64,000 bases of DNA from a virus. The stretch is taken from the IMG/VR virus record IMGVR_UViG_3300032242_002636, positions 1 to 64,000 of that record; one strand, 5' to 3'. A program made the position numbers and the translations under genes. Below are positions 1 through 64,000 of the stretch, one piece after another (within the stretch, counting starts at the first letter, position 1; every line of letters begins with the position of its first letter). The notes beneath the pieces were generated by a model that worked only from the letters and a program-made list of their open reading frames with translations, was not told the origin of the DNA and did no database searches.

Positions 1-37
1 TCTCTAGAGTAAAACTCAATACACAACCACTTTTTTC

Positions 38-66
38 TTGCAATTCTCAATAAAAAGTTATAAGAT
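38..66 (+). promoter_or_regulatory. sigma70-type promoter for the ribozyme-containing ncRNA
   Basis: TTGCAA(38-43)-17 nt-TAAGAT(61-66); TSS expected at about 72-73. Confidence 0.7.
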
Positions 67-74
67 ATAAAAAT

Positions 75-160
75 AGTCGATGTAATGCTACCATGCGCCT
101 GTCTCAAGTCAGGGGAGAGTTCGGATAACGAAGCCGATAGAAAAGCAGAGAGCATAGACT
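75..160 (+). ncRNA. Twister self-cleaving ribozyme (type P1), predicted cleavage U83^A84
   Basis: P1 75-82/153-160, UAA 83-85, P2 UGCU/AGCA 86-89/144-147, P4 CCUG/CAGG 98-101/110-113 with loop UCUCAAGU, pseudoknots AC(90-91)/GU(108-109) and CUC(103-105)/GAG(150-152), conserved GA 148-149, P5-position hairpin 121-137. Confidence 0.88.
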
Positions 161-214
161 CGTCTGGTGTTACGATACCGAGGTACACGGTGAGCATTAG
201 ACGTTAAACAAACG

Positions 215-260
215 AAATGAGGGATTGGGTATTAGTCATACTCAGTCCCTCATTTTTTTT
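215..260 (+). terminator. Rho-independent terminator
   Basis: 17-bp stem AAATGAGGGATTGGGTA/TACTCAGTCCCTCATTT followed by a T-run. Confidence 0.9.
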
Positions 261-289
261 ATTAGGTTGACTGCTTAAAAGGATAGATG

Positions 290-317
290 TTGAATATCAA
301 AGTTGTTGTGTTATAAT
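290..317 (+). promoter_or_regulatory. sigma70-type promoter (extended -10) for small ORF/purA unit
   Basis: TTGAAT-16 nt-TATAAT with TG at the extended -10 position. Confidence 0.6.
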
Positions 318-329
318 ATAAACAATTAG

Positions 330-509
330 ATGCGCTCAAAAAGGAGAGAATTGATTTCAAAACTTGGAATATGCCCACCAGAATTGGTAAAAGCATTTGC
401 TCCTGTTCGTGCTCGTATTAAAAGGGCTGTTGACAGTTGCTCTAAAACTGTTACACTAGAGCAAGCAATAGAACAAATAAAAAAATTCAATGAGACTAAA
501 ACAAATTGA
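330..509 (+). CDS. small hypothetical protein (59 aa, not in ORF track)
   Basis: MRSKRRELISKLGICPPELV...KTN*; follows the promoter and overlaps the purA start. Confidence 0.5.
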   Translation: MRSKRRELISKLGICPPELVKAFAPVRARIKRAVDSCSKTVTLEQAIEQIKKFNETKTN

Positions 510-1503
510 ACATGTAGATATTATTGTGGGTCTTGCTTGGGGAGATGAAGGCAAGGGAAAAATCTCAAGCGCACTTGCAAAGAACTATGATATGGTATGT
601 CGTTGGAATGGTGGACCTAATGCTGGTCATACTGTTTATATTGATGACAAGAAGTACAAGACTCATCTTATTCCATCTGGAGTATTTCATGGAAAGCCTT
701 CTATCATTGGTCCTAACTGTGTAGTTAATATCAGTAAATTTTGGGAGGAGATGGAATATCTTAAAGAGAACGGATTTGATACTTCTTTAGTAAAGATCCA
801 TCCTCATGCTCATATGATTACCAAAGATCATATTAAGTTTGATTTGGATTATCTCAAACCTAAATTAGGAACTACAGGTCAAGGTATTGCTCCTTGCTAT
901 GCAGCCAAGGCAAATCGTGTAGGAGTACAAATCAAAGATTCTTCCATAGATCCACAGTATTATTGGGATGGTCATCTTGAAGGAAAGATTCTCTGTGAAG
1001 GCGCACAAAGCATTTGGCTTGATGTGAACTATGGAGATTATCCTTATGTGACAAGTTCCGAGACCTTTCCTCATAATGCATGTTCTCTTGGATTCTCTCC
1101 TAAGAAGATTCGTAATATTATTGGTGTTGCAAAGATTTATGATACCAAGAGTGGAGTAGATCCTTTGTTTCCTGAGAGTCTTTGGGAGAATGAAGAACTC
1201 AATAAGATTATCGAAGAAGGCAAAGAATTTGGAACTACTACTGGTAGAAAGAGACTTGTAAATTATCTGAATATGCCAAAACTTTTACAGGCTATTAATC
1301 TCTCTGGAGTAAATAAACTTATCATCAATAAATGTGATGTCTTGGAAAAGTTAAATATTAATAAACTATGGATCAATCAGGTTCGCACCTACGGTTCCTT
1401 CGAAGAAGTAAAGGATGTAATAAGACTTTATATTTCTACAGGAAATGTTAATGGAATGAACGATTCTGATATTGTCTTTTCAGGAGATGTGACTAAAATA
1501 TAA
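490..1503 (+). CDS. purA: adenylosuccinate synthetase (short form)
   Basis: WGDEGKGK, GGPNAGHT, GTTGQGI, EGAQ, YPYVTSS, GTTTGRKR, NKCD motifs. Confidence 0.95.
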   Translation: MRLKQIEHVDIIVGLAWGDEGKGKISSALAKNYDMVCRWNGGPNAGHTVYIDDKKYKTHLIPSGVFHGKPSIIGPNCVVNISKFWEEMEYLKENGFDTSLVKIHPHAHMITKDHIKFDLDYLKPKLGTTGQGIAPCYAAKANRVGVQIKDSSIDPQYYWDGHLEGKILCEGAQSIWLDVNYGDYPYVTSSETFPHNACSLGFSPKKIRNIIGVAKIYDTKSGVDPLFPESLWENEELNKIIEEGKEFGTTTGRKRLVNYLNMPKLLQAINLSGVNKLIINKCDVLEKLNINKLWINQVRTYGSFEEVKDVIRLYISTGNVNGMNDSDIVFSGDVTKI

Positions 1504-1505
1504 AA

Positions 1506-2132
1506 ATGAGCAATTCAACATCAAGTGCATTTCATGGTCTGCCTTTCGAATCTGGAAAGCAAGGAGAAACTGTATCTGTTCCAAGCATTAGGGACTATCT
1601 AGAAGAGATTTCTAAAGATGATAATGTTAATGTTGATGAATATCTTTCCAATCCTGAAAATACAAAAGCAATAGAAATTAGGAGTAATATTAACATGCTT
1701 CCTGATATGTTACTAAATCCTAAAATGACCTATGATTGGAAAGATAGATTACTTTCGTTATGGATTCAGTTTAAAAATATAAAGTATTGTGGATATAACC
1801 CTTTTGATTTTGCTATATATCCAGAATATAATAACCTTTTCTATATATTTAAAAAATCTACTCCTTGGAATAGATTCAAATATTTTATAAGATCACAAAT
1901 ACGAGATTTAAGATGGGCATGGGATTATACTCCAGATCATATTGTTCATTATAATAAAAACAAGCCTAGAATAGGTTGGTTTGAAAATAAAATAAAAGAC
2001 TTGTTCTTTTTAAATTGGGATAATAATAAAAATCAAACAATAAAAGAATTAAAGGAAAAGGGATATCGTGTAGAAAATAATCGCATCTGGCATGAACCTA
2101 TTTCTATAAATGAGGATAAAAAAATAATTTAA
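1506..2132 (+). CDS. hypothetical protein
   Basis: 208-aa ORF directly following purA. Confidence 0.7.
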   Translation: MSNSTSSAFHGLPFESGKQGETVSVPSIRDYLEEISKDDNVNVDEYLSNPENTKAIEIRSNINMLPDMLLNPKMTYDWKDRLLSLWIQFKNIKYCGYNPFDFAIYPEYNNLFYIFKKSTPWNRFKYFIRSQIRDLRWAWDYTPDHIVHYNKNKPRIGWFENKIKDLFFLNWDNNKNQTIKELKEKGYRVENNRIWHEPISINEDKKII

Positions 2133-2137
2133 TTTTT

Positions 2138-2208
2138 TACCCGATGGTGTAATGGTAACACTTCAGAATTTGGATCTGACATTCATGGTTCGAGTCCATG
2201 TCGGGTAG
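2138..2208 (+). tRNA. tRNA-Gln(UUG)
   Basis: acceptor TACCCGA/TCGGGTA, anticodon arm TCAGA-ATTTGGA-TCTGA, GGTTCGAGTCC T-arm; no encoded CCA. Confidence 0.92.
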
Positions 2209-2209
2209 T

Positions 2210-2632
2210 TTATTTTTTCTCTAGTATATTTTTAATTTCCTCTAGAAGAATTTTCATTTCTGCTCTTTCGTCTTTAGCCTTTAAAATATAATCCAAAGCA
2301 GTTTTATCTATCCTTATATCTTCTGCTAATTTTTTTATAATAATATTAGTTTCTTCATCTATTTGAACATCATGTATTAAATGCGTTCTATCTCTATCAC
2401 TTTGTCTATTAGATGACATTAAAATCAAAGGAGTAGCATAAGCAGCCTCAAATGAGAGAAAGAGATTGAGAAAAATAAAGGGATATGGATCAAAATTTAC
2501 AATCTTAAATGTATTTAAAGCTATCCAAAGAGTCAGTAGTATAGATTGAATTATAATAAATTTCCAAGAGCCTATAAATTCGGTTATTATATCGGCTAAT
2601 TTTATTCCAAATTCTTTTAGATTGACATTCAT
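2210..2632 (-). CDS. DUF1003-type membrane protein
   Basis: FIGSWKFII...FDPYPFIFLNLFLS..AAY..PLILMSSNRQ; two TM helices. Confidence 0.85.
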   Translation of the reverse strand: MNVNLKEFGIKLADIITEFIGSWKFIIIQSILLTLWIALNTFKIVNFDPYPFIFLNLFLSFEAAYATPLILMSSNRQSDRDRTHLIHDVQIDEETNIIIKKLAEDIRIDKTALDYILKAKDERAEMKILLEEIKNILEKK

Positions 2633-2659
2633 GATAATTATTATATACTTATTTTTTAT

Positions 2660-3199
2660 ATGAATTTTAAAGATTATTATAATAGAGAAAAACCTACTAT
2701 CTATGTTGATATGGATGGAGTTCTCTGTGATTTTAAGAATCCTATTACAAAAGCATTAGGAAAAATTTCCTATGATGAAGTAACCCAAGAAGATGTTAAT
2801 GAATACTTTAAGACAAATGATGTCAAAGATTTTTTTGCAAATTTACCAAAATATCCATATTCTGACTTTTTAATTAGATTTATCATCAATAAAGTAGGAA
2901 AATATAATATCTGTTCTCGTCCAATGGAAGAATATCCCAAGCCTACTATAGAAGGCAAAAACATATGGATTGATAGGGAACTGAGAGAAAAACCAGAACA
3001 GAGAATCTTTACCTTTAATAAAGAAGATTATGCAATTTCTGAATATGCTATGGGAAGTTCAAAGCCTAATATCCTAATTGATGATTGGTATAAAAATATA
3101 GATGCTTGGAAAAAGGCAGGTGGTATTGCTATTCAATATGATGCTGATGAGGATAGTATGGAAGATCTTATAAAAAAATTATATAAGTATATGGGATGA
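2660..3199 (+). CDS. 5'(3')-deoxyribonucleotidase (NT5C, HAD family)
   Basis: IYVDMDGVL motif I, ILIDD motif IV. Confidence 0.85.
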   Translation: MNFKDYYNREKPTIYVDMDGVLCDFKNPITKALGKISYDEVTQEDVNEYFKTNDVKDFFANLPKYPYSDFLIRFIINKVGKYNICSRPMEEYPKPTIEGKNIWIDRELREKPEQRIFTFNKEDYAISEYAMGSSKPNILIDDWYKNIDAWKKAGGIAIQYDADEDSMEDLIKKLYKYMG

Positions 3200-3396
3200 T
3201 ACACGAATTTAACCATCCTATACCAGTAGTAACTCCATTAGGTGATGCTTATGTGATTTATGTAACTCATAGTGGAATGTTTGAAAATGATGTGTTCACT
3301 GTTGCTCTTTGTGAAGATGGTCAGATAAGACATTTTGCTAGTGATCAGATCAAAATGTATATAAATGCAACCTTTGGTATAGGAAAAGGTAAATAA
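3196..3396 (+). CDS. hypothetical protein
   Basis: 66-aa ORF with ATGA overlap to the upstream gene. Confidence 0.65.
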   Translation: MIHEFNHPIPVVTPLGDAYVIYVTHSGMFENDVFTVALCEDGQIRHFASDQIKMYINATFGIGKGK

Positions 3397-3400
3397 TAAT

Positions 3401-3709
3401 ATGAATAAAAAAGATTTAACCTCATTAATGGAAGCATATGATACTTTGGCTACACCAAATGAACAAAATGCTACCTCTACAGAACTCTCAACAGTTGCCG
3501 ATGTAACAACACAGACAAGTTCAGAAGGCGATACACAAGAAGAAAGAAAGAGTATGATTGATTCCAACCTTAAGACTATTGGGCAACATCTTTCAGAAAT
3601 CGAACAAGCTATAGGACAAGGACATGAAGTAGAGCCTTGGATGGAAGAAAAGATTGCAGTTGCAACAGATTCAATAGTTAGAATCGCTAATGCAATTAGA
3701 AACCGATAA
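3401..3709 (+). CDS. small late protein with KD-type leader, putative internal head protein
   Basis: MNKKDLTSLMEAY leader; TAAATA at 3390; helical C-terminal domain (PWMEEKIAVA). Confidence 0.7.
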   Translation: MNKKDLTSLMEAYDTLATPNEQNATSTELSTVADVTTQTSSEGDTQEERKSMIDSNLKTIGQHLSEIEQAIGQGHEVEPWMEEKIAVATDSIVRIANAIRNR

Positions 3710-3845
3710 AGATCCAGAAACTAAAGCTAAACAACTTCAGGAAGTCCTAAAGGCAGTAGGTGATAAACTCAGAAGTGATCCCATTCGTCTAGAGGCATAT
3801 AGAAAATTTAAAGCTAATTTTCTAAAGAGAAGATATATTGGTTAA
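3690..3845 (+). CDS. small hypothetical protein (51 aa, not in track)
   Basis: MQLETDKDPETKAKQLQEV...RRYIG* fills the gap. Confidence 0.4.
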   Translation: MQLETDKDPETKAKQLQEVLKAVGDKLRSDPIRLEAYRKFKANFLKRRYIG

Positions 3846-4358
3846 TTTTTTAATTCTGTATCTCTTATTATAAGATGATCTTTTGGTGTTTTTAGTATTT
3901 CTACCACAAAAAGTTTCGGTCTGAGAGTGACAATTAGGACAAAGCAATCTCAAATTTGATGGGAAATTATTATCAGAATTACCATCTATATGATCTACAT
4001 GTAAAGAAATTTCTTTATCCTGCCAATTCGATAGTTTACAAATTTCACACTTATATCCTTTTTTTTCACTTAAGTACTTTCTTAAAGTTTCTGAATGACA
4101 ACTTTCTCCGTTTTCTATTCTTTTTGTTGTATCGGTTTCGAATCTATATCTGCCACAACATTTATTACTGCAAAATTTTCCGTTTGATGATTTAACATGG
4201 TAAACAAACTCTTTTTTACATTGTAAACAAATAGATTCTTTACCTGTTTTTTTCCTTTTAGGATATTTCGAACCATTTAATTTAGCTGCACAAGATCTAT
4301 TGCAGAATTTTTTAGCATATTTGTTTGTTATTTCTTTATTACATGTTGCACATTTCAT
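3822..4358 (-). CDS. HNH endonuclease with N-terminal Zn-ribbon repeats (putative homing endonuclease)
   Basis: CxxC..FCxxxC repeats; CEIC...HVDHIDG...N...NLRLLCPNCH. Confidence 0.88.
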   Translation of the reverse strand: MKCATCNKEITNKYAKKFCNRSCAAKLNGSKYPKRKKTGKESICLQCKKEFVYHVKSSNGKFCSNKCCGRYRFETDTTKRIENGESCHSETLRKYLSEKKGYKCEICKLSNWQDKEISLHVDHIDGNSDNNFPSNLRLLCPNCHSQTETFCGRNTKNTKRSSYNKRYRIKKLTNISSL

Positions 4359-4409
4359 ATTAATACTTACAATAGTCTGTGTACATATTCAAATAGTCTG
4401 GGTTTTGAT

Positions 4410-4437
4410 TTGACATTTGTATTATATATGTTAATAT
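4410..4437 (+). promoter_or_regulatory. sigma70-type promoter for tRNA pair
   Basis: TTGACA-16 nt-TAATAT. Confidence 0.65.
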
Positions 4438-4453
4438 ATAAATATATAAACAT

Positions 4454-4527
4454 GGGAGGTTAGTTTATCGGTAAAACGCTTGGTTTACATCCATGAGTGA
4501 GTGGTTCGACTCCACTACTTCCTACCA
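4454..4527 (+). tRNA. tRNA-Val(UAC)
   Basis: cloverleaf, anticodon loop TTTACAT, GGTTCGACTCC, 3' CCA. Confidence 0.88.
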
Positions 4528-4535
4528 CTTTAATA

Positions 4536-4612
4536 GGAACTGTAGCTCAATTGGATAGAGCATTTCGCTACGGACGAAAAGGTTAGAGGTTCGAGTCCTC
4601 TCAGTTCCGCCA
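4536..4612 (+). tRNA. tRNA-Arg(ACG)
   Basis: GGAACTG/CAGTTCC acceptor, TTTCG-CTACGGA-CGAAA, 3' CCA. Confidence 0.95.
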
Positions 4613-4618
4613 AAATAT

Positions 4619-4647
4619 TTGACAAGTATAAAAATAAGTGATATAAT
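4619..4647 (+). promoter_or_regulatory. consensus sigma70 promoter, leaderless
   Basis: TTGACA-17-TATAAT; ATG 6 nt after -10. Confidence 0.85.
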
Positions 4648-4653
4648 AGGAAA

Positions 4654-5172
4654 ATGTCTTCGTATATTTTAACTCCAGAAATAATTCAAATATGTGAAGA
4701 GTTTGCTGAAAATTGTTTTCCTACAAATAGGATACAGTACACAAAAAGAAATCAAACCAATCCTGAAAAAATAAAAAAAGATATTAGGATTGGAAAAATG
4801 GGAGAATTTGCTGTTTATAATTTAATGTTAGAAAAGAAGGTTAAGAACATCACTAAACCAGATTTAAAGATTTATTATGAACATAATAAGAGCTTTGATT
4901 CTGATTTAAAATGTGATAACTATAATCTTCATGTAAAATCACAATGTCTAGAATCTGCATCAAGATTTGGAATAAGTTGGACATTTCAAAAAAAAGATCC
5001 TATTGTTATCAGACCATCAATTTATGATTATTTTATAGGTACAATAGTTGATGAAAAGAATAAAAAAATAGAAATCAAGCTTTCAAAACCAGTTAAAAAC
5101 TTAATTTTTGGTGAACCTGTTTTAGATATTCTTAAGAAAACAAAAATTTGTGTATATCTAAAAGATAATTGA
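4654..5172 (+). CDS. hypothetical protein, possible PD-(D/E)XK nuclease fold
   Basis: GKMGEFAV...D..SD....LHVKS pattern. Confidence 0.55.
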   Translation: MSSYILTPEIIQICEEFAENCFPTNRIQYTKRNQTNPEKIKKDIRIGKMGEFAVYNLMLEKKVKNITKPDLKIYYEHNKSFDSDLKCDNYNLHVKSQCLESASRFGISWTFQKKDPIVIRPSIYDYFIGTIVDEKNKKIEIKLSKPVKNLIFGEPVLDILKKTKICVYLKDN

Positions 5173-5196
5173 CATTTATAAAATTTCATCTATAAT
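5169..5196 (+). promoter_or_regulatory. sigma70 promoter, leaderless
   Basis: TTGACA-16-TATAAT; ATG at 5203. Confidence 0.8.
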
Positions 5197-5202
5197 ATAA
5201 GA

Positions 5203-5475
5203 ATGCCAACTATTAGAATTCCAGTACCTCTTAGAAAGATCACAAACGATCTAGAAGTTATATCAATAGAAGGATCTACTATTGGTGAAGTCTTAATGAT
5301 GCTTTGTTCAAGATATCCAGAATTATATGATAGGTTATTTGATACAGATTCAAATGTTCGTAGATTCATTAATATATTTCTTAATGATGAGGACATTAAG
5401 TTTCTTAAAGATCTTGATACAGAAGTTAAAGAAACTGATGAAATTTCTATAGTTCCAGCAATAGCAGGAGGCTAA
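5203..5475 (+). CDS. MoaD/ThiS-family ubiquitin-like protein
   Basis: beta-grasp pattern, FINIFLNDED, C-terminal IVPAIAGG di-glycine. Confidence 0.92.
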   Translation: MPTIRIPVPLRKITNDLEVISIEGSTIGEVLMMLCSRYPELYDRLFDTDSNVRRFINIFLNDEDIKFLKDLDTEVKETDEISIVPAIAGG

Positions 5476-5478
5476 TTT

Positions 5479-5829
5479 ATGAAGAAAGTATTAAAACCAG
5501 CAGAAAGAGAAGAAGCGGCTTACTATTCCGATTTCACAGGAAAGCCTCTTAGTCAATGTAGACCAGAAGTTGATCTTAAAATGTCTTTTGGTTATGAATC
5601 AAAATATGATGGAGCACGTTTTACTCTTCATTTATCAGATGAAGATGCTGATCAGATTTTAAAGTTTCTATCTACCAAAATTTCTAATGATTGTAGGAAA
5701 GAGATACAAAAGAATCTAGAGCAGCTTGATGTTCAATATGATGATGCTATGGATTCTCGTGCGTGGGGAGAGTGTGATTTACTCCACAACAACAGAGAAG
5801 TCTATAAGAAACTTCTTAACCTTGAGTAA
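5479..5829 (+). CDS. hypothetical protein
   Basis: 116-aa ORF co-oriented after the MoaD-like gene. Confidence 0.65.
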   Translation: MKKVLKPAEREEAAYYSDFTGKPLSQCRPEVDLKMSFGYESKYDGARFTLHLSDEDADQILKFLSTKISNDCRKEIQKNLEQLDVQYDDAMDSRAWGECDLLHNNREVYKKLLNLE

Positions 5830-5836
5830 GTAGTTC

Positions 5837-6751
5837 GTGCAGTTTAACGACTATTATAAAGCCAGTAACATCAATGAATGTACTTCTGTTGGTATCTCAA
5901 TAGAAGGTAAGGTTATTTTAACCAAGAACAGAGATCGTACATATTATCCTAGAATAAAAATTGTTAGAGAGTTAATAAATGGACTTGAAGTAGCCTATAT
6001 GTATGATGAGGATACTGACTATTCAGAGGGAATGAATGAAGCTCATATCGGTATTTTAAATACTACTCTTCAAGGTAAAAAAGATGAAAATGAAGGTAGT
6101 AGTAAAAACAAGGGAAAACGTCTTAGAAGATTAAGTGGTGATGGTCATAAAATTAGAACTGCTTTAGGATATACTGATCCTGAAAAGGTTGTAAAATCAT
6201 TAGATCTATTTGATAGAGGTCTTGGTGGTCATACTACTGTTGCATATGAGAATGGATTTATTTCAATTGAAAAGTTAAAATTTGGAAAACCAGTTATCAA
6301 AAAATATGATAAAAATGGTGTTATCGTAAGAGCCAATCATGGTATTGCATATCCAGATCAGGGATATCAATTTGGCAAAGATAGAGAGTCAACACTTTCC
6401 AGAGTATTTTGGGCTACCAAAGAAGCAAGACTTGCTATCAGTCCAGAAGATTTATTAAACAAAATGAGAGAACACCATCAAGGAGTTCATGGTTATCTTG
6501 AACCATATAGAACCAATTATAAAGTATGGACATCATCACAGATACTTTTAAATGTAACTGATTTACAAATGATATTTGTAGTTGATGAAAATGCTGATTT
6601 TATTGGAATTGAAGATAGAATTCCAAAAGGACATACACCTAAAATTGATATACAAATTCAGAAGTTAGAAACAAAATTTGTCACCAGAGATGCAAACTAT
6701 AAAGGTGACGAAAGAGAAAATACAGAAGATACTACAAATTTTAGCTTGTAA
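5837..6751 (+). CDS. Ntn-hydrolase (Cys nucleophile; peptidase C45/C69, choloylglycine hydrolase-like) with 14-aa propeptide
   Basis: E|CTSVG...ILTKNRD, EGMNE, RANH, S..R motifs; GTG start after TAAGTA. Confidence 0.75.
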   Translation: MQFNDYYKASNINECTSVGISIEGKVILTKNRDRTYYPRIKIVRELINGLEVAYMYDEDTDYSEGMNEAHIGILNTTLQGKKDENEGSSKNKGKRLRRLSGDGHKIRTALGYTDPEKVVKSLDLFDRGLGGHTTVAYENGFISIEKLKFGKPVIKKYDKNGVIVRANHGIAYPDQGYQFGKDRESTLSRVFWATKEARLAISPEDLLNKMREHHQGVHGYLEPYRTNYKVWTSSQILLNVTDLQMIFVVDENADFIGIEDRIPKGHTPKIDIQIQKLETKFVTRDANYKGDERENTEDTTNFSL

Positions 6752-6776
6752 TTCTTAAATAAATATCATATCATAT

Positions 6777-7376
6777 ATGGATATGAATCAACATTTACGT
6801 CAAGAAACGGTTTTGGTACTCAATAGATGCTGGCAAGCAATTCATGTAAAAAGTCCAGCAGAAGCGTTGTCGATGATGTATGATGATTCTGCAACAGGAT
6901 TGAATATCATAGGAAATGATTGTATGGTTCCTCTTCGTTGGACTGATTGGGTGAATCTTCCTTATGATGAAAATGACTTATATATTAAGACTGTTAATGG
7001 AAGTATTAAGATTCCAAAAGTAATAGTTCTTTCCAAGTTTGATAAGGTTCCTAGAAAGCGTCCTAAATTTACTACAAGAAATGTTTGGATTCGTGATAAC
7101 GGTACTTGTCAATATACAGGCAAAAAGCTTAATCATAGTGAGGGAAATATTGACCATGTACTTCCAAAGAGCCGTGGTGGTGTTACAAGCTGGACTAATT
7201 GCGTATTAGCGCATAAAGAAGTAAATGCTAAAAAAGCAGATAAGACTCCCGAAGAATCAGGTCTTAAACTTCTTCGTAAGCCTTCAGCACCCAAGGATAT
7301 GCCTGTTACTTTTTACATTAGGAATAAACATAATATCAGAGAATGGGAAATCTTCCTTAAAGATTTTACAAATTAA
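6777..7376 (+). CDS. HNH endonuclease (McrA-like)
   Basis: VLVLN..WQAI, RDNGTCQYTG, IDHVLPKSRGG..SWTNCV...N..K. Confidence 0.9.
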   Translation: MDMNQHLRQETVLVLNRCWQAIHVKSPAEALSMMYDDSATGLNIIGNDCMVPLRWTDWVNLPYDENDLYIKTVNGSIKIPKVIVLSKFDKVPRKRPKFTTRNVWIRDNGTCQYTGKKLNHSEGNIDHVLPKSRGGVTSWTNCVLAHKEVNAKKADKTPEESGLKLLRKPSAPKDMPVTFYIRNKHNIREWEIFLKDFTN

Positions 7377-7379
7377 TAT

Positions 7380-7808
7380 ATGGAAAAAAAACCTAATAGA
7401 TTATCATGGGAAGAATATGCATTAAAGATTGCTGAAGTAACGGCTCTTCGTTCTGAAGATCCTTATATGAAGGTAGGATCTTGTGTTCTTAATTCTGACA
7501 ATAGAATCATTGGTGTAGGATATAATGGTCTAGCTGCTGGTAAACATGTTACAGATGAATTCTGGAGCGATAGAGACCAACGTAGGAAGTATATGATACA
7601 TGCTGAAGCCAATGCTCTTTCTCTTATAGATCGTGGACAAGGTGTTCTACTTGCCTGTACTCTTCTCCCTTGTAGTTCATGTGCTACTTTAATAGCTGGA
7701 CACGCAATCAAAAAGGTAGTTTACAGAGAGACCTATAAGAGAGACGAATCAGCCTTAGAAATTTTTGATTTTTATGGTATCAAGTGTGAACAACACTTGT
7801 GGAGTTAA
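7380..7808 (+). CDS. dCMP deaminase
   Basis: HAEANA and PCSSC Zn-binding motifs, GYNG. Confidence 0.92.
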   Translation: MEKKPNRLSWEEYALKIAEVTALRSEDPYMKVGSCVLNSDNRIIGVGYNGLAAGKHVTDEFWSDRDQRRKYMIHAEANALSLIDRGQGVLLACTLLPCSSCATLIAGHAIKKVVYRETYKRDESALEIFDFYGIKCEQHLWS

Positions 7809-7810
7809 TA

Positions 7811-8314
7811 TTAAACTCCAGCAGCAGTATATAAACGATAGAGAACATCTAAAGAAGAATTAAGATCTTCTCTGTTTATTATACTGTTAATGTGATCAAG
7901 AGTAGGAACATCATTAACATCCATATTGGCAGTTTTTCTGATAAAGTCTTTTAACTTTATAGGATCTACCTTATGGTATTTGAAAGGTGATGGATTTGTA
8001 AGATCAAGATCAAATTCTAATTCTACATCATCAATTAAATCTTTAATAGCCTGTCTATCAAGACCAACATGAATTCCTCTAAGTTTTTTTAACTTCTTAG
8101 GAGTTTCAATTTCATCTTCTTCTTGCTTGTAATTTTCACCTTTCATAACATTTTCAATGACATTATCAACGGTGCGTCTATTTTCCTTTACAAGCTTGGA
8201 ATATGGTGAATTTTTTAATAGAAAGGATTCCTCTACTGTAAGCTTCTTTCCAAAAAAGAAATGTTGTTCTGCTAATCTTTTTAAATATTTTCTGTTTTTC
8301 ATATTATATTGCAA
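7811..8314 (-). CDS. hypothetical protein, third gene of the AAA-vWA operon
   Basis: overlaps the AAA gene stop. Confidence 0.65.
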   Translation of the reverse strand: MQYNMKNRKYLKRLAEQHFFFGKKLTVEESFLLKNSPYSKLVKENRRTVDNVIENVMKGENYKQEEDEIETPKKLKKLRGIHVGLDRQAIKDLIDDVELEFDLDLTNPSPFKYHKVDPIKLKDFIRKTANMDVNDVPTLDHINSIINREDLNSSLDVLYRLYTAAGV

Positions 8315-10001
8315 ATTCTCCTAATTGTTCAAATACACCACCATCAGGATTTTTATCTGACTTTGGCTCATTGATATCTGCCTTGGTTGCTGGATCATAT
8401 GTACCATATTGTAAGAAGGCTATAAAAAGTCTCTTCTGTACTTCTGGGAATTGACTTAGAATACCTCTGAGTAAGATACCAGCCCATTCAATATTTGTTC
8501 TGGCTAATACTTTGGCAGCACCTTCAAATATCTTGAATACCTGTGGATCACTATTGATGTGATCATTTAGGAATTTAACTACTTCAGCTTCGTTCATTGT
8601 ATCTTCATCTAATTCATCAAGATGAACACCACTATTAACAAGTTTGTTTGCTGCTGTTCTTAGTCTTGATTTGATATTATAAATAATTTGTCCTAGTTTA
8701 GCTGTTTTAATAGTACCTCTATCTTTCTTTCCGAGATCCTTTTGTTTTAATACTTCATCAAGATTGAAATTCTTAATTTCATCTACCCAACTCATGAAAG
8801 CAGTGACCCATTTTCTACCAGTGATTTTTGCACCTCTTTCGATAACATATTTTTCAAAGGGATATTCAGGTTTTACACCACTTTGAATTGCTTTTTTATA
8901 ATCCTGAATTGCCTTTTTATACATCTTTGAAAATGCAACGAAAGCACGAGGAGAAGCAAATGGTCTTTGTTCAGATTGAATATCGGTTAGATTTTCTGTT
9001 GTGTAGAAATAATCATCTGGATTTTCCTTAATAAAGTTAATGACTCTTTCATCAACACCAACACTTTCTGCCCAATCACACCATCCATCAGGATCTACTG
9101 TTAAAATACCAATACCACCTGTCTGTCTACCTAAGAAGGCAGCACTAAGAGGTTCTGAATCAACACCTCTACCGGGGATGTTTGATGCTGCTACTATTGC
9201 AAGTCCTTGTGAAAGCTTGTCATCGGCTACTGTTCTCTTCTGAATAAGCTTGAGTAATGCACTTCTTACATCAACAGTACCTAAGTTAACTTCATCCAAG
9301 AAAATGAATCCTTCTAGATTCTTTCTTGTAATCAGATAAAGTTCCATTCCCTTTACATATTTCTGATAACCAGCTTCAGCCTTTCCTTGTTCAGGAAGAC
9401 CTTTAATATCAAGACGATCAAGTTCTGTAGCAGTTAATTCTAATACTACAAAATAGTTTTGTGGATTGTTTAATACTTCTAATTTCTTTTGTTCATCAAC
9501 TTCAGACCAATCCACATATTCTCTAACAGAAGAACCATTCTCTTCTGGTTGGTTTGCGTCAAACTTCTGTGTAGCAAAACTATAGTCACTTGGCTTTATG
9601 TATTCTCCCTTTGTTGAAGATCTTGCAATCTGTTCTGCAAATGATCTTACAGTATCACTCTTACCAATACCGGGATCACCAAGAATTAAAAGAGGTTCTT
9701 TTGTTACGAAAGCAGCATTGATTGCAAGATGTAGTGTTTTATATGACCATGTATCAAGATTAGGAGCGTCTGCAAGTGCCTTAGAAGTACCTAAATCTCT
9801 TTTGTATCCTGCTCTGGAAATAAGATCCAAATCTTCCATATCATCGGTTTCGTTAGGAGTTTGTTCAAGTGCTTTTAAATTACCACCAGCCATTTGATTA
9901 GCTTCCTGATCACTTGCAGCTTCTTTGAGAACTACTATATTAGAGAATACTTTGCTATATTCTTCCATTAAATTTTCTAAATCTTTATTCTTGATTGACA
10001 T
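8304..10001 (-). CDS. MoxR-type AAA+ ATPase with KD-type N-terminal leader
   Basis: Walker A GDPGIGKS, Walker B FLDEVN, AASN sensor, SPR motif. Confidence 0.85.
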   Translation of the reverse strand: MSIKNKDLENLMEEYSKVFSNIVVLKEAASDQEANQMAGGNLKALEQTPNETDDMEDLDLISRAGYKRDLGTSKALADAPNLDTWSYKTLHLAINAAFVTKEPLLILGDPGIGKSDTVRSFAEQIARSSTKGEYIKPSDYSFATQKFDANQPEENGSSVREYVDWSEVDEQKKLEVLNNPQNYFVVLELTATELDRLDIKGLPEQGKAEAGYQKYVKGMELYLITRKNLEGFIFLDEVNLGTVDVRSALLKLIQKRTVADDKLSQGLAIVAASNIPGRGVDSEPLSAAFLGRQTGGIGILTVDPDGWCDWAESVGVDERVINFIKENPDDYFYTTENLTDIQSEQRPFASPRAFVAFSKMYKKAIQDYKKAIQSGVKPEYPFEKYVIERGAKITGRKWVTAFMSWVDEIKNFNLDEVLKQKDLGKKDRGTIKTAKLGQIIYNIKSRLRTAANKLVNSGVHLDELDEDTMNEAEVVKFLNDHINSDPQVFKIFEGAAKVLARTNIEWAGILLRGILSQFPEVQKRLFIAFLQYGTYDPATKADINEPKSDKNPDGGVFEQLGEFAI

Positions 10002-10039
10002 ATTATCTATTATTTACACTTATATTTACAAAATTTACG

Positions 10040-11839
10040 TTAATATTTGATATTAACTTCTACAACTCTTCCTGCATATTTTTCTAATATATCTGTTTTA
10101 CCACCGGGAGTGATCAAATATAGAATTCTATTCTGTTCTACTTTTGGTATGGAAGGATTTTCTTCTGTATGACCATCAGTAAAATATATAAGACCTTCTA
10201 TTTTCTTAATTTGCTTAGAATCTAAATATTGTTTAACACAGCTTAAATAAGTTCCTCCGTCATTTCTTATCTTCATTTTACCCAATTCTGCCTTAATCTT
10301 ATCAAGACTCATGGTTTTACTGTCGATATTAGTCTCTGTATAAACATCATCCATCCAGAAAAGAACCTTTAATTTTACGGTTTTTCTACTTGATACGATT
10401 GATGCTACTTCATTTAAGAATGTATGAATCTGATTTGATGATATAGAACCACTAGTATCAATAGCCACAATAAGGTCTAACTTGTCTTTTACAAGCTTTT
10501 CACTAGGCATATAGGTACTAGCACCCACCCAATAACGAGAACTTGGTCTTCTCCAATTCTGTTCCATAGTAGGAAGACCTCCTACGAAATTTCTTAATAA
10601 AGATTTCCAATCTGTTTTTGTTTTTAAAATTTCCTTTTTAATGAGTCCACCTGTTCCGCTTCCTGCACCTGTTCCACGACTAGCTGAACCCGGATTTTCT
10701 CTTAAAGTCTGATCATATGCTTTTTGTATTATGTCAGTAAGATCCTTTTCCTGTTGATCTAGATCCTTTTTAGAATCTGTTTCATTAGGTTCATATCTTT
10801 CATCGTTATTTGGTGCTTGTATAGGAGTAGGCTTCTTAGGCTTTTTTTTAGCTTCGGTTTCCTTTTGTTCCTCTGGTTTTCCACCACCGCCTCCACTACC
10901 TTCGCCTTCTTGCTCACTCTCACCGCTTCCGCTTCCCTTACCTTTGCCCTTTCCTTCTCCCTCACCTTCACCTTCACCTTCACCTTCTCCCTCACCTTCG
11001 CCTTTATCTCCCTTGCCTTTTCCCTTGCCTTTGCCTTCCTTATCACCAGATTCTCCCTCTCCCTCTCCCTCTCCCTCTTCCTCCCCTTCACCTTCACCTT
11101 CACCTTCAGAATCGCCCTCACCTTCCTGCCCCTCTCCTTCGCCCTCTTGTTCATCCTCTTCACCAGTAGGATCAATAGGCTGATCGAACTTTTCTGAAGA
11201 TTCAATATCATCCTGAACCTTGTCAGGATCTTTCTTTTGCCAATTTTCAATGAAAGTATACATCTTTTCTGCTGTAAAATCAGTAATATCCACATTACCA
11301 TATTTTTCGATACGCCATCTTCCATCTGTTCCTTTTCTTGGTAATAGTGCTCTAAAATCATCACTATCAGGAAGCTTAAATCCATCTTCTGAAAGATCTC
11401 TATTGATAATATAATCTGTAGCTACATTCCATAGTTGATGGTTTCTTGATCCTTTTCTGAAAAAGGATAGACCAACAACATGACCGCATTCATGAACTAA
11501 AACTGCTGTAACTCCATCTTGATCAAGATTTTTTGTAGCAAAAATTGGATTGATATAGATATTTCCTATAGCATCAACAGCCATAGTATCGACATCATAA
11601 GTCATTACTGTCTTTAATGTGTTTAAAATTCTCCAATAGAAAGGGAAAGTCTTCTGGAGAACATATCTAGAACGAGCCAATCTAAGATCAAGTTCTTTGA
11701 AAGTTTCATCGTCAATAGTAGGTGCATTCTTTTCCTTTTGCTCCTTTATAAGTCTTTTGGGCTTTTGTTGAATACGATTTTTTTCTATAACCGAAAGGTA
11801 TCTTTCGAAAATCTGATTCATGTCCTTATCGTATATCAT
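10040..11839 (-). CDS. metallopeptidase (HExxH)-vWA protein (DUF2201-like)
   Basis: [21 protein letters not shown]; Gly/Glu linker; MIDAS DTSGS, GGT, FTDG. Confidence 0.88.
10880..11165 (-). repeat. low-complexity (Glu-Gly)n/(Lys-Gly)n coding repeat
   Basis: tandem GAAGGT/GAGGGA hexamers. Confidence 0.85.
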
Positions 11840-11907
11840 ATTACCTATTTATCAGATTTAAATACTTTTACACTAAATAATAGATATTTTTTGGATAAGT
11901 TATTATT

Positions 11908-12483
11908 ATGAACAATTTATCAGAAAACGTACAGATGAGAAAACCAGAACATACAATGAATACTATGGTTGTTCCTTCTATTAACATTAGCCCAAGTGTA
12001 GTTAATATAGGAGAAAATATCAATAAAGCATTTGAGGAAAGAGCAAATAGATTCAGAAGACCTGTTCCTTCCGAGGAAAATATAAAGAGCCAAATTGCAA
12101 AACTTGTTGGTGATAGATTGAAATATTATTATGAAAATATTGAAGCACATCCTTCTGAAATGGGATTTCCTAAAGATTGGAAAGTAGAACAAGTTAAGGC
12201 TGATTATATTAATGGATATTATGTTTATGCGTGTATTGTATTAAACACAGAAGAAAATAATCGTTGGTTTGTTTTCTTTGATGCAAAATCAAATGCTTCC
12301 AAAAACATTGATCCTCACTATTTTAACATCAAAACAAAACATTTCAATATTGATAAGTTCCCTATGGACATGATTGTAAATGCTCCTCAAGAAGCAAAGG
12401 GAAAAGCAATAGAAATGACCGAGAAGCAATTTGCTGATACAGTTGGATCTAAGAGAGTTGGTGGTATTCTTTCTAAGCTTTAA
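11908..12483 (+). CDS. hypothetical protein
   Basis: 191-aa ORF. Confidence 0.65.
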   Translation: MNNLSENVQMRKPEHTMNTMVVPSINISPSVVNIGENINKAFEERANRFRRPVPSEENIKSQIAKLVGDRLKYYYENIEAHPSEMGFPKDWKVEQVKADYINGYYVYACIVLNTEENNRWFVFFDAKSNASKNIDPHYFNIKTKHFNIDKFPMDMIVNAPQEAKGKAIEMTEKQFADTVGSKRVGGILSKL

Positions 12484-12484
12484 T

Positions 12485-12682
12485 CTAAGCTGTTATAATT
12501 GTAAATTTAAAAAGAAATAATCCGTGAGATTTTCCTTTAGTTAATTCTTTTTTAGCACTTACGATTAATTTATTTTTTGCTAGTAATAGTCTTTTCTGTT
12601 CTAATGCAGAATCTGCTTCTTCTGGAGTTCCAAAGAAGCCGCTCCATTTAATTACGTTGCTATCGTATTTTGGAACATCCAT
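12485..12682 (-). CDS. small hypothetical late protein
   Basis: 65 aa; TAAGTA upstream within a hairpin loop. Confidence 0.55.
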   Translation of the reverse strand: MDVPKYDSNVIKWSGFFGTPEEADSALEQKRLLLAKNKLIVSAKKELTKGKSHGLFLFKFTIITA

Positions 12683-12730
12683 ACATATAATACTTAATAT
12701 ATGTATGATACTAGTTTTCTAGAAAAAAAA

Positions 12731-12817
12731 TGGTGGGCAGAGAAGGACTCGAACCTTCGATGTCATTTAAGACGGGAAATTTACAGTCTCCTGCAATAGC
12801 CACTATGCGATCTACCC
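12731..12817 (-). tRNA. tRNA-Tyr(GUA)
   Basis: GGGTAGA/TCTGCCC acceptor, GGAGA-CTGTAAA-TTTCC, long variable arm, CCA. Confidence 0.93.
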
Positions 12818-12828
12818 ATTATAAAATT

Positions 12829-13104
12829 TTAATCTTCTTTTAAAGCTTCTTCGAGAAGAATGTTGAATGTATCATTGATGGTACAATCATTATCCAAAGA
12901 ATGTTTAATAAGAAATAAAAGAAGTTCTTTTGGATATTCATCTAATTCAACATCAAGCTTCTTCCATTTTCTGAGAAAGACAGAACCATCTTCCTGAATC
13001 TCCCATGTAAACTTATCACCTTTGTTAAGACCATACTCTTGCATTTCCTCATCGGTAAACTCAAGGTATGCTTCTTCTCTAGTTTTGATTTCTTTATATT
13101 TCAT
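12829..13104 (-). CDS. AbrB/MazE/SpoVT-like DNA-binding protein
   Basis: YLEFTDEEMQEYGLNKGDKFTW..EDGSVFLRK swapped-hairpin pattern. Confidence 0.65.
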   Translation of the reverse strand: MKYKEIKTREEAYLEFTDEEMQEYGLNKGDKFTWEIQEDGSVFLRKWKKLDVELDEYPKELLLFLIKHSLDNDCTINDTFNILLEEALKED

Positions 13105-13110
13105 TTTTAT

Positions 13111-13139
13111 ATATTAACATTATGACCTAATAATGTCAA
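13111..13139 (-). promoter_or_regulatory. sigma70 promoter, leaderless
   Basis: TTGACA-17-TAATAT; ATG 6 nt downstream. Confidence 0.7.
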
Positions 13140-13512
13140 CAAATTCTTTTGGAAGAACTACATTTAAAGGATATCCTTCAAATAAAGGTGCAATATCTTC
13201 TTCTTTATAAGAAGCCAAACCACATCCTATTTTTGTTACAAGAAAAGTAAAGTCAGGATTTTGTTCTGCATAAATAAGAAATTCATTAACATAATCTTTA
13301 ATCTCTATTAAATCCAAAGTTTTAATAACATAGTCTTTGGTAGGTATGGCATAGGTTTTTCCTTGATGACCAACGCCAATTCCCCATACTGCACCGAATC
13401 TATCAAATGCAAGTTTGGCTGCTCCTGCTCCGTGTATTCCAGCTTCATTAGAACCGAATACAAAGATTTCATCATTTTCTAGATGTGATATATTGTTAGG
13501 TGTAAATCTCAT
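13120..13512 (-). CDS. A1S_2505-family phage protein (macrodomain-like)
   Basis: FVFGSN..GIHGAGAA..A, TYAIPT, FLVTKIGCGLA; ATG 13512 preferred over TTG 13524. Confidence 0.75.
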   Translation of the reverse strand: MRFTPNNISHLENDEIFVFGSNEAGIHGAGAAKLAFDRFGAVWGIGVGHQGKTYAIPTKDYVIKTLDLIEIKDYVNEFLIYAEQNPDFTFLVTKIGCGLASYKEEDIAPLFEGYPLNVVLPKEFVDIIRS

Positions 13513-13602
13513 ATTTTTTGACAATATCTGGATGATGTTTAATACGATCTATTGTATATACCAATTTTCATTCCTATATACTATAGGAAATAACCAAAAA
13601 GA

Positions 13603-13845
13603 TCAAGAAGTTTTTTCTACTCTTTTTAGTTTTGTGTAGTATTTAGGATCTTCAAACAGATGATCCATAGCAATTGTTTTTGCTGTTTCTTCGTCTTGAG
13701 TATGCTCTCTTTCTACCTCAAGACCCGCATTTAATTCGCTCTGAAGCTCTTCTAAACTTACATTATGCTTAGTAGCAAGGCTCTCAATAGTCTGACCTTT
13801 TGCCAGACCATTTAAAACATTTTCTACTAAAGTATTGAACTTCAT
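13603..13845 (-). CDS. DUF5661-like small protein
   Basis: GLEVEREHT....A..IAMDHL.EDPKYYTKL. Confidence 0.75.
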   Translation of the reverse strand: MKFNTLVENVLNGLAKGQTIESLATKHNVSLEELQSELNAGLEVEREHTQDEETAKTIAMDHLFEDPKYYTKLKRVEKTS

Positions 13846-13856
13846 AAAATTACTTA

Positions 13857-14102
13857 CTAAAATTCTATCTTAAAATTAGTATATGTTCTATTATTTAAGT
13901 TTTTATCTGTTTCTTTTACTACTTGACCAGTTAGGATTAATCCTAACTTTTTGAATAAAGTCAGTTTATAATTTTCTTGTAAATGTTTATTAATAACATC
14001 AATATTAGGATTATCTACATAACCTTCCTGATTGGGTTTGGCTGTTTGTGCAGAACAAACACCAATCAGAAATAAGAATATTATGCTTCGCAGGATTTGC
14101 AT
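13857..14102 (-). CDS. small exported/membrane protein
   Basis: signal-peptide-like IIFLFLIGVCSA. Confidence 0.5.
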   Translation of the reverse strand: MQILRSIIFLFLIGVCSAQTAKPNQEGYVDNPNIDVINKHLQENYKLTLFKKLGLILTGQVVKETDKNLNNRTYTNFKIEF

Positions 14103-15757
14103 GTCATAATTGAACGAGCAAGTTCCTTTGCTGGATTGGTTGATCTTTGATAATAGAGACTCTTAATACCCTGTTCCCATGCAAAAATGATAAGTTCATT
14201 AACAGCCTTTGGTGGTGTTCCAGCAGGAATAAGCATGTTTAAACTCTGCCCCTGATCAATATACTTTTGACGAGAAGCAGCCTGAATAATAATTTCCTTC
14301 TGAGAAGTCTCTTCAAATGTCTTAAAAACATCTTTCTCTTCTTGGGTGAGGAAATCAACATGCTGAACCGATCCACTATGCTTGAGAATGTCCATCCAAG
14401 TGTCATCATCATTCTTACCTTTTTCTTTTAAGAGCTTCTTGAGATAGGGATTCTTATATGAGAACTTTCCTTTGGCAAGATCCTTAACATAATAGTTACT
14501 ATTATTTGGTTCAATAGACGGACTAACCTGACCTAAGATAAATGAGGATGACGTTGTAGGAGCAACAGCAAGTGTAGTAGTATTTCTGCGACCATAACCT
14601 TTAAGAAGTTCTGGTTCACCAATTAATTCGGAAAGTTCTTTAGTTGCTTTGTCTGCTCTTTCACGAATGGTTTTCCAAATGGTAGTGTTTAGAAGTTTTG
14701 CTTCCATTGATTCAAATGCGATCATCTTTGATTGGAGAAGGGAATGCCACCCAAGAACACCAAGACCTAAAGCACGATGACGCATAGCAAACTTTCTAGG
14801 AGCTTCCATAAACTTCATACCATCAGTCTTGTTGATGAATTCTGACATAACAGCATCCAAGAAATAAATCATAGTCTCTACTGCATCAGTATCTTTCCAC
14901 TCTTCCCATCTCTCTAAATTCATTGAAGATAGATCACAAACAAATGATTCATCATCACTATTTGGAAGCATGATTTCTGTACAAAGATTTGATTGAGTAA
15001 TCTTTAATTTCTTATCCTTATAAACTTGTGGTGCTTGATTGTTTACATTATCGGTAAAGAAAATATAAGGATAACCAGACTCAAATCTCTTCTTGAGTAC
15101 CAATCCCCAAATTCTTCTCTTCTCTTTGTCACCATCAAGCATGGACTTCATCCAAGCATCAGTAATAGTGACACCAATTGAAAGATCTTGGATCTCGTTA
15201 CCTTCACCACGAATCTTTAAAAACTCTTCAATATCACCATGATCAATTGGAAGATAGGCTGCGAAAGATCCACGACGAACATTACCTTGCGATACAACGC
15301 TCATAAGCTTATTATAAAGCTCCATGAAATGAATTGATCCAGTAGACTCACCACCAGATGAAATCTCCGTTCCTCTTGCTCTCAAGTCACCAAAATAAGC
15401 AGAAGTACCTCCACCATTCTTTGTCATGATTCCAACTTCAGCAACCTTCTCAAGAATTCCTGCCATTGTGTCAGGAATATGAGAACCAAAACAAGAAATA
15501 GGAAGACCTCTTTTGCGACCAAAGTTTGACCAGATAGGAGAAGCTAGAGAATAAAATCCTCTGTGCATATAACCTTCAAACTTTTTTGCAAACTTTGTAT
15601 CACCTGTAAACTCTACTAAAAGTTTCTGTGCAGTTTTTGCAATATCAGAAATTCTCTGTTCTGGTGTTTCACCTTCTAACAAATATCCTCTTTGAAGGAA
15701 TTTTCTTGAATCTTTGTTAAGCCAATAAATCTCTGATTGATGCGTTTCGTTACTCAT
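14081..15757 (-). CDS. nrdA: ribonucleotide reductase class I alpha subunit (no ATP cone)
   Basis: ISCF, SNLCTEI, APTTSS, KSLYY, C-terminal CxxC. Confidence 0.95.
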   Translation of the reverse strand: MSNETHQSEIYWLNKDSRKFLQRGYLLEGETPEQRISDIAKTAQKLLVEFTGDTKFAKKFEGYMHRGFYSLASPIWSNFGRKRGLPISCFGSHIPDTMAGILEKVAEVGIMTKNGGGTSAYFGDLRARGTEISSGGESTGSIHFMELYNKLMSVVSQGNVRRGSFAAYLPIDHGDIEEFLKIRGEGNEIQDLSIGVTITDAWMKSMLDGDKEKRRIWGLVLKKRFESGYPYIFFTDNVNNQAPQVYKDKKLKITQSNLCTEIMLPNSDDESFVCDLSSMNLERWEEWKDTDAVETMIYFLDAVMSEFINKTDGMKFMEAPRKFAMRHRALGLGVLGWHSLLQSKMIAFESMEAKLLNTTIWKTIRERADKATKELSELIGEPELLKGYGRRNTTTLAVAPTTSSSFILGQVSPSIEPNNSNYYVKDLAKGKFSYKNPYLKKLLKEKGKNDDDTWMDILKHSGSVQHVDFLTQEEKDVFKTFEETSQKEIIIQAASRQKYIDQGQSLNMLIPAGTPPKAVNELIIFAWEQGIKSLYYQRSTNPAKELARSIMTCKSCEA

Positions 15758-15829
15758 AAAATTGATATATCTATCTTATCAAATTACTGACGAATAGCAA
15801 TCAAATTATAAATTTATTTTTATGAAATT

Positions 15830-16147
15830 TTAGAAACCAATGTTGGTATCATCTCCACCTTCGTATGAACCACCAGATGAGAAACTACCAGATAATTTAT
15901 CATTTCTATATAAACTACTATCTTTAAAAGATTTAGCAAATGCATCAATTCTTTTTTCGATGGCACTGTGTTGATCATACATATTCATATCGCTTCTTGT
16001 TGCGATTTCTTTTATCTGGTCGATCATTAACTTTGCTTTAGTTTCAAGACTGCTTAAAAAATTTTGAGTTGGCTGATCTATTTGGTCTTCTTTTAATAAA
16101 ACTTTTTTAAAAGCTTCTTCTAATAAAATTGTATCTTTATTTCTCAT
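15830..16147 (-). CDS. small late protein with KD-type leader
   Basis: MRNKDTILLEEAFKKVLLKE; TAAATA at 16154-16159. Confidence 0.7.
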   Translation of the reverse strand: MRNKDTILLEEAFKKVLLKEDQIDQPTQNFLSSLETKAKLMIDQIKEIATRSDMNMYDQHSAIEKRIDAFAKSFKDSSLYRNDKLSGSFSSGGSYEGGDDTNIGF

Positions 16148-16176
16148 ATTTAATATTTACCAAAAAAAAAACATTT

Positions 16177-16893
16177 TTATGAAATTTTTAATTTTTCTTT
16201 TCTTTTAGCCCAAGCTAGTTTCATCTTTTCTTTGGTTGATTCTTTATGCTTTTTACCAAACATATTATTATTTTCACCAGAATTAACATCTTTTAATTTC
16301 TTTCTGGTTTCTTCAGAAATTGAATTTTTCTTATAGAATTCTACCATTCTAAGTCTTTGTTCTTCTTTTGTTTTTTCGTTCCAATATCTTTTGTTGAATT
16401 CTTTTCTTTGTTGTCTTTGTTCATCTGAAACCCAAGGTAAACCTTTTTTTCTGCGAGTTTCTACCATTTTTTTCCAAGACTCTTTATTTCTTTTCTTTAA
16501 AGCTTCTTTCATTTTTCTTATGGTTTCTTCTGATTTTGGTTTTCTCATTTTATTTTTGGTAGCTTCGGTTAATCTATAACTTCCTTTGTTTACAAAGTTT
16601 TTGCCACCATTATGTTTGTTGAAAAATCTTGGATTTTCAGCAGCATTTACTTTCATTAAGAATCTTGATTCATATAATAAAGTTTCTTCTGATGTTTTAA
16701 AATGTTTTATTTTTAATATTTCAAATGCAACTAATCCATCTTTCTCTATTAAATCTTTAATGACTTTTGAAGTGGTTTTATAACCAGCTTCGGTCATTAA
16801 ATTTGAGGAATCTGCGGAAGCATTTATTTTACAACCAGCATAATATTTGTTGGATAGTTTATGTTTTATAATATAAAAATACGGATTTCCCAT
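16177..16893 (-). CDS. free-standing GIY-YIG-type homing endonuclease with NUMOD3 motifs
   Basis: YFYII...KYYAG, E and N(K)H catalytic region; GENNNMFGKKH..ETK.KM repeats. Confidence 0.8.
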   Translation of the reverse strand: MGNPYFYIIKHKLSNKYYAGCKINASADSSNLMTEAGYKTTSKVIKDLIEKDGLVAFEILKIKHFKTSEETLLYESRFLMKVNAAENPRFFNKHNGGKNFVNKGSYRLTEATKNKMRKPKSEETIRKMKEALKKRNKESWKKMVETRRKKGLPWVSDEQRQQRKEFNKRYWNEKTKEEQRLRMVEFYKKNSISEETRKKLKDVNSGENNNMFGKKHKESTKEKMKLAWAKRKEKLKIS

Positions 16894-16925
16894 ATTTATA
16901 CTTACTTCACTAGACCAGTGGAATA

Positions 16926-17897
16926 TTAAAATAATTCAGATTCATCAAAACATTGATTCTTTTTTGCGTATTCTGTTGGACGCTGGTGGAAAAAATCGGT
17001 CATGTTATTGCCAAGTAGTTCTTCTTCGAACCATTTAGTTTTACTTAATAGTTCCTTATCAACTTCAAACACAGGCTTGAATTTAATTTGAATTAGAGAA
17101 TCGTTGATACGATTTTTAATAAACTCTTTGAGAATAGGAGCAGTTAAATTTTCTTCTTTAATTCCATTAACCATCCAATCGACAATTTCTGATTCAGACT
17201 TAAATGCTTCTTTTGCTTCATGAGCAATCTTAGCTTCAAGTTCCTCATCAAATAATTCTGGATACTCTTCTCTAATTGTATTAATGATTCTAGTGCCAAC
17301 AAGACCATGAATCTGTTCTTCGTTACGAGTATATTTTACTTGTTGATCTGTGTCTTTAAGAACGTTCTTAAAACGAGCAAACCAATTGATGACATAAAAT
17401 TGTGAAAACAAACTAACATTCTCAACAAACAATGTGAATAAAATCAAAGCATAGAGATATTGTTTCTTAGAATCCTTATAAAATCTGTGAGTATATTTTC
17501 TAAGATATTTCACTCTTCCTTCGATCCAATCTAGCTTTAAATTCTTTTCAAAAATATCTTCAAGACCAAGAGCAGAAATTAATCTTTCGTATGCATTATT
17601 GTGAATAACTTCAACATTTGCCATTACATATCCAAGATCCGAAAGTGATGGATGGGGAAGATTTTCTCCAAGCTTTGCCCAAAATGTTTTGACTGCAATT
17701 TCAATCTGACCAATTGCAGAAAGAGTACGAATGACAATTTCTCTTTCTTGATCATTCAAATTTACTTTGAATTGTTGAACATCAGATTTAAAATTAAATT
17801 CTTTGTCTGTCCAAAAGCCATTGTGCATTGCTTCGATGAATTCTTCTGTCCAAGGATAGTTGTTAGGTTTACGGCTTATTTGTTCTTCGAATATCAT
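16926..17897 (-). CDS. nrdB: ribonucleotide reductase class I beta subunit
   Basis: FW, EVIHNNAY, ENVSLF, EEQIH di-metal ligands, C-terminal DFF..RPTEY. Confidence 0.95.
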   Translation of the reverse strand: MIFEEQISRKPNNYPWTEEFIEAMHNGFWTDKEFNFKSDVQQFKVNLNDQEREIVIRTLSAIGQIEIAVKTFWAKLGENLPHPSLSDLGYVMANVEVIHNNAYERLISALGLEDIFEKNLKLDWIEGRVKYLRKYTHRFYKDSKKQYLYALILFTLFVENVSLFSQFYVINWFARFKNVLKDTDQQVKYTRNEEQIHGLVGTRIINTIREEYPELFDEELEAKIAHEAKEAFKSESEIVDWMVNGIKEENLTAPILKEFIKNRINDSLIQIKFKPVFEVDKELLSKTKWFEEELLGNNMTDFFHQRPTEYAKKNQCFDESELF

Positions 17898-17924
17898 AAA
17901 ATTGTACTTCTATTTACAACAATT

Positions 17925-18332
17925 TTATGATTTTCTTTGACGTTTGACAACTCTTTTATTTTTATTTTTTTTGTATTTTCGTTTTCTCTTCTCCATCAAA
18001 CTTTTATATAATTCTGCTTTATATAGTTTATTTGAAAGATCTCTCAAAAAGCGTGTTGTATCTAATAAAGATATGTTATTTATGAGACGAGATTCGGTGT
18101 ATATTACTTTGGTTTCACTCCAAGAAGGATATAGGTAATGGACACATTCATGATATGCGGTTCTTAAAAAGTCTTTGCGATGATCAAATTCTAAAATTTC
18201 CATCTCATAATCACAAATTCCATGACAGGCTCTCATTTTCCTAAAAAGGAAGAATTCAGGCGGTTTTCTCTTTACCAACCTTAAGCACTGGTTATAAATG
18301 GATGCTAGATCCCTTTTAGATAGTTTTTCCAT
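17925..18332 (-). CDS. small zincin-like (HExxH) protein
   Basis: TAYHECVH. Confidence 0.55.
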   Translation of the reverse strand: MEKLSKRDLASIYNQCLRLVKRKPPEFFLFRKMRACHGICDYEMEILEFDHRKDFLRTAYHECVHYLYPSWSETKVIYTESRLINNISLLDTTRFLRDLSNKLYKAELYKSLMEKRKRKYKKNKNKRVVKRQRKS

Positions 18333-18406
18333 AGATACCTAATAATTATAGACAAAAACAATATCATGTAAAGAACTTTTTTCCTTTACTCTGACAAAAA
18401 TATTTC

Positions 18407-18434
18407 TTGCATATAGAGTTGTTTTAGGTATACT
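18407..18434 (+). promoter_or_regulatory. sigma70 promoter, leaderless
   Basis: TTGCAT-16-TATACT; ATG at 18441. Confidence 0.65.
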
Positions 18435-18440
18435 AATAGG

Positions 18441-19673
18441 ATGTTCTTGCAGAAAAAAGATAAAATACAATCACTGAGGATTTCTGGAAATGAAGATCCT
18501 TTTTATAATGTCATTAATGACAACGAGTTCCCTATAAGGAGATATATCGAAAAAAAATATGGAACTTCTATAGGATTGTTCTATACAGATGATGAATATA
18601 CAGGTGATATATTCAAGTTTTTGATGGATAATTCCAAGCTTCTTTCATATACCTCTGTAGGAAAGCTTTCCTTGGTTATAAAGGATACTTATAGAGGAAT
18701 GAGAGGCGGTACATTTTGGTTTTACTATAAAAACGTATATATTCGCATTTCTTTAAAAGACCAACCAGATGATGTAGAGACGGCATTTGCAAATTCCAGT
18801 TTATCAATTCCTCCGGGTTCCTTAAATGTTTTTACCGAAAGTGAAGAAGAAAAGGAATATAATCCTGATAATAAAATATTTACATTAACCTTTGCAGCAC
18901 CAGTTACAGTTGATAAATTTCCTATTGAAGATTTTGAGAAATTTATTCTTCAGAAAACCAAAGGAAGAGTTCATATCTTTATTAAGAATCAATACGGAGA
19001 ATATGACTTTGAACCTATCAAGTTAGATACAATAAAAGATATGGATCTTGTTTTAAATTATGGTGAAAAGTTCACAGGGATTAATGATATTGTAACTACC
19101 AGATTAAAAGAAAAACCTAGTGGTCTTTATATGTTTCATGGATCACCCGGCACAGGTAAAACTACATATATTAAATATCTAGCAAATATAGTTGATAGAG
19201 ACTTTATTTATGTCCCTACTAACATGCTTGAATATTTTACAACAGATCCTAATAGTCTTTCTATTCTTTTACGCAAACCCAATTCGGTTCTTGTTCTAGA
19301 AGATGCTGAAAAGGCTATTATGAAGCGTGAAGACGGTGGAAGCAATTCTTCTGTATCTTCTCTTCTCAATCTTTCTGATGGTATCATGAGTGATATCATG
19401 AAGACTGCAATTATTCTTACATATAATTGTGCTAAACAAGATATTGATGAGGCTCTTCGTCGTAAGGGAAGACTTCAGATTGACTATGAATTCACTCCTC
19501 TTACTAAGAAGGATGCTATTAGACTTGCAGAAACCTTAAACTATCCAAAAAATTTCATTAAAGAAGAGATTAAAGATTCTATGTCTCTCGCAGACATTTA
19601 CAATCTTCAGACTAAGATTGAATTCCAAGAAAAGAAAGAGAAACATGATCGTGTTGTAGGATTTGGAAAATGA
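18441..19673 (+). CDS. AAA+ ATPase (BCS1-like)
   Basis: GSPGTGKT, LVLEDAE, LLNLSDG, ALRRKGRL, C-terminal VGFG. Confidence 0.85.
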   Translation: MFLQKKDKIQSLRISGNEDPFYNVINDNEFPIRRYIEKKYGTSIGLFYTDDEYTGDIFKFLMDNSKLLSYTSVGKLSLVIKDTYRGMRGGTFWFYYKNVYIRISLKDQPDDVETAFANSSLSIPPGSLNVFTESEEEKEYNPDNKIFTLTFAAPVTVDKFPIEDFEKFILQKTKGRVHIFIKNQYGEYDFEPIKLDTIKDMDLVLNYGEKFTGINDIVTTRLKEKPSGLYMFHGSPGTGKTTYIKYLANIVDRDFIYVPTNMLEYFTTDPNSLSILLRKPNSVLVLEDAEKAIMKREDGGSNSSVSSLLNLSDGIMSDIMKTAIILTYNCAKQDIDEALRRKGRLQIDYEFTPLTKKDAIRLAETLNYPKNFIKEEIKDSMSLADIYNLQTKIEFQEKKEKHDRVVGFGK

Positions 19674-20485
19674 TAAATTTTAATCCTCCAAATTTACAAA
19701 CTCTTATAGAGTTATATGATTCGTTTTCTTCTGTTAGATTTTTTGATAAAGATCATAATTATGAAATTGATGGAGAGAAAGCTATAACTTCTGTTTCTGG
19801 TCTTATAGGAAGATATGAGAAGCCTTTTGATACACAAAAGATAGCGGAGCGTGTTGCCAATAAACAAGGAGTTTCTGTTAAACAAATCATTGAACAATGG
19901 GAATATAACAAAAATTATTCATGTCACAAAGGTTCTGAATTCCACCTTTATGTTGAGAATTTCTTGGAAAGAAGATTTGCTCCTTTGGATAGACAGGCAA
20001 TTATAAATTTTATTAGTGGTAGTGCAGGATATCATAAAGAAGATTTAGAAAAATATTACCAAGAAATGGCTTTGTTTATCAGGAACTTTAAGAATTTCTA
20101 TGATTGGTGGAAACAAGATCATATCCTTATTAAATCTGAGTTTGTAGTTGGTGATAAAAGATCAAAGGTTTGTGGAACTATTGATAACCTTTCCTTCAAT
20201 AAAAAAACCAATGAATTTGCTATCTTTGATTACAAAACAAATAAGAAAATTAATAGGAAAAATGATTATGGAGAAACTTTATTAGATCCGTATGATTACA
20301 TTCCTAAATGCGAATTGTCAAAGTATAGTCTACAGCTTTGGCTTTACAAATTAATCATCGAAAGAAATTCACCATTTCAAGTAGGAGAGTTGGGGATAGT
20401 TTGGGTAGCTGGTGAAGATGATTATGAACTGATTAAACCAGTTGATTATAGAAAAGAAGCTGCACAAATGCTAGAAAGCGTCTGA
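19670..20485 (+). CDS. PD-(D/E)XK exonuclease
   Basis: SVS, GSEFH..E, CGTID, DYKT, YSLQL.LY. Confidence 0.85.
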   Translation: MINFNPPNLQTLIELYDSFSSVRFFDKDHNYEIDGEKAITSVSGLIGRYEKPFDTQKIAERVANKQGVSVKQIIEQWEYNKNYSCHKGSEFHLYVENFLERRFAPLDRQAIINFISGSAGYHKEDLEKYYQEMALFIRNFKNFYDWWKQDHILIKSEFVVGDKRSKVCGTIDNLSFNKKTNEFAIFDYKTNKKINRKNDYGETLLDPYDYIPKCELSKYSLQLWLYKLIIERNSPFQVGELGIVWVAGEDDYELIKPVDYRKEAAQMLESV

Positions 20486-20510
20486 TTGATTTGTAAGTAG
20501 GTCTACATAT

Positions 20511-20711
20511 ATGAATAAACAAGACCTAGTATTATTAGAAAGCCTTTATGAAAAGGTTGTAGAAGAAGCCAAGAAAAAGATAAATCCTTGGGCTGTTTGT
20601 GGTAAGATCGAAAACAAACCTAAAAAGGAAAGATGTGTAAAAGATGTAAAAAAGAGTGCAAAGAAATACGGCAAAAAGATTACATCTAAAGCAGTAAAGA
20701 AAAAGAAATAA
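20511..20711 (+). CDS. small basic late protein with KD-type leader
   Basis: MNKQDLVLLESLYEKVVEE; NPWAVC...KERCV. Confidence 0.7.
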   Translation: MNKQDLVLLESLYEKVVEEAKKKINPWAVCGKIENKPKKERCVKDVKKSAKKYGKKITSKAVKKKK

Positions 20712-20761
20712 ATAAAATTTATTGAATTGTATTCAAACGAAGGTAAATAATATTACAACAT

Positions 20762-21586
20762 ATGTCATTCATTCAATCATACCTCTCAGTATTAAACGAA
20801 GATACCACAAAGAAGAACTCCAGCGTTGCAGTTGACAATACCGGAGAGCTTGAAGGTGCAGAAAAGGCAAAATCCCTCTCAAAGGATTCTGGTCCTGAGT
20901 CTGTCAAGGAAGTCGAAAAGCCTGTTAAGGGACCACATTCCGAACAGGATGCCGATGCTCTTCCAAAGGCAGTAAGCAGTGAGTCAAAGAATCCATTTGA
21001 TCTTCTCTACAATAAAATCCTTGCACAAGAAGCTTTCGGTGACGAAGCTGGTGACTCATTTGACTTCGAAGGTAAGATCGAAGATCACGGTGATGACACA
21101 GGACTTGATCTTGAAATGGGTGATAAAGAAGAGTCTGAAGAAGGCGAAGAGGAAGGCGAAGAGCACAGTCTTCAATCTGTATTAGATCATCTTAAATCCG
21201 CTGTTGAAGCTTTAGAAGCACTTGCAGCACACGAAGAATCCGAAGAAGAATCTGAAGAGTCTGAGGAAGGCGAAGAAGAAGGTTCTGAGGATGAGTCTGA
21301 GGAAGAAGAAGCTGAAGAAATTCCTTTTGCAAATGAAGCTGTAGAAGCTGAAATAGAGGGACACGCTTTAGTTGATCAAGAAAAGCTAGAAAAGGGTCTT
21401 ACAAAGGCTTCTAGCCACACAGTAAAAGGTGCAGTTCCTGTAACCAAGAAGAAAGCTGAAGTTGTTAAGGGTAAGAAGGTTGACGGCAAGCCAGAAGAAC
21501 TTCACGCTGATTGTGAGTCTCTTACAGGTAAAAGTAAGCAGAATGTTGGTGGAGTAACTGCTGGTAAAGGTCTTTTTGATCAGTAA
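20762..21586 (+). CDS. acidic late protein, putative prohead core/scaffold-like protein
   Basis: very Glu-rich; own late promoter and terminator; YLSVLNE leader. Confidence 0.55.
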   Translation: MSFIQSYLSVLNEDTTKKNSSVAVDNTGELEGAEKAKSLSKDSGPESVKEVEKPVKGPHSEQDADALPKAVSSESKNPFDLLYNKILAQEAFGDEAGDSFDFEGKIEDHGDDTGLDLEMGDKEESEEGEEEGEEHSLQSVLDHLKSAVEALEALAAHEESEEESEESEEGEEEGSEDESEEEEAEEIPFANEAVEAEIEGHALVDQEKLEKGLTKASSHTVKGAVPVTKKKAEVVKGKKVDGKPEELHADCESLTGKSKQNVGGVTAGKGLFDQ

Positions 21587-21610
21587 TAATAGTATAAAAT
21601 AATAATAACG

Positions 21611-21645
21611 AAAAAAATTCCGTCCTTGTGACGGAATTTTTTTTT
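21611..21645 (+). terminator. Rho-independent terminator (bidirectional type)
   Basis: AAAAAAATTCCGTC-CTTGT-GACGGAATTTTTTTTT. Confidence 0.9.
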
Positions 21646-21663
21646 GTAAGTAAGTATATAAAC

Positions 21664-22014
21664 ATGGAAAATTTTTCAAAATTCTTTAGTGCTTCTAAGG
21701 AAAGGTTTACTCCTAATACAAGAAAGCATCATCAAAATCCTATTCGTTCTACTAATAGGAAACATCAAAATCAGGTTGCTAGGTTTTATGGATCTGCTGG
21801 TAAAAAGGATGATCCTGTTATTGATAATATTGTTAAGAACAATAAAAAAGGAAAATGGAACATCAATGCTCCTTCTGCACATAGAATTCTAAAGACATAT
21901 AGAATAAATCATATTCCTGATAAATCATACACTAAGGCTATTAATAAAACAGGCATCAATATAAATTATGATGCCAATACTAAGCTTTTTACTTTAAGTA
22001 GGTTAACGAACTAA
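21664..22014 (+). CDS. basic hypothetical late protein
   Basis: start reassigned to ATG 21664 after TAAGTA. Confidence 0.6.
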   Translation: MENFSKFFSASKERFTPNTRKHHQNPIRSTNRKHQNQVARFYGSAGKKDDPVIDNIVKNNKKGKWNINAPSAHRILKTYRINHIPDKSYTKAINKTGININYDANTKLFTLSRLTN

Positions 22015-22021
22015 GAGTAAT

Positions 22022-22678
22022 ATGGAGACCTTAAGATATCTTAATAAACAAGAAAACCAATCACAAAGAAAACTTTTTTCTGATTGGTGGAAAGAGCAAA
22101 TTGAAATCAACGGTCAAGAAATTCTCTATTATACAAATACCACAACATTATCTTCTTCTAATTTTCTTTATGGTGAAGATCCTATAGCAGGATTTGGTGC
22201 TGGTAATAAAATGATAGTTTTGTTAAATCTTAACAATGATGCTTTGCTTCTTTCTAAATTTGGAATTTTAGCAGATAGTGATATGTCAGGTGTTATTCAT
22301 CCTAATCATTTTACAATGATTTATGGATTGTCTTCTGAACCTAAATCAGGAGATGTAATGACACTTTCTGAATATGGAGCCGATAGATTAAATTATCCAA
22401 AAAGAGGTCCAACTGTTTATCAACTAACAGAAGTAATTGATGAATTTCAAGGCAATCCTCTAGGAGGTCATTATGTATGGTTCTTTAAGGCTAAGAGATT
22501 TGACTATAGCTTTGAGACAGGAACCTCAACAGATAACTTTGGAACAGTTGCACCAAATGCAGGTGCAGGAAATAATCAACTTGATGATAATGACAAAGCC
22601 AATGAAGCTGGTCTTAATAATTTCGATTATATAAGTGATAATCCTTGTGATAATACTTCTGTTTACGGAAATTATTGA
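22022..22678 (+). CDS. neck/head-closure protein (T4 gp14-like)
   Basis: EQI...G..I.YY...LYGED, LLSKFG, PKSGD, F.YS.E pattern. Confidence 0.7.
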   Translation: METLRYLNKQENQSQRKLFSDWWKEQIEINGQEILYYTNTTTLSSSNFLYGEDPIAGFGAGNKMIVLLNLNNDALLLSKFGILADSDMSGVIHPNHFTMIYGLSSEPKSGDVMTLSEYGADRLNYPKRGPTVYQLTEVIDEFQGNPLGGHYVWFFKAKRFDYSFETGTSTDNFGTVAPNAGAGNNQLDDNDKANEAGLNNFDYISDNPCDNTSVYGNY

Positions 22679-22974
22679 ATAATATCAATCTCTAAATTGG
22701 AATTTGGCTCTTCCTCGGAGTAACAAATTTCAATATTATAGTCTTCCTGAAGAATCTTTTTTAGAATAATATCTTGAGTTGCTGTAATATAATCACGAAT
22801 AGGTTTTGGTTTATAAACAATATCATTAGGAGCAATTCCTCTTTGTTCTGCTTTTTCTGCTACGATATTAACTGCTTCATATAATGCTATCCATTTAGCT
22901 AACATTGATGCTTCATTATTAGTTTTCTCCCACCAAGAAAGTGTCTGTTGAGGTTTGTTTTTTGTTATTTTCAT
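22672..22974 (-). CDS. hypothetical protein
   Basis: 100-aa ORF. Confidence 0.55.
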   Translation of the reverse strand: MKITKNKPQQTLSWWEKTNNEASMLAKWIALYEAVNIVAEKAEQRGIAPNDIVYKPKPIRDYITATQDIILKKILQEDYNIEICYSEEEPNSNLEIDIIQ

Positions 22975-22979
22975 TTTTT

Positions 22980-23420
22980 TTATTCCTTAGAAACTGGAAT
23001 TGTTGGAACACTAGGATCAGGGATCGTAGGAGTTAATGTAAGAGGTTCTGTAACTCTGGCTACTGTGAAATTGATATTTACATAGTTTTTCTTTTCACAA
23101 CTTTCACATATAAACTCAACTCTTTCATTCTCATCTGGAATAAAGGTCATAACATTATGTTTTTTACAGTATGCACATTCAAGAATAGTTGATAACTGCT
23201 CAAGTTTATCAAGCTCCTTTTGTCGTGTAATCTGATTAAAATAATTATTTATGATACTACCAATAAATCCAAATAGAATATATTGAATACTAAATGCAAG
23301 AACGAAACCAGCAATATAATTTCCATTTAGCATCCATATGGATAAGGAAATAAGTGCTGATGTGATCAACACTGTAATTGTAGATCGAATGAATAATACT
23401 GTTTCTTTTGTAACTTTCAT
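22980..23420 (-). CDS. membrane protein with C-terminal Zn ribbon
   Basis: two TM helices, CAYC...CESC; ATG 23420 lies 6 nt after TTTACA..CATACT promoter. Confidence 0.6.
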   Translation of the reverse strand: MKVTKETVLFIRSTITVLITSALISLSIWMLNGNYIAGFVLAFSIQYILFGFIGSIINNYFNQITRQKELDKLEQLSTILECAYCKKHNVMTFIPDENERVEFICESCEKKNYVNINFTVARVTEPLTLTPTIPDPSVPTIPVSKE

Positions 23421-23462
23421 GCCTATAGTATGCATGAAATAACTAATAATGTAAAGAACTTT

Positions 23463-23915
23463 TTAATATTTTTCGCCTGTTATAGGGGATTGGGGAGGCA
23501 ATTCTTCTGCTAAATTAGCTACTGTTATTATATTTGCTCCTATAACTTCTATACGTTTTAGAGATTCATTTGCAATATTCATGAGTGATTTTACAGCACT
23601 TTTTTGTTTTTCATTCAATGAAGGATTTTCCTTTATACATCTTTCCATCTTCTTAACAGCTGCTAAAAGATATACAAAACTGTCTGATAAATCATCAGTA
23701 ACAGTATTTAAGGGCCAAGGAATAGATGGTGTATTTTGAGGATCTGGAGCAGTAGGAGGAAATACTGGAGGTGATCCAGCCTGATATGGGAAGGTATAAC
23801 CAGCACTACTTGAATAGGGCTGATAATCTTTACGAGGCATTTCACTTGTGCCACCGTATTGACGGTTATTCCACAAGCCATCTAAAGATTCTTCTAATAC
23901 CTTATTGAGATCCAT
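23463..23915 (-). CDS. hypothetical protein
   Basis: 150-aa Pro-rich ORF. Confidence 0.6.
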   Translation of the reverse strand: MDLNKVLEESLDGLWNNRQYGGTSEMPRKDYQPYSSSAGYTFPYQAGSPPVFPPTAPDPQNTPSIPWPLNTVTDDLSDSFVYLLAAVKKMERCIKENPSLNEKQKSAVKSLMNIANESLKRIEVIGANIITVANLAEELPPQSPITGEKY

Positions 23916-23916
23916 A

Positions 23917-24099
23917 TTAACCTACTTTTCCCATCTTTACTAGATTACCACATCTTGCACAAACCCATCTACAAATGTTTTCTACGACTTTTGTATGAGG
24001 ATTCTGAACTGGAGTTACATTGCCCTGTACTTGAGCACCACAGAAGGAACATCCAACTGGTTTGTTTGTAACTGTATTATATGAAGGATTATTATTCAT
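23917..24099 (-). CDS. small Zn-ribbon protein
   Basis: CSFC...CARC; TAAATA upstream. Confidence 0.6.
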   Translation of the reverse strand: MNNNPSYNTVTNKPVGCSFCGAQVQGNVTPVQNPHTKVVENICRWVCARCGNLVKMGKVG

Positions 24100-24107
24100 A
24101 TTTCTAT

Positions 24108-24956
24108 TTACTTAGAATCTGTTGGTTTCCAAGTATTTTCATATGCCTTGGTTTGTTCGGTTGTCTGTAATTCCTTGAATTTATGGGTAATAAATTTACA
24201 AAGTTCAGAACGAACAATATCATCTTCGGTCAATTCCATGCAGAAAATACCATGTTCTTTTGCCTCATCATTATTGAAAAGGTTATACACTTTATCAAAA
24301 CCTGATTTACCAGCAGGTAAATCACTCTGCTCTGGATCACCACAGAGGAATACCTTTGAAAATTCACCGATACGACTCATAAGAGTATGTATTTCTCTTT
24401 TTGAGAAATTCTGAACCTCATCAGCACATACAAACTTTGCAGAGAAATGAAGACCTCTTGCAAAATTAATTGGACAAATTGTTAAACGATTATCTTTCTC
24501 AAGCCTGTCTAATTGGGCTTTACAGAGAAGTTCTTCGAATTTATCATGGAAAGGTGTCAGATAAACATTAAATTTTTCAGCAACATCACCGGGAAGAAAT
24601 CCAAGTTTTGAATCTGATGATTCAACTGCTGATCTCACAAGAACCATGTCGGATATTCTTCTCATATTAAGAAGAGTCAACCCACAATACATCGCAAGAG
24701 TTGTTTTGGATGTACCAGCCGGACCTTTAAGAAATAATACCTTTGTTTTCTTATCTAAGAAAGTAGCAATAATTTCTTTTTGCTTATCTGTCCAAGGTAA
24801 ATTTTTGATTGTTAAATCAAAAGATATTTTATCTCTTTGAAAGACATAAGGGGAATTATCTTCTGTCTTGCCAGCTTGAATTACGGTTGGCTCGTGGTTA
24901 ATTCTGCCAGATTGTTTTCTGTCAGACTGTCTCTTGGGACGAGTTTTTTTACTCAT
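24108..24956 (-). CDS. phoH: PhoH-family ATPase
   Basis: GPAGTSKT, LGFLPG, RG, DEVQN, GDPEQSD, DIVRS. Confidence 0.93.
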   Translation of the reverse strand: MSKKTRPKRQSDRKQSGRINHEPTVIQAGKTEDNSPYVFQRDKISFDLTIKNLPWTDKQKEIIATFLDKKTKVLFLKGPAGTSKTTLAMYCGLTLLNMRRISDMVLVRSAVESSDSKLGFLPGDVAEKFNVYLTPFHDKFEELLCKAQLDRLEKDNRLTICPINFARGLHFSAKFVCADEVQNFSKREIHTLMSRIGEFSKVFLCGDPEQSDLPAGKSGFDKVYNLFNNDEAKEHGIFCMELTEDDIVRSELCKFITHKFKELQTTEQTKAYENTWKPTDSK

Positions 24957-25024
24957 AGAATTTTACGCTTTAAGAATTTTATCTTAAAACGATTAATGTT
25001 TATTTCTAATATTTACTCTAAACA

Positions 25025-25459
25025 CTAAGCTTGTTTAAGAGGGTTATATTGAGTTGCATTTGGCTGATGTGTTGTCTGTGTACTTGTAGTTGTACCAGAT
25101 TCCCCTTCAGTCTCATCTGCTGTTTTTGTTGTAGAAGTTGTGGGCTGTTTTGGTTTTAATGTTTCAGCAGCAGAAAGGAAAGCTTCCTTTTCATGATCTT
25201 CTAAATTGGGATTATCAGGATTCATCTTGATTTTATTAAATGCACTATGAAGCGGATTATCCTCAATATCAGCAGGAGAACTGAACAACTGACTTGCTAA
25301 TGCTTTAGCATTTGGATTTGCATTAATAGCTCCACTATTATTAATAGCCTTGTCTATTGTTTGAACTGCTTGTTTTAAGATTGGGTTGTTTGGTGATTGA
25401 ATTCCAGCCTCATTTAATGATTCAAATGCTTTTTCTATTATTTTGGTAAAGTTGTTCAT
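25025..25459 (-). CDS. hypothetical late protein with F-type leader
   Basis: MNNFTKIIEKAFESLNE; start reassigned to 25459. Confidence 0.6.
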   Translation of the reverse strand: MNNFTKIIEKAFESLNEAGIQSPNNPILKQAVQTIDKAINNSGAINANPNAKALASQLFSSPADIEDNPLHSAFNKIKMNPDNPNLEDHEKEAFLSAAETLKPKQPTTSTTKTADETEGESGTTTSTQTTHQPNATQYNPLKQA

Positions 25460-25529
25460 TCTACCTATAATTATATGTGTCATATCAATTTTCTCAATAA
25501 AAAATGAGTAAATGGATATTGGTCAAAGG

Positions 25530-25535
25530 TAAATA
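25530..25535 (+). promoter_or_regulatory. phage late promoter TAA(A/G)TA (representative copy)
   Basis: same hexamer lies 4-13 nt upstream of the start codon of more than 20 genes, including sheath, tube and terminase. Confidence 0.75.
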
Positions 25536-25547
25536 GTATTATAATTT

Positions 25548-27746
25548 ATGGCAACAAGAACAATCACATCTCCCGGTGTACAAATTAATGAAGTAGATCT
25601 CAGTGTAATTGCAAGACCATCTGGCGCAACAAATGTTTTCGTTACAGGTTTTGCTGCACAAGGACCAACTGATGAAATTATCAATGTAGGAAGTATTTCA
25701 GAATACGAAAGTGTTTTTGGAACTCCTACAAATGCAGCAGAAAGATATCTCTATCACTCTGCTCGTCAGGTTCTAACTCAGTCACCAGCTAATCTCTTAG
25801 TAACCAGAATGCCATATGGATCTGGTTCAGGTGAAGGTTTTTCAAATCAGTATAGTGCATTAGTTTATCCTATTTCAAGTGATTCTGCCAAGTATGAGGA
25901 TTCCACAAATTTCCAAGTATTAGAACCTTATTCAGTTCTTTTAACCGATGAACAATATAAGAACATTGTAGAAAACAATGTAGTATGGGCTGATGGATAC
26001 ACAGATGGTACTATCTACATCGCTGATGATATCAAGTATGGTGGTATCGTAGTTCTTGATTCTGCTAAGACTTCAGTAAACAACCTTTATGAGGGATATT
26101 ATGTTGCATTAGCCGACAATTCAAACAACAATCCAGCTTCTGACTTCGATGCAATCCAAGGTGCAAAGGCTGCATATACAATCGATGATGGTACACATCA
26201 ATACTTCACAACTATTCCTGATGCTCGTCTAAACTTCAGCTTAACACAGGCTTACTCAGCAACAGGTACAAGCGTATCACAGACAATCGAACAATTCCCA
26301 AGAGATTATGATTTTGGAACTCCTTTCTACAATGATTGCTTAACCTTAATGGTATTTAAGCTTCGTACTTCTATCTATGCCCAAGACACAGTTGTTCTTG
26401 ATGCAGTAGTAACAGAAGGACACACTGGTTCACTCTACGGTCTCCGTACACAGAACAATAAGAACGGTGGAGCACCTATTTCATTCTTCTTGGATAATGT
26501 TACTAATCAGTCATCTTCAAATATCAAGGTTATAACAAATCCTTATATTTCAAATACTGGAAATTGGTTAACACCAGAAGGTATACCAGCCAAGACAGTA
26601 AGATTGGCTTCAGAAACAAAGAATATGTTCTCACAGGGCGTATATATTTCTGATACAAATACAGTAGCAGGTGATGTTGGTAACGTACCTCTCAAGCTCC
26701 AGAGAATTCTCAGTAACATCGACAATCTTGATTTAGAGCTTGATGTAACAGCAGAAGCTGGTCTAGGAACAATCTGGACAAGTGCCAAGGCAAGATGGTG
26801 TGATCCTAACTATGGAAATAGTAACTACATGGAGCCTAAAATCTTTGATGAGAATTATAACGTAAATATCTCTGTTCTTAAGACTCAGACAAATGATCCA
26901 GTTGGTGGTGTTGCCTCTGACTATCAGGATATTGCTGGACAATTCCTAGCCTTTGCTGATAATACAAGAAAGGATCATGTTTTTATTGCTGATTCTCTCA
27001 GAAATATCTTCGTACAAGGTTCAAACACAAAGGTAGCCAAGAATGCTGGATTCGTATTCTCATCTGATGTATATTGGCCCTTAAAGAACCTTTATGCTGG
27101 TAGTATTTCAAGCTATGCAACAGTATATGGTAACTGGCTCAAGACAAATGATGCAGCTTCTAACAAGCAAGTATGGGTTCCTGCTTCTGGTTGGGTTGCA
27201 GCAACATTTGCTACAGTATCTCAGAATAGCTATCCTTGGATTGCACCAGCAGGTTTCAGTCGTGGAGCACTCACAAACGTAACTGACGTAGGTATTAGTC
27301 CAACTCAGAAACAGCGTGATCTTCTCTACAGAATCAATGTAAACCCAATTGCATTCTTCCCCGGTGATGGTTATGTAATCTTCGGACAGAAGACACTCTA
27401 CACCAAGCCATCAGCATTCGACAGAATCAATGTAAGAAGACTCTTCCTCACATTAGAAAAGACAACAAAGAATGTCTTAAAGTTCTATGTGTTCGAGCCT
27501 AATACATTCACAACAAGAACTCGTTTAGCTAACGCACTCAAGCCAACATTCGATCAGGCTAAGACTTATGAAGGTCTTTATGACTACAAGATCGTATGTG
27601 ACGAGAGAAACAATACACCTGATGTCATAGACAACAATGAGTTAAGAGTTTCAATCTATATTCAACCAGTAAGAACTGCTGAATTTATATTGTGTGACTT
27701 CATCGCAACACGCACTGGAGTTAACTTTAATGAACTGATTGGCTAA
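25548..27746 (+). CDS. tail sheath protein (gp18-like)
   Basis: SPGV.I.E.DLS, PWIAPAGFSRG, FDRINVRRLF, FEPN, CDERNN. Confidence 0.96.
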   Translation: MATRTITSPGVQINEVDLSVIARPSGATNVFVTGFAAQGPTDEIINVGSISEYESVFGTPTNAAERYLYHSARQVLTQSPANLLVTRMPYGSGSGEGFSNQYSALVYPISSDSAKYEDSTNFQVLEPYSVLLTDEQYKNIVENNVVWADGYTDGTIYIADDIKYGGIVVLDSAKTSVNNLYEGYYVALADNSNNNPASDFDAIQGAKAAYTIDDGTHQYFTTIPDARLNFSLTQAYSATGTSVSQTIEQFPRDYDFGTPFYNDCLTLMVFKLRTSIYAQDTVVLDAVVTEGHTGSLYGLRTQNNKNGGAPISFFLDNVTNQSSSNIKVITNPYISNTGNWLTPEGIPAKTVRLASETKNMFSQGVYISDTNTVAGDVGNVPLKLQRILSNIDNLDLELDVTAEAGLGTIWTSAKARWCDPNYGNSNYMEPKIFDENYNVNISVLKTQTNDPVGGVASDYQDIAGQFLAFADNTRKDHVFIADSLRNIFVQGSNTKVAKNAGFVFSSDVYWPLKNLYAGSISSYATVYGNWLKTNDAASNKQVWVPASGWVAATFATVSQNSYPWIAPAGFSRGALTNVTDVGISPTQKQRDLLYRINVNPIAFFPGDGYVIFGQKTLYTKPSAFDRINVRRLFLTLEKTTKNVLKFYVFEPNTFTTRTRLANALKPTFDQAKTYEGLYDYKIVCDERNNTPDVIDNNELRVSIYIQPVRTAEFILCDFIATRTGVNFNELIG

Positions 27747-27772
27747 TACTATAGGATAAATATTTAAAACAT

Positions 27773-28333
27773 ATGGGAAACTTATTCGCAAACCAAGACA
27801 TTGATGCATTCTTCCAGACTGCAATTAACAGAGACTTTGCTCGTCAAAATCTCTTCCGTGTACTCTACATAAACTCAGGTGCAACAAACATCGTATTCGA
27901 TCAGAACGACTTGGTTTATGTAACCTCAACCTCTCTCCCACAGAGAGCTATCACAAACATTTCAGTTCCTTTCATGGGTCTGAAGTTCAATGTTCCCGGT
28001 ACAGCTACATATCCCGGTAGTGAATCATGGAATGTTACATTCCGTATGCCACAGGATCTTGGAATTCGTCAAAAGCTCGAACTCTGGACTCGTGGTACAT
28101 TCGATGATGCTACAAGTACAGGTGCTTATGAAGTCAAGGATCTTGGTGGAGTAGGATTAGCTCTTATGGGCAAAGGTGGACAGGTTCTTAGAGTTTATAA
28201 CCTTGTTGGTGCATACTGCACAAACATTGGACAATATACACTCAATAGCACAACCGCTGGTGAAATCGTAGAACTACAAGCAACAATCGCTTACCAATTC
28301 TGGATTCAGCCAGAAGCTTCTCCAATAGGATAA
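27773..28333 (+). CDS. tail tube protein (gp19-like)
   Basis: follows sheath; ARQNLF, LP..., VPF.G....PG...W.VTF. Confidence 0.85.
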   Translation: MGNLFANQDIDAFFQTAINRDFARQNLFRVLYINSGATNIVFDQNDLVYVTSTSLPQRAITNISVPFMGLKFNVPGTATYPGSESWNVTFRMPQDLGIRQKLELWTRGTFDDATSTGAYEVKDLGGVGLALMGKGGQVLRVYNLVGAYCTNIGQYTLNSTTAGEIVELQATIAYQFWIQPEASPIG

Positions 28334-28367
28334 CTTATCTAAATAACCGTAGGGATAAGTATTCTAA

Positions 28368-29321
28368 ATGGCTACTAGTCCCTACCGTTATTATTTAGAT
28401 GTAATAAGCAATTGGCCCACAGCCATTGCACCTGAGAGTCAGTGGTTTATAAACTTTGATCTTCCTACTGTAGGAGCATTAAAAAATATTTCTAATATAC
28501 AGAAATATGATAGCGGAAGTGGTTCTGATACTGTTTGGAATATACCACAAGGAACAGTAAACACTCTTATTGCCAAAGAAAATCAATTTGCTACTGATAA
28601 TCTTATTGGTTGTGTATTTGCTAGAGAAGTAACAGTACCCGGTGAGACTATTGATGCAGGAAATGTTGGTTTAGATTATGGTGGTTATCAAGCACCAGCT
28701 ACTTCTAATGGTAGAAATAAATACGGAAAACTCCATGTAGTATTCAGTGAAACCAACAGCTCTTTTTTAGATTTTGTTATCAGACCTTGGACAATTTTAG
28801 TAGGATATTATGGGCTTTTAGCAAGAGCAGAAAATTCTCCTAAAAAAGTAAAATGTAACTATGCTGATGTTGTATACATAGCTAAAACTGGACCTTATAG
28901 CCCTTCTATACAGAGAAAAATAATAAGATATTTTAACATAGCTCCTGTTTCTATAGGTGCAATATCAAACACTTATGCTAGTGAAGGTATGCAATATAAA
29001 GGTGTAGATTTTGTTTACGATTCTTATAGTGTATTAGATCCTTCAAGTGGATCAAGCGGAACATTAAATCCAGCATTAAACGCAACAAAAACTAATAATC
29101 CAAATTCTACTGTAAAGGTAGCTCCTATAAACCAACCAAATCCTGTTCAGTACCAAAATCCTAATATAACAAATCCATTAGAGTATAGTCAATCATTTAA
29201 GCTACCTACTGCTAATCTTTCAAGTAGTTCAGTTACTCCACAAGGGGATATATACATTAACCAAATTTCTGGATCTATACCATCTAATAATCCTTTCAAT
29301 ACTATAAATTTAAACAAGTAA
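28368..29321 (+). CDS. tube-like baseplate protein (gp54-like)
   Basis: V.VPGE, F.ETN, PW tube-fold pattern; position. Confidence 0.55.
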   Translation: MATSPYRYYLDVISNWPTAIAPESQWFINFDLPTVGALKNISNIQKYDSGSGSDTVWNIPQGTVNTLIAKENQFATDNLIGCVFAREVTVPGETIDAGNVGLDYGGYQAPATSNGRNKYGKLHVVFSETNSSFLDFVIRPWTILVGYYGLLARAENSPKKVKCNYADVVYIAKTGPYSPSIQRKIIRYFNIAPVSIGAISNTYASEGMQYKGVDFVYDSYSVLDPSSGSSGTLNPALNATKTNNPNSTVKVAPINQPNPVQYQNPNITNPLEYSQSFKLPTANLSSSSVTPQGDIYINQISGSIPSNNPFNTINLNK

Positions 29322-29336
29322 GGTTAAATAGGATAG

Positions 29337-30296
29337 ATGGAGTATTACATATATTCAGTTGAATTGCCGTTTTCTGGTGTAGAGCTTTTTTACAGAGAAC
29401 TTAATACGAAGGAACAATTGATATTAGCAAAGTCTAATACCTTTCTTCCCTCTGGAGACGAATTTGATTCTGATTATGCTAGAGTGCTCCGAAATATAAT
29501 ATCAAATTGTGTAGAAAACAAAGAAGATTTTTACAGATTAAATATAATTGATTATATTTTATTTTTAACAAAATTAAGAATAGTAACATTAGGAGCAAAT
29601 TTAGATGTTCATTTTGAAAACAAATCTAATCCTTCTGACCTTAAATCAAAAATAACATTAGATCTTAATACATTCATGAAGCTTCTTTATGAAGCTGCTT
29701 CAGAAGCACTAGATAATGATGAATTAGATTCTGGTAAAATAAAGATAAAATTAGGTTGGCCCAATATAAGATCAGAAAATATTTTTCTTTCTAAAAATAA
29801 TGAAGAAGGTGTTGAAAAAATATTAACAACTCTTCCTGAATATATAAAAACAATTTATATATCAGATGATAATATCATTAATTTAGATTATTTTAACACA
29901 AAAGAAAAGAAAGAAATATACGAAAGAATGCCTGTATCTCTGAGAACAAATATACAAATAAAGGTATTAAATTATATTAAAATATTAGCATCAAAAAATT
30001 TATTTAATATACCTAAAATGGAGTATTTTAAGCTTAATTTTTATAATAAATCATATTTAGATTTAGTTAGATTGTTCTTTTCAGGAGAACTAAAATCTAT
30101 ATACAATGACTATTACATATTAGCATCTAAAAATATAAATCCAGAATATGTAGATAATATGCCTATAACAGATAGAAAAGTATTTTGTTCCTTTATAGAT
30201 GAAGAAATAAAAGCTAAATCTGCTAATGGTACTAATATACCTACAACAGGAGATTCTACTCAATTACAGGATTTAATAGATGAATTTGAGGGATAG
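29337..30296 (+). CDS. baseplate hub assembly protein (gp26-like)
   Basis: LP.SG....YR.L..KEQ.IL, D..LFL..LR...G. Confidence 0.6.
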   Translation: MEYYIYSVELPFSGVELFYRELNTKEQLILAKSNTFLPSGDEFDSDYARVLRNIISNCVENKEDFYRLNIIDYILFLTKLRIVTLGANLDVHFENKSNPSDLKSKITLDLNTFMKLLYEAASEALDNDELDSGKIKIKLGWPNIRSENIFLSKNNEEGVEKILTTLPEYIKTIYISDDNIINLDYFNTKEKKEIYERMPVSLRTNIQIKVLNYIKILASKNLFNIPKMEYFKLNFYNKSYLDLVRLFFSGELKSIYNDYYILASKNINPEYVDNMPITDRKVFCSFIDEEIKAKSANGTNIPTTGDSTQLQDLIDEFEG

Positions 30297-30306
30297 GTGA
30301 GTAATT

Positions 30307-31122
30307 ATGGTTATGTCAGAAGAAACTAAAAATATAAGCTTTAATGATGCTTTATCAATGTTAGATTCCGTTTCCAAGGAATCTTTCGTAACCGATGCTT
30401 GGATTCCCTCTCTTAACAGATCTATAAAGATCAAAGAAATAACAGCTAAACAACAAAAGACTATATTAGAATCTGCAATTGATTCTGCTGTATCAAAATC
30501 TACTTTTGGTAAAGTATTTTTTGAAATAATCACAGCAAATTGTTTAGAAGATAAAAATATTGTAGAAGGACTAACCATAGCAGATAAAGCTTCTATAGCC
30601 TTTACAATGAGATCACAGATTTCAGATACTTTGAAAGTAGTATTCAAAGAAGATCCCAAAGTAGAAAATAAAATTTCCCTTGATTCTATTTTAACTAAAT
30701 TTTCTACCTATGTACATCCAGTTAATGAAGTTTTAGAAGTATCTAAGAATGGTGTTAATATTAGTACAGAAATTGCTCTTCCAAATATATCTGATGAGTT
30801 TAAGTTTGATTCTCATCTATACGGTAAGAAAGCAAAGGAAGATCAGGTAGAAGAAGCAAAAGAAATTATAACAAGTGCATTTTTAGGAGAAGCTGCAAAG
30901 TATATAAAGGAAATAACCATTGATGGAATTCCTCTTGGTTATAATGGGTTAGGAGTAACTCAAAAATTAATGTTTGTGGAGAAATTATCTGCCACTCTGG
31001 TACAGAAGATATTAGAGAAAATAATAGCATGGAAAGCTGATTTGGATAAAGTCTACACTGTAAATCATGAAGGCATTGATAAGATCATTGAAATAGATAA
31101 TCTTCTTTTTCTAAGTAATTGA
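30307..31122 (+). CDS. baseplate hub assembly protein (second gp26-like paralog)
   Basis: IPSL....K.I..KQQK.IL, L...D......R pattern. Confidence 0.55.
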   Translation: MVMSEETKNISFNDALSMLDSVSKESFVTDAWIPSLNRSIKIKEITAKQQKTILESAIDSAVSKSTFGKVFFEIITANCLEDKNIVEGLTIADKASIAFTMRSQISDTLKVVFKEDPKVENKISLDSILTKFSTYVHPVNEVLEVSKNGVNISTEIALPNISDEFKFDSHLYGKKAKEDQVEEAKEIITSAFLGEAAKYIKEITIDGIPLGYNGLGVTQKLMFVEKLSATLVQKILEKIIAWKADLDKVYTVNHEGIDKIIEIDNLLFLSN

Positions 31123-31156
31123 TCTAATAATATCCATATAGATTAAGTATTTCTAT

Positions 31157-33301
31157 ATGGAATTGAATGAACTTCAGCAAAGACTCCTAGAAAAACTAGA
31201 GAGTATAAGCACTGATGATATTTTAAGGGCTATCTTCTCTATAGAAGGTCAGCCTTCATATGCTTCCGTAAACAAAATAGAAGCACTCAGAGAGTCTATT
31301 TTAGGCAGTGCCGAACATATTGCAGAAGAAGTTTCTAAAAAGGCTAATAGCACTGATATTATATTCGATGCTCTAGGACTACCAAAAGACAATTCTAATG
31401 CAAAGGCACTTGATTTAATTCGTCAAGATACTTGGCAGCAAATAGCTGAAATTAATAAGAAAATTAGAGAAAAATATAACTTCTCAGATGAGGCTTTAAA
31501 GCACATGGCAGATCCCTTTGCTTTAAATGAAACAAGAGAAAATTCAAGAAAAGCATTAAATCAAAGATTTTTAGAAATAAAAGATAAACTGGAAAGTGTT
31601 GATTTGAGTATAGTTCCTTTTGAACTTATAAATCAACCCAAATTAAACCAGCTTGTTAAATACGAGCCAATAGAAGATGAAGAAAAAGAAAAGAAGATAC
31701 CTCCTTATGAAGTTAAGGAAATTCCTGTTTTAGATAAACTTAATGAGATTTATACAACAAAACTTGATGATATATTAAAGCTTTTAGAAGACAGACAGAA
31801 CAAGCTGTTAAAGGACAAGGAACCAGAAACAACTTCTGTTGGAATGAAGTTTTATGAACCAGAAGAGAAAACCTTTACACTAAACCAAAAACAATTTTCT
31901 GATATAATAAATGCTATTAATTTAAGCAGTCAAACACAGAAAAAAGTATTAGATGAAATATTGGACGTAGAAAAGGAAAGAAATACATCATCAAAAGATT
32001 TAGATTATTCTAAACCATCAGGATTTCTCGATAATCTATTGAAACTTGGAAGTATTTTATCTGCTGCTGCTCTTGGATTAGGAATTCTTGCAGAACCATT
32101 AGCTAAAATGGTTGATAGTATGTTTGGAACTAAACTTGAAACTATAGTAGAAAGAATAAAAAGCAATACTGGATTAGATCAAAGAAGATTTCTAGATATC
32201 GCAAAGTGGGCTTACTTAGGAATTAGAGGAGCAAAGAACGTAAAAAGAACAACAGGATCTTTAATGACTTCAGGAGGAAGAGAAGCTCTTCGTGAGGCAG
32301 GTGCTAAATCATTATCTAAAACAACTCCTAGATGGAAAGCTATAGGAAGAATGGTTACAGGAAAAGCAAAAGAAGAAGCTGTTATTGCTGAAGAATCTGC
32401 TGCTGCTGCTACAAGAGCTAGTAGTGCTGTAAAGGCTACTGGTGCTGTAGGAGAAACGGCAGTAAAAGCTAGTAAAACAGCTGGATTATTAAGTAAAATA
32501 ACTAGTCCTGCTACTACATCTTTACTTCGTGGAATTACAGGAGGATTTTTAAGAAAGATACCTATTTTAGGTGGTCTTATAGATTTAGGAATAGCAATGG
32601 ATTCTTTTAGTAAGGGAGATACAACAGGTGGTATTATAAGTGTTTTATCAGCTGCTACAAATCTTTTATATCTATTAGGTCCAGAAATGGCAGTAGTTGC
32701 TATTCCAATTCAAATGGGATTATCTGCTCTTGATTGGTTCTTAACAAGTCAAGCAGGAGGAGACATTAAACAAAAACAAAATGTAATTCCTAATATGATT
32801 AGTGGTTTTTTTGGAGGATCTAAAAAACCTAAAACAGAAAAACCTGATATGAAACCAAAGGCAAAGGAAATTTCTGTGACATCAGAAGAAAATAAACAAA
32901 TAGCTTCTCAAATATCTTCACAAGAAACTGAAGAAGTTATTGAAATGGGACCAGAAGGATCTAGAGTTATCACCAGACCTAAACTAATAAATCCAGAGAA
33001 TGAAAAAAATTATAGGATTTTAAAACCAATATCAGAACCTACTTCTCCTACTGTAAGGGATATAGCTTCTGTTCCACAACCTACTTTCTCTAGTACAGTT
33101 TCTTTAGATAATCAATCATTAGAAAAATTATCTTCTATGCTATCTAAAATGACTCCATCACCTGTAACTTCTGTAAATATTGGAGGTGGTGGAGGTGGAT
33201 CACAAGTAGCATTAAGTAGTGAAAGAGATGGTATCTATGAAGGAAGAAGAAGAAGAAAACCTCTTCATATCTGGGATACAACTAATCCTTCTACCTATTA
33301 A
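31157..33301 (+). CDS. tape-measure-like protein (gp29-like)
   Basis: long helical Ala/Gly-rich protein with hydrophobic segments (LRKIPILGGLI); position. Confidence 0.55.
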   Translation: MELNELQQRLLEKLESISTDDILRAIFSIEGQPSYASVNKIEALRESILGSAEHIAEEVSKKANSTDIIFDALGLPKDNSNAKALDLIRQDTWQQIAEINKKIREKYNFSDEALKHMADPFALNETRENSRKALNQRFLEIKDKLESVDLSIVPFELINQPKLNQLVKYEPIEDEEKEKKIPPYEVKEIPVLDKLNEIYTTKLDDILKLLEDRQNKLLKDKEPETTSVGMKFYEPEEKTFTLNQKQFSDIINAINLSSQTQKKVLDEILDVEKERNTSSKDLDYSKPSGFLDNLLKLGSILSAAALGLGILAEPLAKMVDSMFGTKLETIVERIKSNTGLDQRRFLDIAKWAYLGIRGAKNVKRTTGSLMTSGGREALREAGAKSLSKTTPRWKAIGRMVTGKAKEEAVIAEESAAAATRASSAVKATGAVGETAVKASKTAGLLSKITSPATTSLLRGITGGFLRKIPILGGLIDLGIAMDSFSKGDTTGGIISVLSAATNLLYLLGPEMAVVAIPIQMGLSALDWFLTSQAGGDIKQKQNVIPNMISGFFGGSKKPKTEKPDMKPKAKEISVTSEENKQIASQISSQETEEVIEMGPEGSRVITRPKLINPENEKNYRILKPISEPTSPTVRDIASVPQPTFSSTVSLDNQSLEKLSSMLSKMTPSPVTSVNIGGGGGGSQVALSSERDGIYEGRRRRKPLHIWDTTNPSTY

Positions 33302-33304
33302 TAT

Positions 33305-34318
33305 ATGAACGGAAAAACTACATCACTTTATAAAATAGAACCTAAAACAGAAACTGCTCTTTTTGGTATTAATTTTGATTATCCAAAAATAACACCAGCA
33401 GGTGATTCTGGATTCGGTGGTAATATTGATATTTTAAATAAATTTAGATGGAAAACTAATGATGGTTTAACTGATGAAGTTCCTTATGTAATATTAATGG
33501 AATATGAACTTCCTTATGGAATGTGGACTTCTAGATTAACTAATATACTTGATTCTGTAAAATCTGCTTTATATTCAGGGGATTCTGATCCTTATATAAA
33601 ATTATATACAGGAACAGCTACAGGATTCTCATATGTTCTGCCATATCTATTAAAAAATGGAGATAGTGTAAGAGGAAGTGGTGTAAAAAATGCATGGAAG
33701 GAAGTTGATATAACACAATCAGTAGGAAAAGTTCCTTTAGTAGGTAGAGATTTAGCTGGTATAGGTAAGAGTATTTCAGATACTTTGCAAGTAGTGGGAG
33801 AAACCTTTTCACCCGGCTATGGTACTGAAAAAATAATGAATTATTCCAGTACTGAAAGAAAATCTATAACAATAACATTTCCTTTGTACAATACCGTTGA
33901 TGAAGGAGAAGCTATTAATAATTTTGATTTTGTAAATCTTTTTGCTTTGCAAAATTTAAAAACAAGAACTAGTTGGCTTACCTTTGTTCCTCCTAAATTA
34001 TATGTAGTAGAAGGAGTGGGTCTTGGTGGAATATATATGCCAGCATGTTATGTTTCTAATTATGATTTCAAAGCAATAGGAACAACAAGATATGTAAAAG
34101 CATATGGTAATAGTGGAAAAGATTATTTAATTCCAGAAGCGTATAAAGTATCTATAACACTAACAGAACTTGTTCCTGAAAGTAGTAACATAATGTGGGG
34201 AGCATTAGGAGGTCCAAAGGTTCAAATAATAAATAGTCCTGCTTCTGTAGAACAAACAAGAGCTACTATAAGTGTGAGAGAAAATAATATCATACAGCCG
34301 GGTAATTTAGTTGCTTAA
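33305..34318 (+). CDS. baseplate-tube junction protein (gp48-like)
   Basis: tube-fold pattern (ITFPL.NT, PP.LY.V, IPEAY.V.ITL.EL); position. Confidence 0.55.
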   Translation: MNGKTTSLYKIEPKTETALFGINFDYPKITPAGDSGFGGNIDILNKFRWKTNDGLTDEVPYVILMEYELPYGMWTSRLTNILDSVKSALYSGDSDPYIKLYTGTATGFSYVLPYLLKNGDSVRGSGVKNAWKEVDITQSVGKVPLVGRDLAGIGKSISDTLQVVGETFSPGYGTEKIMNYSSTERKSITITFPLYNTVDEGEAINNFDFVNLFALQNLKTRTSWLTFVPPKLYVVEGVGLGGIYMPACYVSNYDFKAIGTTRYVKAYGNSGKDYLIPEAYKVSITLTELVPESSNIMWGALGGPKVQIINSPASVEQTRATISVRENNIIQPGNLVA

Positions 34319-34679
34319 TATTATGAAACAAAGTGAATATCCAGATCTACCAGTAATTTCTTCATATAGATATGAAAATTTTTTTAATGTCTATACAGAT
34401 GGAAATGATTTCAAATTTTACAATTTGTTAAGATCTATTAACCTTTTTCCTGCTAATAATTCAGAAGTAGAAGATGTTTATAATACCACATTTAATGATA
34501 CATGGCATTTAATATCATACAAGTATTATAATACTATAGATCTTTGGTGGTTAGTATGTGCATATAATGAAATACAAAATCCTGTAAAAATGCCTGAACC
34601 CGGTACTCAGATAAAACTATTAAAATCTAACTATGTTTCAGATATCATTTCTGAGTTAAACAAGCAGATTAAGCAATAG
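34311..34679 (+). CDS. baseplate wedge protein (gp53/LysM-like)
   Basis: DTW.LISYKYY...DLWWL....N.I.NP. Confidence 0.75.
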   Translation: MLNIMKQSEYPDLPVISSYRYENFFNVYTDGNDFKFYNLLRSINLFPANNSEVEDVYNTTFNDTWHLISYKYYNTIDLWWLVCAYNEIQNPVKMPEPGTQIKLLKSNYVSDIISELNKQIKQ

Positions 34680-34715
34680 ATAAAATTTGGTACATTCATA
34701 AGTACCTATTAAACA

Positions 34716-37625
34716 ATGGCAAAGAAGAAAGAACAGGAAAGTAATTCTTTAGATGAGTTAACTATGGATGATATTTTGGTAGATGGAAAATTCTATCAAG
34801 GCAATGAGAATATCCTTCGTAAGGATGCTACATTTAAATGGACAGAAGAGATGTTGGCAGAGCTTAAACTCTGTGCCAAGAGTATTCTTCATTTTGCAGA
34901 AAACCATTTCTATATTATTACCGAAGACGGTAAAAGAAAGATTGAATTATACAAATATCAAAAAAGACTTTTAAAGGCTTTTAAATCTAATAGATTCAAT
35001 GTAATCCTATCTAGCCGTCAAAGTGGTAAGGCATTGGCTTTGAATACGCCCATACCAACACCTAATGGTTATGTTATGATGGGTGATCTTAAAGACGGAG
35101 ATCAAATATTTGGATCAGATGGTAATATATATAACATAAAAAAAGCACACGAAATTCTTAATCATAGAGAATGTTATAAACTAACATTTGATAACGGGGA
35201 ATCTATAGTTGCAGATGCTGAACACCTTTGGTTTACGCAGACAAAAAAAGATAGAAAAAGAAAATATAATAGAGAAGGTAGCGTAAAAACTACCAAAGAA
35301 ATTTTTAATAGTTTATTTTATACTTCCAATAACGAGCCTAATCATAGAATACCTATGTGTTTGAATGGTATAGAGTTTGAAGAAAAAAATCTACCAATAT
35401 CTCCATATATTCTTGGACTTTGGTTAGGGGACGGTGCAACTGATGGCTCAAGAATAACTGTTGGTAAAAGAGATATAAAATATATTATTGATATTTTAGA
35501 AAAAAATCAAGAATTCAAAATTATAAAAGTTCAAGAAGATAAAAATAGTGTTTTTGCTATAAATTTAACAAATGAAGAGAGAAAAAAAGATTCTTTACAC
35601 ACAAAATTAAGATTAAATGCTTTATTGGGAAATAAACACATCCCAGAATTATATCTATTATCTTCTAGAGAGCAAAGATTAGAATTATTAAAAGGATTGA
35701 TGGATTCTGATGGTTATATAACACCTAAAGGTCATGCATATTTTTATAATACCAATTTAAAATTGGTCAAACAAGTTCAATCTCTTATAACTAGTTTAGG
35801 ATATAAAGCCTTTTATAAAGAGAAAATAGCAAAAATAAATGGAGTGGAGTGTGGTCTTGTTGGAAGTGTTTACTTTAAACCAAGAGAATTTGTTGTTAAA
35901 TTACCATTTAAAGTAGATAGATTAAAAGATAATTTAAGCATTGTATCAGAATCAAATAGAAACCAATATCATTATATTAAAAATATAGAAAAAACAGAAA
36001 GTGTTCCTGTTAGGTGTATAACCGTTGATAGTCCAAATTCTCTATATCTTTGTGGTAGAAACTTCATACCAACTCATAATACAACTACAATTACCATTTA
36101 CGCTCTTTGGTTGGTGTGTTTCCAATCAGACAAGAGAATTACTATTGTAGCTAACAAGGAATCAACTGCAAAGGAAATCTTTGCTAGAATCAAGATGGCA
36201 TATGAACAGCTTCCGATTTACATGAAGCCAAATATTAAGTCTTGGAGAAAAGATGGCTTTGTTCTTGGTAATGATTCTGCAATTACTATTAGTACAACAT
36301 CATCATCTGGTCCTCGTGGTACTACCAGTAATCTTCTCATCATTGATGAGATGGCTCATTGTCCTGATGATCTCATGAGAGAACTTTGGAAATCTGCTAT
36401 TCCTATTATTTCTTCGATGAAGAAATCACAGGTTGTAGTCATTAGTACTCCTAATGGTAAGAATAATAAATTTTATGATCTTTATGAGGATAGTAAGAAG
36501 GAAGGAAGTGAGTGGAATCTAGAAGTTGTTAACTATTGGGATGTACCGGGTCGTGATGAGGAGTGGGTAAAAAAGACAATGGCAATGATGGGATCAAAAG
36601 ATGATTTTGATCAGGAATATTGTAATGTTTTCCATGATCCTAATAAAAGTGTGATTGATGAAGAGTATCTTACTAAATTAAAAGGTGAATGCCCAGAACC
36701 AGTTTTAGTATTGGAAGATGGTGCTTACAAGATATTTGAGCTTCCAAATCCAGATAGTTTTTATGTTATAGGTGTTGACGTTGGTGAAGGTATAGGAAGA
36801 ACAAATACTGTTGCTCAAATTTTAGATGTTTCTAATCTACAAAATATTAAACAAGTAGCTATATTTGCTTCTAATAATATAAATCCATTTCATTTTGGAA
36901 CACGACTAATGGGTGTTCTTCAGGATTGGGGAAGACCTCCTATCTTGGTTGAAAATAATAACAACGGACAGCAAATTTTGGACGTTCTTTGCCAGACTCA
37001 TAACTATGAGAATGTAGTATCATATCACTTTGAAGGTTTTAGTAAGCACTATAATAATACTCATAGATACGGTATACATAATCATACTAATACTAGATAT
37101 AAAGGTATAACAAACTTTAGATATTGGGTCAATAGTTTAAAAGCTGTTAAGCTCAATGACATGGATACTATCTTAGAGATAAACAGTTTTGTTCGTCTTC
37201 CAAATTATACATATACAAAGAAAAATGAAAAGGATCTTGATGATCGTGTATTTGGTCTTATATGGGCATTATTCATTCTTGATCCTTCCTTGGTAGCTAG
37301 ATACTTTACAATACAAGAATTAGACGATCAAGGTCGCCCAATGAAAATTTTTCCTCTTAGTGATAATAAGGATCTTATAAAGAATAGTCCATTACTAATA
37401 GGAGGTGGTGCTAGTATAGTAAAGAAACCTTCGGTTAATACTCCTTATTCTCATGTAGGTGGAATGGATATGGCTACTGGATTTGACCTTTTCTCTGATG
37501 ACAGAGCAAATTTACTAAGATGGATGTTAGAAACAGAGGAAGCTGATAGGATGTTACCTCCACAAATTGATGATAATTCGGATAAGTCTTCTATGGACAC
37601 TTATCATCCAACTATAATATTTTAA
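34716..37625 (+). CDS. terL: terminase large subunit (gp17-like) with intein
   Basis: YQ adenine motif, RQSGK|TT Walker A split by intein, IIDEMAH, ISTPNG, GVDVGEG, DDRV. Confidence 0.95.
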   Translation: MAKKKEQESNSLDELTMDDILVDGKFYQGNENILRKDATFKWTEEMLAELKLCAKSILHFAENHFYIITEDGKRKIELYKYQKRLLKAFKSNRFNVILSSRQSGKALALNTPIPTPNGYVMMGDLKDGDQIFGSDGNIYNIKKAHEILNHRECYKLTFDNGESIVADAEHLWFTQTKKDRKRKYNREGSVKTTKEIFNSLFYTSNNEPNHRIPMCLNGIEFEEKNLPISPYILGLWLGDGATDGSRITVGKRDIKYIIDILEKNQEFKIIKVQEDKNSVFAINLTNEERKKDSLHTKLRLNALLGNKHIPELYLLSSREQRLELLKGLMDSDGYITPKGHAYFYNTNLKLVKQVQSLITSLGYKAFYKEKIAKINGVECGLVGSVYFKPREFVVKLPFKVDRLKDNLSIVSESNRNQYHYIKNIEKTESVPVRCITVDSPNSLYLCGRNFIPTHNTTTITIYALWLVCFQSDKRITIVANKESTAKEIFARIKMAYEQLPIYMKPNIKSWRKDGFVLGNDSAITISTTSSSGPRGTTSNLLIIDEMAHCPDDLMRELWKSAIPIISSMKKSQVVVISTPNGKNNKFYDLYEDSKKEGSEWNLEVVNYWDVPGRDEEWVKKTMAMMGSKDDFDQEYCNVFHDPNKSVIDEEYLTKLKGECPEPVLVLEDGAYKIFELPNPDSFYVIGVDVGEGIGRTNTVAQILDVSNLQNIKQVAIFASNNINPFHFGTRLMGVLQDWGRPPILVENNNNGQQILDVLCQTHNYENVVSYHFEGFSKHYNNTHRYGIHNHTNTRYKGITNFRYWVNSLKAVKLNDMDTILEINSFVRLPNYTYTKKNEKDLDDRVFGLIWALFILDPSLVARYFTIQELDDQGRPMKIFPLSDNKDLIKNSPLLIGGGASIVKKPSVNTPYSHVGGMDMATGFDLFSDDRANLLRWMLETEEADRMLPPQIDDNSDKSSMDTYHPTIIF
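35031..36080 (+). mobile_element. class 3 (Ala1, WCT) intein with LAGLIDADG homing endonuclease, 350 aa
   Basis: ALALNTPIPTP start; ADAEHLW; LGLWLGDG and LKGLMDSDG; VRCITV; IPTHN|T. Confidence 0.93.
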
Positions 37626-37627
37626 CT

Positions 37628-38227
37628 ATGAATCAAGCCGTTTTAAATAGATCTAGAAGCGATAAATTTGCATTTGTTTTAGAGTTGCCTAAAGCACTAA
37701 AACAACAACAAGATGTCGTTTTACAGAAGGAATATAATGCAGATAGTGTACAATTTACTACCTATGGATCACCAGTTCCTACAATTAATATACCTGAAAT
37801 AAAGGTTCCTTTTGGAGGACAGGTTTATAATACTTCTAGTATTTCTCGTCCAGCATATCCACCAATATCACTTAAATTTTTAGTAGATAATGGTTATCAA
37901 AACTATTGGATTTTATGGAAATGGTTGAATCTTTTTAATGATAATAAAGAAGGAACAACCAATTTAAATTCTCCTTTAAATTCAAGAAAAGATGATATTA
38001 TTTTAACTAATCCTATTACTGAATATGCTGCTAATTTTAGCTTATTTGGTTTAGATGAATTTAATAATCGAATTATATCATTCAATTATACACAGGCATT
38101 TATAACAGGATTAAGTCCAATTGAATTTTCATTCCAAAATCCTGCTGAAATCACTTGTACTGCTACATTCGTATTCAATCAATTGCAAATAAATCTTATT
38201 AAAGATATTAATGTATCTTCTTGTTAA
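37628..38227 (+). CDS. tail tube-fold protein (gp3/gp19-like tail completion)
   Basis: LN.SR..KF, VP, L.F.VD....NY....KW, F...L..I.F, ATF.F. Confidence 0.65.
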   Translation: MNQAVLNRSRSDKFAFVLELPKALKQQQDVVLQKEYNADSVQFTTYGSPVPTINIPEIKVPFGGQVYNTSSISRPAYPPISLKFLVDNGYQNYWILWKWLNLFNDNKEGTTNLNSPLNSRKDDIILTNPITEYAANFSLFGLDEFNNRIISFNYTQAFITGLSPIEFSFQNPAEITCTATFVFNQLQINLIKDINVSSC

Positions 38228-38229
38228 TT

Positions 38230-39951
38230 ATGGCTGAGTTTAATGTTCCATATAAACCAGTTTTTCAGAATCCTATTAGCCCTAATAAAGGACAATCGGA
38301 TACTCCTAGTAATGATTCTACTGCTGGAACAAATATTGATCAAAGATTTATACACCAAATCAGAGATCAGCTTTTCCATATAGAAATATGGATGTATAAT
38401 CAGTTAGATAAATTCGATCCATTTCCTATACCTTTTTTCTTTGTTGAGGGATTATGTATAGAAGAAACATTAATGAATTGGATAACAAAAGGTTGGTTAG
38501 TGTTATCTAATGACTATGAAATTATAGAAAGAGGTTCTTTATCATTTAAAAATGATAAAACTTTTATAGAACAAATAAAAGCACCTTTCATGTTTAGATC
38601 CGATGGTAGAAATAAAATATCAATAAAGATAAAACCAATCAATACATCTAATAATAGTATAAATGATGACTTACCTAAAGAACAGTGGGAAATGCAATAC
38701 GATTTTGTTATCTATGATATAGAAGATCTTCCTACTGAGACAGCTGCTAGAAAACTTAGAAAATTTTATTTTTGGGAAGAAAGATATCAAATATTCTTAG
38801 AAAGAAATATTGAATGGTCTACTGCAAAATATGCAAAAGGATCTTATGATATTGAAAGAACACTTCCTGTAGGAGGTTTACAAGAAACTAGTAATAAAGG
38901 AGAAAATGTACACGGAGCTATTGAATCTATTATAAGAGCAGCTGCTTCTCATACATCAGATCCATTTTTTCCTGATATAAAAATAGGAAGTAAAGAAGGA
39001 CCAAAGGGAATAGACAATCCTTATTTCCCTTTAGATAACTTTGATAAAGAAAATTGGGATGCAGGTTCTCCTGATAGTAGAGTATTTTATACTTCTCCTG
39101 CTAATAGTTGTGTATTAAAAGATTTGAGTTATGTAATGGGTTCATTAAAGGCTTCTGATGGAAGTCCTTTGTTCTTAACACTAGATAGATATTATAGAGA
39201 TGATGGTAAGAAATGGCAATTAATTTCTATGAGTAAATTTTTCATTGATGCAAAAAAGAATCAAGTAGAAAGATTACTAATAGAAGACAATCAAGATCCT
39301 GTAGGTGCTCCTCCATATCATGCCAGAGCACCACAGGAAGAAGAAAGCACTATTAGAAATTTCCAATCAGGAATAGCTTCTAGAATATTAACATATAATT
39401 TTGCACCTATGGCTTCTACGGATGATTTAATCTTTACCAATTGTCCTGTACATACTTTTGATTTTTCTAATTCAACTTTTAATATTGGGTTTGAAGGAAA
39501 TACAGTAAAAGATCTTTTAAAGAATATGAAAGAAATGGCAGATAAGGGACTTTATTCTTATAAAAATGAAAAACAATTGTTAATGAATGTTAATAAGACC
39601 AAGTATACAGGACTCATGACTTCTAATAACATGGTTACAAGGAGATTTTTTCCTAGTGATATTTCATATGTTTCTATGGCAAAAGAATTTTTATTTTTAA
39701 ATCAAGCAGTTAATTTTACTGCTTATGGATTAACATTAAGAACTCCGGGCAAGTTTATTTTTATAGATCGTGCAGTTTCTACATTAGAAAGAAATCCTTT
39801 TGATGATAGATTTTTAGGACAATGGATGATGATAAAAGTAGTTCATTTATTCACAAAGGAAAAATATATGAATGATGTATTAGCAACTAAGATAGATTCA
39901 TATAATAGATGGTTTGCTGAAGTAGATAAAGACGATCCTAAATATTATTAA
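38230..39951 (+). CDS. baseplate hub protein (gp27-like), putative
   Basis: L.IEE.L...G.L, G...R.PG.FI, GQW...V.H.F; position. Confidence 0.55.
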   Translation: MAEFNVPYKPVFQNPISPNKGQSDTPSNDSTAGTNIDQRFIHQIRDQLFHIEIWMYNQLDKFDPFPIPFFFVEGLCIEETLMNWITKGWLVLSNDYEIIERGSLSFKNDKTFIEQIKAPFMFRSDGRNKISIKIKPINTSNNSINDDLPKEQWEMQYDFVIYDIEDLPTETAARKLRKFYFWEERYQIFLERNIEWSTAKYAKGSYDIERTLPVGGLQETSNKGENVHGAIESIIRAAASHTSDPFFPDIKIGSKEGPKGIDNPYFPLDNFDKENWDAGSPDSRVFYTSPANSCVLKDLSYVMGSLKASDGSPLFLTLDRYYRDDGKKWQLISMSKFFIDAKKNQVERLLIEDNQDPVGAPPYHARAPQEEESTIRNFQSGIASRILTYNFAPMASTDDLIFTNCPVHTFDFSNSTFNIGFEGNTVKDLLKNMKEMADKGLYSYKNEKQLLMNVNKTKYTGLMTSNNMVTRRFFPSDISYVSMAKEFLFLNQAVNFTAYGLTLRTPGKFIFIDRAVSTLERNPFDDRFLGQWMMIKVVHLFTKEKYMNDVLATKIDSYNRWFAEVDKDDPKYY

Positions 39952-39952
39952 T

Positions 39953-40264
39953 ATGAATAGAGATTCACTAAGACAAAGTTTACAGAATAATAGAATTCAA
40001 AGATTAGAGTCTTCCAATAAGCCAAATATGCCATCTATATCTACGATGGCATCTAATGCCGCACAAGCAGTTGTTAGAAATGTACAAAGTGTTGCTGCTG
40101 GAAATGATCTAAGACTATCCTCTGATGAGGCAAATGCTCGTCTTTCTGTCTGTAAAGGATGTGAATTTTTTGATAAAAATCAAGAGAGGTGTGGTAAATG
40201 CGGTTGTTTCATGGCACTTAAAACATATCTCAAGGCTGAGAGATGCCCTGTAGGTAAGTGGTAA
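39953..40264 (+). CDS. small Cys-rich protein (DUF6171-like)
   Basis: RL..C..C......C..CGCF...K......CP.GKW. Confidence 0.7.
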   Translation: MNRDSLRQSLQNNRIQRLESSNKPNMPSISTMASNAAQAVVRNVQSVAAGNDLRLSSDEANARLSVCKGCEFFDKNQERCGKCGCFMALKTYLKAERCPVGKW

Positions 40265-40844
40265 CAACCTTTTCTACCTTATCATTGATATAGACACAAT
40301 AATCTGTCATATCTTTAAAATTAGGAATTTCAAAGACAAAATCTGCTTCTTCCTTTAGTAGAATATTGTTTTTTTCTTCGAATTCATTGGCTGGTTTTAT
40401 TCCATTTCGCTCCAAGAATATAAGAATTCCTTTCTTTTCATTTTTTAACCAGTATAATTCATCCTTTTCAAACTCTGCATACCTAATATCTGGAATAATA
40501 GGAACAAAATTCTTTGCAAATTGTTTATTTTTGTTCAATGTTTCAATAAAATAGCGTCCTTCGGTCTGATTCCTCATATAACGTCCATATTCGACCATTA
40601 AAGGGCGTAGAAGCGTCTTTTGTAGGTATTCTGTTGGATCTACCTCAACATCCAATTTCTTTAAAATAAGCTCTTTTAAGTCCTTTCTAATGACATCACC
40701 TGCTATAGAACACCTCTTAGCCTTTATTTTATTCTGACTTTTAAGCTCAAAATACATACTTAAACAAGAACAAAAGGTATCTTTACCTACTAAAGCGGCT
40801 CCAGATATCCCAATTGGTGGATAGTAAATTGGTGTTTTAGGCAT
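40230..40844 (-). CDS. deoxynucleoside monophosphate kinase (gp1-like)
   Basis: GISG....GKDT, R.L...G...R, I.DIRY..E. Confidence 0.75.
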   Translation of the reverse strand: MPKTPIYYPPIGISGAALVGKDTFCSCLSMYFELKSQNKIKAKRCSIAGDVIRKDLKELILKKLDVEVDPTEYLQKTLLRPLMVEYGRYMRNQTEGRYFIETLNKNKQFAKNFVPIIPDIRYAEFEKDELYWLKNEKKGILIFLERNGIKPANEFEEKNNILLKEEADFVFEIPNFKDMTDYCVYINDKVEKVVTTYLQGISQP

Positions 40845-40865
40845 AAGTTATTATAGTAACATATT

Positions 40866-42188
40866 ATGGCAACAAATCAAACAAATTCTGGTGAGTTAAA
40901 AAAACTTGAATTGGCTTGTGGTATAACATTGGATACTACACCTAATTTAAAAGATTTTTATTGCATGGGTGATAGAAATCATTATGCGGCTAATTTAGAT
41001 ATGTTGGTTAATGGTTTTAATTCTATAGGACATCAATGGATTGTAGAAGCAGGAGATCCTTATATAATAACACCGGGTGATACAGGAACATATGTTAACT
41101 TTGTTAAATGGCTTAATGCTAATAAAATTTTAGAAGCATGTCAAAAACTTACACCAGCAGGACAAAGAGGTGAATTGGTTACTGGTGGATTATTAGGTAT
41201 AAATCTGATTTCTACTTCTATGATGACAAGGAATCCTATAACAGGACCAGGTCAAAATACTCACAATTTAACCGTAAATGCTTTAAACAGTATTGATCCA
41301 AATATGGTTACAAAAATAGAAAATGTTTGTAATATAATCCGTACAAGATCATATTTAAGTTTACCTGCTGCTGGATTTGGAAGTTTACAAAGCTTACTTT
41401 ATAAAGCACAAGGAGCAGTTCAAGGGCTTGCTCAATATCTATATAATATATATCATGGAGTTCTTGCAATGATGCAAAAATTTGCAAGAATGATTAATGG
41501 TATTATTCAATCATTAAATCAAATTATTTATGATTATATAAATCAACATATATTACCTTTAGATTTGATATGTGCTATATTAGGTGCTTTTCAATCATTA
41601 GTAGATGATGTTGCATTTTTTGCTCAATTATTTGATGGTGGAGATGCGGTATTTAATGCTATTAATGCTGTTCAAACTGGAATTAACTATGCTGTACAAG
41701 GGTTGAATTATATTGCTAATCCAATTTCTCTTGCTGGTTTAATTCCGGGTATAAATGATGTTTTCACAGCTTTAAATGAATTATCAAGTGATCCTGAAGC
41801 ATTCATGGGTCATTTGATTACTCATTTTAATCTTACTGCTGGTCAAAATAATAAAGCAATACAAATAGCAAATGCTATTTTATTACGTTATGGGTTAGAA
41901 GGACAGCTTGGTCCTTTAGGTCCGTTATTATTAAGTCAAGGTGTTGCAGGAAATAGTAGTGATTGGTATAAAACAGGAAATACTGGAACAGGAAATTTTG
42001 GAAATCTTGCTACTGGAAATGTTACTCCAAATCAAGGTTATTTTGATCCAGATAATCCATTAGAATTCTTAGATGTTAATTCTAATCAATATTTTAATGC
42101 TGCTAAAACTAATTTGGCAGATTTTACAGATAATGCTAAAGCAATACCCGGAGCATTTTCTACATTCATAGCAAATCCTTTAAAGTAA
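40866..42188 (+). CDS. putative structural protein (helical, hydrophobic)
   Basis: 440-aa ORF in the tail cluster. Confidence 0.6.
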   Translation: MATNQTNSGELKKLELACGITLDTTPNLKDFYCMGDRNHYAANLDMLVNGFNSIGHQWIVEAGDPYIITPGDTGTYVNFVKWLNANKILEACQKLTPAGQRGELVTGGLLGINLISTSMMTRNPITGPGQNTHNLTVNALNSIDPNMVTKIENVCNIIRTRSYLSLPAAGFGSLQSLLYKAQGAVQGLAQYLYNIYHGVLAMMQKFARMINGIIQSLNQIIYDYINQHILPLDLICAILGAFQSLVDDVAFFAQLFDGGDAVFNAINAVQTGINYAVQGLNYIANPISLAGLIPGINDVFTALNELSSDPEAFMGHLITHFNLTAGQNNKAIQIANAILLRYGLEGQLGPLGPLLLSQGVAGNSSDWYKTGNTGTGNFGNLATGNVTPNQGYFDPDNPLEFLDVNSNQYFNAAKTNLADFTDNAKAIPGAFSTFIANPLK

Positions 42189-42192
42189 TATT

Positions 42193-43311
42193 ATGGAACC
42201 TGTTTATGGAATACATTTAGGATTAGTAGTTAGTAGTTCAACAGATCCAGAAAATAGAAATAGAGTTCAAGTATGGATTCCTTATCTTACCAATACACTT
42301 TATAAATCATTAAATTCAAAATTAACAGATTTAACATTTAAAGGACCAGAAGATTTAAATTTAAAAGATCCTTTAATTTTACAAACCTTACAAAAAATAC
42401 TACCTTGGGCAGAATATGCTGCTCCTTTACTAGGTGGTTCTAGTGGTGTATTCAATACTTCTACAGGAAAAACAGCAACAAATGCAGGTTCTACTATACA
42501 ACAATATAAGAATCCTGATATAACTTTAACAAATATAACATTTAATTTTAATCATCAAGGAGATAAACTAGCAGACACTAAAATACAAAACGGAGCAGGA
42601 TTTGAAGCAGGTACTGCTTCTCCATTTACTGGTACAGCAGGAGGAATAGGAAATAATTGGGCAGGTTCCTTGCCTAAATTACAAGCAATCTTACCACAAA
42701 ATCAAACATATGACCCTTCTAGCCAAAAAAGAGATAGACAAAACACATCTTCTGGTTTTATATCAGATCATTATGCTGGAAATTCATCTGCATATGCTGT
42801 AGATTTAGGATTGAATTCACAATTCAAAAATAGTACACAAGCTGCAACACAAACTGCAATAGATACTGTAAATAACATTAGAACAGCAAATGGACAAACT
42901 CCTATAACATCTTGGAGTCAAGTTCCTAATGGAGTTTATAATGGAACTACTCCAGATGGATTTAGAGTGCAAGTATTATGGCAAACAAATGTAGGAGGAA
43001 ATCATTTTGATCATGTTCATGTAGGTGTTAAAAATATAGGAAGTGGAAATACAAATTCATATGAAACTACTTCCGTAAAAACTCCCACAGAAAAAAGCTC
43101 TGGACCTAATCCAGTTCCTATAATAGATAGATCTGCTGTTGTAGGATCGGTTCCTACTAATATAGGAACACCAGGATCAGCAGTTGGTTCTTTTTCTACA
43201 CCTAATGCAGGATCAAAAGTTTGGGTATTCTTCTTAGGAGGAGATATTCAGCGTCCAGTATATTTTGCTCAATCACCAAATCCTAGTGATATAGCTGCTT
43301 TGACTTCTTAA
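42193..43311 (+). CDS. gp5-like OB-fold protein with inserted M15-type metallopeptidase domain
   Basis: G.VV...DP....RV.V.IP...LPWA and P..GS.VWVFF..GD...PV.F flank SDHY......AVD...HFDHVH. Confidence 0.7.
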   Translation: MEPVYGIHLGLVVSSSTDPENRNRVQVWIPYLTNTLYKSLNSKLTDLTFKGPEDLNLKDPLILQTLQKILPWAEYAAPLLGGSSGVFNTSTGKTATNAGSTIQQYKNPDITLTNITFNFNHQGDKLADTKIQNGAGFEAGTASPFTGTAGGIGNNWAGSLPKLQAILPQNQTYDPSSQKRDRQNTSSGFISDHYAGNSSAYAVDLGLNSQFKNSTQAATQTAIDTVNNIRTANGQTPITSWSQVPNGVYNGTTPDGFRVQVLWQTNVGGNHFDHVHVGVKNIGSGNTNSYETTSVKTPTEKSSGPNPVPIIDRSAVVGSVPTNIGTPGSAVGSFSTPNAGSKVWVFFLGGDIQRPVYFAQSPNPSDIAALTS

Positions 43312-43332
43312 TAATTAAAATAAATAAAATAT

Positions 43333-45351
43333 ATGCCATTTTCAAACGAAACTAGTACTAATGCTCAAAAATCTACAACTGCTGTACAAGGACCAGAAAG
43401 CGGTGTTCAATTTGTAGAAAACAAATCAGTAGATCCAAACGGATCACAACTTCTTACTGATAGATGTTTTGCAGCCATACAAAACTCTTGGAAATCATTA
43501 GTTAAAATTTTTCAAGGTAATGTTTTTATAAAAGGACATGGTAATGTTAGTATAAATGCTGGACATGATGTTCATGTAACTGCTCAAAATAAACAAGAAA
43601 CTACATATGGTTCCAATAATACATATAATAGAGGTGGTGGAAATACTGTAAAGGGTGAATTAAGCAAAGAACATAGTAAACAAGTAGACGAATATACACA
43701 ACACTTAGAATCCATTGATAAAGCAAAAATGGATGCAATGAAAGCAACAAAAGCAGAAAAAGTTGTATGCGCTAATTGTAATCAAGTTCACTTGGTGGAT
43801 GATAAAAGTGATAATTGGAGTATTATTTTAGATGAAGTAAGAAAAAAGATAGATGGGATGCCGTATCTACAAGGTCCTTTTTCTGTTTTAAGATGGTTGG
43901 TTCAAAAGGTTTATGTAGCATTACATGGCACTAAAAGTAATATAGATCTTAATATGGGAAAAGGGTGCGGACCCGGATGTGATGCTGGACTTAGAGACGG
44001 ATTATCTTTAAAATTTCAAGCTGGTGAGGAGGCTGCTAAGAAAGAAATGGAAAGATTGTCCGAAACAATGAATAAACTTACAGCAAATATGCCTAGTAAT
44101 TCTTCTGGTGCAGAAGTACATGCACTAGGATATGCTTTTGTATTTGGACAACCATCTGTTCCTAAAAATGTTCCATATCAGAATCATGGTGATTATCATC
44201 AATTAGCAATGAATCTTAGAGTTTCTGATGCTCTTAGAAATAAATTAAGAGTAACAACAGAAGGAAATTGCAAAAGAATAGTTTATCACCCACCCGAAAG
44301 TTCACCTTTTGGTAATTTATTAATTAATATACAAAATAATTTTAAAATTACATCAGGTAATAATGGTATGGATTTTATTTCTACTGGAGAAATTGCAATA
44401 AAAGGAGGTTCTGTTCATATTAATGGAAGTCAGGGAGAAGTTTCTTTAACCTCTGGAAATCTTACTACTATTGGTGGTGCAAACGTTTTAATATCTGCTG
44501 ATAATAAATCAGGAGAATCGGGTGTCCATATAGATTCTAAACGCACTTATATAGGAGGTTCATTTAACGTAAACGGAGATTCTGCAATGTTAGGTTCATT
44601 AAGAGTCGATGGTGCTTTATCTGTAGATTATATTAATTGTCCTACTATGGCTGCGCCATCAACTATAAATGGTAATGATAATTTTGTAACTCATCATTCA
44701 AATTGGCAATATGTAGCAGGTGGTCTAAATGGTGCTAATCTTGCTTTAAAATTGGGAACAAAATTTGCATTACAACCTTGGATGTTAATGTTACCAACTG
44801 GTATATTAGAATTGTTTTTAGAACATTACAACATTGCAATGATGTCTCTTCCTATAGAAATTCTTCCTACTGGTGTATTTTGGGGCTATAGTTGGGGAGT
44901 AGGAGTAGGAACCTGTGCTGGTTGGATTTGGAATTATCCACACAATCATACAAGAACACCTGAAGAACATGGACATGAAACACCAGTTCCTAATGGAGGA
45001 TATTGGAGAAAATCATCTGGAGCAGGACAAGCAAATACTGCTGGTAATCCTGCACCTACTCCTATACCAACAAGCGGTACATATCCAAAACCCGGACCTA
45101 GAACGTGGGGAGGTGGTTGTGGTGGTGGTGGTTTATATTCTAAGGTTCGTAATCAAAAATACGGAATCAATAGTGATGATGCATTTAACGGAGGAAATTA
45201 TGTAACAACTACTGTAGTTAGAAATGCGGATGGTTCTATATACCCAACACCTGATTTAACTTATAGATATGTTAAAGACAATGGTTCTAATGCCACTGTA
45301 GATACTAATACAGGTACTGTATCATATCCTCTCACAGGTATTAACTGTTAA
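43333..45351 (+). CDS. gp5-like C-terminal/beta-helix spike protein, putative
   Basis: repeated short beta-strand Gly motifs (GNVSINAG, GEVSL.SG), CxxC, HNH..HGH tip motif. Confidence 0.55.
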   Translation: MPFSNETSTNAQKSTTAVQGPESGVQFVENKSVDPNGSQLLTDRCFAAIQNSWKSLVKIFQGNVFIKGHGNVSINAGHDVHVTAQNKQETTYGSNNTYNRGGGNTVKGELSKEHSKQVDEYTQHLESIDKAKMDAMKATKAEKVVCANCNQVHLVDDKSDNWSIILDEVRKKIDGMPYLQGPFSVLRWLVQKVYVALHGTKSNIDLNMGKGCGPGCDAGLRDGLSLKFQAGEEAAKKEMERLSETMNKLTANMPSNSSGAEVHALGYAFVFGQPSVPKNVPYQNHGDYHQLAMNLRVSDALRNKLRVTTEGNCKRIVYHPPESSPFGNLLINIQNNFKITSGNNGMDFISTGEIAIKGGSVHINGSQGEVSLTSGNLTTIGGANVLISADNKSGESGVHIDSKRTYIGGSFNVNGDSAMLGSLRVDGALSVDYINCPTMAAPSTINGNDNFVTHHSNWQYVAGGLNGANLALKLGTKFALQPWMLMLPTGILELFLEHYNIAMMSLPIEILPTGVFWGYSWGVGVGTCAGWIWNYPHNHTRTPEEHGHETPVPNGGYWRKSSGAGQANTAGNPAPTPIPTSGTYPKPGPRTWGGGCGGGGLYSKVRNQKYGINSDDAFNGGNYVTTTVVRNADGSIYPTPDLTYRYVKDNGSNATVDTNTGTVSYPLTGINC

Positions 45352-46076
45352 GAAGATTGATTGAAAATCATAGGAGTACTTTTTAATAAAGCTAAAAAGT
45401 CTTTAGGCTCATCAGTAGTATCTATGATATTATTATCGTTTACATCACTTTCTGTTAAAGGAATTTGTAAAGAAGATGAAATATAATTCTTTTGATCATA
45501 GAAATATTTAAAATATACATTAGAACTATTTGCTTTTTTTAACTTTATTACAAATTGATTAACAAAAAGCATATCATATAAAATAGCAGTCCATCCATTG
45601 TTTAAATAATTAACATTTAAAAAATTAACAAAAGCATCTGCTTCTGCTATTAATGCATTATTGAAAGATGTTTTAGTAAATTCTTCAACTTCTTTAGGTT
45701 TAATAACTTCAATATTAACTCCGGGTTTACAATTAACAGAAGCCTTTACAATAGGATTTCCATCACTATCACATATATAGTTATTAATAATTTGACAACC
45801 TCCTGCATCTACTACTTCTTGATATGCTAATTGACGAGGAAGAAATGTATCAAACATAGCTTTTGTTGCTACATTTAAAGGATATCTAGGATCTCCTGAT
45901 CCTTTAAAATTATCAGGATCAAATGGATATGTTGGAATATCTATAGGATTATTTCTAACCCATCCATCCCATGAATCATTTCCTGCTGCATTTGCCATAT
46001 CAGATACAAATTGTTTGGCATTAAATTTAAGAGGATCTGCTGTAGCAGAGGGCCAACTTGTTGATAAATTATTCAT
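45348..46076 (-). CDS. hypothetical protein
   Basis: 242-aa ORF. Confidence 0.6.
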   Translation of the reverse strand: MNNLSTSWPSATADPLKFNAKQFVSDMANAAGNDSWDGWVRNNPIDIPTYPFDPDNFKGSGDPRYPLNVATKAMFDTFLPRQLAYQEVVDAGGCQIINNYICDSDGNPIVKASVNCKPGVNIEVIKPKEVEEFTKTSFNNALIAEADAFVNFLNVNYLNNGWTAILYDMLFVNQFVIKLKKANSSNVYFKYFYDQKNYISSSLQIPLTESDVNDNNIIDTTDEPKDFLALLKSTPMIFNQSS

Positions 46077-46080
46077 ATAA

Positions 46081-46484
46081 TTAATTATCCTCCTCGTCTA
46101 TATCTAGGAAGTTTTCATGCTGCTGCTTAAGGAATATTGTCTTAAGAAATTCCATCATAGCATCACGATCTTTGGCATTTTTAAAGTGCTGAATTATGGT
46201 TCTATCTCCTTGTGTACTATATCCAAAAAGAATATAAGCATCCAGATATTCAGTTATAATTGACTTCAGAATATTTAAATCCCTCATGACAATCTTATTG
46301 TCTTGATAATTTTTCTTAAGCCAAATATCTAAAGCCTTTTCTAGCTCTAGGTTATTAAGAGAAGAAAATACCTTTTCCCTAATCTCCCCTAAAGAAGGTT
46401 CTTCTATAGGAGCTTGTAATCCTGTGGAGGATAGAGAAGGGACAGAAGTATTTTTCTTTATTGTTCTTTTTTTAGGCTCCGACA
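46081..46484 (-). CDS. hypothetical protein
   Basis: start reassigned to MSEPKK at 46484. Confidence 0.6.
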
Positions 46485-46795
46485 TAAGTTGAGGCTTTGT
46501 TATTAATGCCAAACTTAACAAGGTATTCAATAACAACCTCAATGGAGCTAGTCTTGATCTTAAAACGATCTGGAATGAACTGTCCTCCGTCATGCAGTTC
46601 GAAGTATTCCTCACCCATTTCATTATGATTATTATAACAAGTGATGATTACCGATGCTACATTAGGATCTACTACTACAGTCCAACTACGAGGATCTGTA
46701 TAAGCATATTCACCGAATAGTTTATCTACTACATAACCGCTGTCACGAAGACGCTTAATAAAGTAGCTGCATGTTGTTATTTTATTCTTTGACAT
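46472..46795 (-). CDS. hypothetical protein
   Basis: 107-aa ORF, TAAATA upstream. Confidence 0.65.
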   Translation of the reverse strand: MSKNKITTCSYFIKRLRDSGYVVDKLFGEYAYTDPRSWTVVVDPNVASVIITCYNNHNEMGEEYFELHDGGQFIPDRFKIKTSSIEVVIEYLVKFGINNKASTYVGA

Positions 46796-46820
46796 ATCGT
46801 TTTTATTTATTGAAATGTTT

Positions 46821-47573
46821 TTATTTTACAAGTGCAGAAACAATATACTTTAATTCAACATCACTATCATCTTTATTCTGAAATACAAATACTTTATACT
46901 GATTATTGATCTTTACCTTTACATCATTGCGACATGTAGCAAGATTCTTGAATACTTCAGTATTAATAGGAAGTGCTTCAGGAATTGGTTGACCATCAAA
47001 TTCTTCAGATATTTTTAAAGTAATATTATCAACATTCTGTAGTGTATGATCATTAATTTCAGCACATATTCTTCCTTCACTGGTATAGAAATAAATCTTA
47101 GTAAGATCGGATGCAAATGCATATCCAGCCATGATTTGTTTGAGTTTTGCAGTTGTTATAGAAAATTCTGTATCAAAGTTTAATTGTGCAATTTTACTGA
47201 TATTAACAGGACATTCCCTAACAACAGTATCATCAACAAGATGATATTTAAAATGAGTATTTTCATTATCAGGAGCTTTATTAAGACACTTGATGTTATT
47301 ATGATTTAATTCTATAGAAAATTCACCATTGTCACCCAAGCATTCAAGACCAGATAAAAGCTTCTTGATACTAATAATGTTCAGTCTGATAGGCTTTTCA
47401 ATCTTAAGAGGAAGTTTAATCCTAGCATATAAGATTACTGTATTATCAGGTGATGAACAGATAGTATAAAGACCTTCTGTATCAGTCTTTAATACACAAC
47501 TCTCTGAGAGTCTGTTTACAGGCTTCAAAAGCTTTTCTAAAAAAACCTTTGGGATAGGGATTAATTCACTCAT
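46821..47573 (-). CDS. DNA polymerase sliding clamp (gp45/PCNA-like)
   Basis: 250 aa, two-domain clamp pattern, C-terminal LKYIVSAL; replication cluster. Confidence 0.7.
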   Translation of the reverse strand: MSELIPIPKVFLEKLLKPVNRLSESCVLKTDTEGLYTICSSPDNTVILYARIKLPLKIEKPIRLNIISIKKLLSGLECLGDNGEFSIELNHNNIKCLNKAPDNENTHFKYHLVDDTVVRECPVNISKIAQLNFDTEFSITTAKLKQIMAGYAFASDLTKIYFYTSEGRICAEINDHTLQNVDNITLKISEEFDGQPIPEALPINTEVFKNLATCRNDVKVKINNQYKVFVFQNKDDSDVELKYIVSALVK

Positions 47574-48027
47574 ATTTGGTTAGTTTGCTATTTTGAAGTA
47601 ATTTTAGCATACCAGCCAATGTTTTGTCGATATTTTTTAGAGAATTTCTGATACTATCCACATCACTGCGACTAATCAATACCTCTCCACTATCCTTTCT
47701 AATCTTTAAAGGAGCCTGTGGGTGCGCTACAGACGCAGGGAGAGGCGTTCCTACTAATGGAGCATGAGCATTGATGGGTTCTGGAATCGACTGCAAAGCC
47801 AATTCATTAACACCTTCATAAGCTTTTCTCACATCAGCAGGAACTTCTGCCTCAAAAGAAGTTTTTTGAATCTGCTGTCCAACAAGAGGAGCAACAAAAT
47901 TCTGCATATTGATTTTGTTTGCACTATTATTAGAACGCTCGACAGTTAATGAATCCACACCGCTTAAGTGTGAACCAACCATTCTGGCAAGCATTGCTGC
48001 TTCAATAACTTCTTCTCTATTCTGCAT
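47566..48027 (-). CDS. hypothetical protein
   Basis: 153-aa ORF. Confidence 0.6.
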   Translation of the reverse strand: MQNREEVIEAAMLARMVGSHLSGVDSLTVERSNNSANKINMQNFVAPLVGQQIQKTSFEAEVPADVRKAYEGVNELALQSIPEPINAHAPLVGTPLPASVAHPQAPLKIRKDSGEVLISRSDVDSIRNSLKNIDKTLAGMLKLLQNSKLTKYE

Positions 48028-48028
48028 T

Positions 48029-48889
48029 TTAGAGATCCTTCAGGATATCTTGGATTCTATCGTCCTGTGCTTGTGCTTCTGTAAGCTCTTCCTTCTCAGA
48101 AGAAACAGAAGATGTCTTGTTGACGATGGGAGCAACGTACTCCTCTTCTTCCTTATAAGAAGTAGGAACAGAAGTCTCAGAAACTTCCTCACCCAAGAAG
48201 TGAACCTTCAGCATCTTGGAGATTTCGTCTCTAGTCTTGTGTTCAAAGACACCATCAAGATCCTTTGCAGATGCATAGATCTCTTCGACATTATCAACAC
48301 CTTCCAGTGCTGAAGGAGACATGAACTTAGAAGCTGTGTAGGTAGGATAACCACCTTCATTCGACTCTACCTTAATACGAAGACTGCATCCCTTCTCAGA
48401 AAGATCAAAGATCTTGGAACCAAACTCTTCAGCATCATCACCATTTATGGCTTCAGAAATAATCTTGAAGAGTTGCTTACCAAAGCGAAGAACCTTGGTC
48501 TGTCCCTGATTATCGGGATTGGTAGGATCTTTAACAACATAAGCGTTGCAAAGCCAACTTTCGTTTCTCTTCAGAGGCTTGATGCGCTCAATCTCACCTT
48601 CATTCTTGGTGTTATAAATCTTGGAACGATACTCATCAATAGGGCATCCCTCTCCATATGTATTAGGACAGAGGACAGAAACCAACTGATTAGTGATGAC
48701 ACTCTTCCAGATATGATGGAAATAGTGGAATAGAGTTCTCTCTGGATTCTCAAGATTTGGAATCAGACGAACTACATATGTATTTCCGATCTCAAGCTTC
48801 ATGAAATCACGATAGCCAGCATTATCGGAGGTTGTCTTCTTGTTAAGAGCCTCTTTAATAGACTCGAATAGGTTGTTTGTATACTTCAT
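48029..48889 (-). CDS. single-stranded DNA-binding protein (gp32-like)
   Basis: VRLIP, H...CP..YGE.CPI, N.YVV.DP.NP.N.G, Y..SKF, acidic tail. Confidence 0.88.
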   Translation of the reverse strand: MKYTNNLFESIKEALNKKTTSDNAGYRDFMKLEIGNTYVVRLIPNLENPERTLFHYFHHIWKSVITNQLVSVLCPNTYGEGCPIDEYRSKIYNTKNEGEIERIKPLKRNESWLCNAYVVKDPTNPDNQGQTKVLRFGKQLFKIISEAINGDDAEEFGSKIFDLSEKGCSLRIKVESNEGGYPTYTASKFMSPSALEGVDNVEEIYASAKDLDGVFEHKTRDEISKMLKVHFLGEEVSETSVPTSYKEEEEYVAPIVNKTSSVSSEKEELTEAQAQDDRIQDILKDL

Positions 48890-48967
48890 AATTTAGTTTT
48901 GTTTGTTTTTGTTTGTTTTTGTTTTCTATGCTTCTAATATAATAGCTCAAACTGACGCAGTTTGCAA
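48890..48967 (-). promoter_or_regulatory. promoter plus unstructured (CAAA)n leader, candidate SSB autogenous operator
   Basis: TTGCAA-17-TATTAT; leader AAAACAAAAACAAACAAAAACAAACAAAACTAAATT-ATG. Confidence 0.6.
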
Positions 48968-49603
48968 CTCTTTTTTTAGAAATTCTTTTATTTTCTTAAT
49001 AGCCTCTTTTACAAGAGTTTTTGTCTTTTCACTAGTATAGTAGCGTGTTTTATAAGAATCAATTCGATCAAAAAAGTCACCAGACCAGATTATTCTTTCC
49101 TCTTCATTCATCATTCTAAATCGATCTAGATTACCAAGACCAATCAAAGCATAAGGATTTACATTATGCTCTCTATAATGCTGCATCCATGTAGGCATTG
49201 ATCTGATTTTATGGTTTAAATAGTCATCAAGCTGTATTCTATTTTTTAAACAGAACATAGCAATGTAGTGAAAACTCTCTTTGATTTTATCCAATTGCTT
49301 TTCAGGAGACTCGTCTTCTCTTTTCTTCATAGCAAGAGAATATGCTCTGATTGCTGGTCTAGTTATAAAGAATTGGATAGGGGGACAATCTTCGTCTGGA
49401 TGTAGCTCTCTAGGTGCTCCAAAAAAATCATCAGGAGTTATATGAGGAAACTTTGAGAAAAATGCATTTAGTTTACGCAGTTGAACTACCAGAGTAGGAC
49501 TTATGTTTGAGAAGTCCTTTCTAGGTTGATACGGTAGTCCATTACGGAAATACTTTAAGAAACAATTGTATATGTTCTTTTCTTGCTGTGAAATATTGCT
49601 CAA
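48947..49603 (-). CDS. hypothetical protein (position and size of gp59 helicase loader)
   Basis: 218-aa basic helical ORF directly upstream of gp32-like gene. Confidence 0.45.
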   Translation of the reverse strand: MSNISQQEKNIYNCFLKYFRNGLPYQPRKDFSNISPTLVVQLRKLNAFFSKFPHITPDDFFGAPRELHPDEDCPPIQFFITRPAIRAYSLAMKKREDESPEKQLDKIKESFHYIAMFCLKNRIQLDDYLNHKIRSMPTWMQHYREHNVNPYALIGLGNLDRFRMMNEEERIIWSGDFFDRIDSYKTRYYTSEKTKTLVKEAIKKIKEFLKKELQTASV

Positions 49604-49908
49604 GGATTGTCGGAAGTTTTTTTGTTAAGTTTTGATCTGAAAATTTTCTTATAGATATTGGGTGTGCTACTAAGATAAGCCTTTATTACGTTTTGTAAAT
49701 TATTTTCTCCTAAAAGTTCAAAATAAATTTTCTGTGTCTTCTTATCTTCTATCAGGAACTTTAAGAAGTTCAAGAAATTAAATTTCTTTTTTCTGGATAT
49801 ACAGACAAAAGAACCGAATTTAAGAGTAATATCCTCAAATTCGGATAAATCAAATACGTTTGATGGGTTTACGATTTCTTCTACTTGTTGTGTGGATGTG
49901 ATGATCAT
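49600..49908 (-). CDS. hypothetical protein
   Basis: 102-aa ORF with overlapping start/stop codons. Confidence 0.55.
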   Translation of the reverse strand: MIITSTQQVEEIVNPSNVFDLSEFEDITLKFGSFVCISRKKKFNFLNFLKFLIEDKKTQKIYFELLGENNLQNVIKAYLSSTPNIYKKIFRSKLNKKTSDNP

Positions 49909-50792
49909 AGTGGTTTTAAATTCTTTGTTATCTCCATGAATATAGGAGTTATCTTTCCTGCTGAAGCATTCGGATGTCCTCCTCCTTCACAGACTTTTTC
50001 AGCAAAAGCACCACAATCAATAGGATTTTCTTGGGTGCATTGTCTTATGGAAACTTTTTCATTCTTTACATTGATAAAGAAAAATAGGTCAGGAGAATAC
50101 TTTTTAATCAGAATCTCCATAACCTGTGGAACTATACGTTCTACCATAGCCGCACAGGTTTTTTTTACCTTTCCACCGATGTTTATCTCACCATAATAGA
50201 CAGGAATCTTTGATGCTTCATCAGCTGCTTCTTTTTTAATAAAGGCTATGGCTCTCTTTTGCTTATCGGTAAATGGTTTCCATCCATTATAGTAATCTTT
50301 TATGAAATCAGAGAATCTATTCTGATATTCACTCCAGAATAAAATATTCAGATCATATGAATAAGGAATCTGTAACTTATAAGAATCAAAGTCATCAATG
50401 ATGGCAACAAGTGTTTTCTGTGCTTCTGTTGCTGTGATGGTTTCTTTGAATAATTTATAGGTTAAAAGTGTATTTGATGAATATTCCTTGTATAAGATTT
50501 TAGCCTTTTTAAACTTTTCTACAAAGGTTTCAGAAGATTTATGATGGTCTATGAATGTTATATGTGACTGATCAAGTTCAGGTAGAAATTCTTCCCTTAA
50601 ACCCAAATCTAACACAAAAGTCTCTGATGGATTATGAGTATTTGTAATCTCCCTTTTCAGTTTTGGGATCTCCATATTAGAAATAGGAGTATACTGAAAT
50701 GAGTCTTCCTGTGGTTTGCTCCACATATAAGCCAGAATACTTCCTGCTCCGTCTAGATCATTGTGAGAGAATAAATGGTGACATTTTGCCAT
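49905..50792 (-). CDS. DHH/DHHA1 phosphoesterase
   Basis: HNDLDG, LDL, IDHH, GGGH..AS. Confidence 0.88.
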   Translation of the reverse strand: MAKCHHLFSHNDLDGAGSILAYMWSKPQEDSFQYTPISNMEIPKLKREITNTHNPSETFVLDLGLREEFLPELDQSHITFIDHHKSSETFVEKFKKAKILYKEYSSNTLLTYKLFKETITATEAQKTLVAIIDDFDSYKLQIPYSYDLNILFWSEYQNRFSDFIKDYYNGWKPFTDKQKRAIAFIKKEAADEASKIPVYYGEINIGGKVKKTCAAMVERIVPQVMEILIKKYSPDLFFFINVKNEKVSIRQCTQENPIDCGAFAEKVCEGGGHPNASAGKITPIFMEITKNLKPL

Positions 50793-50818
50793 ATGGTGTA
50801 CTATTTACAGAGATACTA

Positions 50819-52201
50819 TTAATTGTCATCTGTACTATCTAAATTTTCAATTGCATTAAGAGTATCTGCTATACTATTACTTTTACCATTTTTGAACTTA
50901 TCGGACACAAACATCAAAGATACGTTATCAGGATCTTTGATACTGAGAGTGGGATAATCAATCTCCAAAACAGTGTTACAATCTTTTCTACCGAATCGGT
51001 TCTTCGTGATACCAAGATGGATTATACCAGCATCAAAATCACCATCTTCAGACCAAATAGAGAATTGAGCATCAGCAGTATGAGCAAGACCCATAGATTC
51101 ACTCATCGTTTCTAGACCCGGATTTGCTTCTCCATAAGCACTTCTGTTGGTTTGAGTGGCACTAATCACAGGACACTCAAAATGATATGACATGGCTCTT
51201 ACATGCTCCGTAACAGCCTTAACAGACTCATATGAATTCTTACCTTTCTCAGGTGGAGCAATAAGATTTAGATAGTCGATAACAATTACATCTGGCTTGA
51301 TTCCCTTTCTTACCAATTTGTCTATATATGCCTTAATATGAGCAGGAGTTACTGTCTGTGGAGGAAATTCCTTAACAATAAGCTTTGCTTCACTATGCTT
51401 TGCTTTATAGGAATTTACTTGCTTCTTAAGTGGTTCAATATTAAAAGGCAATTCCTTCTGTGCAATGTTAGAAAACAAGGAACTCATTCGCTTTGAGTAA
51501 ACTTGTTCTGACATTTCCAAAGAGATCAAAACTACTGTTTTATTTTGATTAAGAATATTAGCAGCTATGTTACCCAAAAAGATAGATTTTCCTGAATTTG
51601 TCGTTCCATAGAATACATATAATGCCCTTCCATCAGAAAGGAATCCACCACCAATATGATCATCAAGCCATTTCCAACCAGTAGAAAGTGTTTTGGTAAT
51701 CTTTAAGAGTTCTTTACAATGCTCATCAATATTCTCAAAGTAATCAAATCCGATATTATCAATAAGAGAAATTCCACATGCCTTTTCAAAATCTTCAAGA
51801 ATCTGAGTCGTATTGATAGTTCCAGATTGGACATCGACCGATGTTTTTAGAACAGTATTATAAACTGCTTTCTCTTTCAAGAATCTTTCTGTATTCTTGA
51901 GAAGAACATCTCTGTCATAAGTTTTGTCAATATCAGCAAAACTAAGAGCAACATTTCTAAGTGCCAGTTTTCTTTCAGGTTCTACTAAATGTGCTTTAAG
52001 TTCTGTGATATTTGGTACTTTTCCATGAGCATAAAAATATTGATGAAGAGTCTCAAATACAATTCTAATGTCTTTGTTTTTAAAGTATGAAGGTTTTGCA
52101 TACTCTATAATACTTTCTAGATAGATAGAATCAAAAATAGCATTATAGATCATCATCCTCTCAAAGAGGTCGAAGTCTAAAGGGAGAGTATTTTTTACCA
52201 T
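50819..52201 (-). CDS. replicative DnaB-like helicase (gp41-like)
   Basis: GTTNSGKS, SLEM, KEFP, IDYLNL, SATQTNR, SES.G, KNRFG. Confidence 0.93.
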   Translation of the reverse strand: MVKNTLPLDFDLFERMMIYNAIFDSIYLESIIEYAKPSYFKNKDIRIVFETLHQYFYAHGKVPNITELKAHLVEPERKLALRNVALSFADIDKTYDRDVLLKNTERFLKEKAVYNTVLKTSVDVQSGTINTTQILEDFEKACGISLIDNIGFDYFENIDEHCKELLKITKTLSTGWKWLDDHIGGGFLSDGRALYVFYGTTNSGKSIFLGNIAANILNQNKTVVLISLEMSEQVYSKRMSSLFSNIAQKELPFNIEPLKKQVNSYKAKHSEAKLIVKEFPPQTVTPAHIKAYIDKLVRKGIKPDVIVIDYLNLIAPPEKGKNSYESVKAVTEHVRAMSYHFECPVISATQTNRSAYGEANPGLETMSESMGLAHTADAQFSIWSEDGDFDAGIIHLGITKNRFGRKDCNTVLEIDYPTLSIKDPDNVSLMFVSDKFKNGKSNSIADTLNAIENLDSTDDN

Positions 52202-52243
52202 ATCAGCATATTATAGATTGCTTTGATGATATTAACAACGCTT

Positions 52244-53341
52244 TTATTCTTCTCTCTTAAATTTAAGCTCTGATTGGAGTTTTTCTTCTAGCTTTGGAAG
52301 AATCTTTGCCCAAGCAGCATCATCATCTTTCCAATCCTTGTAAAATCCAAGGACTTCCTCACCGACAACATAACGATGACCTTGCTTTGTAATAACACCA
52401 TATCCCTCTGCCATCTCAAGAAGACCAGAATACTTTGAAATTCCAGTTCGGAAGTTCAGATACATTTCAGCCTCAAGGAAAGGAGGAACAAAGCGATTCT
52501 TGGTAGTCAATGCCCTCATGGTAAGTCCATTAACATCCTTGGAGAGAGGAGTAGTTTCGTCTGAAGCATTCTTGTTGTCAGATTTTCCCACACGCTCTTG
52601 CTTGGTTGCCATCTGAACTAGCACAGAGGACATATACAGAGGTCCAGAACCACCAGACTGACTCTTTATTAGTGTAGGATAAAGAGCACCGGGATTGTCA
52701 TATGTATGATTGGTAAAGACAACAGGGCAATTAGCTTTAGCAGCAGCATGAGTAATTGCTCTAAGCATACTCTTGAGAGAGACTGCTCTTGCTCCCATGT
52801 CAGCAGAATCTTTACCGTCTTCAATAACCTTTGCCTCTCTTGCAGAAATAAGATTACCAAGAGAGTCGATTGCAATCATCACCTTTCCCTGAAGTTTATT
52901 TTCAACAACAGTCTTTAAGAATTTAACAATCTGATTACGACACTCCTCAATAATCTCAATAGGACAATGCTTAATCTTTGCAGGATCACAACCAAGACTC
53001 TCGGCAGTATCCTTGTCCAAAGCATTTTCTGTATCAAAGTAGACTACATGCATACTTTTCTTCTGAGCATTAGCCATGATCTTATTAACCATGAGAGTCT
53101 TTCCGCAAGCCTGTGGACCTGCAAAACCAATAATTCTTCCCATAGGAATTCCACCATAGAGAGAACCTGAAATAATTGCATTAAGAGCCATACAACCTGT
53201 ATCAATCCACTCCTTAACGGTGGACAAGGTATTCTCATCCAAAAATTGAGCATCGGGATTAAGATCATCTAGGATCTTAAATGCATCTTTAATATCACCA
53301 CTGAACTCTGTATCTTCTGTTTCGTTTTTCTTTTTAGCCAT
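52244..53341 (-). CDS. uvsX: RecA-like recombinase (UvsX)
   Basis: DTG..ALN...SG...GG, GPQACGKT, FDTE, IDSLGNL, DMG.RA, KNRF; start reassigned to MAKKK. Confidence 0.92.
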   Translation of the reverse strand: MAKKKNETEDTEFSGDIKDAFKILDDLNPDAQFLDENTLSTVKEWIDTGCMALNAIISGSLYGGIPMGRIIGFAGPQACGKTLMVNKIMANAQKKSMHVVYFDTENALDKDTAESLGCDPAKIKHCPIEIIEECRNQIVKFLKTVVENKLQGKVMIAIDSLGNLISAREAKVIEDGKDSADMGARAVSLKSMLRAITHAAAKANCPVVFTNHTYDNPGALYPTLIKSQSGGSGPLYMSSVLVQMATKQERVGKSDNKNASDETTPLSKDVNGLTMRALTTKNRFVPPFLEAEMYLNFRTGISKYSGLLEMAEGYGVITKQGHRYVVGEEVLGFYKDWKDDDAAWAKILPKLEEKLQSELKFKREE

Positions 53342-53424
53342 ATCAATATAATAACACAAAATCCACAAAAGTCAAAGACCTTTGTGGATTTGTACTGGTT
53401 TCTTTTTTTGGATGCGATTACGAA

Positions 53425-53829
53425 TTACTCATCAAAAAGGTTTATGATAGCTGGATTAGCTTGTGTTGCTCCAGCAGGTGTTACCTCACCAGCGGTGGGT
53501 GGTACAAAGATGTTGCTCTTGTTGAACATCTGATCATACTGAGCCTTCAGACGGAAATCAAAAGCCTCAATATCGGTCTCGGTGATGCTATTCTTCTTGA
53601 ATGAGAAGATAACATCTCCACTCTTATCTGCTAAGAACTCACGGAAGAAGATAGGAAGAAGCTGAACTGACATTCTTCCACTCTGGTCTTGTGGTACTAC
53701 ATGGAGTACAACTGGATTCTTAACAGCCAAGACTGTTTCAGTGGTTTTACTTGCATCCTTTTCGCCTACAATCGTTCTACCGACTGTATCAAGGAATGTT
53801 ACTATGGTTGTTGTTTCTGTTTCGCTCAT
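53425..53829 (-). CDS. hypothetical protein (possible Sm-like fold)
   Basis: GRTIVG....L.VKNPV beta pattern; own sigma70 promoter. Confidence 0.6.
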   Translation of the reverse strand: MSETETTTIVTFLDTVGRTIVGEKDASKTTETVLAVKNPVVLHVVPQDQSGRMSVQLLPIFFREFLADKSGDVIFSFKKNSITETDIEAFDFRLKAQYDQMFNKSNIFVPPTAGEVTPAGATQANPAIINLFDE

Positions 53830-53855
53830 ATGTTTTATATTTTACTACAAGTTAG

Positions 53856-54512
53856 TTATAAGTCAACTGACTTTTTCCAATTTAATGCTTCACTAGTATT
53901 AGGAAATATATCAATTAATATATCTTTAATAGCAATAGCAATCTCTCTATGTTCTAATTGAGTATCTTCGTTTGATCTAAGATCAACATAATGTGTCCAG
54001 CTTCTAAGGTTTCCTGTCATGTACATAGTTGTTTGTGTACAAAGAGGAAGAATCATACGAGCACATTCTTTTGCTGCACCTTTCTTTATAAGTTTATCAT
54101 ACAATTCAGCACCAGTTACCAAATAATTTTTAAGATTTTCCAAATCATTATCACTAAGATCCATTAAATCTGCACTGGATTGTCTGTTTTTATCTGCTTG
54201 CTTCCTTACTTGGAAAGATTCAAAGTCTGTAACCTCACTATATCTCTGACTAAATTCTTGAAAGCAAAAACTTCTATGACGAAGAATCTGTGCAGCAATT
54301 GCTCTTGAGGTGACAATTTGAAACGTCAAAGAAACTTGTTCAAATGGCGACCAGTGCTTATGTTTTATAAGATAAGCAAGTAACTTTGGTGCTGTTTCGG
54401 TATTCATCTGATTAGATGGATTGGAAACTCTTGCTATGTAGCTTATAAGATCTTCAGGGGAAAGAATACCTTCGATTACTGGTTGAGTTAGACTTATTAA
54501 TTTTACGTTCAT
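53856..54512 (-). CDS. thyX: flavin-dependent thymidylate synthase
   Basis: HWSPFE, QILRHRSF.FQEFSQRY, KECAR..LP, R....TQ.EH. Confidence 0.96.
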   Translation of the reverse strand: MNVKLISLTQPVIEGILSPEDLISYIARVSNPSNQMNTETAPKLLAYLIKHKHWSPFEQVSLTFQIVTSRAIAAQILRHRSFCFQEFSQRYSEVTDFESFQVRKQADKNRQSSADLMDLSDNDLENLKNYLVTGAELYDKLIKKGAAKECARMILPLCTQTTMYMTGNLRSWTHYVDLRSNEDTQLEHREIAIAIKDILIDIFPNTSEALNWKKSVDL

Positions 54513-54529
54513 ACCAATATTATAAACTA

Positions 54530-57103
54530 TTATGAGAATAAATCAATAAGATCAGTATGAACTTGCATGGTAACTTGAGGAAGATCCCATCCTATACAAT
54601 CATATAATCTTTCAATCGGAGGAGTTACGCTTTTATTAAACATTTTTTCGTAATCTATCGTGAAAACATCAGAAAGTTCTTTAGGAAATTCGTCTAAGAA
54701 TGCCATTGAACTAAAATTAAAAGGATTTCTAGCAGGATAAAACCATTTTATTTTAATACCACTTCCAATAGACTCATATTTTGATGTTAAATCATAATGT
54801 TTCAACATTTCATTGAAATGAATGGCTCCTTTTGAATGTACAGGAGTTCCTTTTCCAATTTTTCCATCATCTCCAATCTTTCTTTCCTGTTTTCCTAGAT
54901 CTGAAATGTTACTACGGAAAGAAATATCTTGAATAGGCATACTACAAAACTTGTCATATGCCTCTTTTAAGATTTTATTGGATGCTGACTTGTCTTGAGA
55001 AAGAATCGCAAGCTCAATAACATTTTTAATCAGGCTTTTTGTGGCTTCTGAGAAAGAAGAACGCACAACTTCAACACCTACATATTTAAATGGATTTTTA
55101 GGAACAACTCCTTCTGATTCCAGAACATGCATAATGTATCTCTTCTTTTCCATGAAGACCGCAACATCACAAACAGCTTCTTGTTTGAAAATAAATCTAG
55201 GATCTATGGATTTAAGATCAATCTTTGCCCAATCAATGATTTCTTTATTAAGATAATTACCAATATCTTTAATAACCTTACGAGCTTCATCGGTTATCTT
55301 TCCGTTTTCCAATAATTTTATGTTTAGATGATTTAGAATAGGTTGGAAAGAGAAGTAAGCACTATCAGTATCACCATATTTGTAAATATCCTTCTTTTCA
55401 CAAGACAATCCTTGGTTTAACGCATAGTTATATACGATTTCAGATGCTTGTTTAACGACTGATTGACCAGTTAAGGTGATACTTGCGGCATGATCAATGT
55501 CATATAAAGGAGAATAACGCTGTCCAAAGACACCATAGATGGAGTTTAGAATGAGTTTATAGACGTTTTGGATGGTATCTAGGTCTAGAATCCTCTCTTC
55601 TATCTTTTCAAGCTGAGAGGGATCTTTAATTTTCTTAGATTCCTTCTTTAATTCGATCATTTTGTTCTTTGCATCAACACGTTCCGTATAAAGACGATCA
55701 ATAAACTTAGGAACAACACCTTGAAACTTCTGTGTGTACAGAACATTATACTTTGAAACAGAAAGTTGTTCCTTTTTTACAAGTCTTTGGAACTTTTCTT
55801 CTTCTAAAGTAACTATTTTGTTGTTTGAAAGTCTTAATGTATAGTTTCCATCCTCTACAAGAGTGATTTTACCTATTTTTGTCTCTGGAGAGACGTTAAG
55901 GGAGATGATTGTGTTAGGATATAGACTGTTTGCATCATAACTAACGACTGCTTTACTCAAACCACGCTCTGGTTCATGTACATATCCACCTACATAATCA
56001 GTTTCTCCTTCATCTAGCTTGAATGTAGGTATAATCATACCATCTTTTGATGCCTGATGAGCGATTGCACCAGTAATAAGTGACACTTTACCTAATGATT
56101 GCTCAAAAGGAATGAATCCTTTGTATGAAAGTGTACGAATTAGTTTGATATACTTGAGCTTTTCATCAAGTTTTACCAGCAATCTTACGTCTTGGATGTT
56201 GTAATCAACGAATTTTTTCCAATCAGTATCAGAAAGTGTTGATAAATTGGTTGCTCCGATATCAACCTTAGTCTCTCCAAGCTCATATTGACCAATATAA
56301 CCCAATTTATATGACTCTCTATCACTCCTTGCAAAGGATTTATAGGCTTCCATGTAATCAATACAGCTTAATCCTCTGATATACCAGCGATTGATTACTT
56401 TTCCGAACTTATCTACACCAACATTCTCTCTATAAAAGATAGAATTAACAGGAGAAAGTCTTGCTGCATCCTCTGAACTGAGGACATTATGCAAACGAGT
56501 CATGATATATGGAATATCGAACCCACTTGAGTTCCATCCAACCAATATATCAGGTGGATCTGCTTCCCAAAACATCAAGAATCGTTGAATTAATTCTATC
56601 TCAGACTTACAATGAAAGTATTTTACATTAGAATCCGAAGGAGTATACGGCTTAAGTCCCCATGTATAGTAGGTATCATTAAGAGTATTGTAAATTGTGA
56701 TGAGATTTATAGGATCTTCTGCTTTTTCTGGAACAGGAAATGATCCTGTTGAGTAGGTTTCGATATCGAAGAAGTAAACCTTAAGAGGAAACTGTCCAAA
56801 GTTTGGGTTATCTATCTCATCTTTGTATGTACTGAGAAGAAAGTCTTGGTCACAACCTATGTTATGGAACAATCTCTTTATAGGAGTCTCGTTTACAAAT
56901 TTATTCCTTTCAAATTGATTCTTGAAAGTCAGTTTTCTCAATGGAGTATTGAAAATAGAGACTCCATCTGTTGCTTTGGGTGACTCTACAAACAGATGAG
57001 GCTCATAACTACTTTCAATCTTAATACGATTACCGTTTTCATCCCATGTCCAGAGATGAATTAACTGGTTTTTGCTATCGTAATATACATTTCTCCACGC
57101 CAT
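54530..57103 (-). CDS. family B DNA polymerase (gp43-like)
   Basis: DIET, GWN...FD, YNIQD exo motifs; DANSLYP, K...NS.YG, YGDTDS, KKRY. Confidence 0.97.
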   Translation of the reverse strand: MAWRNVYYDSKNQLIHLWTWDENGNRIKIESSYEPHLFVESPKATDGVSIFNTPLRKLTFKNQFERNKFVNETPIKRLFHNIGCDQDFLLSTYKDEIDNPNFGQFPLKVYFFDIETYSTGSFPVPEKAEDPINLITIYNTLNDTYYTWGLKPYTPSDSNVKYFHCKSEIELIQRFLMFWEADPPDILVGWNSSGFDIPYIMTRLHNVLSSEDAARLSPVNSIFYRENVGVDKFGKVINRWYIRGLSCIDYMEAYKSFARSDRESYKLGYIGQYELGETKVDIGATNLSTLSDTDWKKFVDYNIQDVRLLVKLDEKLKYIKLIRTLSYKGFIPFEQSLGKVSLITGAIAHQASKDGMIIPTFKLDEGETDYVGGYVHEPERGLSKAVVSYDANSLYPNTIISLNVSPETKIGKITLVEDGNYTLRLSNNKIVTLEEEKFQRLVKKEQLSVSKYNVLYTQKFQGVVPKFIDRLYTERVDAKNKMIELKKESKKIKDPSQLEKIEERILDLDTIQNVYKLILNSIYGVFGQRYSPLYDIDHAASITLTGQSVVKQASEIVYNYALNQGLSCEKKDIYKYGDTDSAYFSFQPILNHLNIKLLENGKITDEARKVIKDIGNYLNKEIIDWAKIDLKSIDPRFIFKQEAVCDVAVFMEKKRYIMHVLESEGVVPKNPFKYVGVEVVRSSFSEATKSLIKNVIELAILSQDKSASNKILKEAYDKFCSMPIQDISFRSNISDLGKQERKIGDDGKIGKGTPVHSKGAIHFNEMLKHYDLTSKYESIGSGIKIKWFYPARNPFNFSSMAFLDEFPKELSDVFTIDYEKMFNKSVTPPIERLYDCIGWDLPQVTMQVHTDLIDLFS

Positions 57104-57140
57104 AGAGAGTATTATACTCTCTGCTCTGGGTTATTTGCAA
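57104..57140 (-). promoter_or_regulatory. DNA polymerase promoter with hairpin centred on -10
   Basis: TTGCAA-18-TATAAT; inverted repeat AGAGAGTA/TACTCTCT abutting ATG. Confidence 0.6.
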
Positions 57141-58425
57141 CTAAAATCTTTGATTTAGCGTTTCTTTCTTTAGATCCCCAAGCGGTTGTGTATATTGCTT
57201 CGTATTCATCCATATGATTTTCTAACCATAGACCTTCTGTAAAGGTTCTAGCCTTTCCAGACAGATCCATATAGCGATCAAAGTCAGAAGTAATATACTC
57301 TAACTGAGAAATTAGATCCTTACCATCCTTAAACGGACATTCTGCTCCCTCATAGGTGCAAAGATCCTGATAAGCACCGGGTAATCCGAATGCTCCTGCC
57401 TCAACCATCTTGATATTGCTCTTGGATTTGTTGAATACGTTATCAACGAGAGGTGCGAATACTGCATTGGCTCCTACATCGTGAATACTTTGTGGAAGAT
57501 CCATTAAAGGAGACCAATCAATGTATTCCATTTCACCATTATCAATGAATGGTTTGACTGCAAGTGGGTAGCATCCCTTCCATACAAACTTAAATTTCTT
57601 ACGAGCCTTGATAATTTCTTCTACTACATGAGAGAAATCATCTTTCATCCCTGTACGATTGGTTACATCAATGTGTGTTCCAGATCCAGCATAAAGAATA
57701 CGAGGACGCTTCTTATGTCTGTCATAGAGTTCTTCAACACGTTTCTTATCATAGAAACGATCAAGCCAAAACTTAGGAGGATAGTTAGGAATGACTGTAA
57801 TATTTTTATTACCTGTCTTATTGATGTAGTAATCTTTCATGTACTGACAGGTGACAGTTACTTCATCCATCATTCCCATGATTTCTAAGATACTTGAAAT
57901 GATATCTTGGCTTACGAATGCATCTTTACATCTATTATAGTCAGGAATATCATCCTTGAAGACGATATCATCGACTTCATAAATCAAACGATATCCCATC
58001 TGAGGCTTTGCCTTTACCAATTCTTTAATGAATGCATTCTGTACAGGTGTTGCCTGTCTTTGCATTCTGATTGCACTAATTCCTTGATAGAATCTAAGAT
58101 CCAAAACCATACAAGTAAGTCCTGAAATGACTGCCTTGTTATAACTATTTAAACAAAATTCGGGCCAAATCATTCTCCAATATCCACAGCCACCGTAATC
58201 AGCATAGTAATTGATAGCTCTAGGAAGGCTCATCTCTGGCATATCAATAGGAGGAGGCTCTGGAAGTTTTACAGGATTTGCGGCTACATAACTGTAGCTA
58301 GGCATACCCAAAGGAAGATTATTAGGAGCATTTGGAATACCGCTCTTGGTTGGCTTGTATTCGTATACAATGCTCTTTGAAGTATCTACAGGAGCAGGAG
58401 TATTAGAACCTTTTATCTTAATCAT
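57112..58425 (-). CDS. glycosyltransferase (GT-B, GT4-like)
   Basis: GCG.WR..WP, YEVDD, VIPN, APL....FN.SKSNIK..E.G..G.P. Confidence 0.8.
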   Translation of the reverse strand: MIKIKGSNTPAPVDTSKSIVYEYKPTKSGIPNAPNNLPLGMPSYSYVAANPVKLPEPPPIDMPEMSLPRAINYYADYGGCGYWRMIWPEFCLNSYNKAVISGLTCMVLDLRFYQGISAIRMQRQATPVQNAFIKELVKAKPQMGYRLIYEVDDIVFKDDIPDYNRCKDAFVSQDIISSILEIMGMMDEVTVTCQYMKDYYINKTGNKNITVIPNYPPKFWLDRFYDKKRVEELYDRHKKRPRILYAGSGTHIDVTNRTGMKDDFSHVVEEIIKARKKFKFVWKGCYPLAVKPFIDNGEMEYIDWSPLMDLPQSIHDVGANAVFAPLVDNVFNKSKSNIKMVEAGAFGLPGAYQDLCTYEGAECPFKDGKDLISQLEYITSDFDRYMDLSGKARTFTEGLWLENHMDEYEAIYTTAWGSKERNAKSKILVANNPEQRV

Positions 58426-58458
58426 ATTATTTTATATTAACAAATGGTGTGTTATAAA

Positions 58459-60270
58459 TCAAGGTGCTATGGAAGTTTTACCGTCTTTCTTCTCTAACTT
58501 AATAATTGCATCAAAGTTAGAATTAACAGCAGCCTTATTATGAGATATGATATAAACAGCCTCATCATATTTGTCGGTTCTTTCTCTTAAAATCTCAAGA
58601 ATTTTGTTAACTCCCTTCTCATCTAAGGCAGAATCAAACAACTCATCATACATACTCAGATTGAAAGCAACACCTGTCTGCATTCTTAGTATATCTTGGA
58701 ACATAAAGAGGATAGCAATGTCTATTCTCTTTCTTTCACCACCACTAAAATTGAAATAGGAACATTCCTTGCCTTGTGTATTGTAGATTGTTTCTTCAAA
58801 CATCTCATTGAATTCACATGTACAAGGAGCATCAAGAGTTTTTAGATAGAAATTAAGCTGTGCATTCAGTACAGAAAGCATTTTCTTGACGATAAAAGTT
58901 TTAACACCTTCTTCAGATACAACAAACTTTGCAGTTTCTAAAACCAAAAGATGTTTTTGCAAATCAGAAATGTTTTTTTCCAGATTCTCTATTTTCTTTT
59001 GAGCATCTTCTATCTTTTTATCATCTTTGAACTCTTCCTTTTCTATCTCTTCGATGTTTTCTTGATACTCTTCTATTTTTTCCTCTAAGGATTTTATTTT
59101 CTGCTCATGTAAAGCAGAATTTGATATCTCATCCTTATAATCTTTGATCTCATCCTTAAGAGTTTCTATGTTATTGGTAATCTTTGAACCGAAAGCAGTT
59201 TTTTCAGATCCTATCTTCTTATTTTCATCATAGATGGGTTGGTTAATAGAAATTAACTCATCTAATTTTTTAATTTCACTTTCAATATACTGTAAATCAT
59301 CTTCACAATACTGTCTGTTGCAAGTAGGGCATACATTTCCCTTATCTAATATCTTTTGCTTCTCTTTTTTAGCTTGGTTTATAGTATTATAAGCTTCGGA
59401 TTTATTTTCTCCTATCTCTACTATTTCTCTGTTTGTTTCGATCAATAATTCTCTGAGCTTTTCAATCTTATCCTCATTATTCTTTATCTTTTCCTTTAAA
59501 GAAGAAATTTCAGGAATGTCTTTTTTTCTCAATGAGGCTAAATCATTTTTGGTAACATCAATTTTCTTATTAATACTCTCTATTCTTTCTGATTTGTTCT
59601 CATCAAATCCTTCCTTACTGTTTTCTAAAAACTCTAGTATTCTTTGTTCTGAAGAAAAATCTTTGGATAGGAATTCGTTTTCCTTTTTCTTTTCATTGTA
59701 GTCTGCTCTTGTCTTTAAAAGCATCTCACCAAAGATTCCAAGATTTAAAATACCTTCAACAAACTTTCTCTTATCAATCTTTTTCTGTGCCATGAAGGGC
59801 ATGGTATTATTTGCCGTCATGATCACAGCATTTTGAAATACTTCTTCGTTTGCTCCTATCAGTTGCTTGATATACTCATCAGTCTTCGGCATCGTAGAAA
59901 GAGAAATATCTTCTAAAGATAAGTCTCCATACTTCTCTAAGAGAAGTTTACTAGGCTCCAATGATCTAGTTAATTTATAAGATGTGGAAACCTTGCCGTC
60001 TTCAATAGCAAATTCCAAAACTACAACAGAACCTCCTTTGCTTTGGTTGTGTACTATCTTGTCCTTTTTAATATCTCTGATAGTAGAACCAAACAAAGCC
60101 CAATAAATTGACTCTATAAGAGAGCTTTTACCAACACCATTCCTGCCACCATTGTCTTTATTCTCTCCAGTTATCAGAGAGATTCCCTTCTTAAAATCTA
60201 AAGAGACTTCTTCTTTTCCTATAGATAGGAAATTCTTGATTGAAATACTATTAAACTTAATTTTTTTCAC
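58459..60270 (-). CDS. SbcC/Rad50-like recombination endonuclease subunit (gp46-like)
   Basis: NFLSIG, NGVGKSS, CPTC hook, FSGGE, DELFD, ISH. Confidence 0.95.
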   Translation of the reverse strand: MKKIKFNSISIKNFLSIGKEEVSLDFKKGISLITGENKDNGGRNGVGKSSLIESIYWALFGSTIRDIKKDKIVHNQSKGGSVVVLEFAIEDGKVSTSYKLTRSLEPSKLLLEKYGDLSLEDISLSTMPKTDEYIKQLIGANEEVFQNAVIMTANNTMPFMAQKKIDKRKFVEGILNLGIFGEMLLKTRADYNEKKKENEFLSKDFSSEQRILEFLENSKEGFDENKSERIESINKKIDVTKNDLASLRKKDIPEISSLKEKIKNNEDKIEKLRELLIETNREIVEIGENKSEAYNTINQAKKEKQKILDKGNVCPTCNRQYCEDDLQYIESEIKKLDELISINQPIYDENKKIGSEKTAFGSKITNNIETLKDEIKDYKDEISNSALHEQKIKSLEEKIEEYQENIEEIEKEEFKDDKKIEDAQKKIENLEKNISDLQKHLLVLETAKFVVSEEGVKTFIVKKMLSVLNAQLNFYLKTLDAPCTCEFNEMFEETIYNTQGKECSYFNFSGGERKRIDIAILFMFQDILRMQTGVAFNLSMYDELFDSALDEKGVNKILEILRERTDKYDEAVYIISHNKAAVNSNFDAIIKLEKKDGKTSIAP

Positions 60271-60301
60271 TTTTATTAGTATATACTAAAATAAAGTAAT
60301 T

Positions 60302-61045
60302 TCAACCTGATAGTATATCTTTATTATTCCAATAAAATTTCTCATTAGGATATGAATTAATTGTTTTAAATTCTAATTTTCTAGGTTCTCCAAACATTCC
60401 CTCTATTCCAGAATCGGTCTTAGAATATTTCTTATTGAATATAAAGTCTCTGTTATATGCAGTATAGTGCATGATTCCTGTTTTAACACCACTTGGTTTA
60501 CTTCCATCATGTGCATTAATAATCCCACTCATCATTGGTTTATGAACCTTCTTACCTATCTCCTCTAGTCTCCAAAACATATCGGTATCTTCTTCTCCTA
60601 TTCCTAATAATCTTTCTTCAAACCATCCTACCTTTTCTACTAATTTTCTATTAATAAAATAATGCGACCAAGAACCATTTATGGCAAATGCTTCTGTATC
60701 TTTATGGTTATCTGCTATGTTAGATAAAGATTCAAAAGAAAAATTCCTATCTATAATAACATCATCATTTAGGATTAAATTCCAATCTTTAGGGCTATTT
60801 ATTAGGATTGTATTCCATAATTTAGCCAAGCTCCTGAATTCAGGAAACATAGAAACTATGCAATTAGGAGTTTCACTTGCTAGTTTCAATATTTTTTTCC
60901 TATAGTCTTCATCAATAGGTTGATTGTACTCTCCGTTAACAGCAAGTATTATAGTCCAATTACCTCTTTCTCTTATAGAAGATATTAGATTTTTAACTCT
61001 TTCAAATCTGGCTTTAAAGGTTGTTATTCCTATTGCAAAACTCAT
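60302..61045 (-). CDS. glycosyltransferase family 2
   Basis: WN, LNDD DxD-like motif, GWFEER..G.EDTD. Confidence 0.8.
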   Translation of the reverse strand: MSFAIGITTFKARFERVKNLISSIRERGNWTIILAVNGEYNQPIDEDYRKKILKLASETPNCIVSMFPEFRSLAKLWNTILINSPKDWNLILNDDVIIDRNFSFESLSNIADNHKDTEAFAINGSWSHYFINRKLVEKVGWFEERLLGIGEEDTDMFWRLEEIGKKVHKPMMSGIINAHDGSKPSGVKTGIMHYTAYNRDFIFNKKYSKTDSGIEGMFGEPRKLEFKTINSYPNEKFYWNNKDILSG

Positions 61046-61937
61046 AAAACTTATTTAGCACAGCATCGAATCTTTGGATTGATGTATGATTGTTTAAAAC
61101 ATTTTGATAGCCATTATTTGCTATTCTTTCTCTTTCTTTATCGTTCTTGGAATAGAAGTTTATTTTTTCTATGGCATCTTCCATGCTATCGTAAAAAACA
61201 ATATCCTCTCCATCGGTAAAGAGCGTGTCTAATCCTCTTTCAAAAGGAAGTCTGTCTGTCATCACCATTCTTTTACAATACATTCCTTCAAATATTCTTC
61301 TGGAAACTTCTCCGTATCTACTATTTTGAATTACAATTTTTCCTGTGCTAAGAAGATCTCTCTGTAGAATATTAAAGTCTCTTTTATTAGAGAATCTATT
61401 GCCTATTCTTGATTTAAGCTCATCTAGAAATGGTGTGTCTCCGTCTCCTCGTGTGCTTACGACATCATATGTTGGTTTGATATCAGGATTTTCTGAACCT
61501 TCTAATGCATCTGCAAAGTGTGTCCAGTAAATTGCATCTATATCTCTCTTTTTATACTCCTGTAATGAAACCAAATCAGGAGTCAGAACAAGATCAAAGT
61601 TCCATGCCTTATTAGAATTGTTACCAAAGCACTGAGGATCGTCTCCAGCTTCCATTACGGTATAGATGTCTGGAAAGTATTGCCTATCAAGTAAGGGATG
61701 ATTAAAAGCTCCATAATCCATATGGAAGATTATGTCTGGTTTATATTGACCACTTTGTATATGTTGGTATAAAGCAGTCAATCCAGATATTGAATACTGT
61801 TTATTCCTGTCATATAAAGAATATATACGACCTTTTATATTTCTTCTCTTGGATTCATTAACTATGGAGAGGGGAGTAGACCATCTCTCATCAGGCATCC
61901 ATGCAAAAAGAAAAGCTATGTTAAGATTATTTTCCAT
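61014..61937 (-). CDS. glycosyltransferase (CgeB/Glyco_trans_1_2-like, GT-B)
   Basis: RRIFEG, LF.DGEDIV.Y, ER.RIA..GY..V...HT...R. Confidence 0.8.
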   Translation of the reverse strand: MENNLNIAFLFAWMPDERWSTPLSIVNESKRRNIKGRIYSLYDRNKQYSISGLTALYQHIQSGQYKPDIIFHMDYGAFNHPLLDRQYFPDIYTVMEAGDDPQCFGNNSNKAWNFDLVLTPDLVSLQEYKKRDIDAIYWTHFADALEGSENPDIKPTYDVVSTRGDGDTPFLDELKSRIGNRFSNKRDFNILQRDLLSTGKIVIQNSRYGEVSRRIFEGMYCKRMVMTDRLPFERGLDTLFTDGEDIVFYDSMEDAIEKINFYSKNDKERERIANNGYQNVLNNHTSIQRFDAVLNKFYEFCNRNNNL

Positions 61938-62658
61938 CTATTCTATCATGACAGAATAATCCATCACCTGTTATTACATTAAAATCTTGATTACTCCACC
62001 AAGATGTTGCTGCTGTTTCTATGTCTGTATTATCAATACAGAATTGAGGAATGATATGCTTCTTATAAAAGTCCCTTCTAAAGATACAGGGATTGTTTGT
62101 AAAGTTAGCATTGGCTGATTTGAATTTATACCATATAGGAGATTCACTTATCTTCTTACAGTATTCAGGAAAATCTAAATCGGGTGTATCTCTCCAGTGT
62201 GTACATTCTGCCAAATGAGTCATGCATCTGTGTTCTTGACCAGTAAACCAAGATGAATACAAAGGATTACCGGGATTTTTTCTATGTCTGAGTCTTGCAA
62301 CATCCGCTATTTCATTGTTTATTAATTCTGTTCCTGTTTTTAAAATATCTATTACTTTCTGTTTATCTTTTTCTATGAGAAAAAAATCATCTTCCAATAA
62401 AAGAATATTATTAGATATACAATTTTCTACAAGCCATTTAAAACCAGCGGCTATCCATTTATTACTATCTGCTACATAAGTTTCTACATTAAAATCCTTG
62501 AGAACATCAACAGTCTCTTTTACTAAAGAAGAAGGATTAACATATACACTAATCTGTTTGAATTCTTCATTAATACCCTTTTCAAAAATACTGTTTAATG
62601 TATTTCTAAGAGTATTTGGAGCATTATAAGTTAAAATTCCTAAAGTTAAATCATTCAT
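61927..62658 (-). CDS. glycosyltransferase (GT-A)
   Basis: ILTYN, LLLEDDF, FTNNP. Confidence 0.7.
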   Translation of the reverse strand: MNDLTLGILTYNAPNTLRNTLNSIFEKGINEEFKQISVYVNPSSLVKETVDVLKDFNVETYVADSNKWIAAGFKWLVENCISNNILLLEDDFFLIEKDKQKVIDILKTGTELINNEIADVARLRHRKNPGNPLYSSWFTGQEHRCMTHLAECTHWRDTPDLDFPEYCKKISESPIWYKFKSANANFTNNPCIFRRDFYKKHIIPQFCIDNTDIETAATSWWSNQDFNVITGDGLFCHDRIDGK

Positions 62659-63914
62659 AGAGGTGTTGTAGTGATATCGTCATTATAGATATATGTATGA
62701 ATGACTTTATCTATATGATACTCTGTTTTAGCCTCTTTTGCAAGTTGTTCTGCCCAAAACCAATCTTCTGAATAGTTCTTATCACTAAAAGTATATTTTT
62801 TTCCTAATTCAGATTTCCATGCACATACATGGAAAGGAACTCTGTTAATATATCCATCGGGATAATACTCTTCATTAATTTTATTGTTAAGAGAAAAGTT
62901 TATAACCGATACTGGTTTGTCATTTACATAGCAATATTGTTTGAACGTAACAACATCAGGATTATGTTTTATTCCTTCTAGGAGTGAATCTACATAATCA
63001 TCAGATATATCATCATCATCATCTACGAATGCCATGTATCTTCCGTTAGCCATCTGAACCAATGTTTCTCTTTTGGCTCCTATACTTCTCTTCCTATTAT
63101 CAAGGAAAACAAGATGCTCTACTTTTTTATCTCCTATTTGGTTTTTTATCTTCTCTATCAGTTTTTTAAGATGGGAATCTACTCTTTCGTAAACAGAAGG
63201 TGTTAATATAGAAAGCAAAGGTTTATTCAAATCAAGATCAAATTTTCTTTCTTTTCTTTTCTCGTAGGTTTCTCTGTCTATGTTAAAATAAGATTCGTTT
63301 CTAATATATAACTCATCATAATTTGTCTTTTGATAGACAGGATGTTGATGTTCAATGATGACTTTATCAGAACGATAAACCTTTTTAAGCTGAATGGAAA
63401 CATCGGTGAATTCGTTGTCACACCAGAGACTGATATAATCTGGATGGTAGATATAACCAAAGTGGTCATAGTATTTTTTACCTAAAATACAAAGAGTATT
63501 GATATTGTTCTGTCCACCATCGCTATACCAGAGAACTCCATCGGTATCTCTAAAGTATTCATTCATATCCTTTCGGATAATGTCATCATATCCTTTTATT
63601 ACAGGAATCATGTCATCGGATGCTAGTAAAACTATATCCCAACCATTAATTTTTTCCATATCAGCATTAATGGCTTGCATCTTTGTTTTACTATTACCAA
63701 AGAAGTATGCAATCTTATATTTCTCTTTGTATGAATCTAATCTACTTCTAATAATAAGATTGTTCATACTAGAATCATCATCATCCAATGAAATCAGAAA
63801 GGCTATCTTCGATGGATCGGTAGCCATTTCAATATATCTATTCAATACATTAAAAAACTTTTCTGGTCTTCCTCTAGTTGGAAACTTAATTAATATTTTT
63901 AAATTCTTATGCAT
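62655..63914 (-). CDS. two-domain GT2 glycosyltransferase
   Basis: PTRGRP..ASDD..CDNE domain plus LSILTPS..IGAKR..FVDDDD..SED domain. Confidence 0.85.
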   Translation of the reverse strand: MHKNLKILIKFPTRGRPEKFFNVLNRYIEMATDPSKIAFLISLDDDDSSMNNLIIRSRLDSYKEKYKIAYFFGNSKTKMQAINADMEKINGWDIVLLASDDMIPVIKGYDDIIRKDMNEYFRDTDGVLWYSDGGQNNINTLCILGKKYYDHFGYIYHPDYISLWCDNEFTDVSIQLKKVYRSDKVIIEHQHPVYQKTNYDELYIRNESYFNIDRETYEKRKERKFDLDLNKPLLSILTPSVYERVDSHLKKLIEKIKNQIGDKKVEHLVFLDNRKRSIGAKRETLVQMANGRYMAFVDDDDDISDDYVDSLLEGIKHNPDVVTFKQYCYVNDKPVSVINFSLNNKINEEYYPDGYINRVPFHVCAWKSELGKKYTFSDKNYSEDWFWAEQLAKEAKTEYHIDKVIHTYIYNDDITTTPL

Positions 63915-63917
63915 ATT

Positions 63918-64000
63918 TTAACCTCCTGATGGATAGTAGTAGTAAATTGGTCCTTTAATATAGACTTCTGTTTTTAATTTTCCTTTGAGTGCTTCAGAAA
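63918..64000 (-). CDS. partial CDS (3' end), probable GT2 glycosyltransferase
   Basis: ...SEALKGKLKTEVYIKGPIYYYYPSGG* resembles the C-terminus of the neighbouring GT2 (KTEYHIDKVIHTYIY). Confidence 0.5.
   Translation of the reverse strand, partial: SEALKGKLKTEVYIKGPIYYYYPSGG

Follow-up and report, generated by a model that had tools for sequence, protein, structure and literature searches.

A P5-bearing type-P1 twister and a conserved partner RNA in a probable terminal cassette of a phage stable-RNA operon

The beginning of a viral contig raises the question of what a predicted self-cleaving ribozyme does there: whether it matures a small RNA from a gene of its own or lies within a longer transcript, and what kind of RNA its cleavage would release. 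The window, by which we mean the whole 64,000-nt stretch that was analysed, makes up the initial 64 kb of an IMG/VR contig that measures 107 kb and has an estimated completeness of ~51%. Window position 1 is base 1 of that contig, and the element claimed by an earlier note (38-260) starts 38 bases from the physical contig end. The note described a twister in its own unit, with a promoter, a strong terminator and a built-in helix that would exclude the ribozyme fold. At gathering thresholds, Rfam returned four tRNAs and no other match in the whole window, and a blastn search with bases 60-265 gave no match among phage GenBank records. Two small ORFs, 85-207 on the plus strand and 3-197 on the minus strand, were considered as genes and rejected; they overlap the conserved ribozyme core, the plus-strand frame of 85-207 stops after ~20 codons in the related contig L010, and both are treated as non-coding.

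When bases 1-400 were searched with permissive filters, the type-P1 twister family RF03160 was the best and only ribozyme match, at 79-156 (27.5 bits, E 6.6e-4 for 400 nt), which falls below the family's gathering score of 67.2 bits. It is the sole twister match in the contig. Relatives of the locus score between 25.8 and 45.3 bits with the same model. The following features were assigned.

75-160, plus strand: type-P1 twister, from the Rfam match, covariation of P1 and P4 in 19 relatives, and covariation of T1 and T2 across viral contigs
75-82/153-160, plus strand: P1, 8 bp with a G79/A156 mismatch; the Rfam part is 80-82/153-155, extended by 75-78/157-160
U83-A84, plus strand: predicted cleavage site, from the Rfam alignment
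86-89/144-147, plus strand: P2, from the Rfam alignment
98-100/111-113, plus strand: P4, from the Rfam alignment; covaries in relatives
C103-G152, U104-A151, C105-G150, plus strand: pseudoknot T1; covaries across viral contigs
A90-U109, C91-G108, plus strand: pseudoknot T2; covaries across viral contigs
114-140, plus strand: P5-type insert of 27 nt with hairpin 121-124/134-137; fold conserved in relatives

The twister proposed earlier is upheld by the Rfam match together with covariation in 19 distinct relatives, which were obtained by scanning the viral collection for the twister core. Among these relatives, P4 occurs in eight fully paired Watson-Crick or wobble forms and in two with one mismatch; the forms include CCG/CGG, CAC/GUG, UCG/CGA, UCC/GGA, CUG/CAG, CCU/AGG and GCG/CGU. 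P1 covaries as well (for example AGUCGAUG/CAUAGACU, UUUCUUUA/UAAAGAAA and GUUCUUCCU/AGGGAGAAU), and P2 retains 3-4 bp. The pseudoknots were assessed in a relaxed scan of viral contigs in which the T1 and T2 positions were both left free. The middle pair of T1 appeared as A-U, C-G, G-C and U-A (GUCAC/GAGUG, GUCCC/GAGGG, GUCGC/GAGCG and GUCUC/GAGAG, with a U-G wobble twice), and T2 switched between G-C and A-U (GCC with AAGCC, or AC(C/U) with AAGUC). The window has CUC/GAG in T1 against the consensus CCC/GGG and AC/GU in T2 against GC/GC, both of which are compensatory. The conserved core is present as U83 A84 A85, CAAG (105-108) in L4 and AAA (141-143) before the 3′ strand of P2. The canonical P1-P2-P4 order with covariation, both pseudoknots and the core nucleotides were all found. 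Judged by this comparison of sequences, the twister fold is genuine and belongs to a branch that the Rfam model scores poorly, and self-cleavage is predicted between U83 and A84.

Compared with the type-P1 twister of RF03160, the window shares the P1-P2-P4 order, the UAA cleavage motif, the loop GUCNCAAGNC, the AAA-NGCN-GAGNG 3′ strand and both pseudoknots. In contrast, the middle pair of T1 is U-A and T2 has A-U, where C-G and G-C are usual; the score is 27.5 bits against the 67.2 threshold, P3 is absent, a 27-nt P5-type insert is present, and self-cleavage is here a prediction. We take Roth et al. 2014 and the structures 4OJI and 4RGE to be the references for this type. The branch to which the window belongs lacks P3 and has P5; according to a review, P5 is present in ~1% of annotated twisters (PMC6154101). 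The scans also brought up UAAUGCU-type twisters with AT-rich P3 hairpins in L183, L191, L209, L210, L215, L221 and L223, L221 having two on opposite strands; these contigs are named GVMAG-S-3300012954-83 and are labelled as a giant-virus metagenome assembly.

What follows the ribozyme is also conserved. The minimum-energy fold between the twister and the terminator is a hairpin at 161-203, and comparison with relatives defines an uncatalogued RNA, here called module F, that spans 156-259. Its invariant AGACU at the start overlaps the 3′ strand of P1 in the window. The parts of this region are as follows.

156-203, plus strand: module F hairpin, from covariance model R1 and compensatory changes
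161-170/194-203, plus strand: outer stem of module F, conserved
171-176/192-193, plus strand: asymmetric internal loop NNNGAU/GA, conserved
177-180/188-191, plus strand: inner stem, conserved, with a loop (181-187) that contains the palindrome GUAC
204-213, plus strand: A-rich single-stranded linker, A-rich in all 7 sequences of alignment A5
214-260, plus strand: intrinsic terminator with stem 214-232/238-256 and loop UAGUC (233-237); 19 pairs, -26 kcal/mol
253-260, plus strand: run of eight U, of which the first four (253-256) close the terminator stem

Module F was found in 7 distinct phage or metagenome contigs, namely the window, L010, L163, L026, L155, L131 and L157. Covariance model R1, built from 4 relatives, recovers 156-259 of the window with 60.9 bits (E 2.5e-11). 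The alignment of the 7 sequences, all from related phages, was fitted to this model; it is therefore model-based, and the MAFFT alignments A1 and A2 placed the window out of structural register. Paired cells make up 97.5% of the fitted alignment, and changes on both sides are seen in 12 of the 23 pairs. These compensatory pairs are spread over helix 1 (4/8), helix 2 (2/4) and the terminator helices 3 (4/8) and 4 (2/3). None of 500 shuffles reached this level of covariation, and the highest value among slid controls was 0.18, compared with 0.536 for the alignment. No variation was seen in AGACUCGU, GAUAC, GUGAG, ACGU or the terminator loop UAGUCA. The strong terminator of the earlier note is borne out by its 19-bp stem (214-256, -26 kcal/mol) and the eight U behind it. 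No Rfam family matched module F, and no copy without a twister was found in the viral and metagenome collections; a loose module F pattern gave chance matches only, except for L131, and a second, twister-free pattern gave chance matches only, all in coding sequence. Together, the covariation and the invariant loops suggest, at the level of sequence comparison, that the terminal RNA is more than waste.

Of the extra helices in the earlier note, 161-165/199-203 survives as part of the conserved outer stem, whereas 114-120/158-165 and 166-179 have no support in relatives. The folds that are conserved instead are the P5-type hairpin inside 114-140 and the hairpin 177-180/188-191. The internal loop NNNGAU/GA resembles a K-turn with one base too many for the standard register; a strict K-turn was rejected, owing to one extra U in the bulged strand and misfits in the non-canonical stem register. 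Palindromes of 4-8 nt are found almost always in hairpin loops of these loci (UGCA, GCGC, CUAG, ACUAGU, UCUAGA, GUAC, UCCGGA or CUGAUCAG): in the window at 181-187 and 2-9, in module F and hairpin U (described below) of L010, L163, L026, L131 and L157, and in L011-type terminators. They suggest loop-loop dimerisation, or else a DNA-level mechanism that produces perfect palindromes.

Whether the twister and module F form a unit of their own depends on what precedes them. Nothing can be read upstream of base 1, which bears directly on the stand-alone claim; the short flank that is present was compared with relatives. The features around the ends of the cassette are the following.

3-40, plus strand: upstream spacer that aligns with the spacer directly before the twister in 9 relatives (alignment A6)
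41-82, plus strand: window-specific AT-rich insert of 42 nt, a gap in all 9 relatives (alignment A6)
38-66, plus strand: promoter-like TTGCAA-17-TAAGAT, 8 of 12 positions, below the scan threshold
267-317, plus strand: sigma-70-like early promoter(s) for the next genes, with TTGACT at 267-272 and TTGAAT-16-TATAAT at 290-317 (10 of 12 positions, with TG)

The spacer at 3-40 consists of the 3′ half of a covarying hairpin, which we call hairpin U, and a relic of the ancestral 5′ strand of P1 (UUUUUUCUUG). The palindromic loop CUCUAGAG of hairpin U lies at 2-9 and its 3′ strand CUCAA at 15-19; its 5′ half would fall beyond the contig start. The insert at 41-82 supplies a new 5′ strand for P1 (75-82). 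Relatives have a linker between P1 and module F; the window lacks it, with the result that the 3′ strand of P1 overlaps the invariant AGACU. Measured against its relatives, the window copy is a compacted derivative of their cassette, and alignment of the flank indicates that it very probably continues upstream into array RNA.

The relatives, which are not genes standing alone, belong to RNA islands that also hold tRNAs, tmRNA and a group I intron, and most of them have tandem conserved modules without ORFs immediately before the twister. The order in most of them is module A (~170 nt), hairpin U, a short spacer and then the twister. G010, a complete genome of 154 kb, has a promoter followed by tRNA-Met, module B, module A, hairpin U, the twister, two further folded RNAs and tRNA-Trp. 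Other arrangements occur as well: the predicted cut of the L157 twister falls 14 nt behind the end of a tRNA, and in L029 the twister comes directly after the operon promoter and leader, ~45 nt behind TTGACC-17-TACTAT. Downstream of the twister there are three layouts, namely module F with a terminator (7 copies), a 12-nt palindromic mini-hairpin with a terminator, and further RNAs. The twister's neighbours on either side thus differ between relatives. The Rfam model finds one twister in each of 4 of the 5 related records and none in G006, which carries the L032 copy of the twister, found by pattern scans. None of the relatives' upstream modules was found elsewhere in the 107-kb contig. The sequences L003-L009, which are relatives by way of an adenylosuccinate-synthetase-like gene, have tRNA arrays and tmRNA, with no twister and no likeness to bases 1-330.

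Based on these comparisons, we consider it probable that the region closes a phage stable-RNA operon as its terminal cassette, in which a twister is followed by module F and a terminator and cleavage between U83 and A84 yields a 5′-OH RNA. The twister would cleave itself once about base 160 has been transcribed and so split the transcript. The upstream piece, ending in a 2′,3′-cyclic phosphate after the short P1 strand, would consist of array RNAs from transcription entering across the contig start, or of a ~10-nt leader if the weak promoter were used. The downstream piece would be a 5′-OH RNA of ~177 nt comprising the twister body, the hairpin with the K-turn-like loop, the A-rich linker and the terminator hairpin; because the ribozyme is of type P1, it would stay on this 3′ product. 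Such a cut would let the upstream RNAs and the terminal RNA meet separate fates, and module F may offer its invariant loops as recognition sites to a protein or RNA partner. The earlier idea of a matured 5′-OH RNA accordingly remains plausible in the form of this ~177-nt product, since the RNA downstream of the predicted cut is conserved and covarying and does not look like filler. The further suggestion that the product is an RtcB substrate was not borne out, as neither the contig (G000) nor any of five related records, of which one is complete, yielded an RtcB gene. Phage enzymes as agents of re-ligation or circularisation were likewise rejected; besides the missing RtcB, there is no Rnl2-type ligase above the cut-off, although host enzymes might act in their place.

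One may tentatively go further and regard the twister body plus module F as a new class of ribozyme-capped phage small RNA, with a function beyond that of a processing site; we hold this to be possible, though on the less probable side. After cleavage, the compact pseudoknotted twister with its 5′-OH would act as a nuclease-resistant 5′ domain, and the GAUAC/GUGAG loop, the palindromic loop and the UAGUCA loop would either contact a specific partner, protein or RNA, or bring about dimerisation. A relationship to Y RNA (YrlA) and Ro60 was considered and rejected, with no TROVE match in G000 and 5 related records and no Rfam Y RNA match in the arrays.

The main alternative to a terminal cassette is the arrangement first proposed, a stand-alone small-RNA gene. 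Here the promoter at 38-66 would start transcription at about 73, the twister would remove ~10 nt carrying the 5′-triphosphate, and 84-260 would be the sole functional product. In favour of it, no relative has the 42-nt insert, such a start would lie 2 nt ahead of P1, the L029 twister behind a good operon promoter shows that promoter-proximal twisters exist in this family, and module F is conserved. However, the promoter that had been claimed is at chance level: sites matching at 8 of 12 positions occur once per 151 nt per strand in the window, which is AT-rich. The likeness of 38-82 to the promoter region 290-332 is not significant either, with 90 of 1500 random windows scoring as high. A start near 73 fits P1 neatly, and there is no support above chance for it. 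The flank at 3-40 also tells against an independent gene, as it corresponds to an array spacer that is internal to a longer RNA region in 9 relatives. Moreover, a P1-type twister stays on the 3′ product, and a 'matured' RNA would keep the whole ribozyme as its 5′ domain. The contig begins at base 1 and bases 3-40 are homologous to an RNA-array spacer; consequently, the description of the region as its own unit, with no tRNA or gene, is unsupported, and we regard a stand-alone gene as unlikely.

A second alternative, which we consider quite improbable, is that the twister processes the 3′ trailer of a tRNA situated just upstream of the contig start. The precedent is the theta ribozymes, minimal HDV-like ribozymes beside tRNAs of gut phages (PMC10879173), and the model gains from L157, where tRNA end and cut are 14 nt apart, and from the fact that all relatives lie in tRNA regions. 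Nevertheless, the upstream neighbour in most relatives is module A plus hairpin U and not a tRNA, and the flank at 3-40 matches the hairpin U spacer and not a tRNA. Only one twister was detected per genome despite the many tRNAs in each. A theta-type arrangement would have the cut a few nt from the 3′ end of a tRNA, with one ribozyme per tRNA; among these loci, only L157 has a nearby tRNA. The L157 tRNA (137-239) has a ~36-nt intron-like insertion in its anticodon region, and its CCA is not encoded.

The last alternative is a conformational or kinetic switch, in which 181-199 pairs with 83-100 and hides the cleavage site, P2 and part of P4, giving speed- or factor-dependent cleavage or a closed refolded RNA. 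We list the feature at issue here.

181-199, plus strand: strand of the proposed alternative helix; 16 of 16 pairs in the window, 5-9 of 16 in relatives

The complementarity is real in the window. Inspection by hand confirmed the 16 pairs claimed, which extend from a perfect match of 83-89 with 193-199, and the duplex has an energy of -18.9 kcal/mol that was equalled by 7 of 300 shuffles. A fold forced to contain it has -62.6 kcal/mol against an optimum of -63.9 (~1.3 above the optimum), this fold is the optimum at transcript length 200, and the outer stem of module F in the window has three G-U pairs. Other results tell against a function. In five relatives, only 5-9 of the 16 pairs exist at homologous positions, and no compensatory change was seen; the pairs that are kept involve invariant bases only, CUAC of the twister with GU-AG of the module F loop. 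When the cleavage site is paired with module F, the most stable duplex has -3.9 to -5.5 kcal/mol in 5 of 5 relatives, which equals the shuffle background, compared with -8.9 in the window. The predicted probability of P2 in the window is 0.78 for the twister alone and 0.71 at full length, in a nearest-neighbour model that leaves the two twister-stabilising pseudoknots out of this and the above fold energies; on this modelling, the downstream sequence would leave the probability of the twister fold unlowered. Transcription would also have to proceed more than 30 nt past the complete ribozyme before the competitor strand exists. The mutually exclusive helix of the earlier note thus did not hold up in relatives, which is the first of the outcomes that the note itself had named as refuting it. 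The alignments indicate that it is private to the window phage and is not a switch, a role for which we see very little likelihood. Under the terminal-cassette reading, the complementarity would be a lineage-specific by-product of compaction, with the 3′ strand of P1 overlapping module F.

Known systems offer partial parallels for a terminal cassette. Like the theta ribozymes, the twister described here is a (predicted) self-cleaving ribozyme in a phage tRNA region and would define RNA ends without host nucleases. It differs in its class, in its single detected copy per genome where theta ribozymes come one per tRNA, in having an unnamed structured RNA as its usual neighbour, and in its occurrence in T4-like phages from viral and environmental metagenome collections. 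Clusters of twister, hammerhead, pistol and hatchet ribozymes have been reported near phage genes in bacteria (PMC6765202). Both cases place a ribozyme at a boundary inside a polycistronic phage transcript; in contrast to those clusters, there is here a single ribozyme with the fixed downstream module F and an intrinsic terminator in T4-like phages. The RNAs rnaC and rnaD of T4 (species 1 and 2; AF158101) are also small RNAs that come last in a T4-type tRNA operon, just before the terminator. Homology was rejected, with no match in sequence or structure (best R1 E 0.2), and they are positional analogues only; reading of the T4 stretch with rnaC and rnaD revealed no twister.

The ribozyme class is known, and ribozymes at phage transcript boundaries are known in outline (PMC6765202). 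What appears to be new is the low-scoring, P5-bearing branch, its position as the sole twister detected in the stable-RNA operons of these T4-like phages, and the fixed partner RNA; we found no description of this arrangement in the open-access literature. The biological role of bacterial and phage twisters is still open (PMC6765202), and these loci provide a tractable setting, with one twister detected per genome, in a fixed kind of place in a T4-like stable-RNA/tRNA operon and with a partner RNA directly behind it. A whole phage twister branch, with P5 and variant pseudoknot pairs, lies far below the Rfam threshold, and annotation pipelines would miss it. For the claim first made, the outcome is sobering, as the appealing "built-in switch" helix turned out to occur in a single sequence.

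Several covarying phage RNAs with no catalogue entry (modules A to F) come to light at these loci. Module A occurs in 11 phage contigs (L012:5335-5503, L010:4349-4519 on the minus strand, L026:9684-9856 and 8 more); it has 13 covarying pairs and a likely pseudoknot between a GUAGG loop and a downstream CCUAC, with no ORF and no Rfam match. Further tandem modules without ORFs, joined by TCATA-AATT linkers, are found at L030:742-868 and in the upstream arrays of L014, L021, L022, L035, L010 and L011. Module B (UUGACUAGGCGCAAG...UUUUCUAGUCAUA), module C (UUGAUUACUG...CAGUAAUCAU) and module D (GUGACUAGG...CCCCGGUCAU) had no Rfam match at E below 0.1, and all three have a closing terminal stem of the UGACU/AGUCA type, reminiscent of the UAGUCA loop that never varies in the module F terminator. 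Module E (CCCUGUG...CUCGACGGAG...GCAGGG) replaces module F behind the twister in L021:2612-2763 (minus strand), L028, L029 and L030:1265-1326, and in L030 it is followed by tRNA-Trp. In L010, a group I intron match (5756-6377, minus strand; 85.5 bits) overlaps the 3′ part of a tmRNA match (45 bits, slightly below the cut-off) at a distance of ~1.4 kb upstream from the twister, and may represent an intron-interrupted phage tmRNA.

Behind the terminator, the position of the promoter at 267-317 is syntenic in relatives. A sigma-70-like promoter lies ~10-15 nt past every module F cassette (the window, L010, L026, L131, L155 and L163); those of the relatives have a -35 element of the TTGAC(A/C) or TTGTA(T/A) type and a TATTAT-like -10 element, followed by ATG. 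The genes that follow differ, with three unrelated proteins in relatives and a 59-aa ORF plus a PurA-like gene in the window. The latter (490-1503), directly behind the RNA cassette and beside tRNA genes, encodes a 337-aa protein of the adenylosuccinate synthetase family (Pfam PF00709, E 1.3e-80), a short product whose length presumably recalls phage PurZ-type enzymes of 2-aminoadenine DNA synthesis.

Follow-up and report, generated by a model that had tools for sequence, protein, structure and literature searches.

Self-cleaving RNAs of the type-P1 twister class carry a U–A cleavage site adjoining the P1 helix, some ten or more nucleotides in L1 and L4 with a conservation above 97%, and a P3 helix that is optional (PMC5408937). 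Cleavage throughout the twister family leaves a 2′,3′-cyclic phosphate and a 5′-OH (PMC5408937, PMC6154101), and in the O. sativa ribozyme the catalytic guanine G45 lies 38 nt after A7 (PMC6154101). Bacterial twisters have been suggested to process mRNAs, 3′ UTRs and polycistronic transcripts and have been linked to phage genes, while the biological role of twisters is still unknown (PMC6765202). For the HDV-like theta ribozymes of gut phages, a function in shaping RNA ends without host nucleases has been proposed (PMC10879173).

The DNA analysed here, referred to as the window, is the first 64 kb (64,000 nucleotides) of a linear IMG/VR virus record of 107,454 bp that is about 51% complete. 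Its genes for a tail sheath, a large terminase, a DnaB-like helicase, a family-B DNA polymerase and an SbcC-like nuclease, together with several tRNAs, point to a large contractile-tailed phage; this identity comes from PHROGs, since a Pfam search for Gp23 matched nothing and its controls likewise. When the sequence is read part by part, it is clear that positions 75–160 of the plus strand hold the full set of parts of a type-P1 twister (Table 1), laid out exactly at the positions given in a preliminary description of this DNA.

Table 1. Features of the twister locus in the window. A1 is the alignment of 46 viral twisters and R1 the covariance model built from it, both described in the text.
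Feature	Position	Strand	Remarks
Weak promoter-like hexamers	38–66	+	TTGCAA (38–43), 17 nt spacer, TAAGAT (61–66)
P1, 5′ strand	75–82	+	AGUCGAUG; partner 153–160; placed as P1 by the R1 alignment
UAA, junction J1-2	83–85	+	Directly after P1; predicted scissile bond U83/A84
P2, 5′ strand UGCU	86–89	+	4/4 Watson–Crick pairs with 144–147
T2 pseudoknot, 5′ strand (A90–C91), with conserved C92	90–92	+	A90–U109, C91–G108
Linker AUGC (93–96) at the place of the optional P3, with invariant G97	93–97	+	
P4, 5′ strand CCUG	98–101	+	Partner 110–113, 4/4 pairs
Loop L4, UCUCAAGU	102–109	+	C103–U104–C105, T1 strand; G108–U109, T2 strand
P4, 3′ strand CAGG	110–113	+	Partner 98–101
P5 insert, 27 nt	114–140	+	At the optional P5 position of the Rfam alignment
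AAA	141–143	+	Invariant in A1
P2, 3′ strand AGCA	144–147	+	Partner 86–89
G148 (conserved catalytic guanine position) and A149	148–149	+	G and A both invariant in A1
T1 pseudoknot, 3′ strand GAG	150–152	+	G150–C105, A151–U104, G152–C103
P1, 3′ strand	153–160	+	CAUAGACU
Hairpin module	161–203	+	Abuts P1 directly; RNAfold
Intrinsic terminator	214–264	+	19-pair stem 214–256, then 8 T; terminator scan

The single-stranded parts of the element follow those of other viral twisters closely. The UAA of junction J1-2 is found in 46/46 independent viral twisters of alignment A1, where the CC after the R16 column is invariant as well, and a linker of 3–5 nt followed by an invariant G is common to all 46 of these P3-less twisters. 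In loop L4 of A1 the U, C, C, A, A and G are invariant, and the two variable positions covary with those corresponding to 151 and 90. The two pseudoknots are formed accordingly in the window, with T1 joining L4 to the 3′ strand of L1 through three pairs (C103–G152, U104–A151 and C105–G150) and T2 joining L4 to the junction after P2 through A90–U109 and C91–G108. Both had been described as preserved through compensatory changes, which is borne out by U104–A151 in T1 and A90–U109 in T2. Pairing in P1 reaches 7/8, with one internal G79·A156 mismatch that is absent from the preliminary description. The P5 insert is predicted by RNAfold, both alone and within the whole element, to form a 4-bp stem (UUCG/CGAA, 120–123/129–132) closed by a GAUAA loop. 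When 70–266 is folded without constraints, the MFE fold is the same as that with the twister helices enforced, and P1, P2, P4 and P5 come out exactly. The ribozyme also stands out as an island of 49% GC in a genome of 33% GC.

The scissile step U83/A84 and the conserved G148 sit where homology puts them, as had been proposed. By its position, G148, the first G of GAGAG, would be the conserved catalytic guanine, an assignment based on the 38 nt that separate the A of UAA from the first G of GAGRG in minimal twisters, a spacing equal to A7–G45 of O. sativa.

Covariance models were used to check the significance of this resemblance. At gathering thresholds, Rfam finds four tRNAs in the window and nothing else. 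One of these genomic tRNA features, an 84-nt tRNA at 12734–12817 on the minus strand (51.7 bits), carries a 13-nt variable-region insertion when compared with the Rfam model; Rfam detected no tmRNA anywhere in the window. With permissive settings, the top local match is to the Rfam twister-P1 model (RF03160) and spans this model fully (1–68) with 27.5 bits and an E-value of 6.6e-4 in 400 nt, or 4.3e-5 per record, which is below the RF03160 gathering score of 67.2 bits; this score is a curation threshold and no property of the ribozyme itself. Other Rfam families gave, in 1–400, only weak hairpin matches to the terminator. Since the Rfam model cannot score pseudoknots and penalises both an absent P3 and a P5 insert, we built an independent model, R1, with nested helices only, from A1. 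This alignment holds 46 unique minimal viral twisters from IMG/VR pattern scans, which have neither P3 nor P5 and cover all four pseudoknot states, and the window sequence was left out of it. In A1, pairing reaches 98.9% in P2 and 98.4% in P4, and double changes occur at 4/4 and 3/4 of their pairs, respectively, whereas pairing falls from 83% to 29–42% in a control in which the partners are slid. R1 gives a single match in the window, at 75–160 of the plus strand, with the full model (1–60) aligned, 36.9 bits and an E-value of about 8e-10, and this match is again the only one across the whole 107 kb record. The conservation expected in L1 and L4 is intact, with 21/21 invariant A1 columns kept in the window sequence.

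Thus, all that the sequence of a type-P1 twister calls for is present, and the proposed identity stands: this is a known ribozyme class, correctly recognised, and the finding is ordinary in itself. A covariance-model hit had been named as the check on it, and here the outcome is divided, being positive for R1 and negative for the Rfam model, whose score lies far under its cut-off. This shortfall has to be taken with care as a refutation, because the cut-off loses most viral twisters and the R1 match is highly significant.

The preliminary description regarded the two pseudoknot changes as a departure from the common form, and this view does not hold. Using one pattern geometry, UAA-N4-RCC ... 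GUCYCAAGY ... AAA-N4-GAGRG, we counted in IMG/VR 107 matches with canonical T1 and T2, 73 with the U–A change in T1 only, 23 with the A–U change in T2 only, and 28 with both variants, the state of the window; all four compensated states are therefore frequent. With both positions uncompensated there were 0 matches, and with T1 uncompensated in a canonical T2 background there was 1. This lone match shares its coordinates with the canonical twister L049, so that it is a second chance anchor and no true mismatch. Expressed by pair, the middle of T1 is C–G in 107+23 and U–A in 73+28 of the IMG/VR matches, with at most 1 uncompensated, and it is CG in 25 and UA in 21 of the A1 sequences; the R16/Y36 columns of T2 in A1 are GC in 31, AU in 14 and GU in 1. 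Both pseudoknot swaps in the window are ordinary covariation, and together they make up one of four common states. The four-state counts, set against the uncompensated controls, test T1 and T2 cleanly through natural covariation. Since the features remarked on in the preliminary description turn out to be common natural variation, their interest is modest.

The same caution applies to the Rfam score. The RF03160 gathering score was reached by 0/15 double-variant viral loci and by 4/20 canonical or T1-only viral loci (from L043–L183); all four of the passing loci carry a well-formed P3. With passing rates such as these, a sub-threshold Rfam score is the rule for viral twisters and no sign of novelty, and standard annotation greatly undercounts them, because the 67.2-bit cut-off loses most of the tested loci. 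The lesson for annotation is that the RF03160 gathering score skips a whole sub-lineage of twisters that are P3-less, carry P5 and have both pseudoknot pairs swapped, and that this sub-lineage turns up repeatedly in freshwater phages rich in tRNAs.

In a set of 164 unique viral twisters, inserts of P5 size were confined to the double-variant, P3-less class (8/8). This P5-bearing class comprises two groups, A and B, plus the locus L028, and the core UAAUGCUACCA ... GUCUCAAGU ... GCAGAGAG is common to all of them and to the window. The window element has several features of this sub-lineage, namely an absent P3, a P5, U–A in T1, A–U in T2, the UAAUGCUACCA core and a terminator on its 3′ side, and over 71 nt its ribozyme body shares 86% identity with a copy from group B. 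The twisters of groups A and B and of L028 sit in tRNA/tmRNA clusters of large phages, in which every tRNA is on the ribozyme strand. Scanning metagenomes with the sub-lineage pattern gave 17 loci, all of group A or B forms, with finds in samples from freshwater lakes, among them a contig from the Trout Bog hypolimnion; a search aimed at variants with a longer P5 insert yielded group B once more and nothing else. The P1 of the group A and B twisters directly follows a conserved structured element whose stems covary, and on the 3′ side of these twisters lie a small hairpin and an intrinsic terminator. A 366-aa ORF 3′ of the twister in these two groups is not PurA, and no homology was found between the flanking proteins of the window and those of the twister relatives.

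Several further RNA elements were seen around the related twisters. In L011, L013, L014, L024, L028, L036 and L009, the conserved structured RNA occupies about 110 nt directly 5′ of the twister; its stems covary (for example ACGG/CCGU versus UCGA/UCGA around the GGCUCCAUGCC hairpin), it has a likely pseudoknot of CUGGA with UCCGG (UUAG/CUAG in L009), and none of the Rfam families reaches its gathering score on it. L028 and L029 have in common a conserved structured segment, about 100 nt 3′ of their otherwise differing twisters (CCCUGUGU ... CUCGACGGAG ... GCAGGGACA, then a U run), which looks like another RNA module punctuated by a ribozyme. A group I intron (85.5 bits) lies at 5756–5988 on the minus strand of L009, beside a tRNA and ~1.46 kb 5′ of the twister on the same strand. 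L018 has a type II hammerhead ribozyme at 8348–8412 on the minus strand, ~1.3 kb 3′ of a double-variant twister that lies on this strand too, and L111 has a twister-sister ribozyme at 789–859 on the plus strand near a canonical twister; the latter two are more cases of differing self-cleaving ribozymes clustered in phage contigs.

On its 3′ side, the window twister is followed by the hairpin and the terminator, and the fold z-score of 153–275 is −5.98. Past the terminator come a good promoter-like site (290–317), a small ORF and a PurA-like gene. The hairpin 161–203 matches no Rfam family. Its 3′ strand at 194–203 (GCAUUAGACG) nearly duplicates the P1 3′ strand, 152–162 (GCAUAGACUCG); on manual inspection, its pairing with the P1 5′ strand at 75–82 could be about as good as that of the real partner, and an alternative helix competing with P1 could form. 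The MFE folds keep P1 and the hairpin apart. On its 5′ side, the region 1–74 is 24% GC and holds no structured module, position 1 being the contig edge. No similarity to the structured module of the relatives was found in these 74 nt, the only part that could be compared since the record starts at position 1, and neither they nor the hairpin or the terminator gave any match in about 2 Mb of collected loci. No metagenome contig reaching further upstream came up in a search with exact 24-mers. Against GenBank phage records, megablast gave no match for 1–6000 of the window, and for 60–275 only chance matches of 22–25 nt were found.

Through the PurA-like gene, the window is related to seven contigs at 62–80% identity, which have tRNA arrays and a tmRNA at the corresponding place. 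Phage tmRNA genes with scores of 99–115 bits were observed inside the tRNA arrays of L003, L006 and L008, which are PurA relatives, and of L011 and L013. No twister was found within 3 kb in the PurA relatives (Rfam, E ⩽ 1) or anywhere on six PurA-relative records searched with R1 (L004 left out), whereas each of three positive-control records gave one R1 match. Since it is missing from these six records, the twister is sporadic, with no syntenic fixation.

As read from the sequence, 75–160 very probably holds a true self-cutting RNA of the twister class just 5′ of a terminator, and we consider it probable that this P3-less type-P1 twister with P5 acts as a host-independent device for 3′-end formation or punctuation. 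Counting against this reading are the sub-gathering Rfam score, the G·A mismatch in P1, the PurA relatives without a twister and the upstream 74 nt, which differ from the structured RNA of the relatives. The transcript would fold into P1, P2 and P4 plus the two pseudoknots; the 2′-OH of U83 would then attack the adjacent phosphate, giving a 2′,3′-cyclic phosphate on U83 and a 5′-OH on A84. G148 and A84 would serve as the conserved catalytic nucleobases in this chemistry, which is taken from the family. Its activity as a catalyst in vivo is our inference, as is the biological purpose it would serve.

Twister, hairpin and terminator together make up a non-coding segment that has the ribozyme at its 5′ edge, and because of this placement, cleavage would part the upstream RNA from a ~180-nt tail that contains all three. 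Since the hairpin and the terminator are arranged as in the relatives, it is the upstream RNA that is probably severed from the terminator tail, and it would thereby gain a defined 3′ end without host nucleases. The closest relatives likewise lie at the ends of non-coding RNA units, in the tRNA clusters of large lake phages. The RNA to be trimmed is not seen here, because the 74 nt upstream are AT-rich, unlike the structured RNA of the relatives, and the contig ends at position 1.

The main alternative, though an unlikely one, is that the locus encodes a stand-alone small RNA. A promoter at 38–66, should these weak hexamers act as one, would start transcription at about 72–75, and the twister would then remove a 5′-triphosphate leader of ~10 nt, leaving a ~180-nt RNA that consists of ribozyme body, hairpin and terminator, with a 5′-OH and with changed stability or handling by enzymes that depend on the 5′ end. 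The hexamers stand immediately 5′ of the ribozyme and their predicted start is the first base of P1, the AT-rich upstream 74 nt lack a structured module, and a strong terminator ends the unit while the separate promoter at 290–317 serves the next genes. However, the hexamers agree with the consensus at 8/12 positions only and fall under the threshold of the promoter scan, which did not call them, and what precedes the twister in all close relatives is a long structured RNA instead of a promoter. The record, being about 51% complete, gave no match to the RNA ligase 2 or RtcB families, which would act on such ends; for Rnl1, neither the record nor the controls matched, which renders this set uninformative. 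The fuller form of this idea, a gene with its promoter at P1 whose leader is stripped to give a stable 5′-OH RNA, and in which 194–203 competes with P1 and gates cleavage, we regard as improbable. If it were true, the twister would have a defined natural job in 5′-end maturation.

It is very improbable that the element is a decayed, inactive twister relic or a chance look-alike without catalysis. The sub-threshold Rfam score, the P1 mismatch and the absence of the element from the closest PurA relatives would fit such a relic, but the invariant positions are intact (21/21), both pseudoknots are compensated while uncompensated states are essentially absent in nature (0 and 1), the R1 E-value is about 1e-9, and the GC content departs sharply from that of the genome (49% versus 33%). 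That the region is protein-coding, through the minus-strand ORF 3–197 or the plus-strand ORF 85–207, and resembles an RNA only incidentally, can hardly be maintained, since both ORFs exist mechanically but the former has no Pfam match, the ATG of the latter is the conserved UAAUGC of the ribozyme core, and both the terminator on the plus strand and the RNA covariation among relatives indicate that selection acts on the RNA.

Taken together, the locus adds one more phage twister, probably a 3′-end-forming one, in a very simple and bench-friendly setting of AT-rich leader, ribozyme, hairpin and terminator. With the theta ribozymes of gut phages (PMC10879173) it shares the character of a small self-cleaving ribozyme in non-coding or tRNA regions of a phage; those ribozymes are, however, of the HDV-like class and lie directly beside tRNAs, whereas no tRNA was found within 2 kb of the twister in the window. 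Closer to it are the lake-phage twisters with P5 (L009, L011, L013, L014, L024, L028 and L036), which have the same core, the same pseudoknot state, a P5, a hairpin and terminator on the 3′ side, and large tRNA-rich host phages. These directly follow the conserved structured RNA inside tRNA/tmRNA arrays, in contrast to the unrelated AT-rich 74 nt of the window, whose P5 differs in sequence and is longer, whose fourth P2 pair is a proper U–A, and whose next gene is the PurA-like one that is missing there in the relatives.

With the type-P1 twisters of RF03160 (O. sativa Osa-1-4 and env22; PMC5408937, PMC6154101), the window element shares the P1-UAA-P2 order, P4 with L4, the AAA, the GAGRG strand, both pseudoknots T1 and T2, the U/A cleavage site, the position of the guanine (G45 in O. 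sativa and G48 in env22) and termini in P1. It differs from them in the middle pair of T1 (C–G to U–A) and in a T2 pair (G–C to A–U). It also lacks P3, which ~78% of annotated twisters have, and possesses P5, which ~1% have (PMC6154101); its architecture is thus uncommon, yet within the described family.

What the first reader, a model, noticed from the sequence alone, without database searches (positions are those of the whole stretch)
3401..20711. Shared N-terminal leader on five unrelated late proteins: candidate capsid-targeting cargo system
Seen: 3401+ KKDLTSLMEAYDTL; 10001- NKDLENLMEEYSKV (AAA); 11839- [14 protein letters not shown] (peptidase-vWA); 16147- NKDTILLEEAFKKV; 20511+ KQDLVLLESLYEKV. 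Consensus is K-D-x3-[LI]-x-E-x-[YF]-x2-[VL], usually followed by a hydrophobic-x-E site (VLKE, LIKE, LLKE, VVEE). All five genes have TAA(A/G)TA just upstream and are scattered on both strands. Known: T4 internal proteins carry an N-terminal capsid-targeting sequence removed by prohead protease gp21 after Glu. Inference: a portable address tag loads diverse cargo into the head for injection at infection.
Basis: partly seen in the sequence, partly recalled or inferred. Interest (0 to 1): 0.85.

Follow-up and report, generated by a model that had tools for sequence, protein, structure and literature searches.

The report
Portable N-terminal leader on phage proteins
Five unrelated late genes of this uncultured T4-like phage begin with the same short peptide, which heads over 160 protein clusters in related phages and is probably a clip-off label that loads cargo into the phage head, though packaging and cutting are untested.

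Summary
Five ORFs (3401+, 10001-, 11839-, 16147-, 20511+) share an N-terminal motif with Asp at residue 5-7, Leu/Ile at +4, Tyr/Phe at +8 and Val/Leu/Ile at +11. No other gene of the 107-kb contig has it. All five sit 5-11 nt behind the TAA(A/G)TA element that also precedes the sheath, tube, hub and terminase genes.

An independent profile shows that 16147 and 20511 carry the canonical leader, M-[RK]-x-K-D-[QT]-I-L-L-E-x-[AL]-Y-x-K-[VI]-[LFY]-L-K-E. The other three are divergent variants, linked to it through orthologues.

The leader is lineage-wide:
- It matches 163 protein clusters (at most 50% identity) at E<=1e-3.
- It starts at residue 1 in about 145 of the best 150.
- It ends in hydrophobic-x-Glu in 143 of 164.
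- It sits on more than 100 unrelated cargo bodies.

A complete collinear relative (203 kb) has 11 such genes plus a T4-type portal, S77 protease, gp22-like scaffold and gp23. One cargo family, an ADP-ribosyltransferase (the enzyme class of T4's packaged Alt), carries at least five different short leaders at one fixed junction.

Best reading (about 0.6): a T4 CTS-like head-loading tag, possibly cut off by the head protease. Packaging and cleavage are untested. The scan has noted analogous leaders with other sequences on other phage DNA.

The parts
3401..3709 (+). 102-aa leader protein with a divergent leader (residues 1-16). The body is an acidic linker plus a small helical domain, also found in G002 (93 aa) and fused to other modules in L039 and P0033.
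3390..3395 (+). TAAATA late-type promoter element, 5 nt before the ATG of 3401
8304..10001 (-). 565-aa MoxR-like AAA+ ATPase. The leader (residues about 3-27) forms a predicted helix at 5-15. A variable, low-confidence linker runs to about residue 86, and the AAA core follows.
10011..10028 (-). Two TAAATA elements, 9 and 21 nt before the ATG of the AAA gene
10040..11839 (-). 599-aa DUF2201 metallopeptidase plus vWA protein with a divergent leader (residues 1-19). The family profiles start at about residue 50.
11846..11851 (-). TAAATA element, 6 nt before the ATG of the peptidase gene
15830..16147 (-). 105-aa protein with the canonical 20-residue leader (nt 16088-16147; 42 bits with an independent profile). 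It is inserted with a NUMOD3 homing endonuclease gene between nrdA and nrdB.
16154..16159 (-). TAAATA element, 6 nt before the ATG of 16147
20511..20711 (+). 66-aa very basic protein with a canonical-type leader (nt 20511-20564; 20 bits with an independent profile). It is a moron-like insertion absent from the same slot in G002. Its basic body recurs in L028, L039, P0155 and P0170.
20494..20499 (+). TAAGTA element, 11 nt before the ATG of 20511

Best explanation
The shared peptide is a portable, protein-level N-terminal address tag of an uncultured clade of T4-like phages. Each tagged gene is a small cassette: a late promoter almost touching the ATG, then a roughly 20-residue leader (short helix, invariant Asp5, Leu9, Tyr13), then a hydrophobic-x-Glu site, often an acidic disordered linker, and finally any cargo. 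I infer that the leader docks the newly made protein onto the prohead scaffolding core, so that the cargo is enclosed when the gp23 shell forms. I further infer that the T4-type S77 prohead protease cuts after the Glu, freeing the cargo inside the head for release into the next host with the DNA. What is shown: the tag exists, is strictly N-terminal, is selected at the protein level, is late-promoter linked and modular, and can be swapped with other CTS-like leaders. What is inferred: its binding partner, its cleavage, its packaging and its injection.
For: 1. The motif is real and confined to gene starts, with synonymous codon variation at conserved residues.
2. AAA orthologues of 41-90% identity keep the leader while the next 60 or so residues vary. 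Distant homologues of 390 aa lack the whole extension. AF2 gives a helix at 5-15, then pLDDT below 50 up to about residue 86.
3. The relative G001 has at least 7-9 leader genes. The complete, collinear relative G002 has 11, clustered in a variable arm at 182-186 kb and 1.6-21 kb.
4. A profile search of 1.84 billion representatives found 163 clusters at E<=1e-3, and about 145 of the best 150 start at residue 1. Tyr is at residue 13 in 158 of 164. A hydrophobic-x-E site ends 5-7 residues later in 143 of 164, against about 7% in control windows. The 155 cargo bodies fall into 117 BLAST components.
5. P0016, P0019 and P0020 share an identical 20-residue leader and then diverge completely right after K-E.
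6. All 5 window genes carry the late-type element, as do most of the 18 IMG/VR loci and most of the 11 G002 genes.
7. G002 encodes Portal_T4, Peptidase_S77, T4_CASP scaffold and Gp23. T4 gp21 cuts after L/I-x-E, and the 10-residue T4 CTS loads unrelated proteins (PMC9026906, PMC8442874, PMC3012670).
8. The second half of the leader, Y-x-x-hydrophobic-hydrophobic-(hydrophobic)-x-E, repeats the T4 layout Y4, F7, I8, E10. In T4, residues 4 and 7 govern targeting and residues 8 and 10 govern processing (PMC9026906).
9. The ART-PolyVal cargo family has one fixed junction preceded by the family-1 leader (10 proteins), a second F-x-x-F-C-x-x-F-L-x-E type (8 proteins), four other short N-termini (three of them with a hydrophobic-x-E), or no leader at all. 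T4's packaged and injected Alt is also an ADP-ribosyltransferase (PMC5512222).
10. Other cargo are enzymes or binding domains: a CCA-adding-like enzyme, LysM, RHS repeats, GNAT, an AAA+ ATPase and a metallopeptidase-vWA protein. Attack on peptidoglycan is one activity listed for such early-phase effectors (PMC5512222).
Against: There are no virion proteome, cleavage or binding data. The window's own contig ends just before the head module, so the protease and scaffold are seen only in relatives. The leader is twice the length of the T4 CTS and is not alignable with it. The canonical leader is not clearly amphipathic. A second N-terminal family in the same genome (13845-, 71988+, 82202+, 83514+) matches the T4 CTS register better and could be the true CTS. 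The hydrophobic-x-E site was part of the search profile, so its frequency is partly circular. Three of the five window leaders are weak by an independent profile. In the alignment with T4 gp23 the Glu65 cut site has no Glu counterpart in the G002 capsid protein, so the lineage's protease specificity is assumed, not derived. Large ATP-dependent enzymes are unusual capsid cargo.
Confidence: 0.6

Rival explanations
1. The leader is a docking helix for some other common partner and is neither cleaved nor packaged. The partner could be a phage assembly factor, a tail or baseplate site, a host hub protein, or the leader-bearing AAA+/vWA-peptidase pair itself. In this reading the tag co-localises late accessory proteins in the infected cell.
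For: The architecture of conserved helix, disordered linker and cargo fits any docking peptide. The AAA+ and the peptidase-vWA are the conserved core tagged proteins in all three genomes. A second motif family that looks more like the T4 CTS exists in the same genome.
Against: This reading does not explain the positioned hydrophobic-x-Glu site. It does not explain the exact break of similarity after K-E. It also does not explain the exchange with other leaders ending in hydrophobic-x-E on the ART cargo. Cargo such as LysM would have no target inside the producing cell.
Confidence: 0.2
2. The leader is an export or localisation signal that sends late proteins to the envelope, the periplasm or the outside of the cell.
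For: Some cargo would act outside the cytoplasm: LysM and RHS repeats have Pfam support, and LRR-like repeats were seen by eye with no Pfam match.
Against: The leader is charged and short. It has no hydrophobic core or twin-arginine motif. The canonical form has a low hydrophobic moment. Many cargo need cytoplasmic substrates: the AAA+ ATPase, the CCA-adding-like enzyme and the ADP-ribosyltransferase.
Confidence: 0.07
3. The conservation serves the nucleic acid rather than the protein. The 5' coding sequence could be a translation enhancer for nearly leaderless late mRNAs, or a recombination cassette that merely hitch-hikes.
For: Promoter elements end 5-11 nt before the ATG, so the 5' coding region could matter for initiation. 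The cassettes are clearly shuffled.
Against: Codons differ at the invariant residues, and third positions are the least conserved (identity at codon positions 1, 2 and 3 is 0.60, 0.72 and 0.53). Other late genes with the same promoter geometry, such as sheath, tube and TerL, lack the leader.
Confidence: 0.05
4. The resemblance is chance or compositional, the kind expected among N-termini in an AT-rich genome.
For: Lys, Asn and Asp-rich starts are common in AT-rich genomes. Three of the five leaders score only about 5 bits with an independent profile.
Against: Exactly 5 of 120 genes match, against 0.31 expected. There are 163 clusters at E<=1e-3 in 1.84 billion proteins, nearly all starting at residue 1. 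The AAA orthologues conserve the leader.
Confidence: 0.03

Closest known systems
[quoted passage not shown]
   Same: Both are short N-terminal peptides shared by unrelated, fast-changing late proteins. Both end in hydrophobic-x-Glu. Both have an aromatic residue followed three and four positions later by hydrophobic residues. Both occur in phages with an S77 protease and a gp22-type scaffold. The cargo here includes an ADP-ribosyltransferase, as Alt is.
   Different: The leader here is about 20 residues rather than 10, and it adds a conserved K-D-x-I-L-L-E block that T4 lacks. The two cannot be aligned. The scale is far larger: 5 to 11 genes per genome and over 160 clusters, against 3 or 4 in T4. 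The cargo includes large enzymes. Packaging and cleavage are untested.
Propeptides of inner-body and ejection proteins of phiKZ-like and SPN3US-like giant phages, cut at S/A-x-E by a gp21-like protease (PMC9026906, PMC5694885)
   Same: Many head-internal proteins are processed after Glu by a T4-related protease, and they form a large ejected protein load.
   Different: Those propeptides are long and are not a single shared, portable 20-residue tag. The genome type and the capsid are also different.
Polyvalent proteins and MuF-fused effectors delivered with phage DNA (PMC5512222)
   Same: The effector repertoire overlaps, for example the ART-PolyVal domain and metallopeptidases. The logic is the same: protein made late is used early in the next cell.
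   Different: Delivery there is by fusion to a head structural domain or into one giant polypeptide. Here each effector is a separate gene with a small tag.
Analogous leader families noted by this scan in other uncultured phages (for example e1-5737273, e1-5378495, e1-5903658)
   Same: They share the architecture, the late promoters and the proposed role.
   Different: The leader sequences differ. No look-alike of this leader was in the index. Those notes are unchecked AI notes.

Membership tests
T4-type capsid targeting sequence system | The same short peptide sits at the extreme N-terminus of otherwise unrelated proteins | tested here: met
   5 of 120 genes in the contig have it. The cargo parts are unrelated. 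About 145 of the 150 best outside matches start at residue 1. The cargo falls into 117 components.
T4-type capsid targeting sequence system | The leader ends in the gp21 cleavage motif L/I-x-E | tested here: met
   A hydrophobic-x-E site ends 5-7 residues after Tyr13 in 143 of 164 proteins, against about 7% in controls. This is partly circular, because the site was in the search profile. In the window 4 of 5 genes have it.
T4-type capsid targeting sequence system | The genome encodes a T4-type prohead core: S77 protease, gp22 scaffold, gp23 shell | tested here: inconclusive
   None of these is on the window's contig, which ends just before the head module. All are present in the collinear complete relative G002.
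T4-type capsid targeting sequence system | The tagged genes are expressed late | tested here: inconclusive
   All five have the TAA[AG]TA element shared with the sheath, tube, hub and TerL genes.
T4-type capsid targeting sequence system | Sequence similarity to the T4 CTS | tested here: not met
   There is no alignable similarity. Only the layout Y-x-x-hydrophobic-hydrophobic-x-E is shared (PMC8442874).
T4-type capsid targeting sequence system | The leader is sufficient for packaging into the head and is removed there | not testable with these tools
   This needs virion N-terminomics or leader-reporter packaging experiments.
T4-type capsid targeting sequence system | Leaders are exchangeable modules on a given cargo | tested here: met
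   The ART-PolyVal family has at least five different short leaders, and one leaderless form, at one junction.
Sec, Tat or lipoprotein signal peptides | A hydrophobic core of 10 or more residues, or a twin-arginine motif, followed by a signal peptidase site | tested here: not met
   The consensus is charged throughout and has no such core.

The most novel reading that the evidence does not exclude
The leader marks the full set of proteins that an uncultured clade of T4-like phages packs into its heads and injects. That set would be over a hundred fast-shuffling families, including an AAA+/vWA-metallopeptidase pair, an ADP-ribosyltransferase and a tRNA CCA-adding-type enzyme. If so, leader-guided mining would give a ready catalogue of new host-takeover and anti-defence proteins. 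Several interchangeable leader types would then define a general, modular capsid-loading code in T4-like phages.
Probability: 0.45. Interest if true: 0.8.

Novelty: new variant of a known kind. Interest (0 to 1): 0.68.

Why it matters
T4 is the textbook case of loading proteins into a capsid with a 10-residue tag, but it does this for only a handful of proteins. Here a different, longer tag heads over 160 protein clusters in uncultured relatives, and it can be swapped with other tags on the same enzyme. If it is a head-loading signal, sequence alone would show which proteins these phages carry into the next cell. That would point to new counter-defence and takeover functions. It would also supply a second natural tag for packing foreign proteins into T4-like capsids.

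Tried and rejected
- Complex prediction with the G002 gp22-like scaffold and a leader alignment gave no verdict. It is not used as evidence either way.
- blastn and tblastn of the AAA, the peptidase, a leader and a basic cargo protein against isolated phages found no close relative and no leader. No cultured phage with a virion proteome is therefore available.
- The first single-protein IMG/VR scan found nothing. The 12-sequence leader alignment was too loose for pattern search. A 26-aa profile was too short for the word-index search, and the 42-aa version was limited to 19 hits by candidate crowding.
- The idea that P0033 links the leader to a head-module gene was weakened. Its 45-residue similarity to the G002 80-aa protein between protease and scaffold is real, but the gene lies in the same variable slot as 20511, not in the head module.
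- The idea that the canonical leader is a classic amphipathic helix was not supported.
- Full-text search for the leader sequence found no relevant paper.
Full report
**Observation.**
- The strict pattern occurs four times in the six-frame translation of the whole 107,454-bp contig, each time within nine residues of an ORF start. The fifth gene, 20511, differs by a one-residue shift of the Glu.
- A profile made from the five finds nothing else above 10 bits.
- A loose four-position pattern, D-x3-[LI]-x3-[YF]-x2-[VLI], starting in the first nine residues picks out exactly these five of 120 called genes. The internal rate predicts 0.31 (P about 2e-5; the pattern was chosen post hoc).
- Beyond the leader the five proteins are unrelated.
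- Conserved residues use different codons, and third codon positions are the least conserved. Selection therefore acts on the peptide, not on the DNA or RNA.

**What the genes are.**
- 10001- is a MoxR-like AAA+ ATPase.
- 11839- is a DUF2201 metallopeptidase with a vWA domain.
- 3401+, 16147- and 20511+ are small proteins with no known family. 20511 is very basic.
- For the two enzymes, the Pfam and PHROG profiles start at residues 50-90, so the leader and the following linker are additions.
- AAA orthologues of 41-90% identity keep the leader almost unchanged, while the next 60 or so residues vary. Homologues of 390 aa lack the whole extension.
- AlphaFold2 predicts a helix at residues 5-15, then confidence below 50 up to about residue 86, then the AAA core.

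**Promoters.**
- TAA[AG]TA, usually preceded by a purine pair, starts 9-20 nt before the ATG of 35 of 120 genes, against about 1% by chance. These genes include the sheath, tail tube, baseplate hub and large terminase genes.
- Replication genes instead have TTGAC-type and TATAAT-type elements, with the -10-like hexamer also ending a few nucleotides before the ATG.
- All five leader genes carry the late-type element, 5-11 nt from the ATG.

**The genome.**
- The DNA polymerase is about 31% identical to those of T4-like cyanophages and Methylophilales phages.
- The contig is an IMG/VR fragment rated 51% complete.
- It is collinear, at a mean of 64% protein identity over 94 of 120 genes, with G002. 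G002 is a 202,880-bp record with terminal repeats that is rated complete.
- The window's contig stops just before the head module. In G002 that module holds Gp23, a T4_CASP scaffold, an S77 prohead protease interrupted by an intein, and Portal_T4.
- 16147 and 20511 are insertions into otherwise conserved gene order.

**The leader elsewhere.**
- G001, a 49-kb relative, has at least seven leader genes with the first profile and nine with the later independent one.
- G002 has eleven, all in one variable arm (182-186 kb and 1.6-21 kb) far from the head genes.
- A pattern scan of IMG/VR gave 18 confirmed loci of 28-35% G+C, most of them with TAAATA just upstream.
- A profile search of 1.84 billion representative proteins gave 163 clusters at E<=1e-3. 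In about 145 of the best 150 the match starts at residue 1.
- Among 164 leader proteins, Tyr is at residue 13 in 158. A hydrophobic-x-Glu site ends 5-7 residues later in 143, against about 7% in control windows. That site was part of the profile, so the figure is partly circular.
- The 155 cargo bodies fall into 117 BLAST components, and the median protein length is 127 aa.
- Three proteins (P0016, P0019, P0020) share an identical 20-residue leader and then diverge completely right after K-E.
- The canonical form is M-[RK]-x-K-D-[QT]-I-L-L-E-x-[AL]-Y-x-K-[VI]-[LFY]-L-K-E.

**A caveat on three of the five.**
- A profile trained only on 141 outside sequences scores 16147 at 42 bits and 20511 at 20 bits. 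It scores 3401, 10001 and 11839 at only about 5 bits.
- Those three are a divergent subtype. They belong to the cargo families that recur in all three genomes.
- More canonical leaders occur on relatives of two of them. The 3401-type body carries one in G002, L039 and P0033, and the AAA carries one in G002.

**Cargo.** Few cargo bodies have known domains. Those found are:
- an ART-PolyVal ADP-ribosyltransferase (P0067, E 3e-12);
- LysM (P0063);
- RHS repeats;
- a GNAT acetyltransferase;
- a PolyA_pol plus HD enzyme of the CCA-adding type (L035);
- the AAA+ ATPase and the metallopeptidase.

By eye, and without Pfam support, there are also leucine-rich-like repeats, a D-G-H-H-R-W motif protein and Cys-rich mini-proteins.

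**The most telling result.** I searched with the ART body alone.
- Its relatives share a fixed start of the mature part and a highly conserved C-terminus.
- Ahead of that fixed start they carry different N-termini. Ten proteins have the family-1 leader. Eight have a different leader of the type F-x-x-F-C-x-x-F-L-x-E. Four have other short N-termini, three of them with a hydrophobic-x-E. One has nothing.
- Leaders are therefore exchangeable modules at one junction, and family 1 stands in for leaders that look like the T4 signal.
- T4's own packaged and injected Alt is an ADP-ribosyltransferase (PMC5512222).

**Comparison with T4.**
- The T4 CTS is a 10-residue N-terminal peptide that is sufficient to load foreign proteins into the head. 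Residues 4 and 7 matter for targeting, and residues 8 and 10 for processing. gp21 cuts after L/I-x-E (PMC9026906, PMC8442874, PMC3012670).
- The second half of the present leader, Y-x-x-hydrophobic-hydrophobic-(hydrophobic)-x-E, repeats that layout.
- The whole leader is twice as long and cannot be aligned with the T4 CTS, so I do not call it a member by sequence.

**Against the reading.**
- Nothing here shows packaging or cutting.
- The same genome has a second N-terminal family, M-x-K-F-x-x-L-V-x-x-I-L-E, on 13845-, 71988+, 82202+ and 83514+. It is conserved in G002 and is closer to the T4 register. It could be the true CTS, with family 1 serving another purpose. The ART exchange argues instead that both do the same job.
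- The T4 gp23 cut site has no Glu counterpart in the G002 capsid protein alignment, so the protease specificity of this lineage is assumed.
- The canonical leader is not clearly amphipathic.

**Verdict.** The capsid-targeting reading is the best supported (about 0.6) but unproven. The scan has noted analogous leaders with other sequences in other uncultured phages. None of them resembles this leader.

Noticed in passing
whole contig; for example window 25526-25547, 52244-53380, 54530-57140: Both promoter types sit almost on the start codon. The late TAA[AG]TA ends 5-13 nt before the ATG (mode 5-6 nt), and sigma-70-like TATAAT hexamers end 4-10 nt before it. There is little room for a Shine-Dalgarno sequence, so many mRNAs may be leaderless or nearly so.
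   Followed up: partly
window 13603-13845 (-); contig 71988-72263 (+), 82202-82546 (+), 83514-84293 (+); G002 109034, 118376, 119680, 176126: A second shared N-terminal motif family, M-x-K-F-x-x-L-V-x-x-I-L-E, sits on late genes and is conserved between the two genomes. It is closer to the T4 CTS register. A like-patterned leader heads 8 members of the ART cargo family.
   Followed up: partly
window 34716-37625 (+): The large terminase is 969 aa and has a LAGLIDADG domain at residues 319-370, ahead of the terminase ATPase match, so it probably contains an intein. The G002 prohead protease (592 aa) also carries an intein splicing domain.
   Followed up: no
window 16177-16893 (-): A NUMOD3 homing-endonuclease-like gene lies next to leader gene 16147. 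Both are inserted between the nrdA and nrdB homologues, and the gene has its own TAAGTA element.
   Followed up: no
L039:116-589, L028:3001-3333, P0033, P0132, P0154: The small cargo modules recombine. L039 fuses a 3401-like body to a 20511-like basic tail. P0033 joins a basic motif to a 3401-like body. P0132 and P0154 carry two leader copies in tandem.
   Followed up: partly
contig 71988-72263 (+) and G002 144152-145624 (-): The 91-aa family-2 protein and the N-terminal region of the major capsid protein both have a Gly-rich G-G-A-F-G stretch just after a hydrophobic-x-E site. The meaning is unknown.
   Followed up: no
A8 (ART-PolyVal relatives): The last 30 or so residues of these ADP-ribosyltransferase proteins are far better conserved than the catalytic middle. 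This suggests a second functional module, or possibly a second processing or targeting element, at the C-terminus.
   Followed up: no

Follow-up and report, generated by a model that had tools for sequence, protein, structure and literature searches.

A virus-restricted Ntn hydrolase whose N-terminal leader ends in a candidate prohead protease site

The window, a stretch of 64,000 nt covering positions 1 to 64,000 of the IMG/VR record IMGVR_UViG_3300032242_002636, belongs to a large T4-like phage and contains an open reading frame (ORF) whose product is predicted to be the proenzyme of a virus-restricted, C45/PVA-like Ntn amidohydrolase. A short leader would mask the nucleophile of the enzyme, Cys15. 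The last three residues of this leader, Ile12-Asn13-Glu14, and the aliphatic-x-Glu tripeptide found family-wide at the same place coincide with the experimentally known I/L-x-E rule of the T4 prohead protease gp21. We propose that the phage's own prohead protease of the S77 family cuts after Glu14 late in infection and that this cut would generate the active N-terminal Cys15. Taking together the versions in which the enzyme is packaged into the head and in which it is not, we estimate the probability of such activation in trans at about 0.55.

Fold and family of the predicted protein

The ORF runs on the + strand from a GTG at 5837 to the stop codon at 6751, encodes 304 aa and was judged to be real. 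Since close homologues preserve the leader at the amino-acid level (with GTG starts in some and ATG starts in others), an in-frame TAG stands upstream of the GTG (5831–5833) and no in-frame ATG precedes Cys15, we consider the leader to be translated. The preliminary description of this DNA had placed the presumptive nucleophile directly behind Ile-Asn-Glu; the codons and the structural superposition described below both agree with this placement. The features of the gene and of its surroundings are listed in Table 1.

Table 1. Positions in the window of the predicted enzyme, its parts and the elements discussed in the text
Feature	Position	Strand	Remarks
Leader of the target's type on an unrelated HAD-type 5′-nucleotidase	2660–2680	+	First 7 codons
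Sigma-70-type promoter	4619–4647	+	Consensus −35 (4619–4624), 17-nt spacer, consensus −10 (4642–4647); heads the cluster 4654–7808
TAAGTA element	5827–5832	+	4 nt before the GTG; shares bases with the upstream ORF's stop codon
N-terminal leader, 14 residues (pro-peptide, candidate address tag)	5837–5878	+	GTG start; supported by homologues
Tripeptide Ile12-Asn13-Glu14 (P3–P1)	5870–5878	+	Ile12 5870–5872, Asn13 5873–5875, Glu14 5876–5878; fits I/L-x-E of T4-type prohead proteases
Cys15, predicted N-terminal nucleophile	5879–5881	+	Structural alignment and invariance
Mature Ntn-hydrolase domain (predicted), residues 15–304	5879–6748	+	C-terminal ~25 residues of low confidence
Lys30-Asn31-Arg32-Asp33-Arg34 motif	5924–5938	+	Columns invariant in the 56-sequence alignment

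The target protein had no match in Pfam at E-values up to 0.1 and no family in PHROGs, and sequence and profile searches of the PDB returned nothing meaningful. A search of a large protein collection yielded 110 homologues of the target, many of which are tagged PF03417, including many of those at 45–70% identity. The only named model to match the target was NF040521 (NCBIfam "C45 family autoproteolytic"), at 21 bits against a cut-off of 85 (E 1.6e-4). This match starts at profile position 87, which corresponds to residue 12 of the protein. Before Cys15 there are just 14 residues, and the alpha subunit of about 90–100 residues that canonical C45 proenzymes possess is missing. The target is most suitably classed as a divergent sister to peptidase C45/AAT (PF03417, NF040521).

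A structure predicted with AF2 on a 56-sequence alignment (mean pLDDT 84, pTM 0.82) was compared with known folds. The best Foldseek matches of the model were isopenicillin N acyltransferase AAT (2x1c) and 3gvz (E 3.5e-8), along with BSH/PVA, and structural alignment gave Z 21.2 for 3gvz (rmsd 2.6 over 209 residues) and Z 19.6 for NAAA. Residue 15 of the model coincides in space with the residue that opens the mature chain in NAAA (126), acid ceramidase (143), PVA (1), BSH (2) and PLBD (249), at Z-scores of 16–21. The central strand begins at residue 16, right after Cys15, and residues 1–12 of the leader are modeled with a pLDDT below 50. The model, the Foldseek search and the structural alignment all give an Ntn hydrolase, confirming at the level of predicted structure the four-layer alpha-beta-beta-alpha fold with Cys15 as the N-terminal nucleophile. 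The proposal of an Ntn-hydrolase zymogen, made in the preliminary description, is thus supported by the fold, by the position of the nucleophile and by the intact set of catalytic motifs. Judged by its spacing, the Arg/Asp pair within residues 30–34 would be the catalytic Arg/Asp known from PVA/BSH-type enzymes. By analogy of fold, we infer that the substrate is probably a non-peptide or acyl amide. A lipobox, and hence a lipoprotein, was also considered for the residues before Cys15 and rejected, since the leader has no hydrophobic signal segment and a lipobox does not tolerate Glu at −1.

A profile search returned 611 relatives among 50%-identity representatives, and more than 500 viral loci of the family were found. 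A scan of the genomes of 185,579 cellular species gave three loci, all of them on short MAG contigs; the family, a virus-restricted relative of C45, is effectively viral. Many relatives are domains within proteins of 500–2,800 aa (2,792 aa in the longest), where they occupy N-terminal, internal or C-terminal positions. Among the fusion partners are a Zeta-toxin-like kinase, phosphatidylserine decarboxylase, nucleotidyltransferase and poly(A)-polymerase-like domains, superoxide dismutase, LigT, topoisomerase IB and RNA ligase. Inter-domain aliphatic-x-Glu sites in these polyvalent relatives were considered as evidence of processing and discarded: the best case, a site before a ligase-like domain, is found also with Met in place of Glu and so looks intrinsic to that domain. 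The ligase-like domain (Lys-x-Asp-Gly motif; L013, L014, L020, L082 and other loci) always starts with Gly-Gly-Ala-Tyr-Gly-His-Met and is preceded by Leu/Ile-x-Glu or Leu-Leu-Leu-Met regardless of the upstream part.

Residues preceding the nucleophile in relatives

In the 56-sequence alignment, neither Glu14 nor Cys15 varies. By searching proteins twice and scanning viral contigs twice we obtained 299 non-redundant domains; all but two of them fall into three classes according to the residues before the Cys. In class E (n = 212) P1 is Glu throughout and P3 is aliphatic in 208 of 211 sequences (99%), with Leu in 101, Ile in 86, Val in 15, Met in 6, Phe in 2 and Thr in 1; P2 is variable, although Asn accounts for 48%. 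In class A (n = 68) P1 is Ala (56), Ser (6) or Gly (6) and P3 is always basic (Lys in 40, Arg in 28). Proteins of class M (n = 17) begin directly with Met-Cys. Conservation of aliphatic-x-Glu before the Cys, a check for which the preliminary description had asked in the form [LIV]xE, extends throughout the enzyme's own clade and breaks down in the wider family, where Ala, Ser, Gly or Met takes the place of Glu.

Apart from the tripeptide, the leaders of class E are unalignable. Some have as few as 3–4 residues, whereas at internal junctions more than 600 residues can precede the Cys; in the shortest leaders P3 is the initiator Met or the residue next to it. Leaders of 3–4 residues cannot be targeting signals. 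In a FastTree phylogeny the E and A classes are mostly, though not perfectly, separate. Met-Cys arose at least five times, including in S77 phages, and some close relatives of the target start in this way. As the motif classes largely track phylogeny, inheritance may account for part of the correlation between motif and protease. The Met-Cys variants of S77 phages, in turn, indicate that the masked state is dispensable.

Leaders shared with unrelated proteins

The leader of the target had been described as similar to that of the 5′-nucleotidase, and the similarity proved not to be due to chance. Over the first seven residues after Met, the target and the HAD-type 5′-nucleotidase reach a BLOSUM62 score of 26, the highest among the 7,381 N-terminal pairs that the genes of the genome can form, while the 99.99th percentile of internal control windows is 17. 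In the phage clade of the nucleotidase family, an extension of 12–27 residues of the target's leader type stands before the catalytic Asp motif. Distant homologues start only four to six residues ahead of this motif, from which it follows that the leader type is an add-on in the nucleotidase. The leaders of the nucleotidases have no consistent cut motif at their end, and this counts against the proposed mechanism. The HAD-type 5′(3′)-nucleotidase encoded in the window (2660–3199) has 13 extra residues at its N-terminus, which belong to the target's leader type.

In orthologues that are 64–70% identical to the target, other types of leader occur, all of which end in the same tripeptide. One of these types, here called the KD leader, is present also on five other proteins of the window. 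Four of these five have an aliphatic-x-Glu within 12 residues past the leader, compared with an expectation of about 0.15 per protein. A profile made from leaders of this kind in the orthologues gave matches at the very N-termini of two small proteins of the window (E ~6e-4 among 122 proteins). Among the looser resemblances that had been claimed for leaders of other proteins, that of the protein at 13845 is matched by a leader profile, but the genome-wide enrichment of aliphatic-Asn-Glu near N-termini is weak (7 vs. 3.3 expected; for aliphatic-x-Glu, 54 vs. 42) and carries no weight in our argument. Taken at the level of sequence, these comparisons indicate that the leaders are portable N-terminal tags, attached by phages of this group to proteins that are otherwise unrelated.

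The S77 protease and the position of the gene in carrier genomes

The sites cleaved by T4 gp21 read I/L-x-E, the cut falling behind the Glu, and related proteases of giant phages also cut behind Glu (PMC12991175, PMC5694885). The record to which the window belongs is a 107-kb fragment with an estimated completeness of 51%, and neither an S77 gene nor a head module was found in this fragment. Of the 33 carrier contigs of classes E and M that reach 60 kb, 21 have an S77 gene; the seven with an estimated completeness of 94–100% are all among these 21. The only cultured carriers are the Chryseobacterium phages MA9V-1 and MA9V-2, and MA9V-1, whose enzyme gene is MA9V1_182, combines the junction Leu-Asn-Glu-Cys with an S77 match. 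This match (29 bits; record 126606–126944, L002) lies inside a 1,349-aa open frame, suggesting that the protease-bearing protein of MA9V-1 is fused or very large. No virion proteome of a carrier phage was found among literature titles and abstracts, and a search of full texts gave no paper linking Ntn hydrolases to prohead proteases or polyvalent proteins.

In a complete 266-kb relative, the enzyme gene is located between the S77 protease gene and the genes for an acidic scaffold and the major capsid protein. At this locus (L040) the protease occupies 3839–4435 and the enzyme 5998–6822, and two adjacent paralogues of 127 and 177 aa (5067–5986) stand between them. An 18-residue N-terminal stretch with Ile-Met-Glu at its end is common to the two proteins, which then diverge; the pair resembles an array of internal proteins. 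In another lineage the enzyme gene adjoins the genes for the large terminase and the portal. In other carriers 40–100 kb separate the enzyme gene from the protease, and in most genomes, including that of the window, it is far from the head module.

In five contigs carrying class A enzymes, including a 222-kb record, none of S77, S78, ClpP or the NCLDV capsid family was found. In the 222-kb genome, which is of high GC content and has terminal repeats (L171–L182), the enzyme (L095, ~2990–3860) and four other ORFs share one N-terminal leader. This leader is of the Ala-Arg-Arg-Val-Ala type and lies 4–13 residues after the Met. Leaders of this type precede the Cys in many relatives, at N-terminal as well as internal junctions.

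Expression signals and gene neighborhood in the window

The enzyme gene belongs to a tight co-directional cluster (4654–7808) that also contains genes for a ThiS-like protein, an HNH endonuclease and a dCMP deaminase. The sigma-70-type promoter at the head of this cluster argues for early transcription. It follows a tRNA-Val (4454–4527) and a tRNA-Arg gene (4536–4612) and suggests that the host uses sigma-70-type promoters. The ThiS/MoaD-like protein (window 5203–5475, 90 aa) ends in Gly-Gly and matches Pfam at E 9e-16. None of the cluster neighbors (ThiS-like, HNH, dCMP deaminase) is syntenic with the enzyme in relatives. A functional link of the enzyme to the ThiS-like gene or to the 116-aa and 172-aa ORFs was rejected, none of these being syntenic across 167 related loci.

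A late promoter had been claimed for the gene in the preliminary description, and the evidence for it is divided. TAAGTA, a hexamer that also precedes tail genes, stands immediately upstream of the GTG; however, the classical T4 late promoter TATAAATA is absent upstream of the target even when one mismatch is allowed, and the whole cluster lies behind the sigma-70 promoter. Across the 107-kb genome TAAGTA is the hexamer most enriched within 30 nt upstream of starts (27-fold; 15 genes vs. 0.55 expected), and TAAATA is enriched 11-fold. TAAGTA and TAAATA both stand before sheath, tube and baseplate genes. Both hexamers often lie 3–12 nt from the start (e.g., window 25527–25535 and 27754–27762), so that as −10 elements they would leave almost no 5′ leader. 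TAAGTA may be a late-promoter-like motif or one of the initiation region.

Discussion

In Ntn hydrolases the nucleophile, a Cys, Ser or Thr, is the residue that opens the mature chain, and catalysis needs its free amino group. Release of this group in trans by the S77 protease would account for the persistence, on exchangeable leaders, of a tripeptide that matches the S77 rule exactly. It would also account for the layout of leader plus site on unrelated proteins that are unable to cleave themselves, and for the other, equally strict tripeptide of a second viral lineage. Against it stands the fact that all the characterized structural relatives of the enzyme (AAT, PVA, NAAA and acid ceramidase) process themselves.

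These relatives lead to the alternative that deserves the most attention, namely autoproteolysis. Cys15 would here attack the Glu14-Cys15 bond, aliphatic-x-Glu would be a requirement in cis, and the leader may still be a tag or be used otherwise. Self-activation is known even from structural relatives with very short pro-peptides (PVA precursor 2iwm), and the single family model that matches the target is an autoproteolytic one. Maturation without a partner would also agree with the very short leaders and with the Met-Cys variants. Since the second lineage has its strict P3/P1 pair without a known matching protease, the family itself could constrain these positions. A precedent for the removal of a pro-peptide at a Glu-Cys bond is PurF of Bacillus subtilis, a Cys Ntn enzyme that presumably loses 11 residues in this way. 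Yet autoproteolysis leaves unexplained the coincidence of the tripeptide with the specificity of the carriers' protease family, as well as the persistence of the tripeptide on non-homologous, exchangeable leaders. Nor does it account for the same leaders, with the same kind of site, on proteins incapable of self-cleavage. We consider autoproteolysis a serious possibility, though on balance we doubt it.

In the simplest setting for a cut by the S77 protease, the reaction would take place inside the prohead, the enzyme would be cargo similar to the internal proteins, and it would enter the next host as an amidase already in its active form. That the enzyme is packaged and delivered as an effector is plausible because the leaders appear portable and are shared with unrelated proteins, because two lineages have the gene within the head module, and because relatives are fused into polyvalent, effector-like proteins. 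We place this packaged version of trans-activation somewhat below even odds.

The same protease could also act as a timer without any packaging. The S77 enzyme would then cut a soluble precursor in the cytoplasm as proheads mature, and the product would be a late amidase acting, for example, in envelope remodeling, lysis or signal degradation rather than a component of the virion. T4 gp21 is able to cut a cytosolic, non-packaged protein in vivo, as shown for a CD-NTase loop with a Leu-Pro-Glu site (PMC12991175). The leaders of 3–4 residues, which retain the cut motif yet cannot target, agree with a cytoplasmic cut, as does the distance of the enzyme gene from the head module in most genomes, that of the window included. 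However, the longer leaders are conserved, portable and common to other proteins, which points to a role beyond that of a cut site, and two lineages do have the gene in the head module. We therefore regard a cut without packaging as unlikely.

That no maturation occurs, the leader being retained and the protein inactive or Cys15 an internal residue in some other chemistry, would fit the lack of direct evidence for processing, but it is highly improbable given the invariance of Cys15 and of the whole set of catalytic motifs and the independent Met-Cys lineages, which expose the same Cys and so mark a free N-terminal Cys as the selected state.

Extended to both lineages, activation in trans would amount to a design rule, in which a family of Ntn amidases is armed by the carrier's own head-maturation protease behind a shared, lineage-specific tag. 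The site would be aliphatic-x-Glu in T4-like phages and Lys/Arg-x-Ala in high-GC giant phages. We put this rule forward tentatively, aware that it may well fail in this general form. If it is true, the family would provide the first Ntn hydrolase activated by a foreign protease, and the cut rule of an uncharacterized capsid protease could be read from the family. In this respect the position of the Cys would serve as an internal readout of how head proteases cut in phages that are not in culture. As the family is large, confined to viruses and often fused into polyvalent proteins, its substrate likely matters for host takeover or entry.

Comparison with known systems

Ntn hydrolases are textbook examples of self-activating enzymes. 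The enzyme of the window is like C45/AAT, PVA/BSH, NAAA and acid ceramidase in its predicted Ntn fold (Z 16–21), in the N-terminal Cys and in an Arg/Asp pair about 17–18 residues past this Cys. Unlike the characterized enzymes of this group, which have Gly, Phe, Ile or Ser at P1, it has Glu at this position and an aliphatic residue at P3. It differs from C45 also in falling below every Pfam threshold, in lacking the alpha subunit of ~90 residues and in belonging to a family restricted to viruses. Handing over activation to the protease of the viral capsid, if this is indeed what occurs, would be a new way of activating Ntn hydrolases.

Relatives of the target domain that are parts of multi-domain fusions resemble the polyvalent proteins which Iyer and colleagues are said to have described in 2017 from phages and conjugative elements. 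The window protein, in contrast, stands alone.

The closest parallel for the leader is offered by the internal proteins IPI–III and Alt of T4, from which gp21 removes the CTS. In both cases a short leader of 10–20 residues is placed on unrelated proteins and ends in I/L-x-Glu, and the E- and M-class carriers that are 94–100% complete encode S77. In some relatives, moreover, the gene lies in the head module beside paralogues that share a leader. On the other hand, the leader sequences found here are unrelated to those of T4, and several leader types coexist. In addition, the predicted cut would not only trim the protein, as in IPI–III and Alt, but also create the catalytic N-terminus and thus activate the enzyme, whose status as cargo is that of a candidate. 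If confirmed, it would be a clean case of a phage that couples the loading of cargo, or late timing, to the activation of an enzyme.

A likeness exists also to the activation of the CBASS CD-NTase, described in a preprint (PMC12991175), where an S77 protease turns an enzyme on by cutting at I/L-x-E. The CD-NTase, however, is an immune sensor of the host and is cut in a surface loop, whereas the enzyme described here belongs to the phage and the predicted cut falls at the nucleophile itself.
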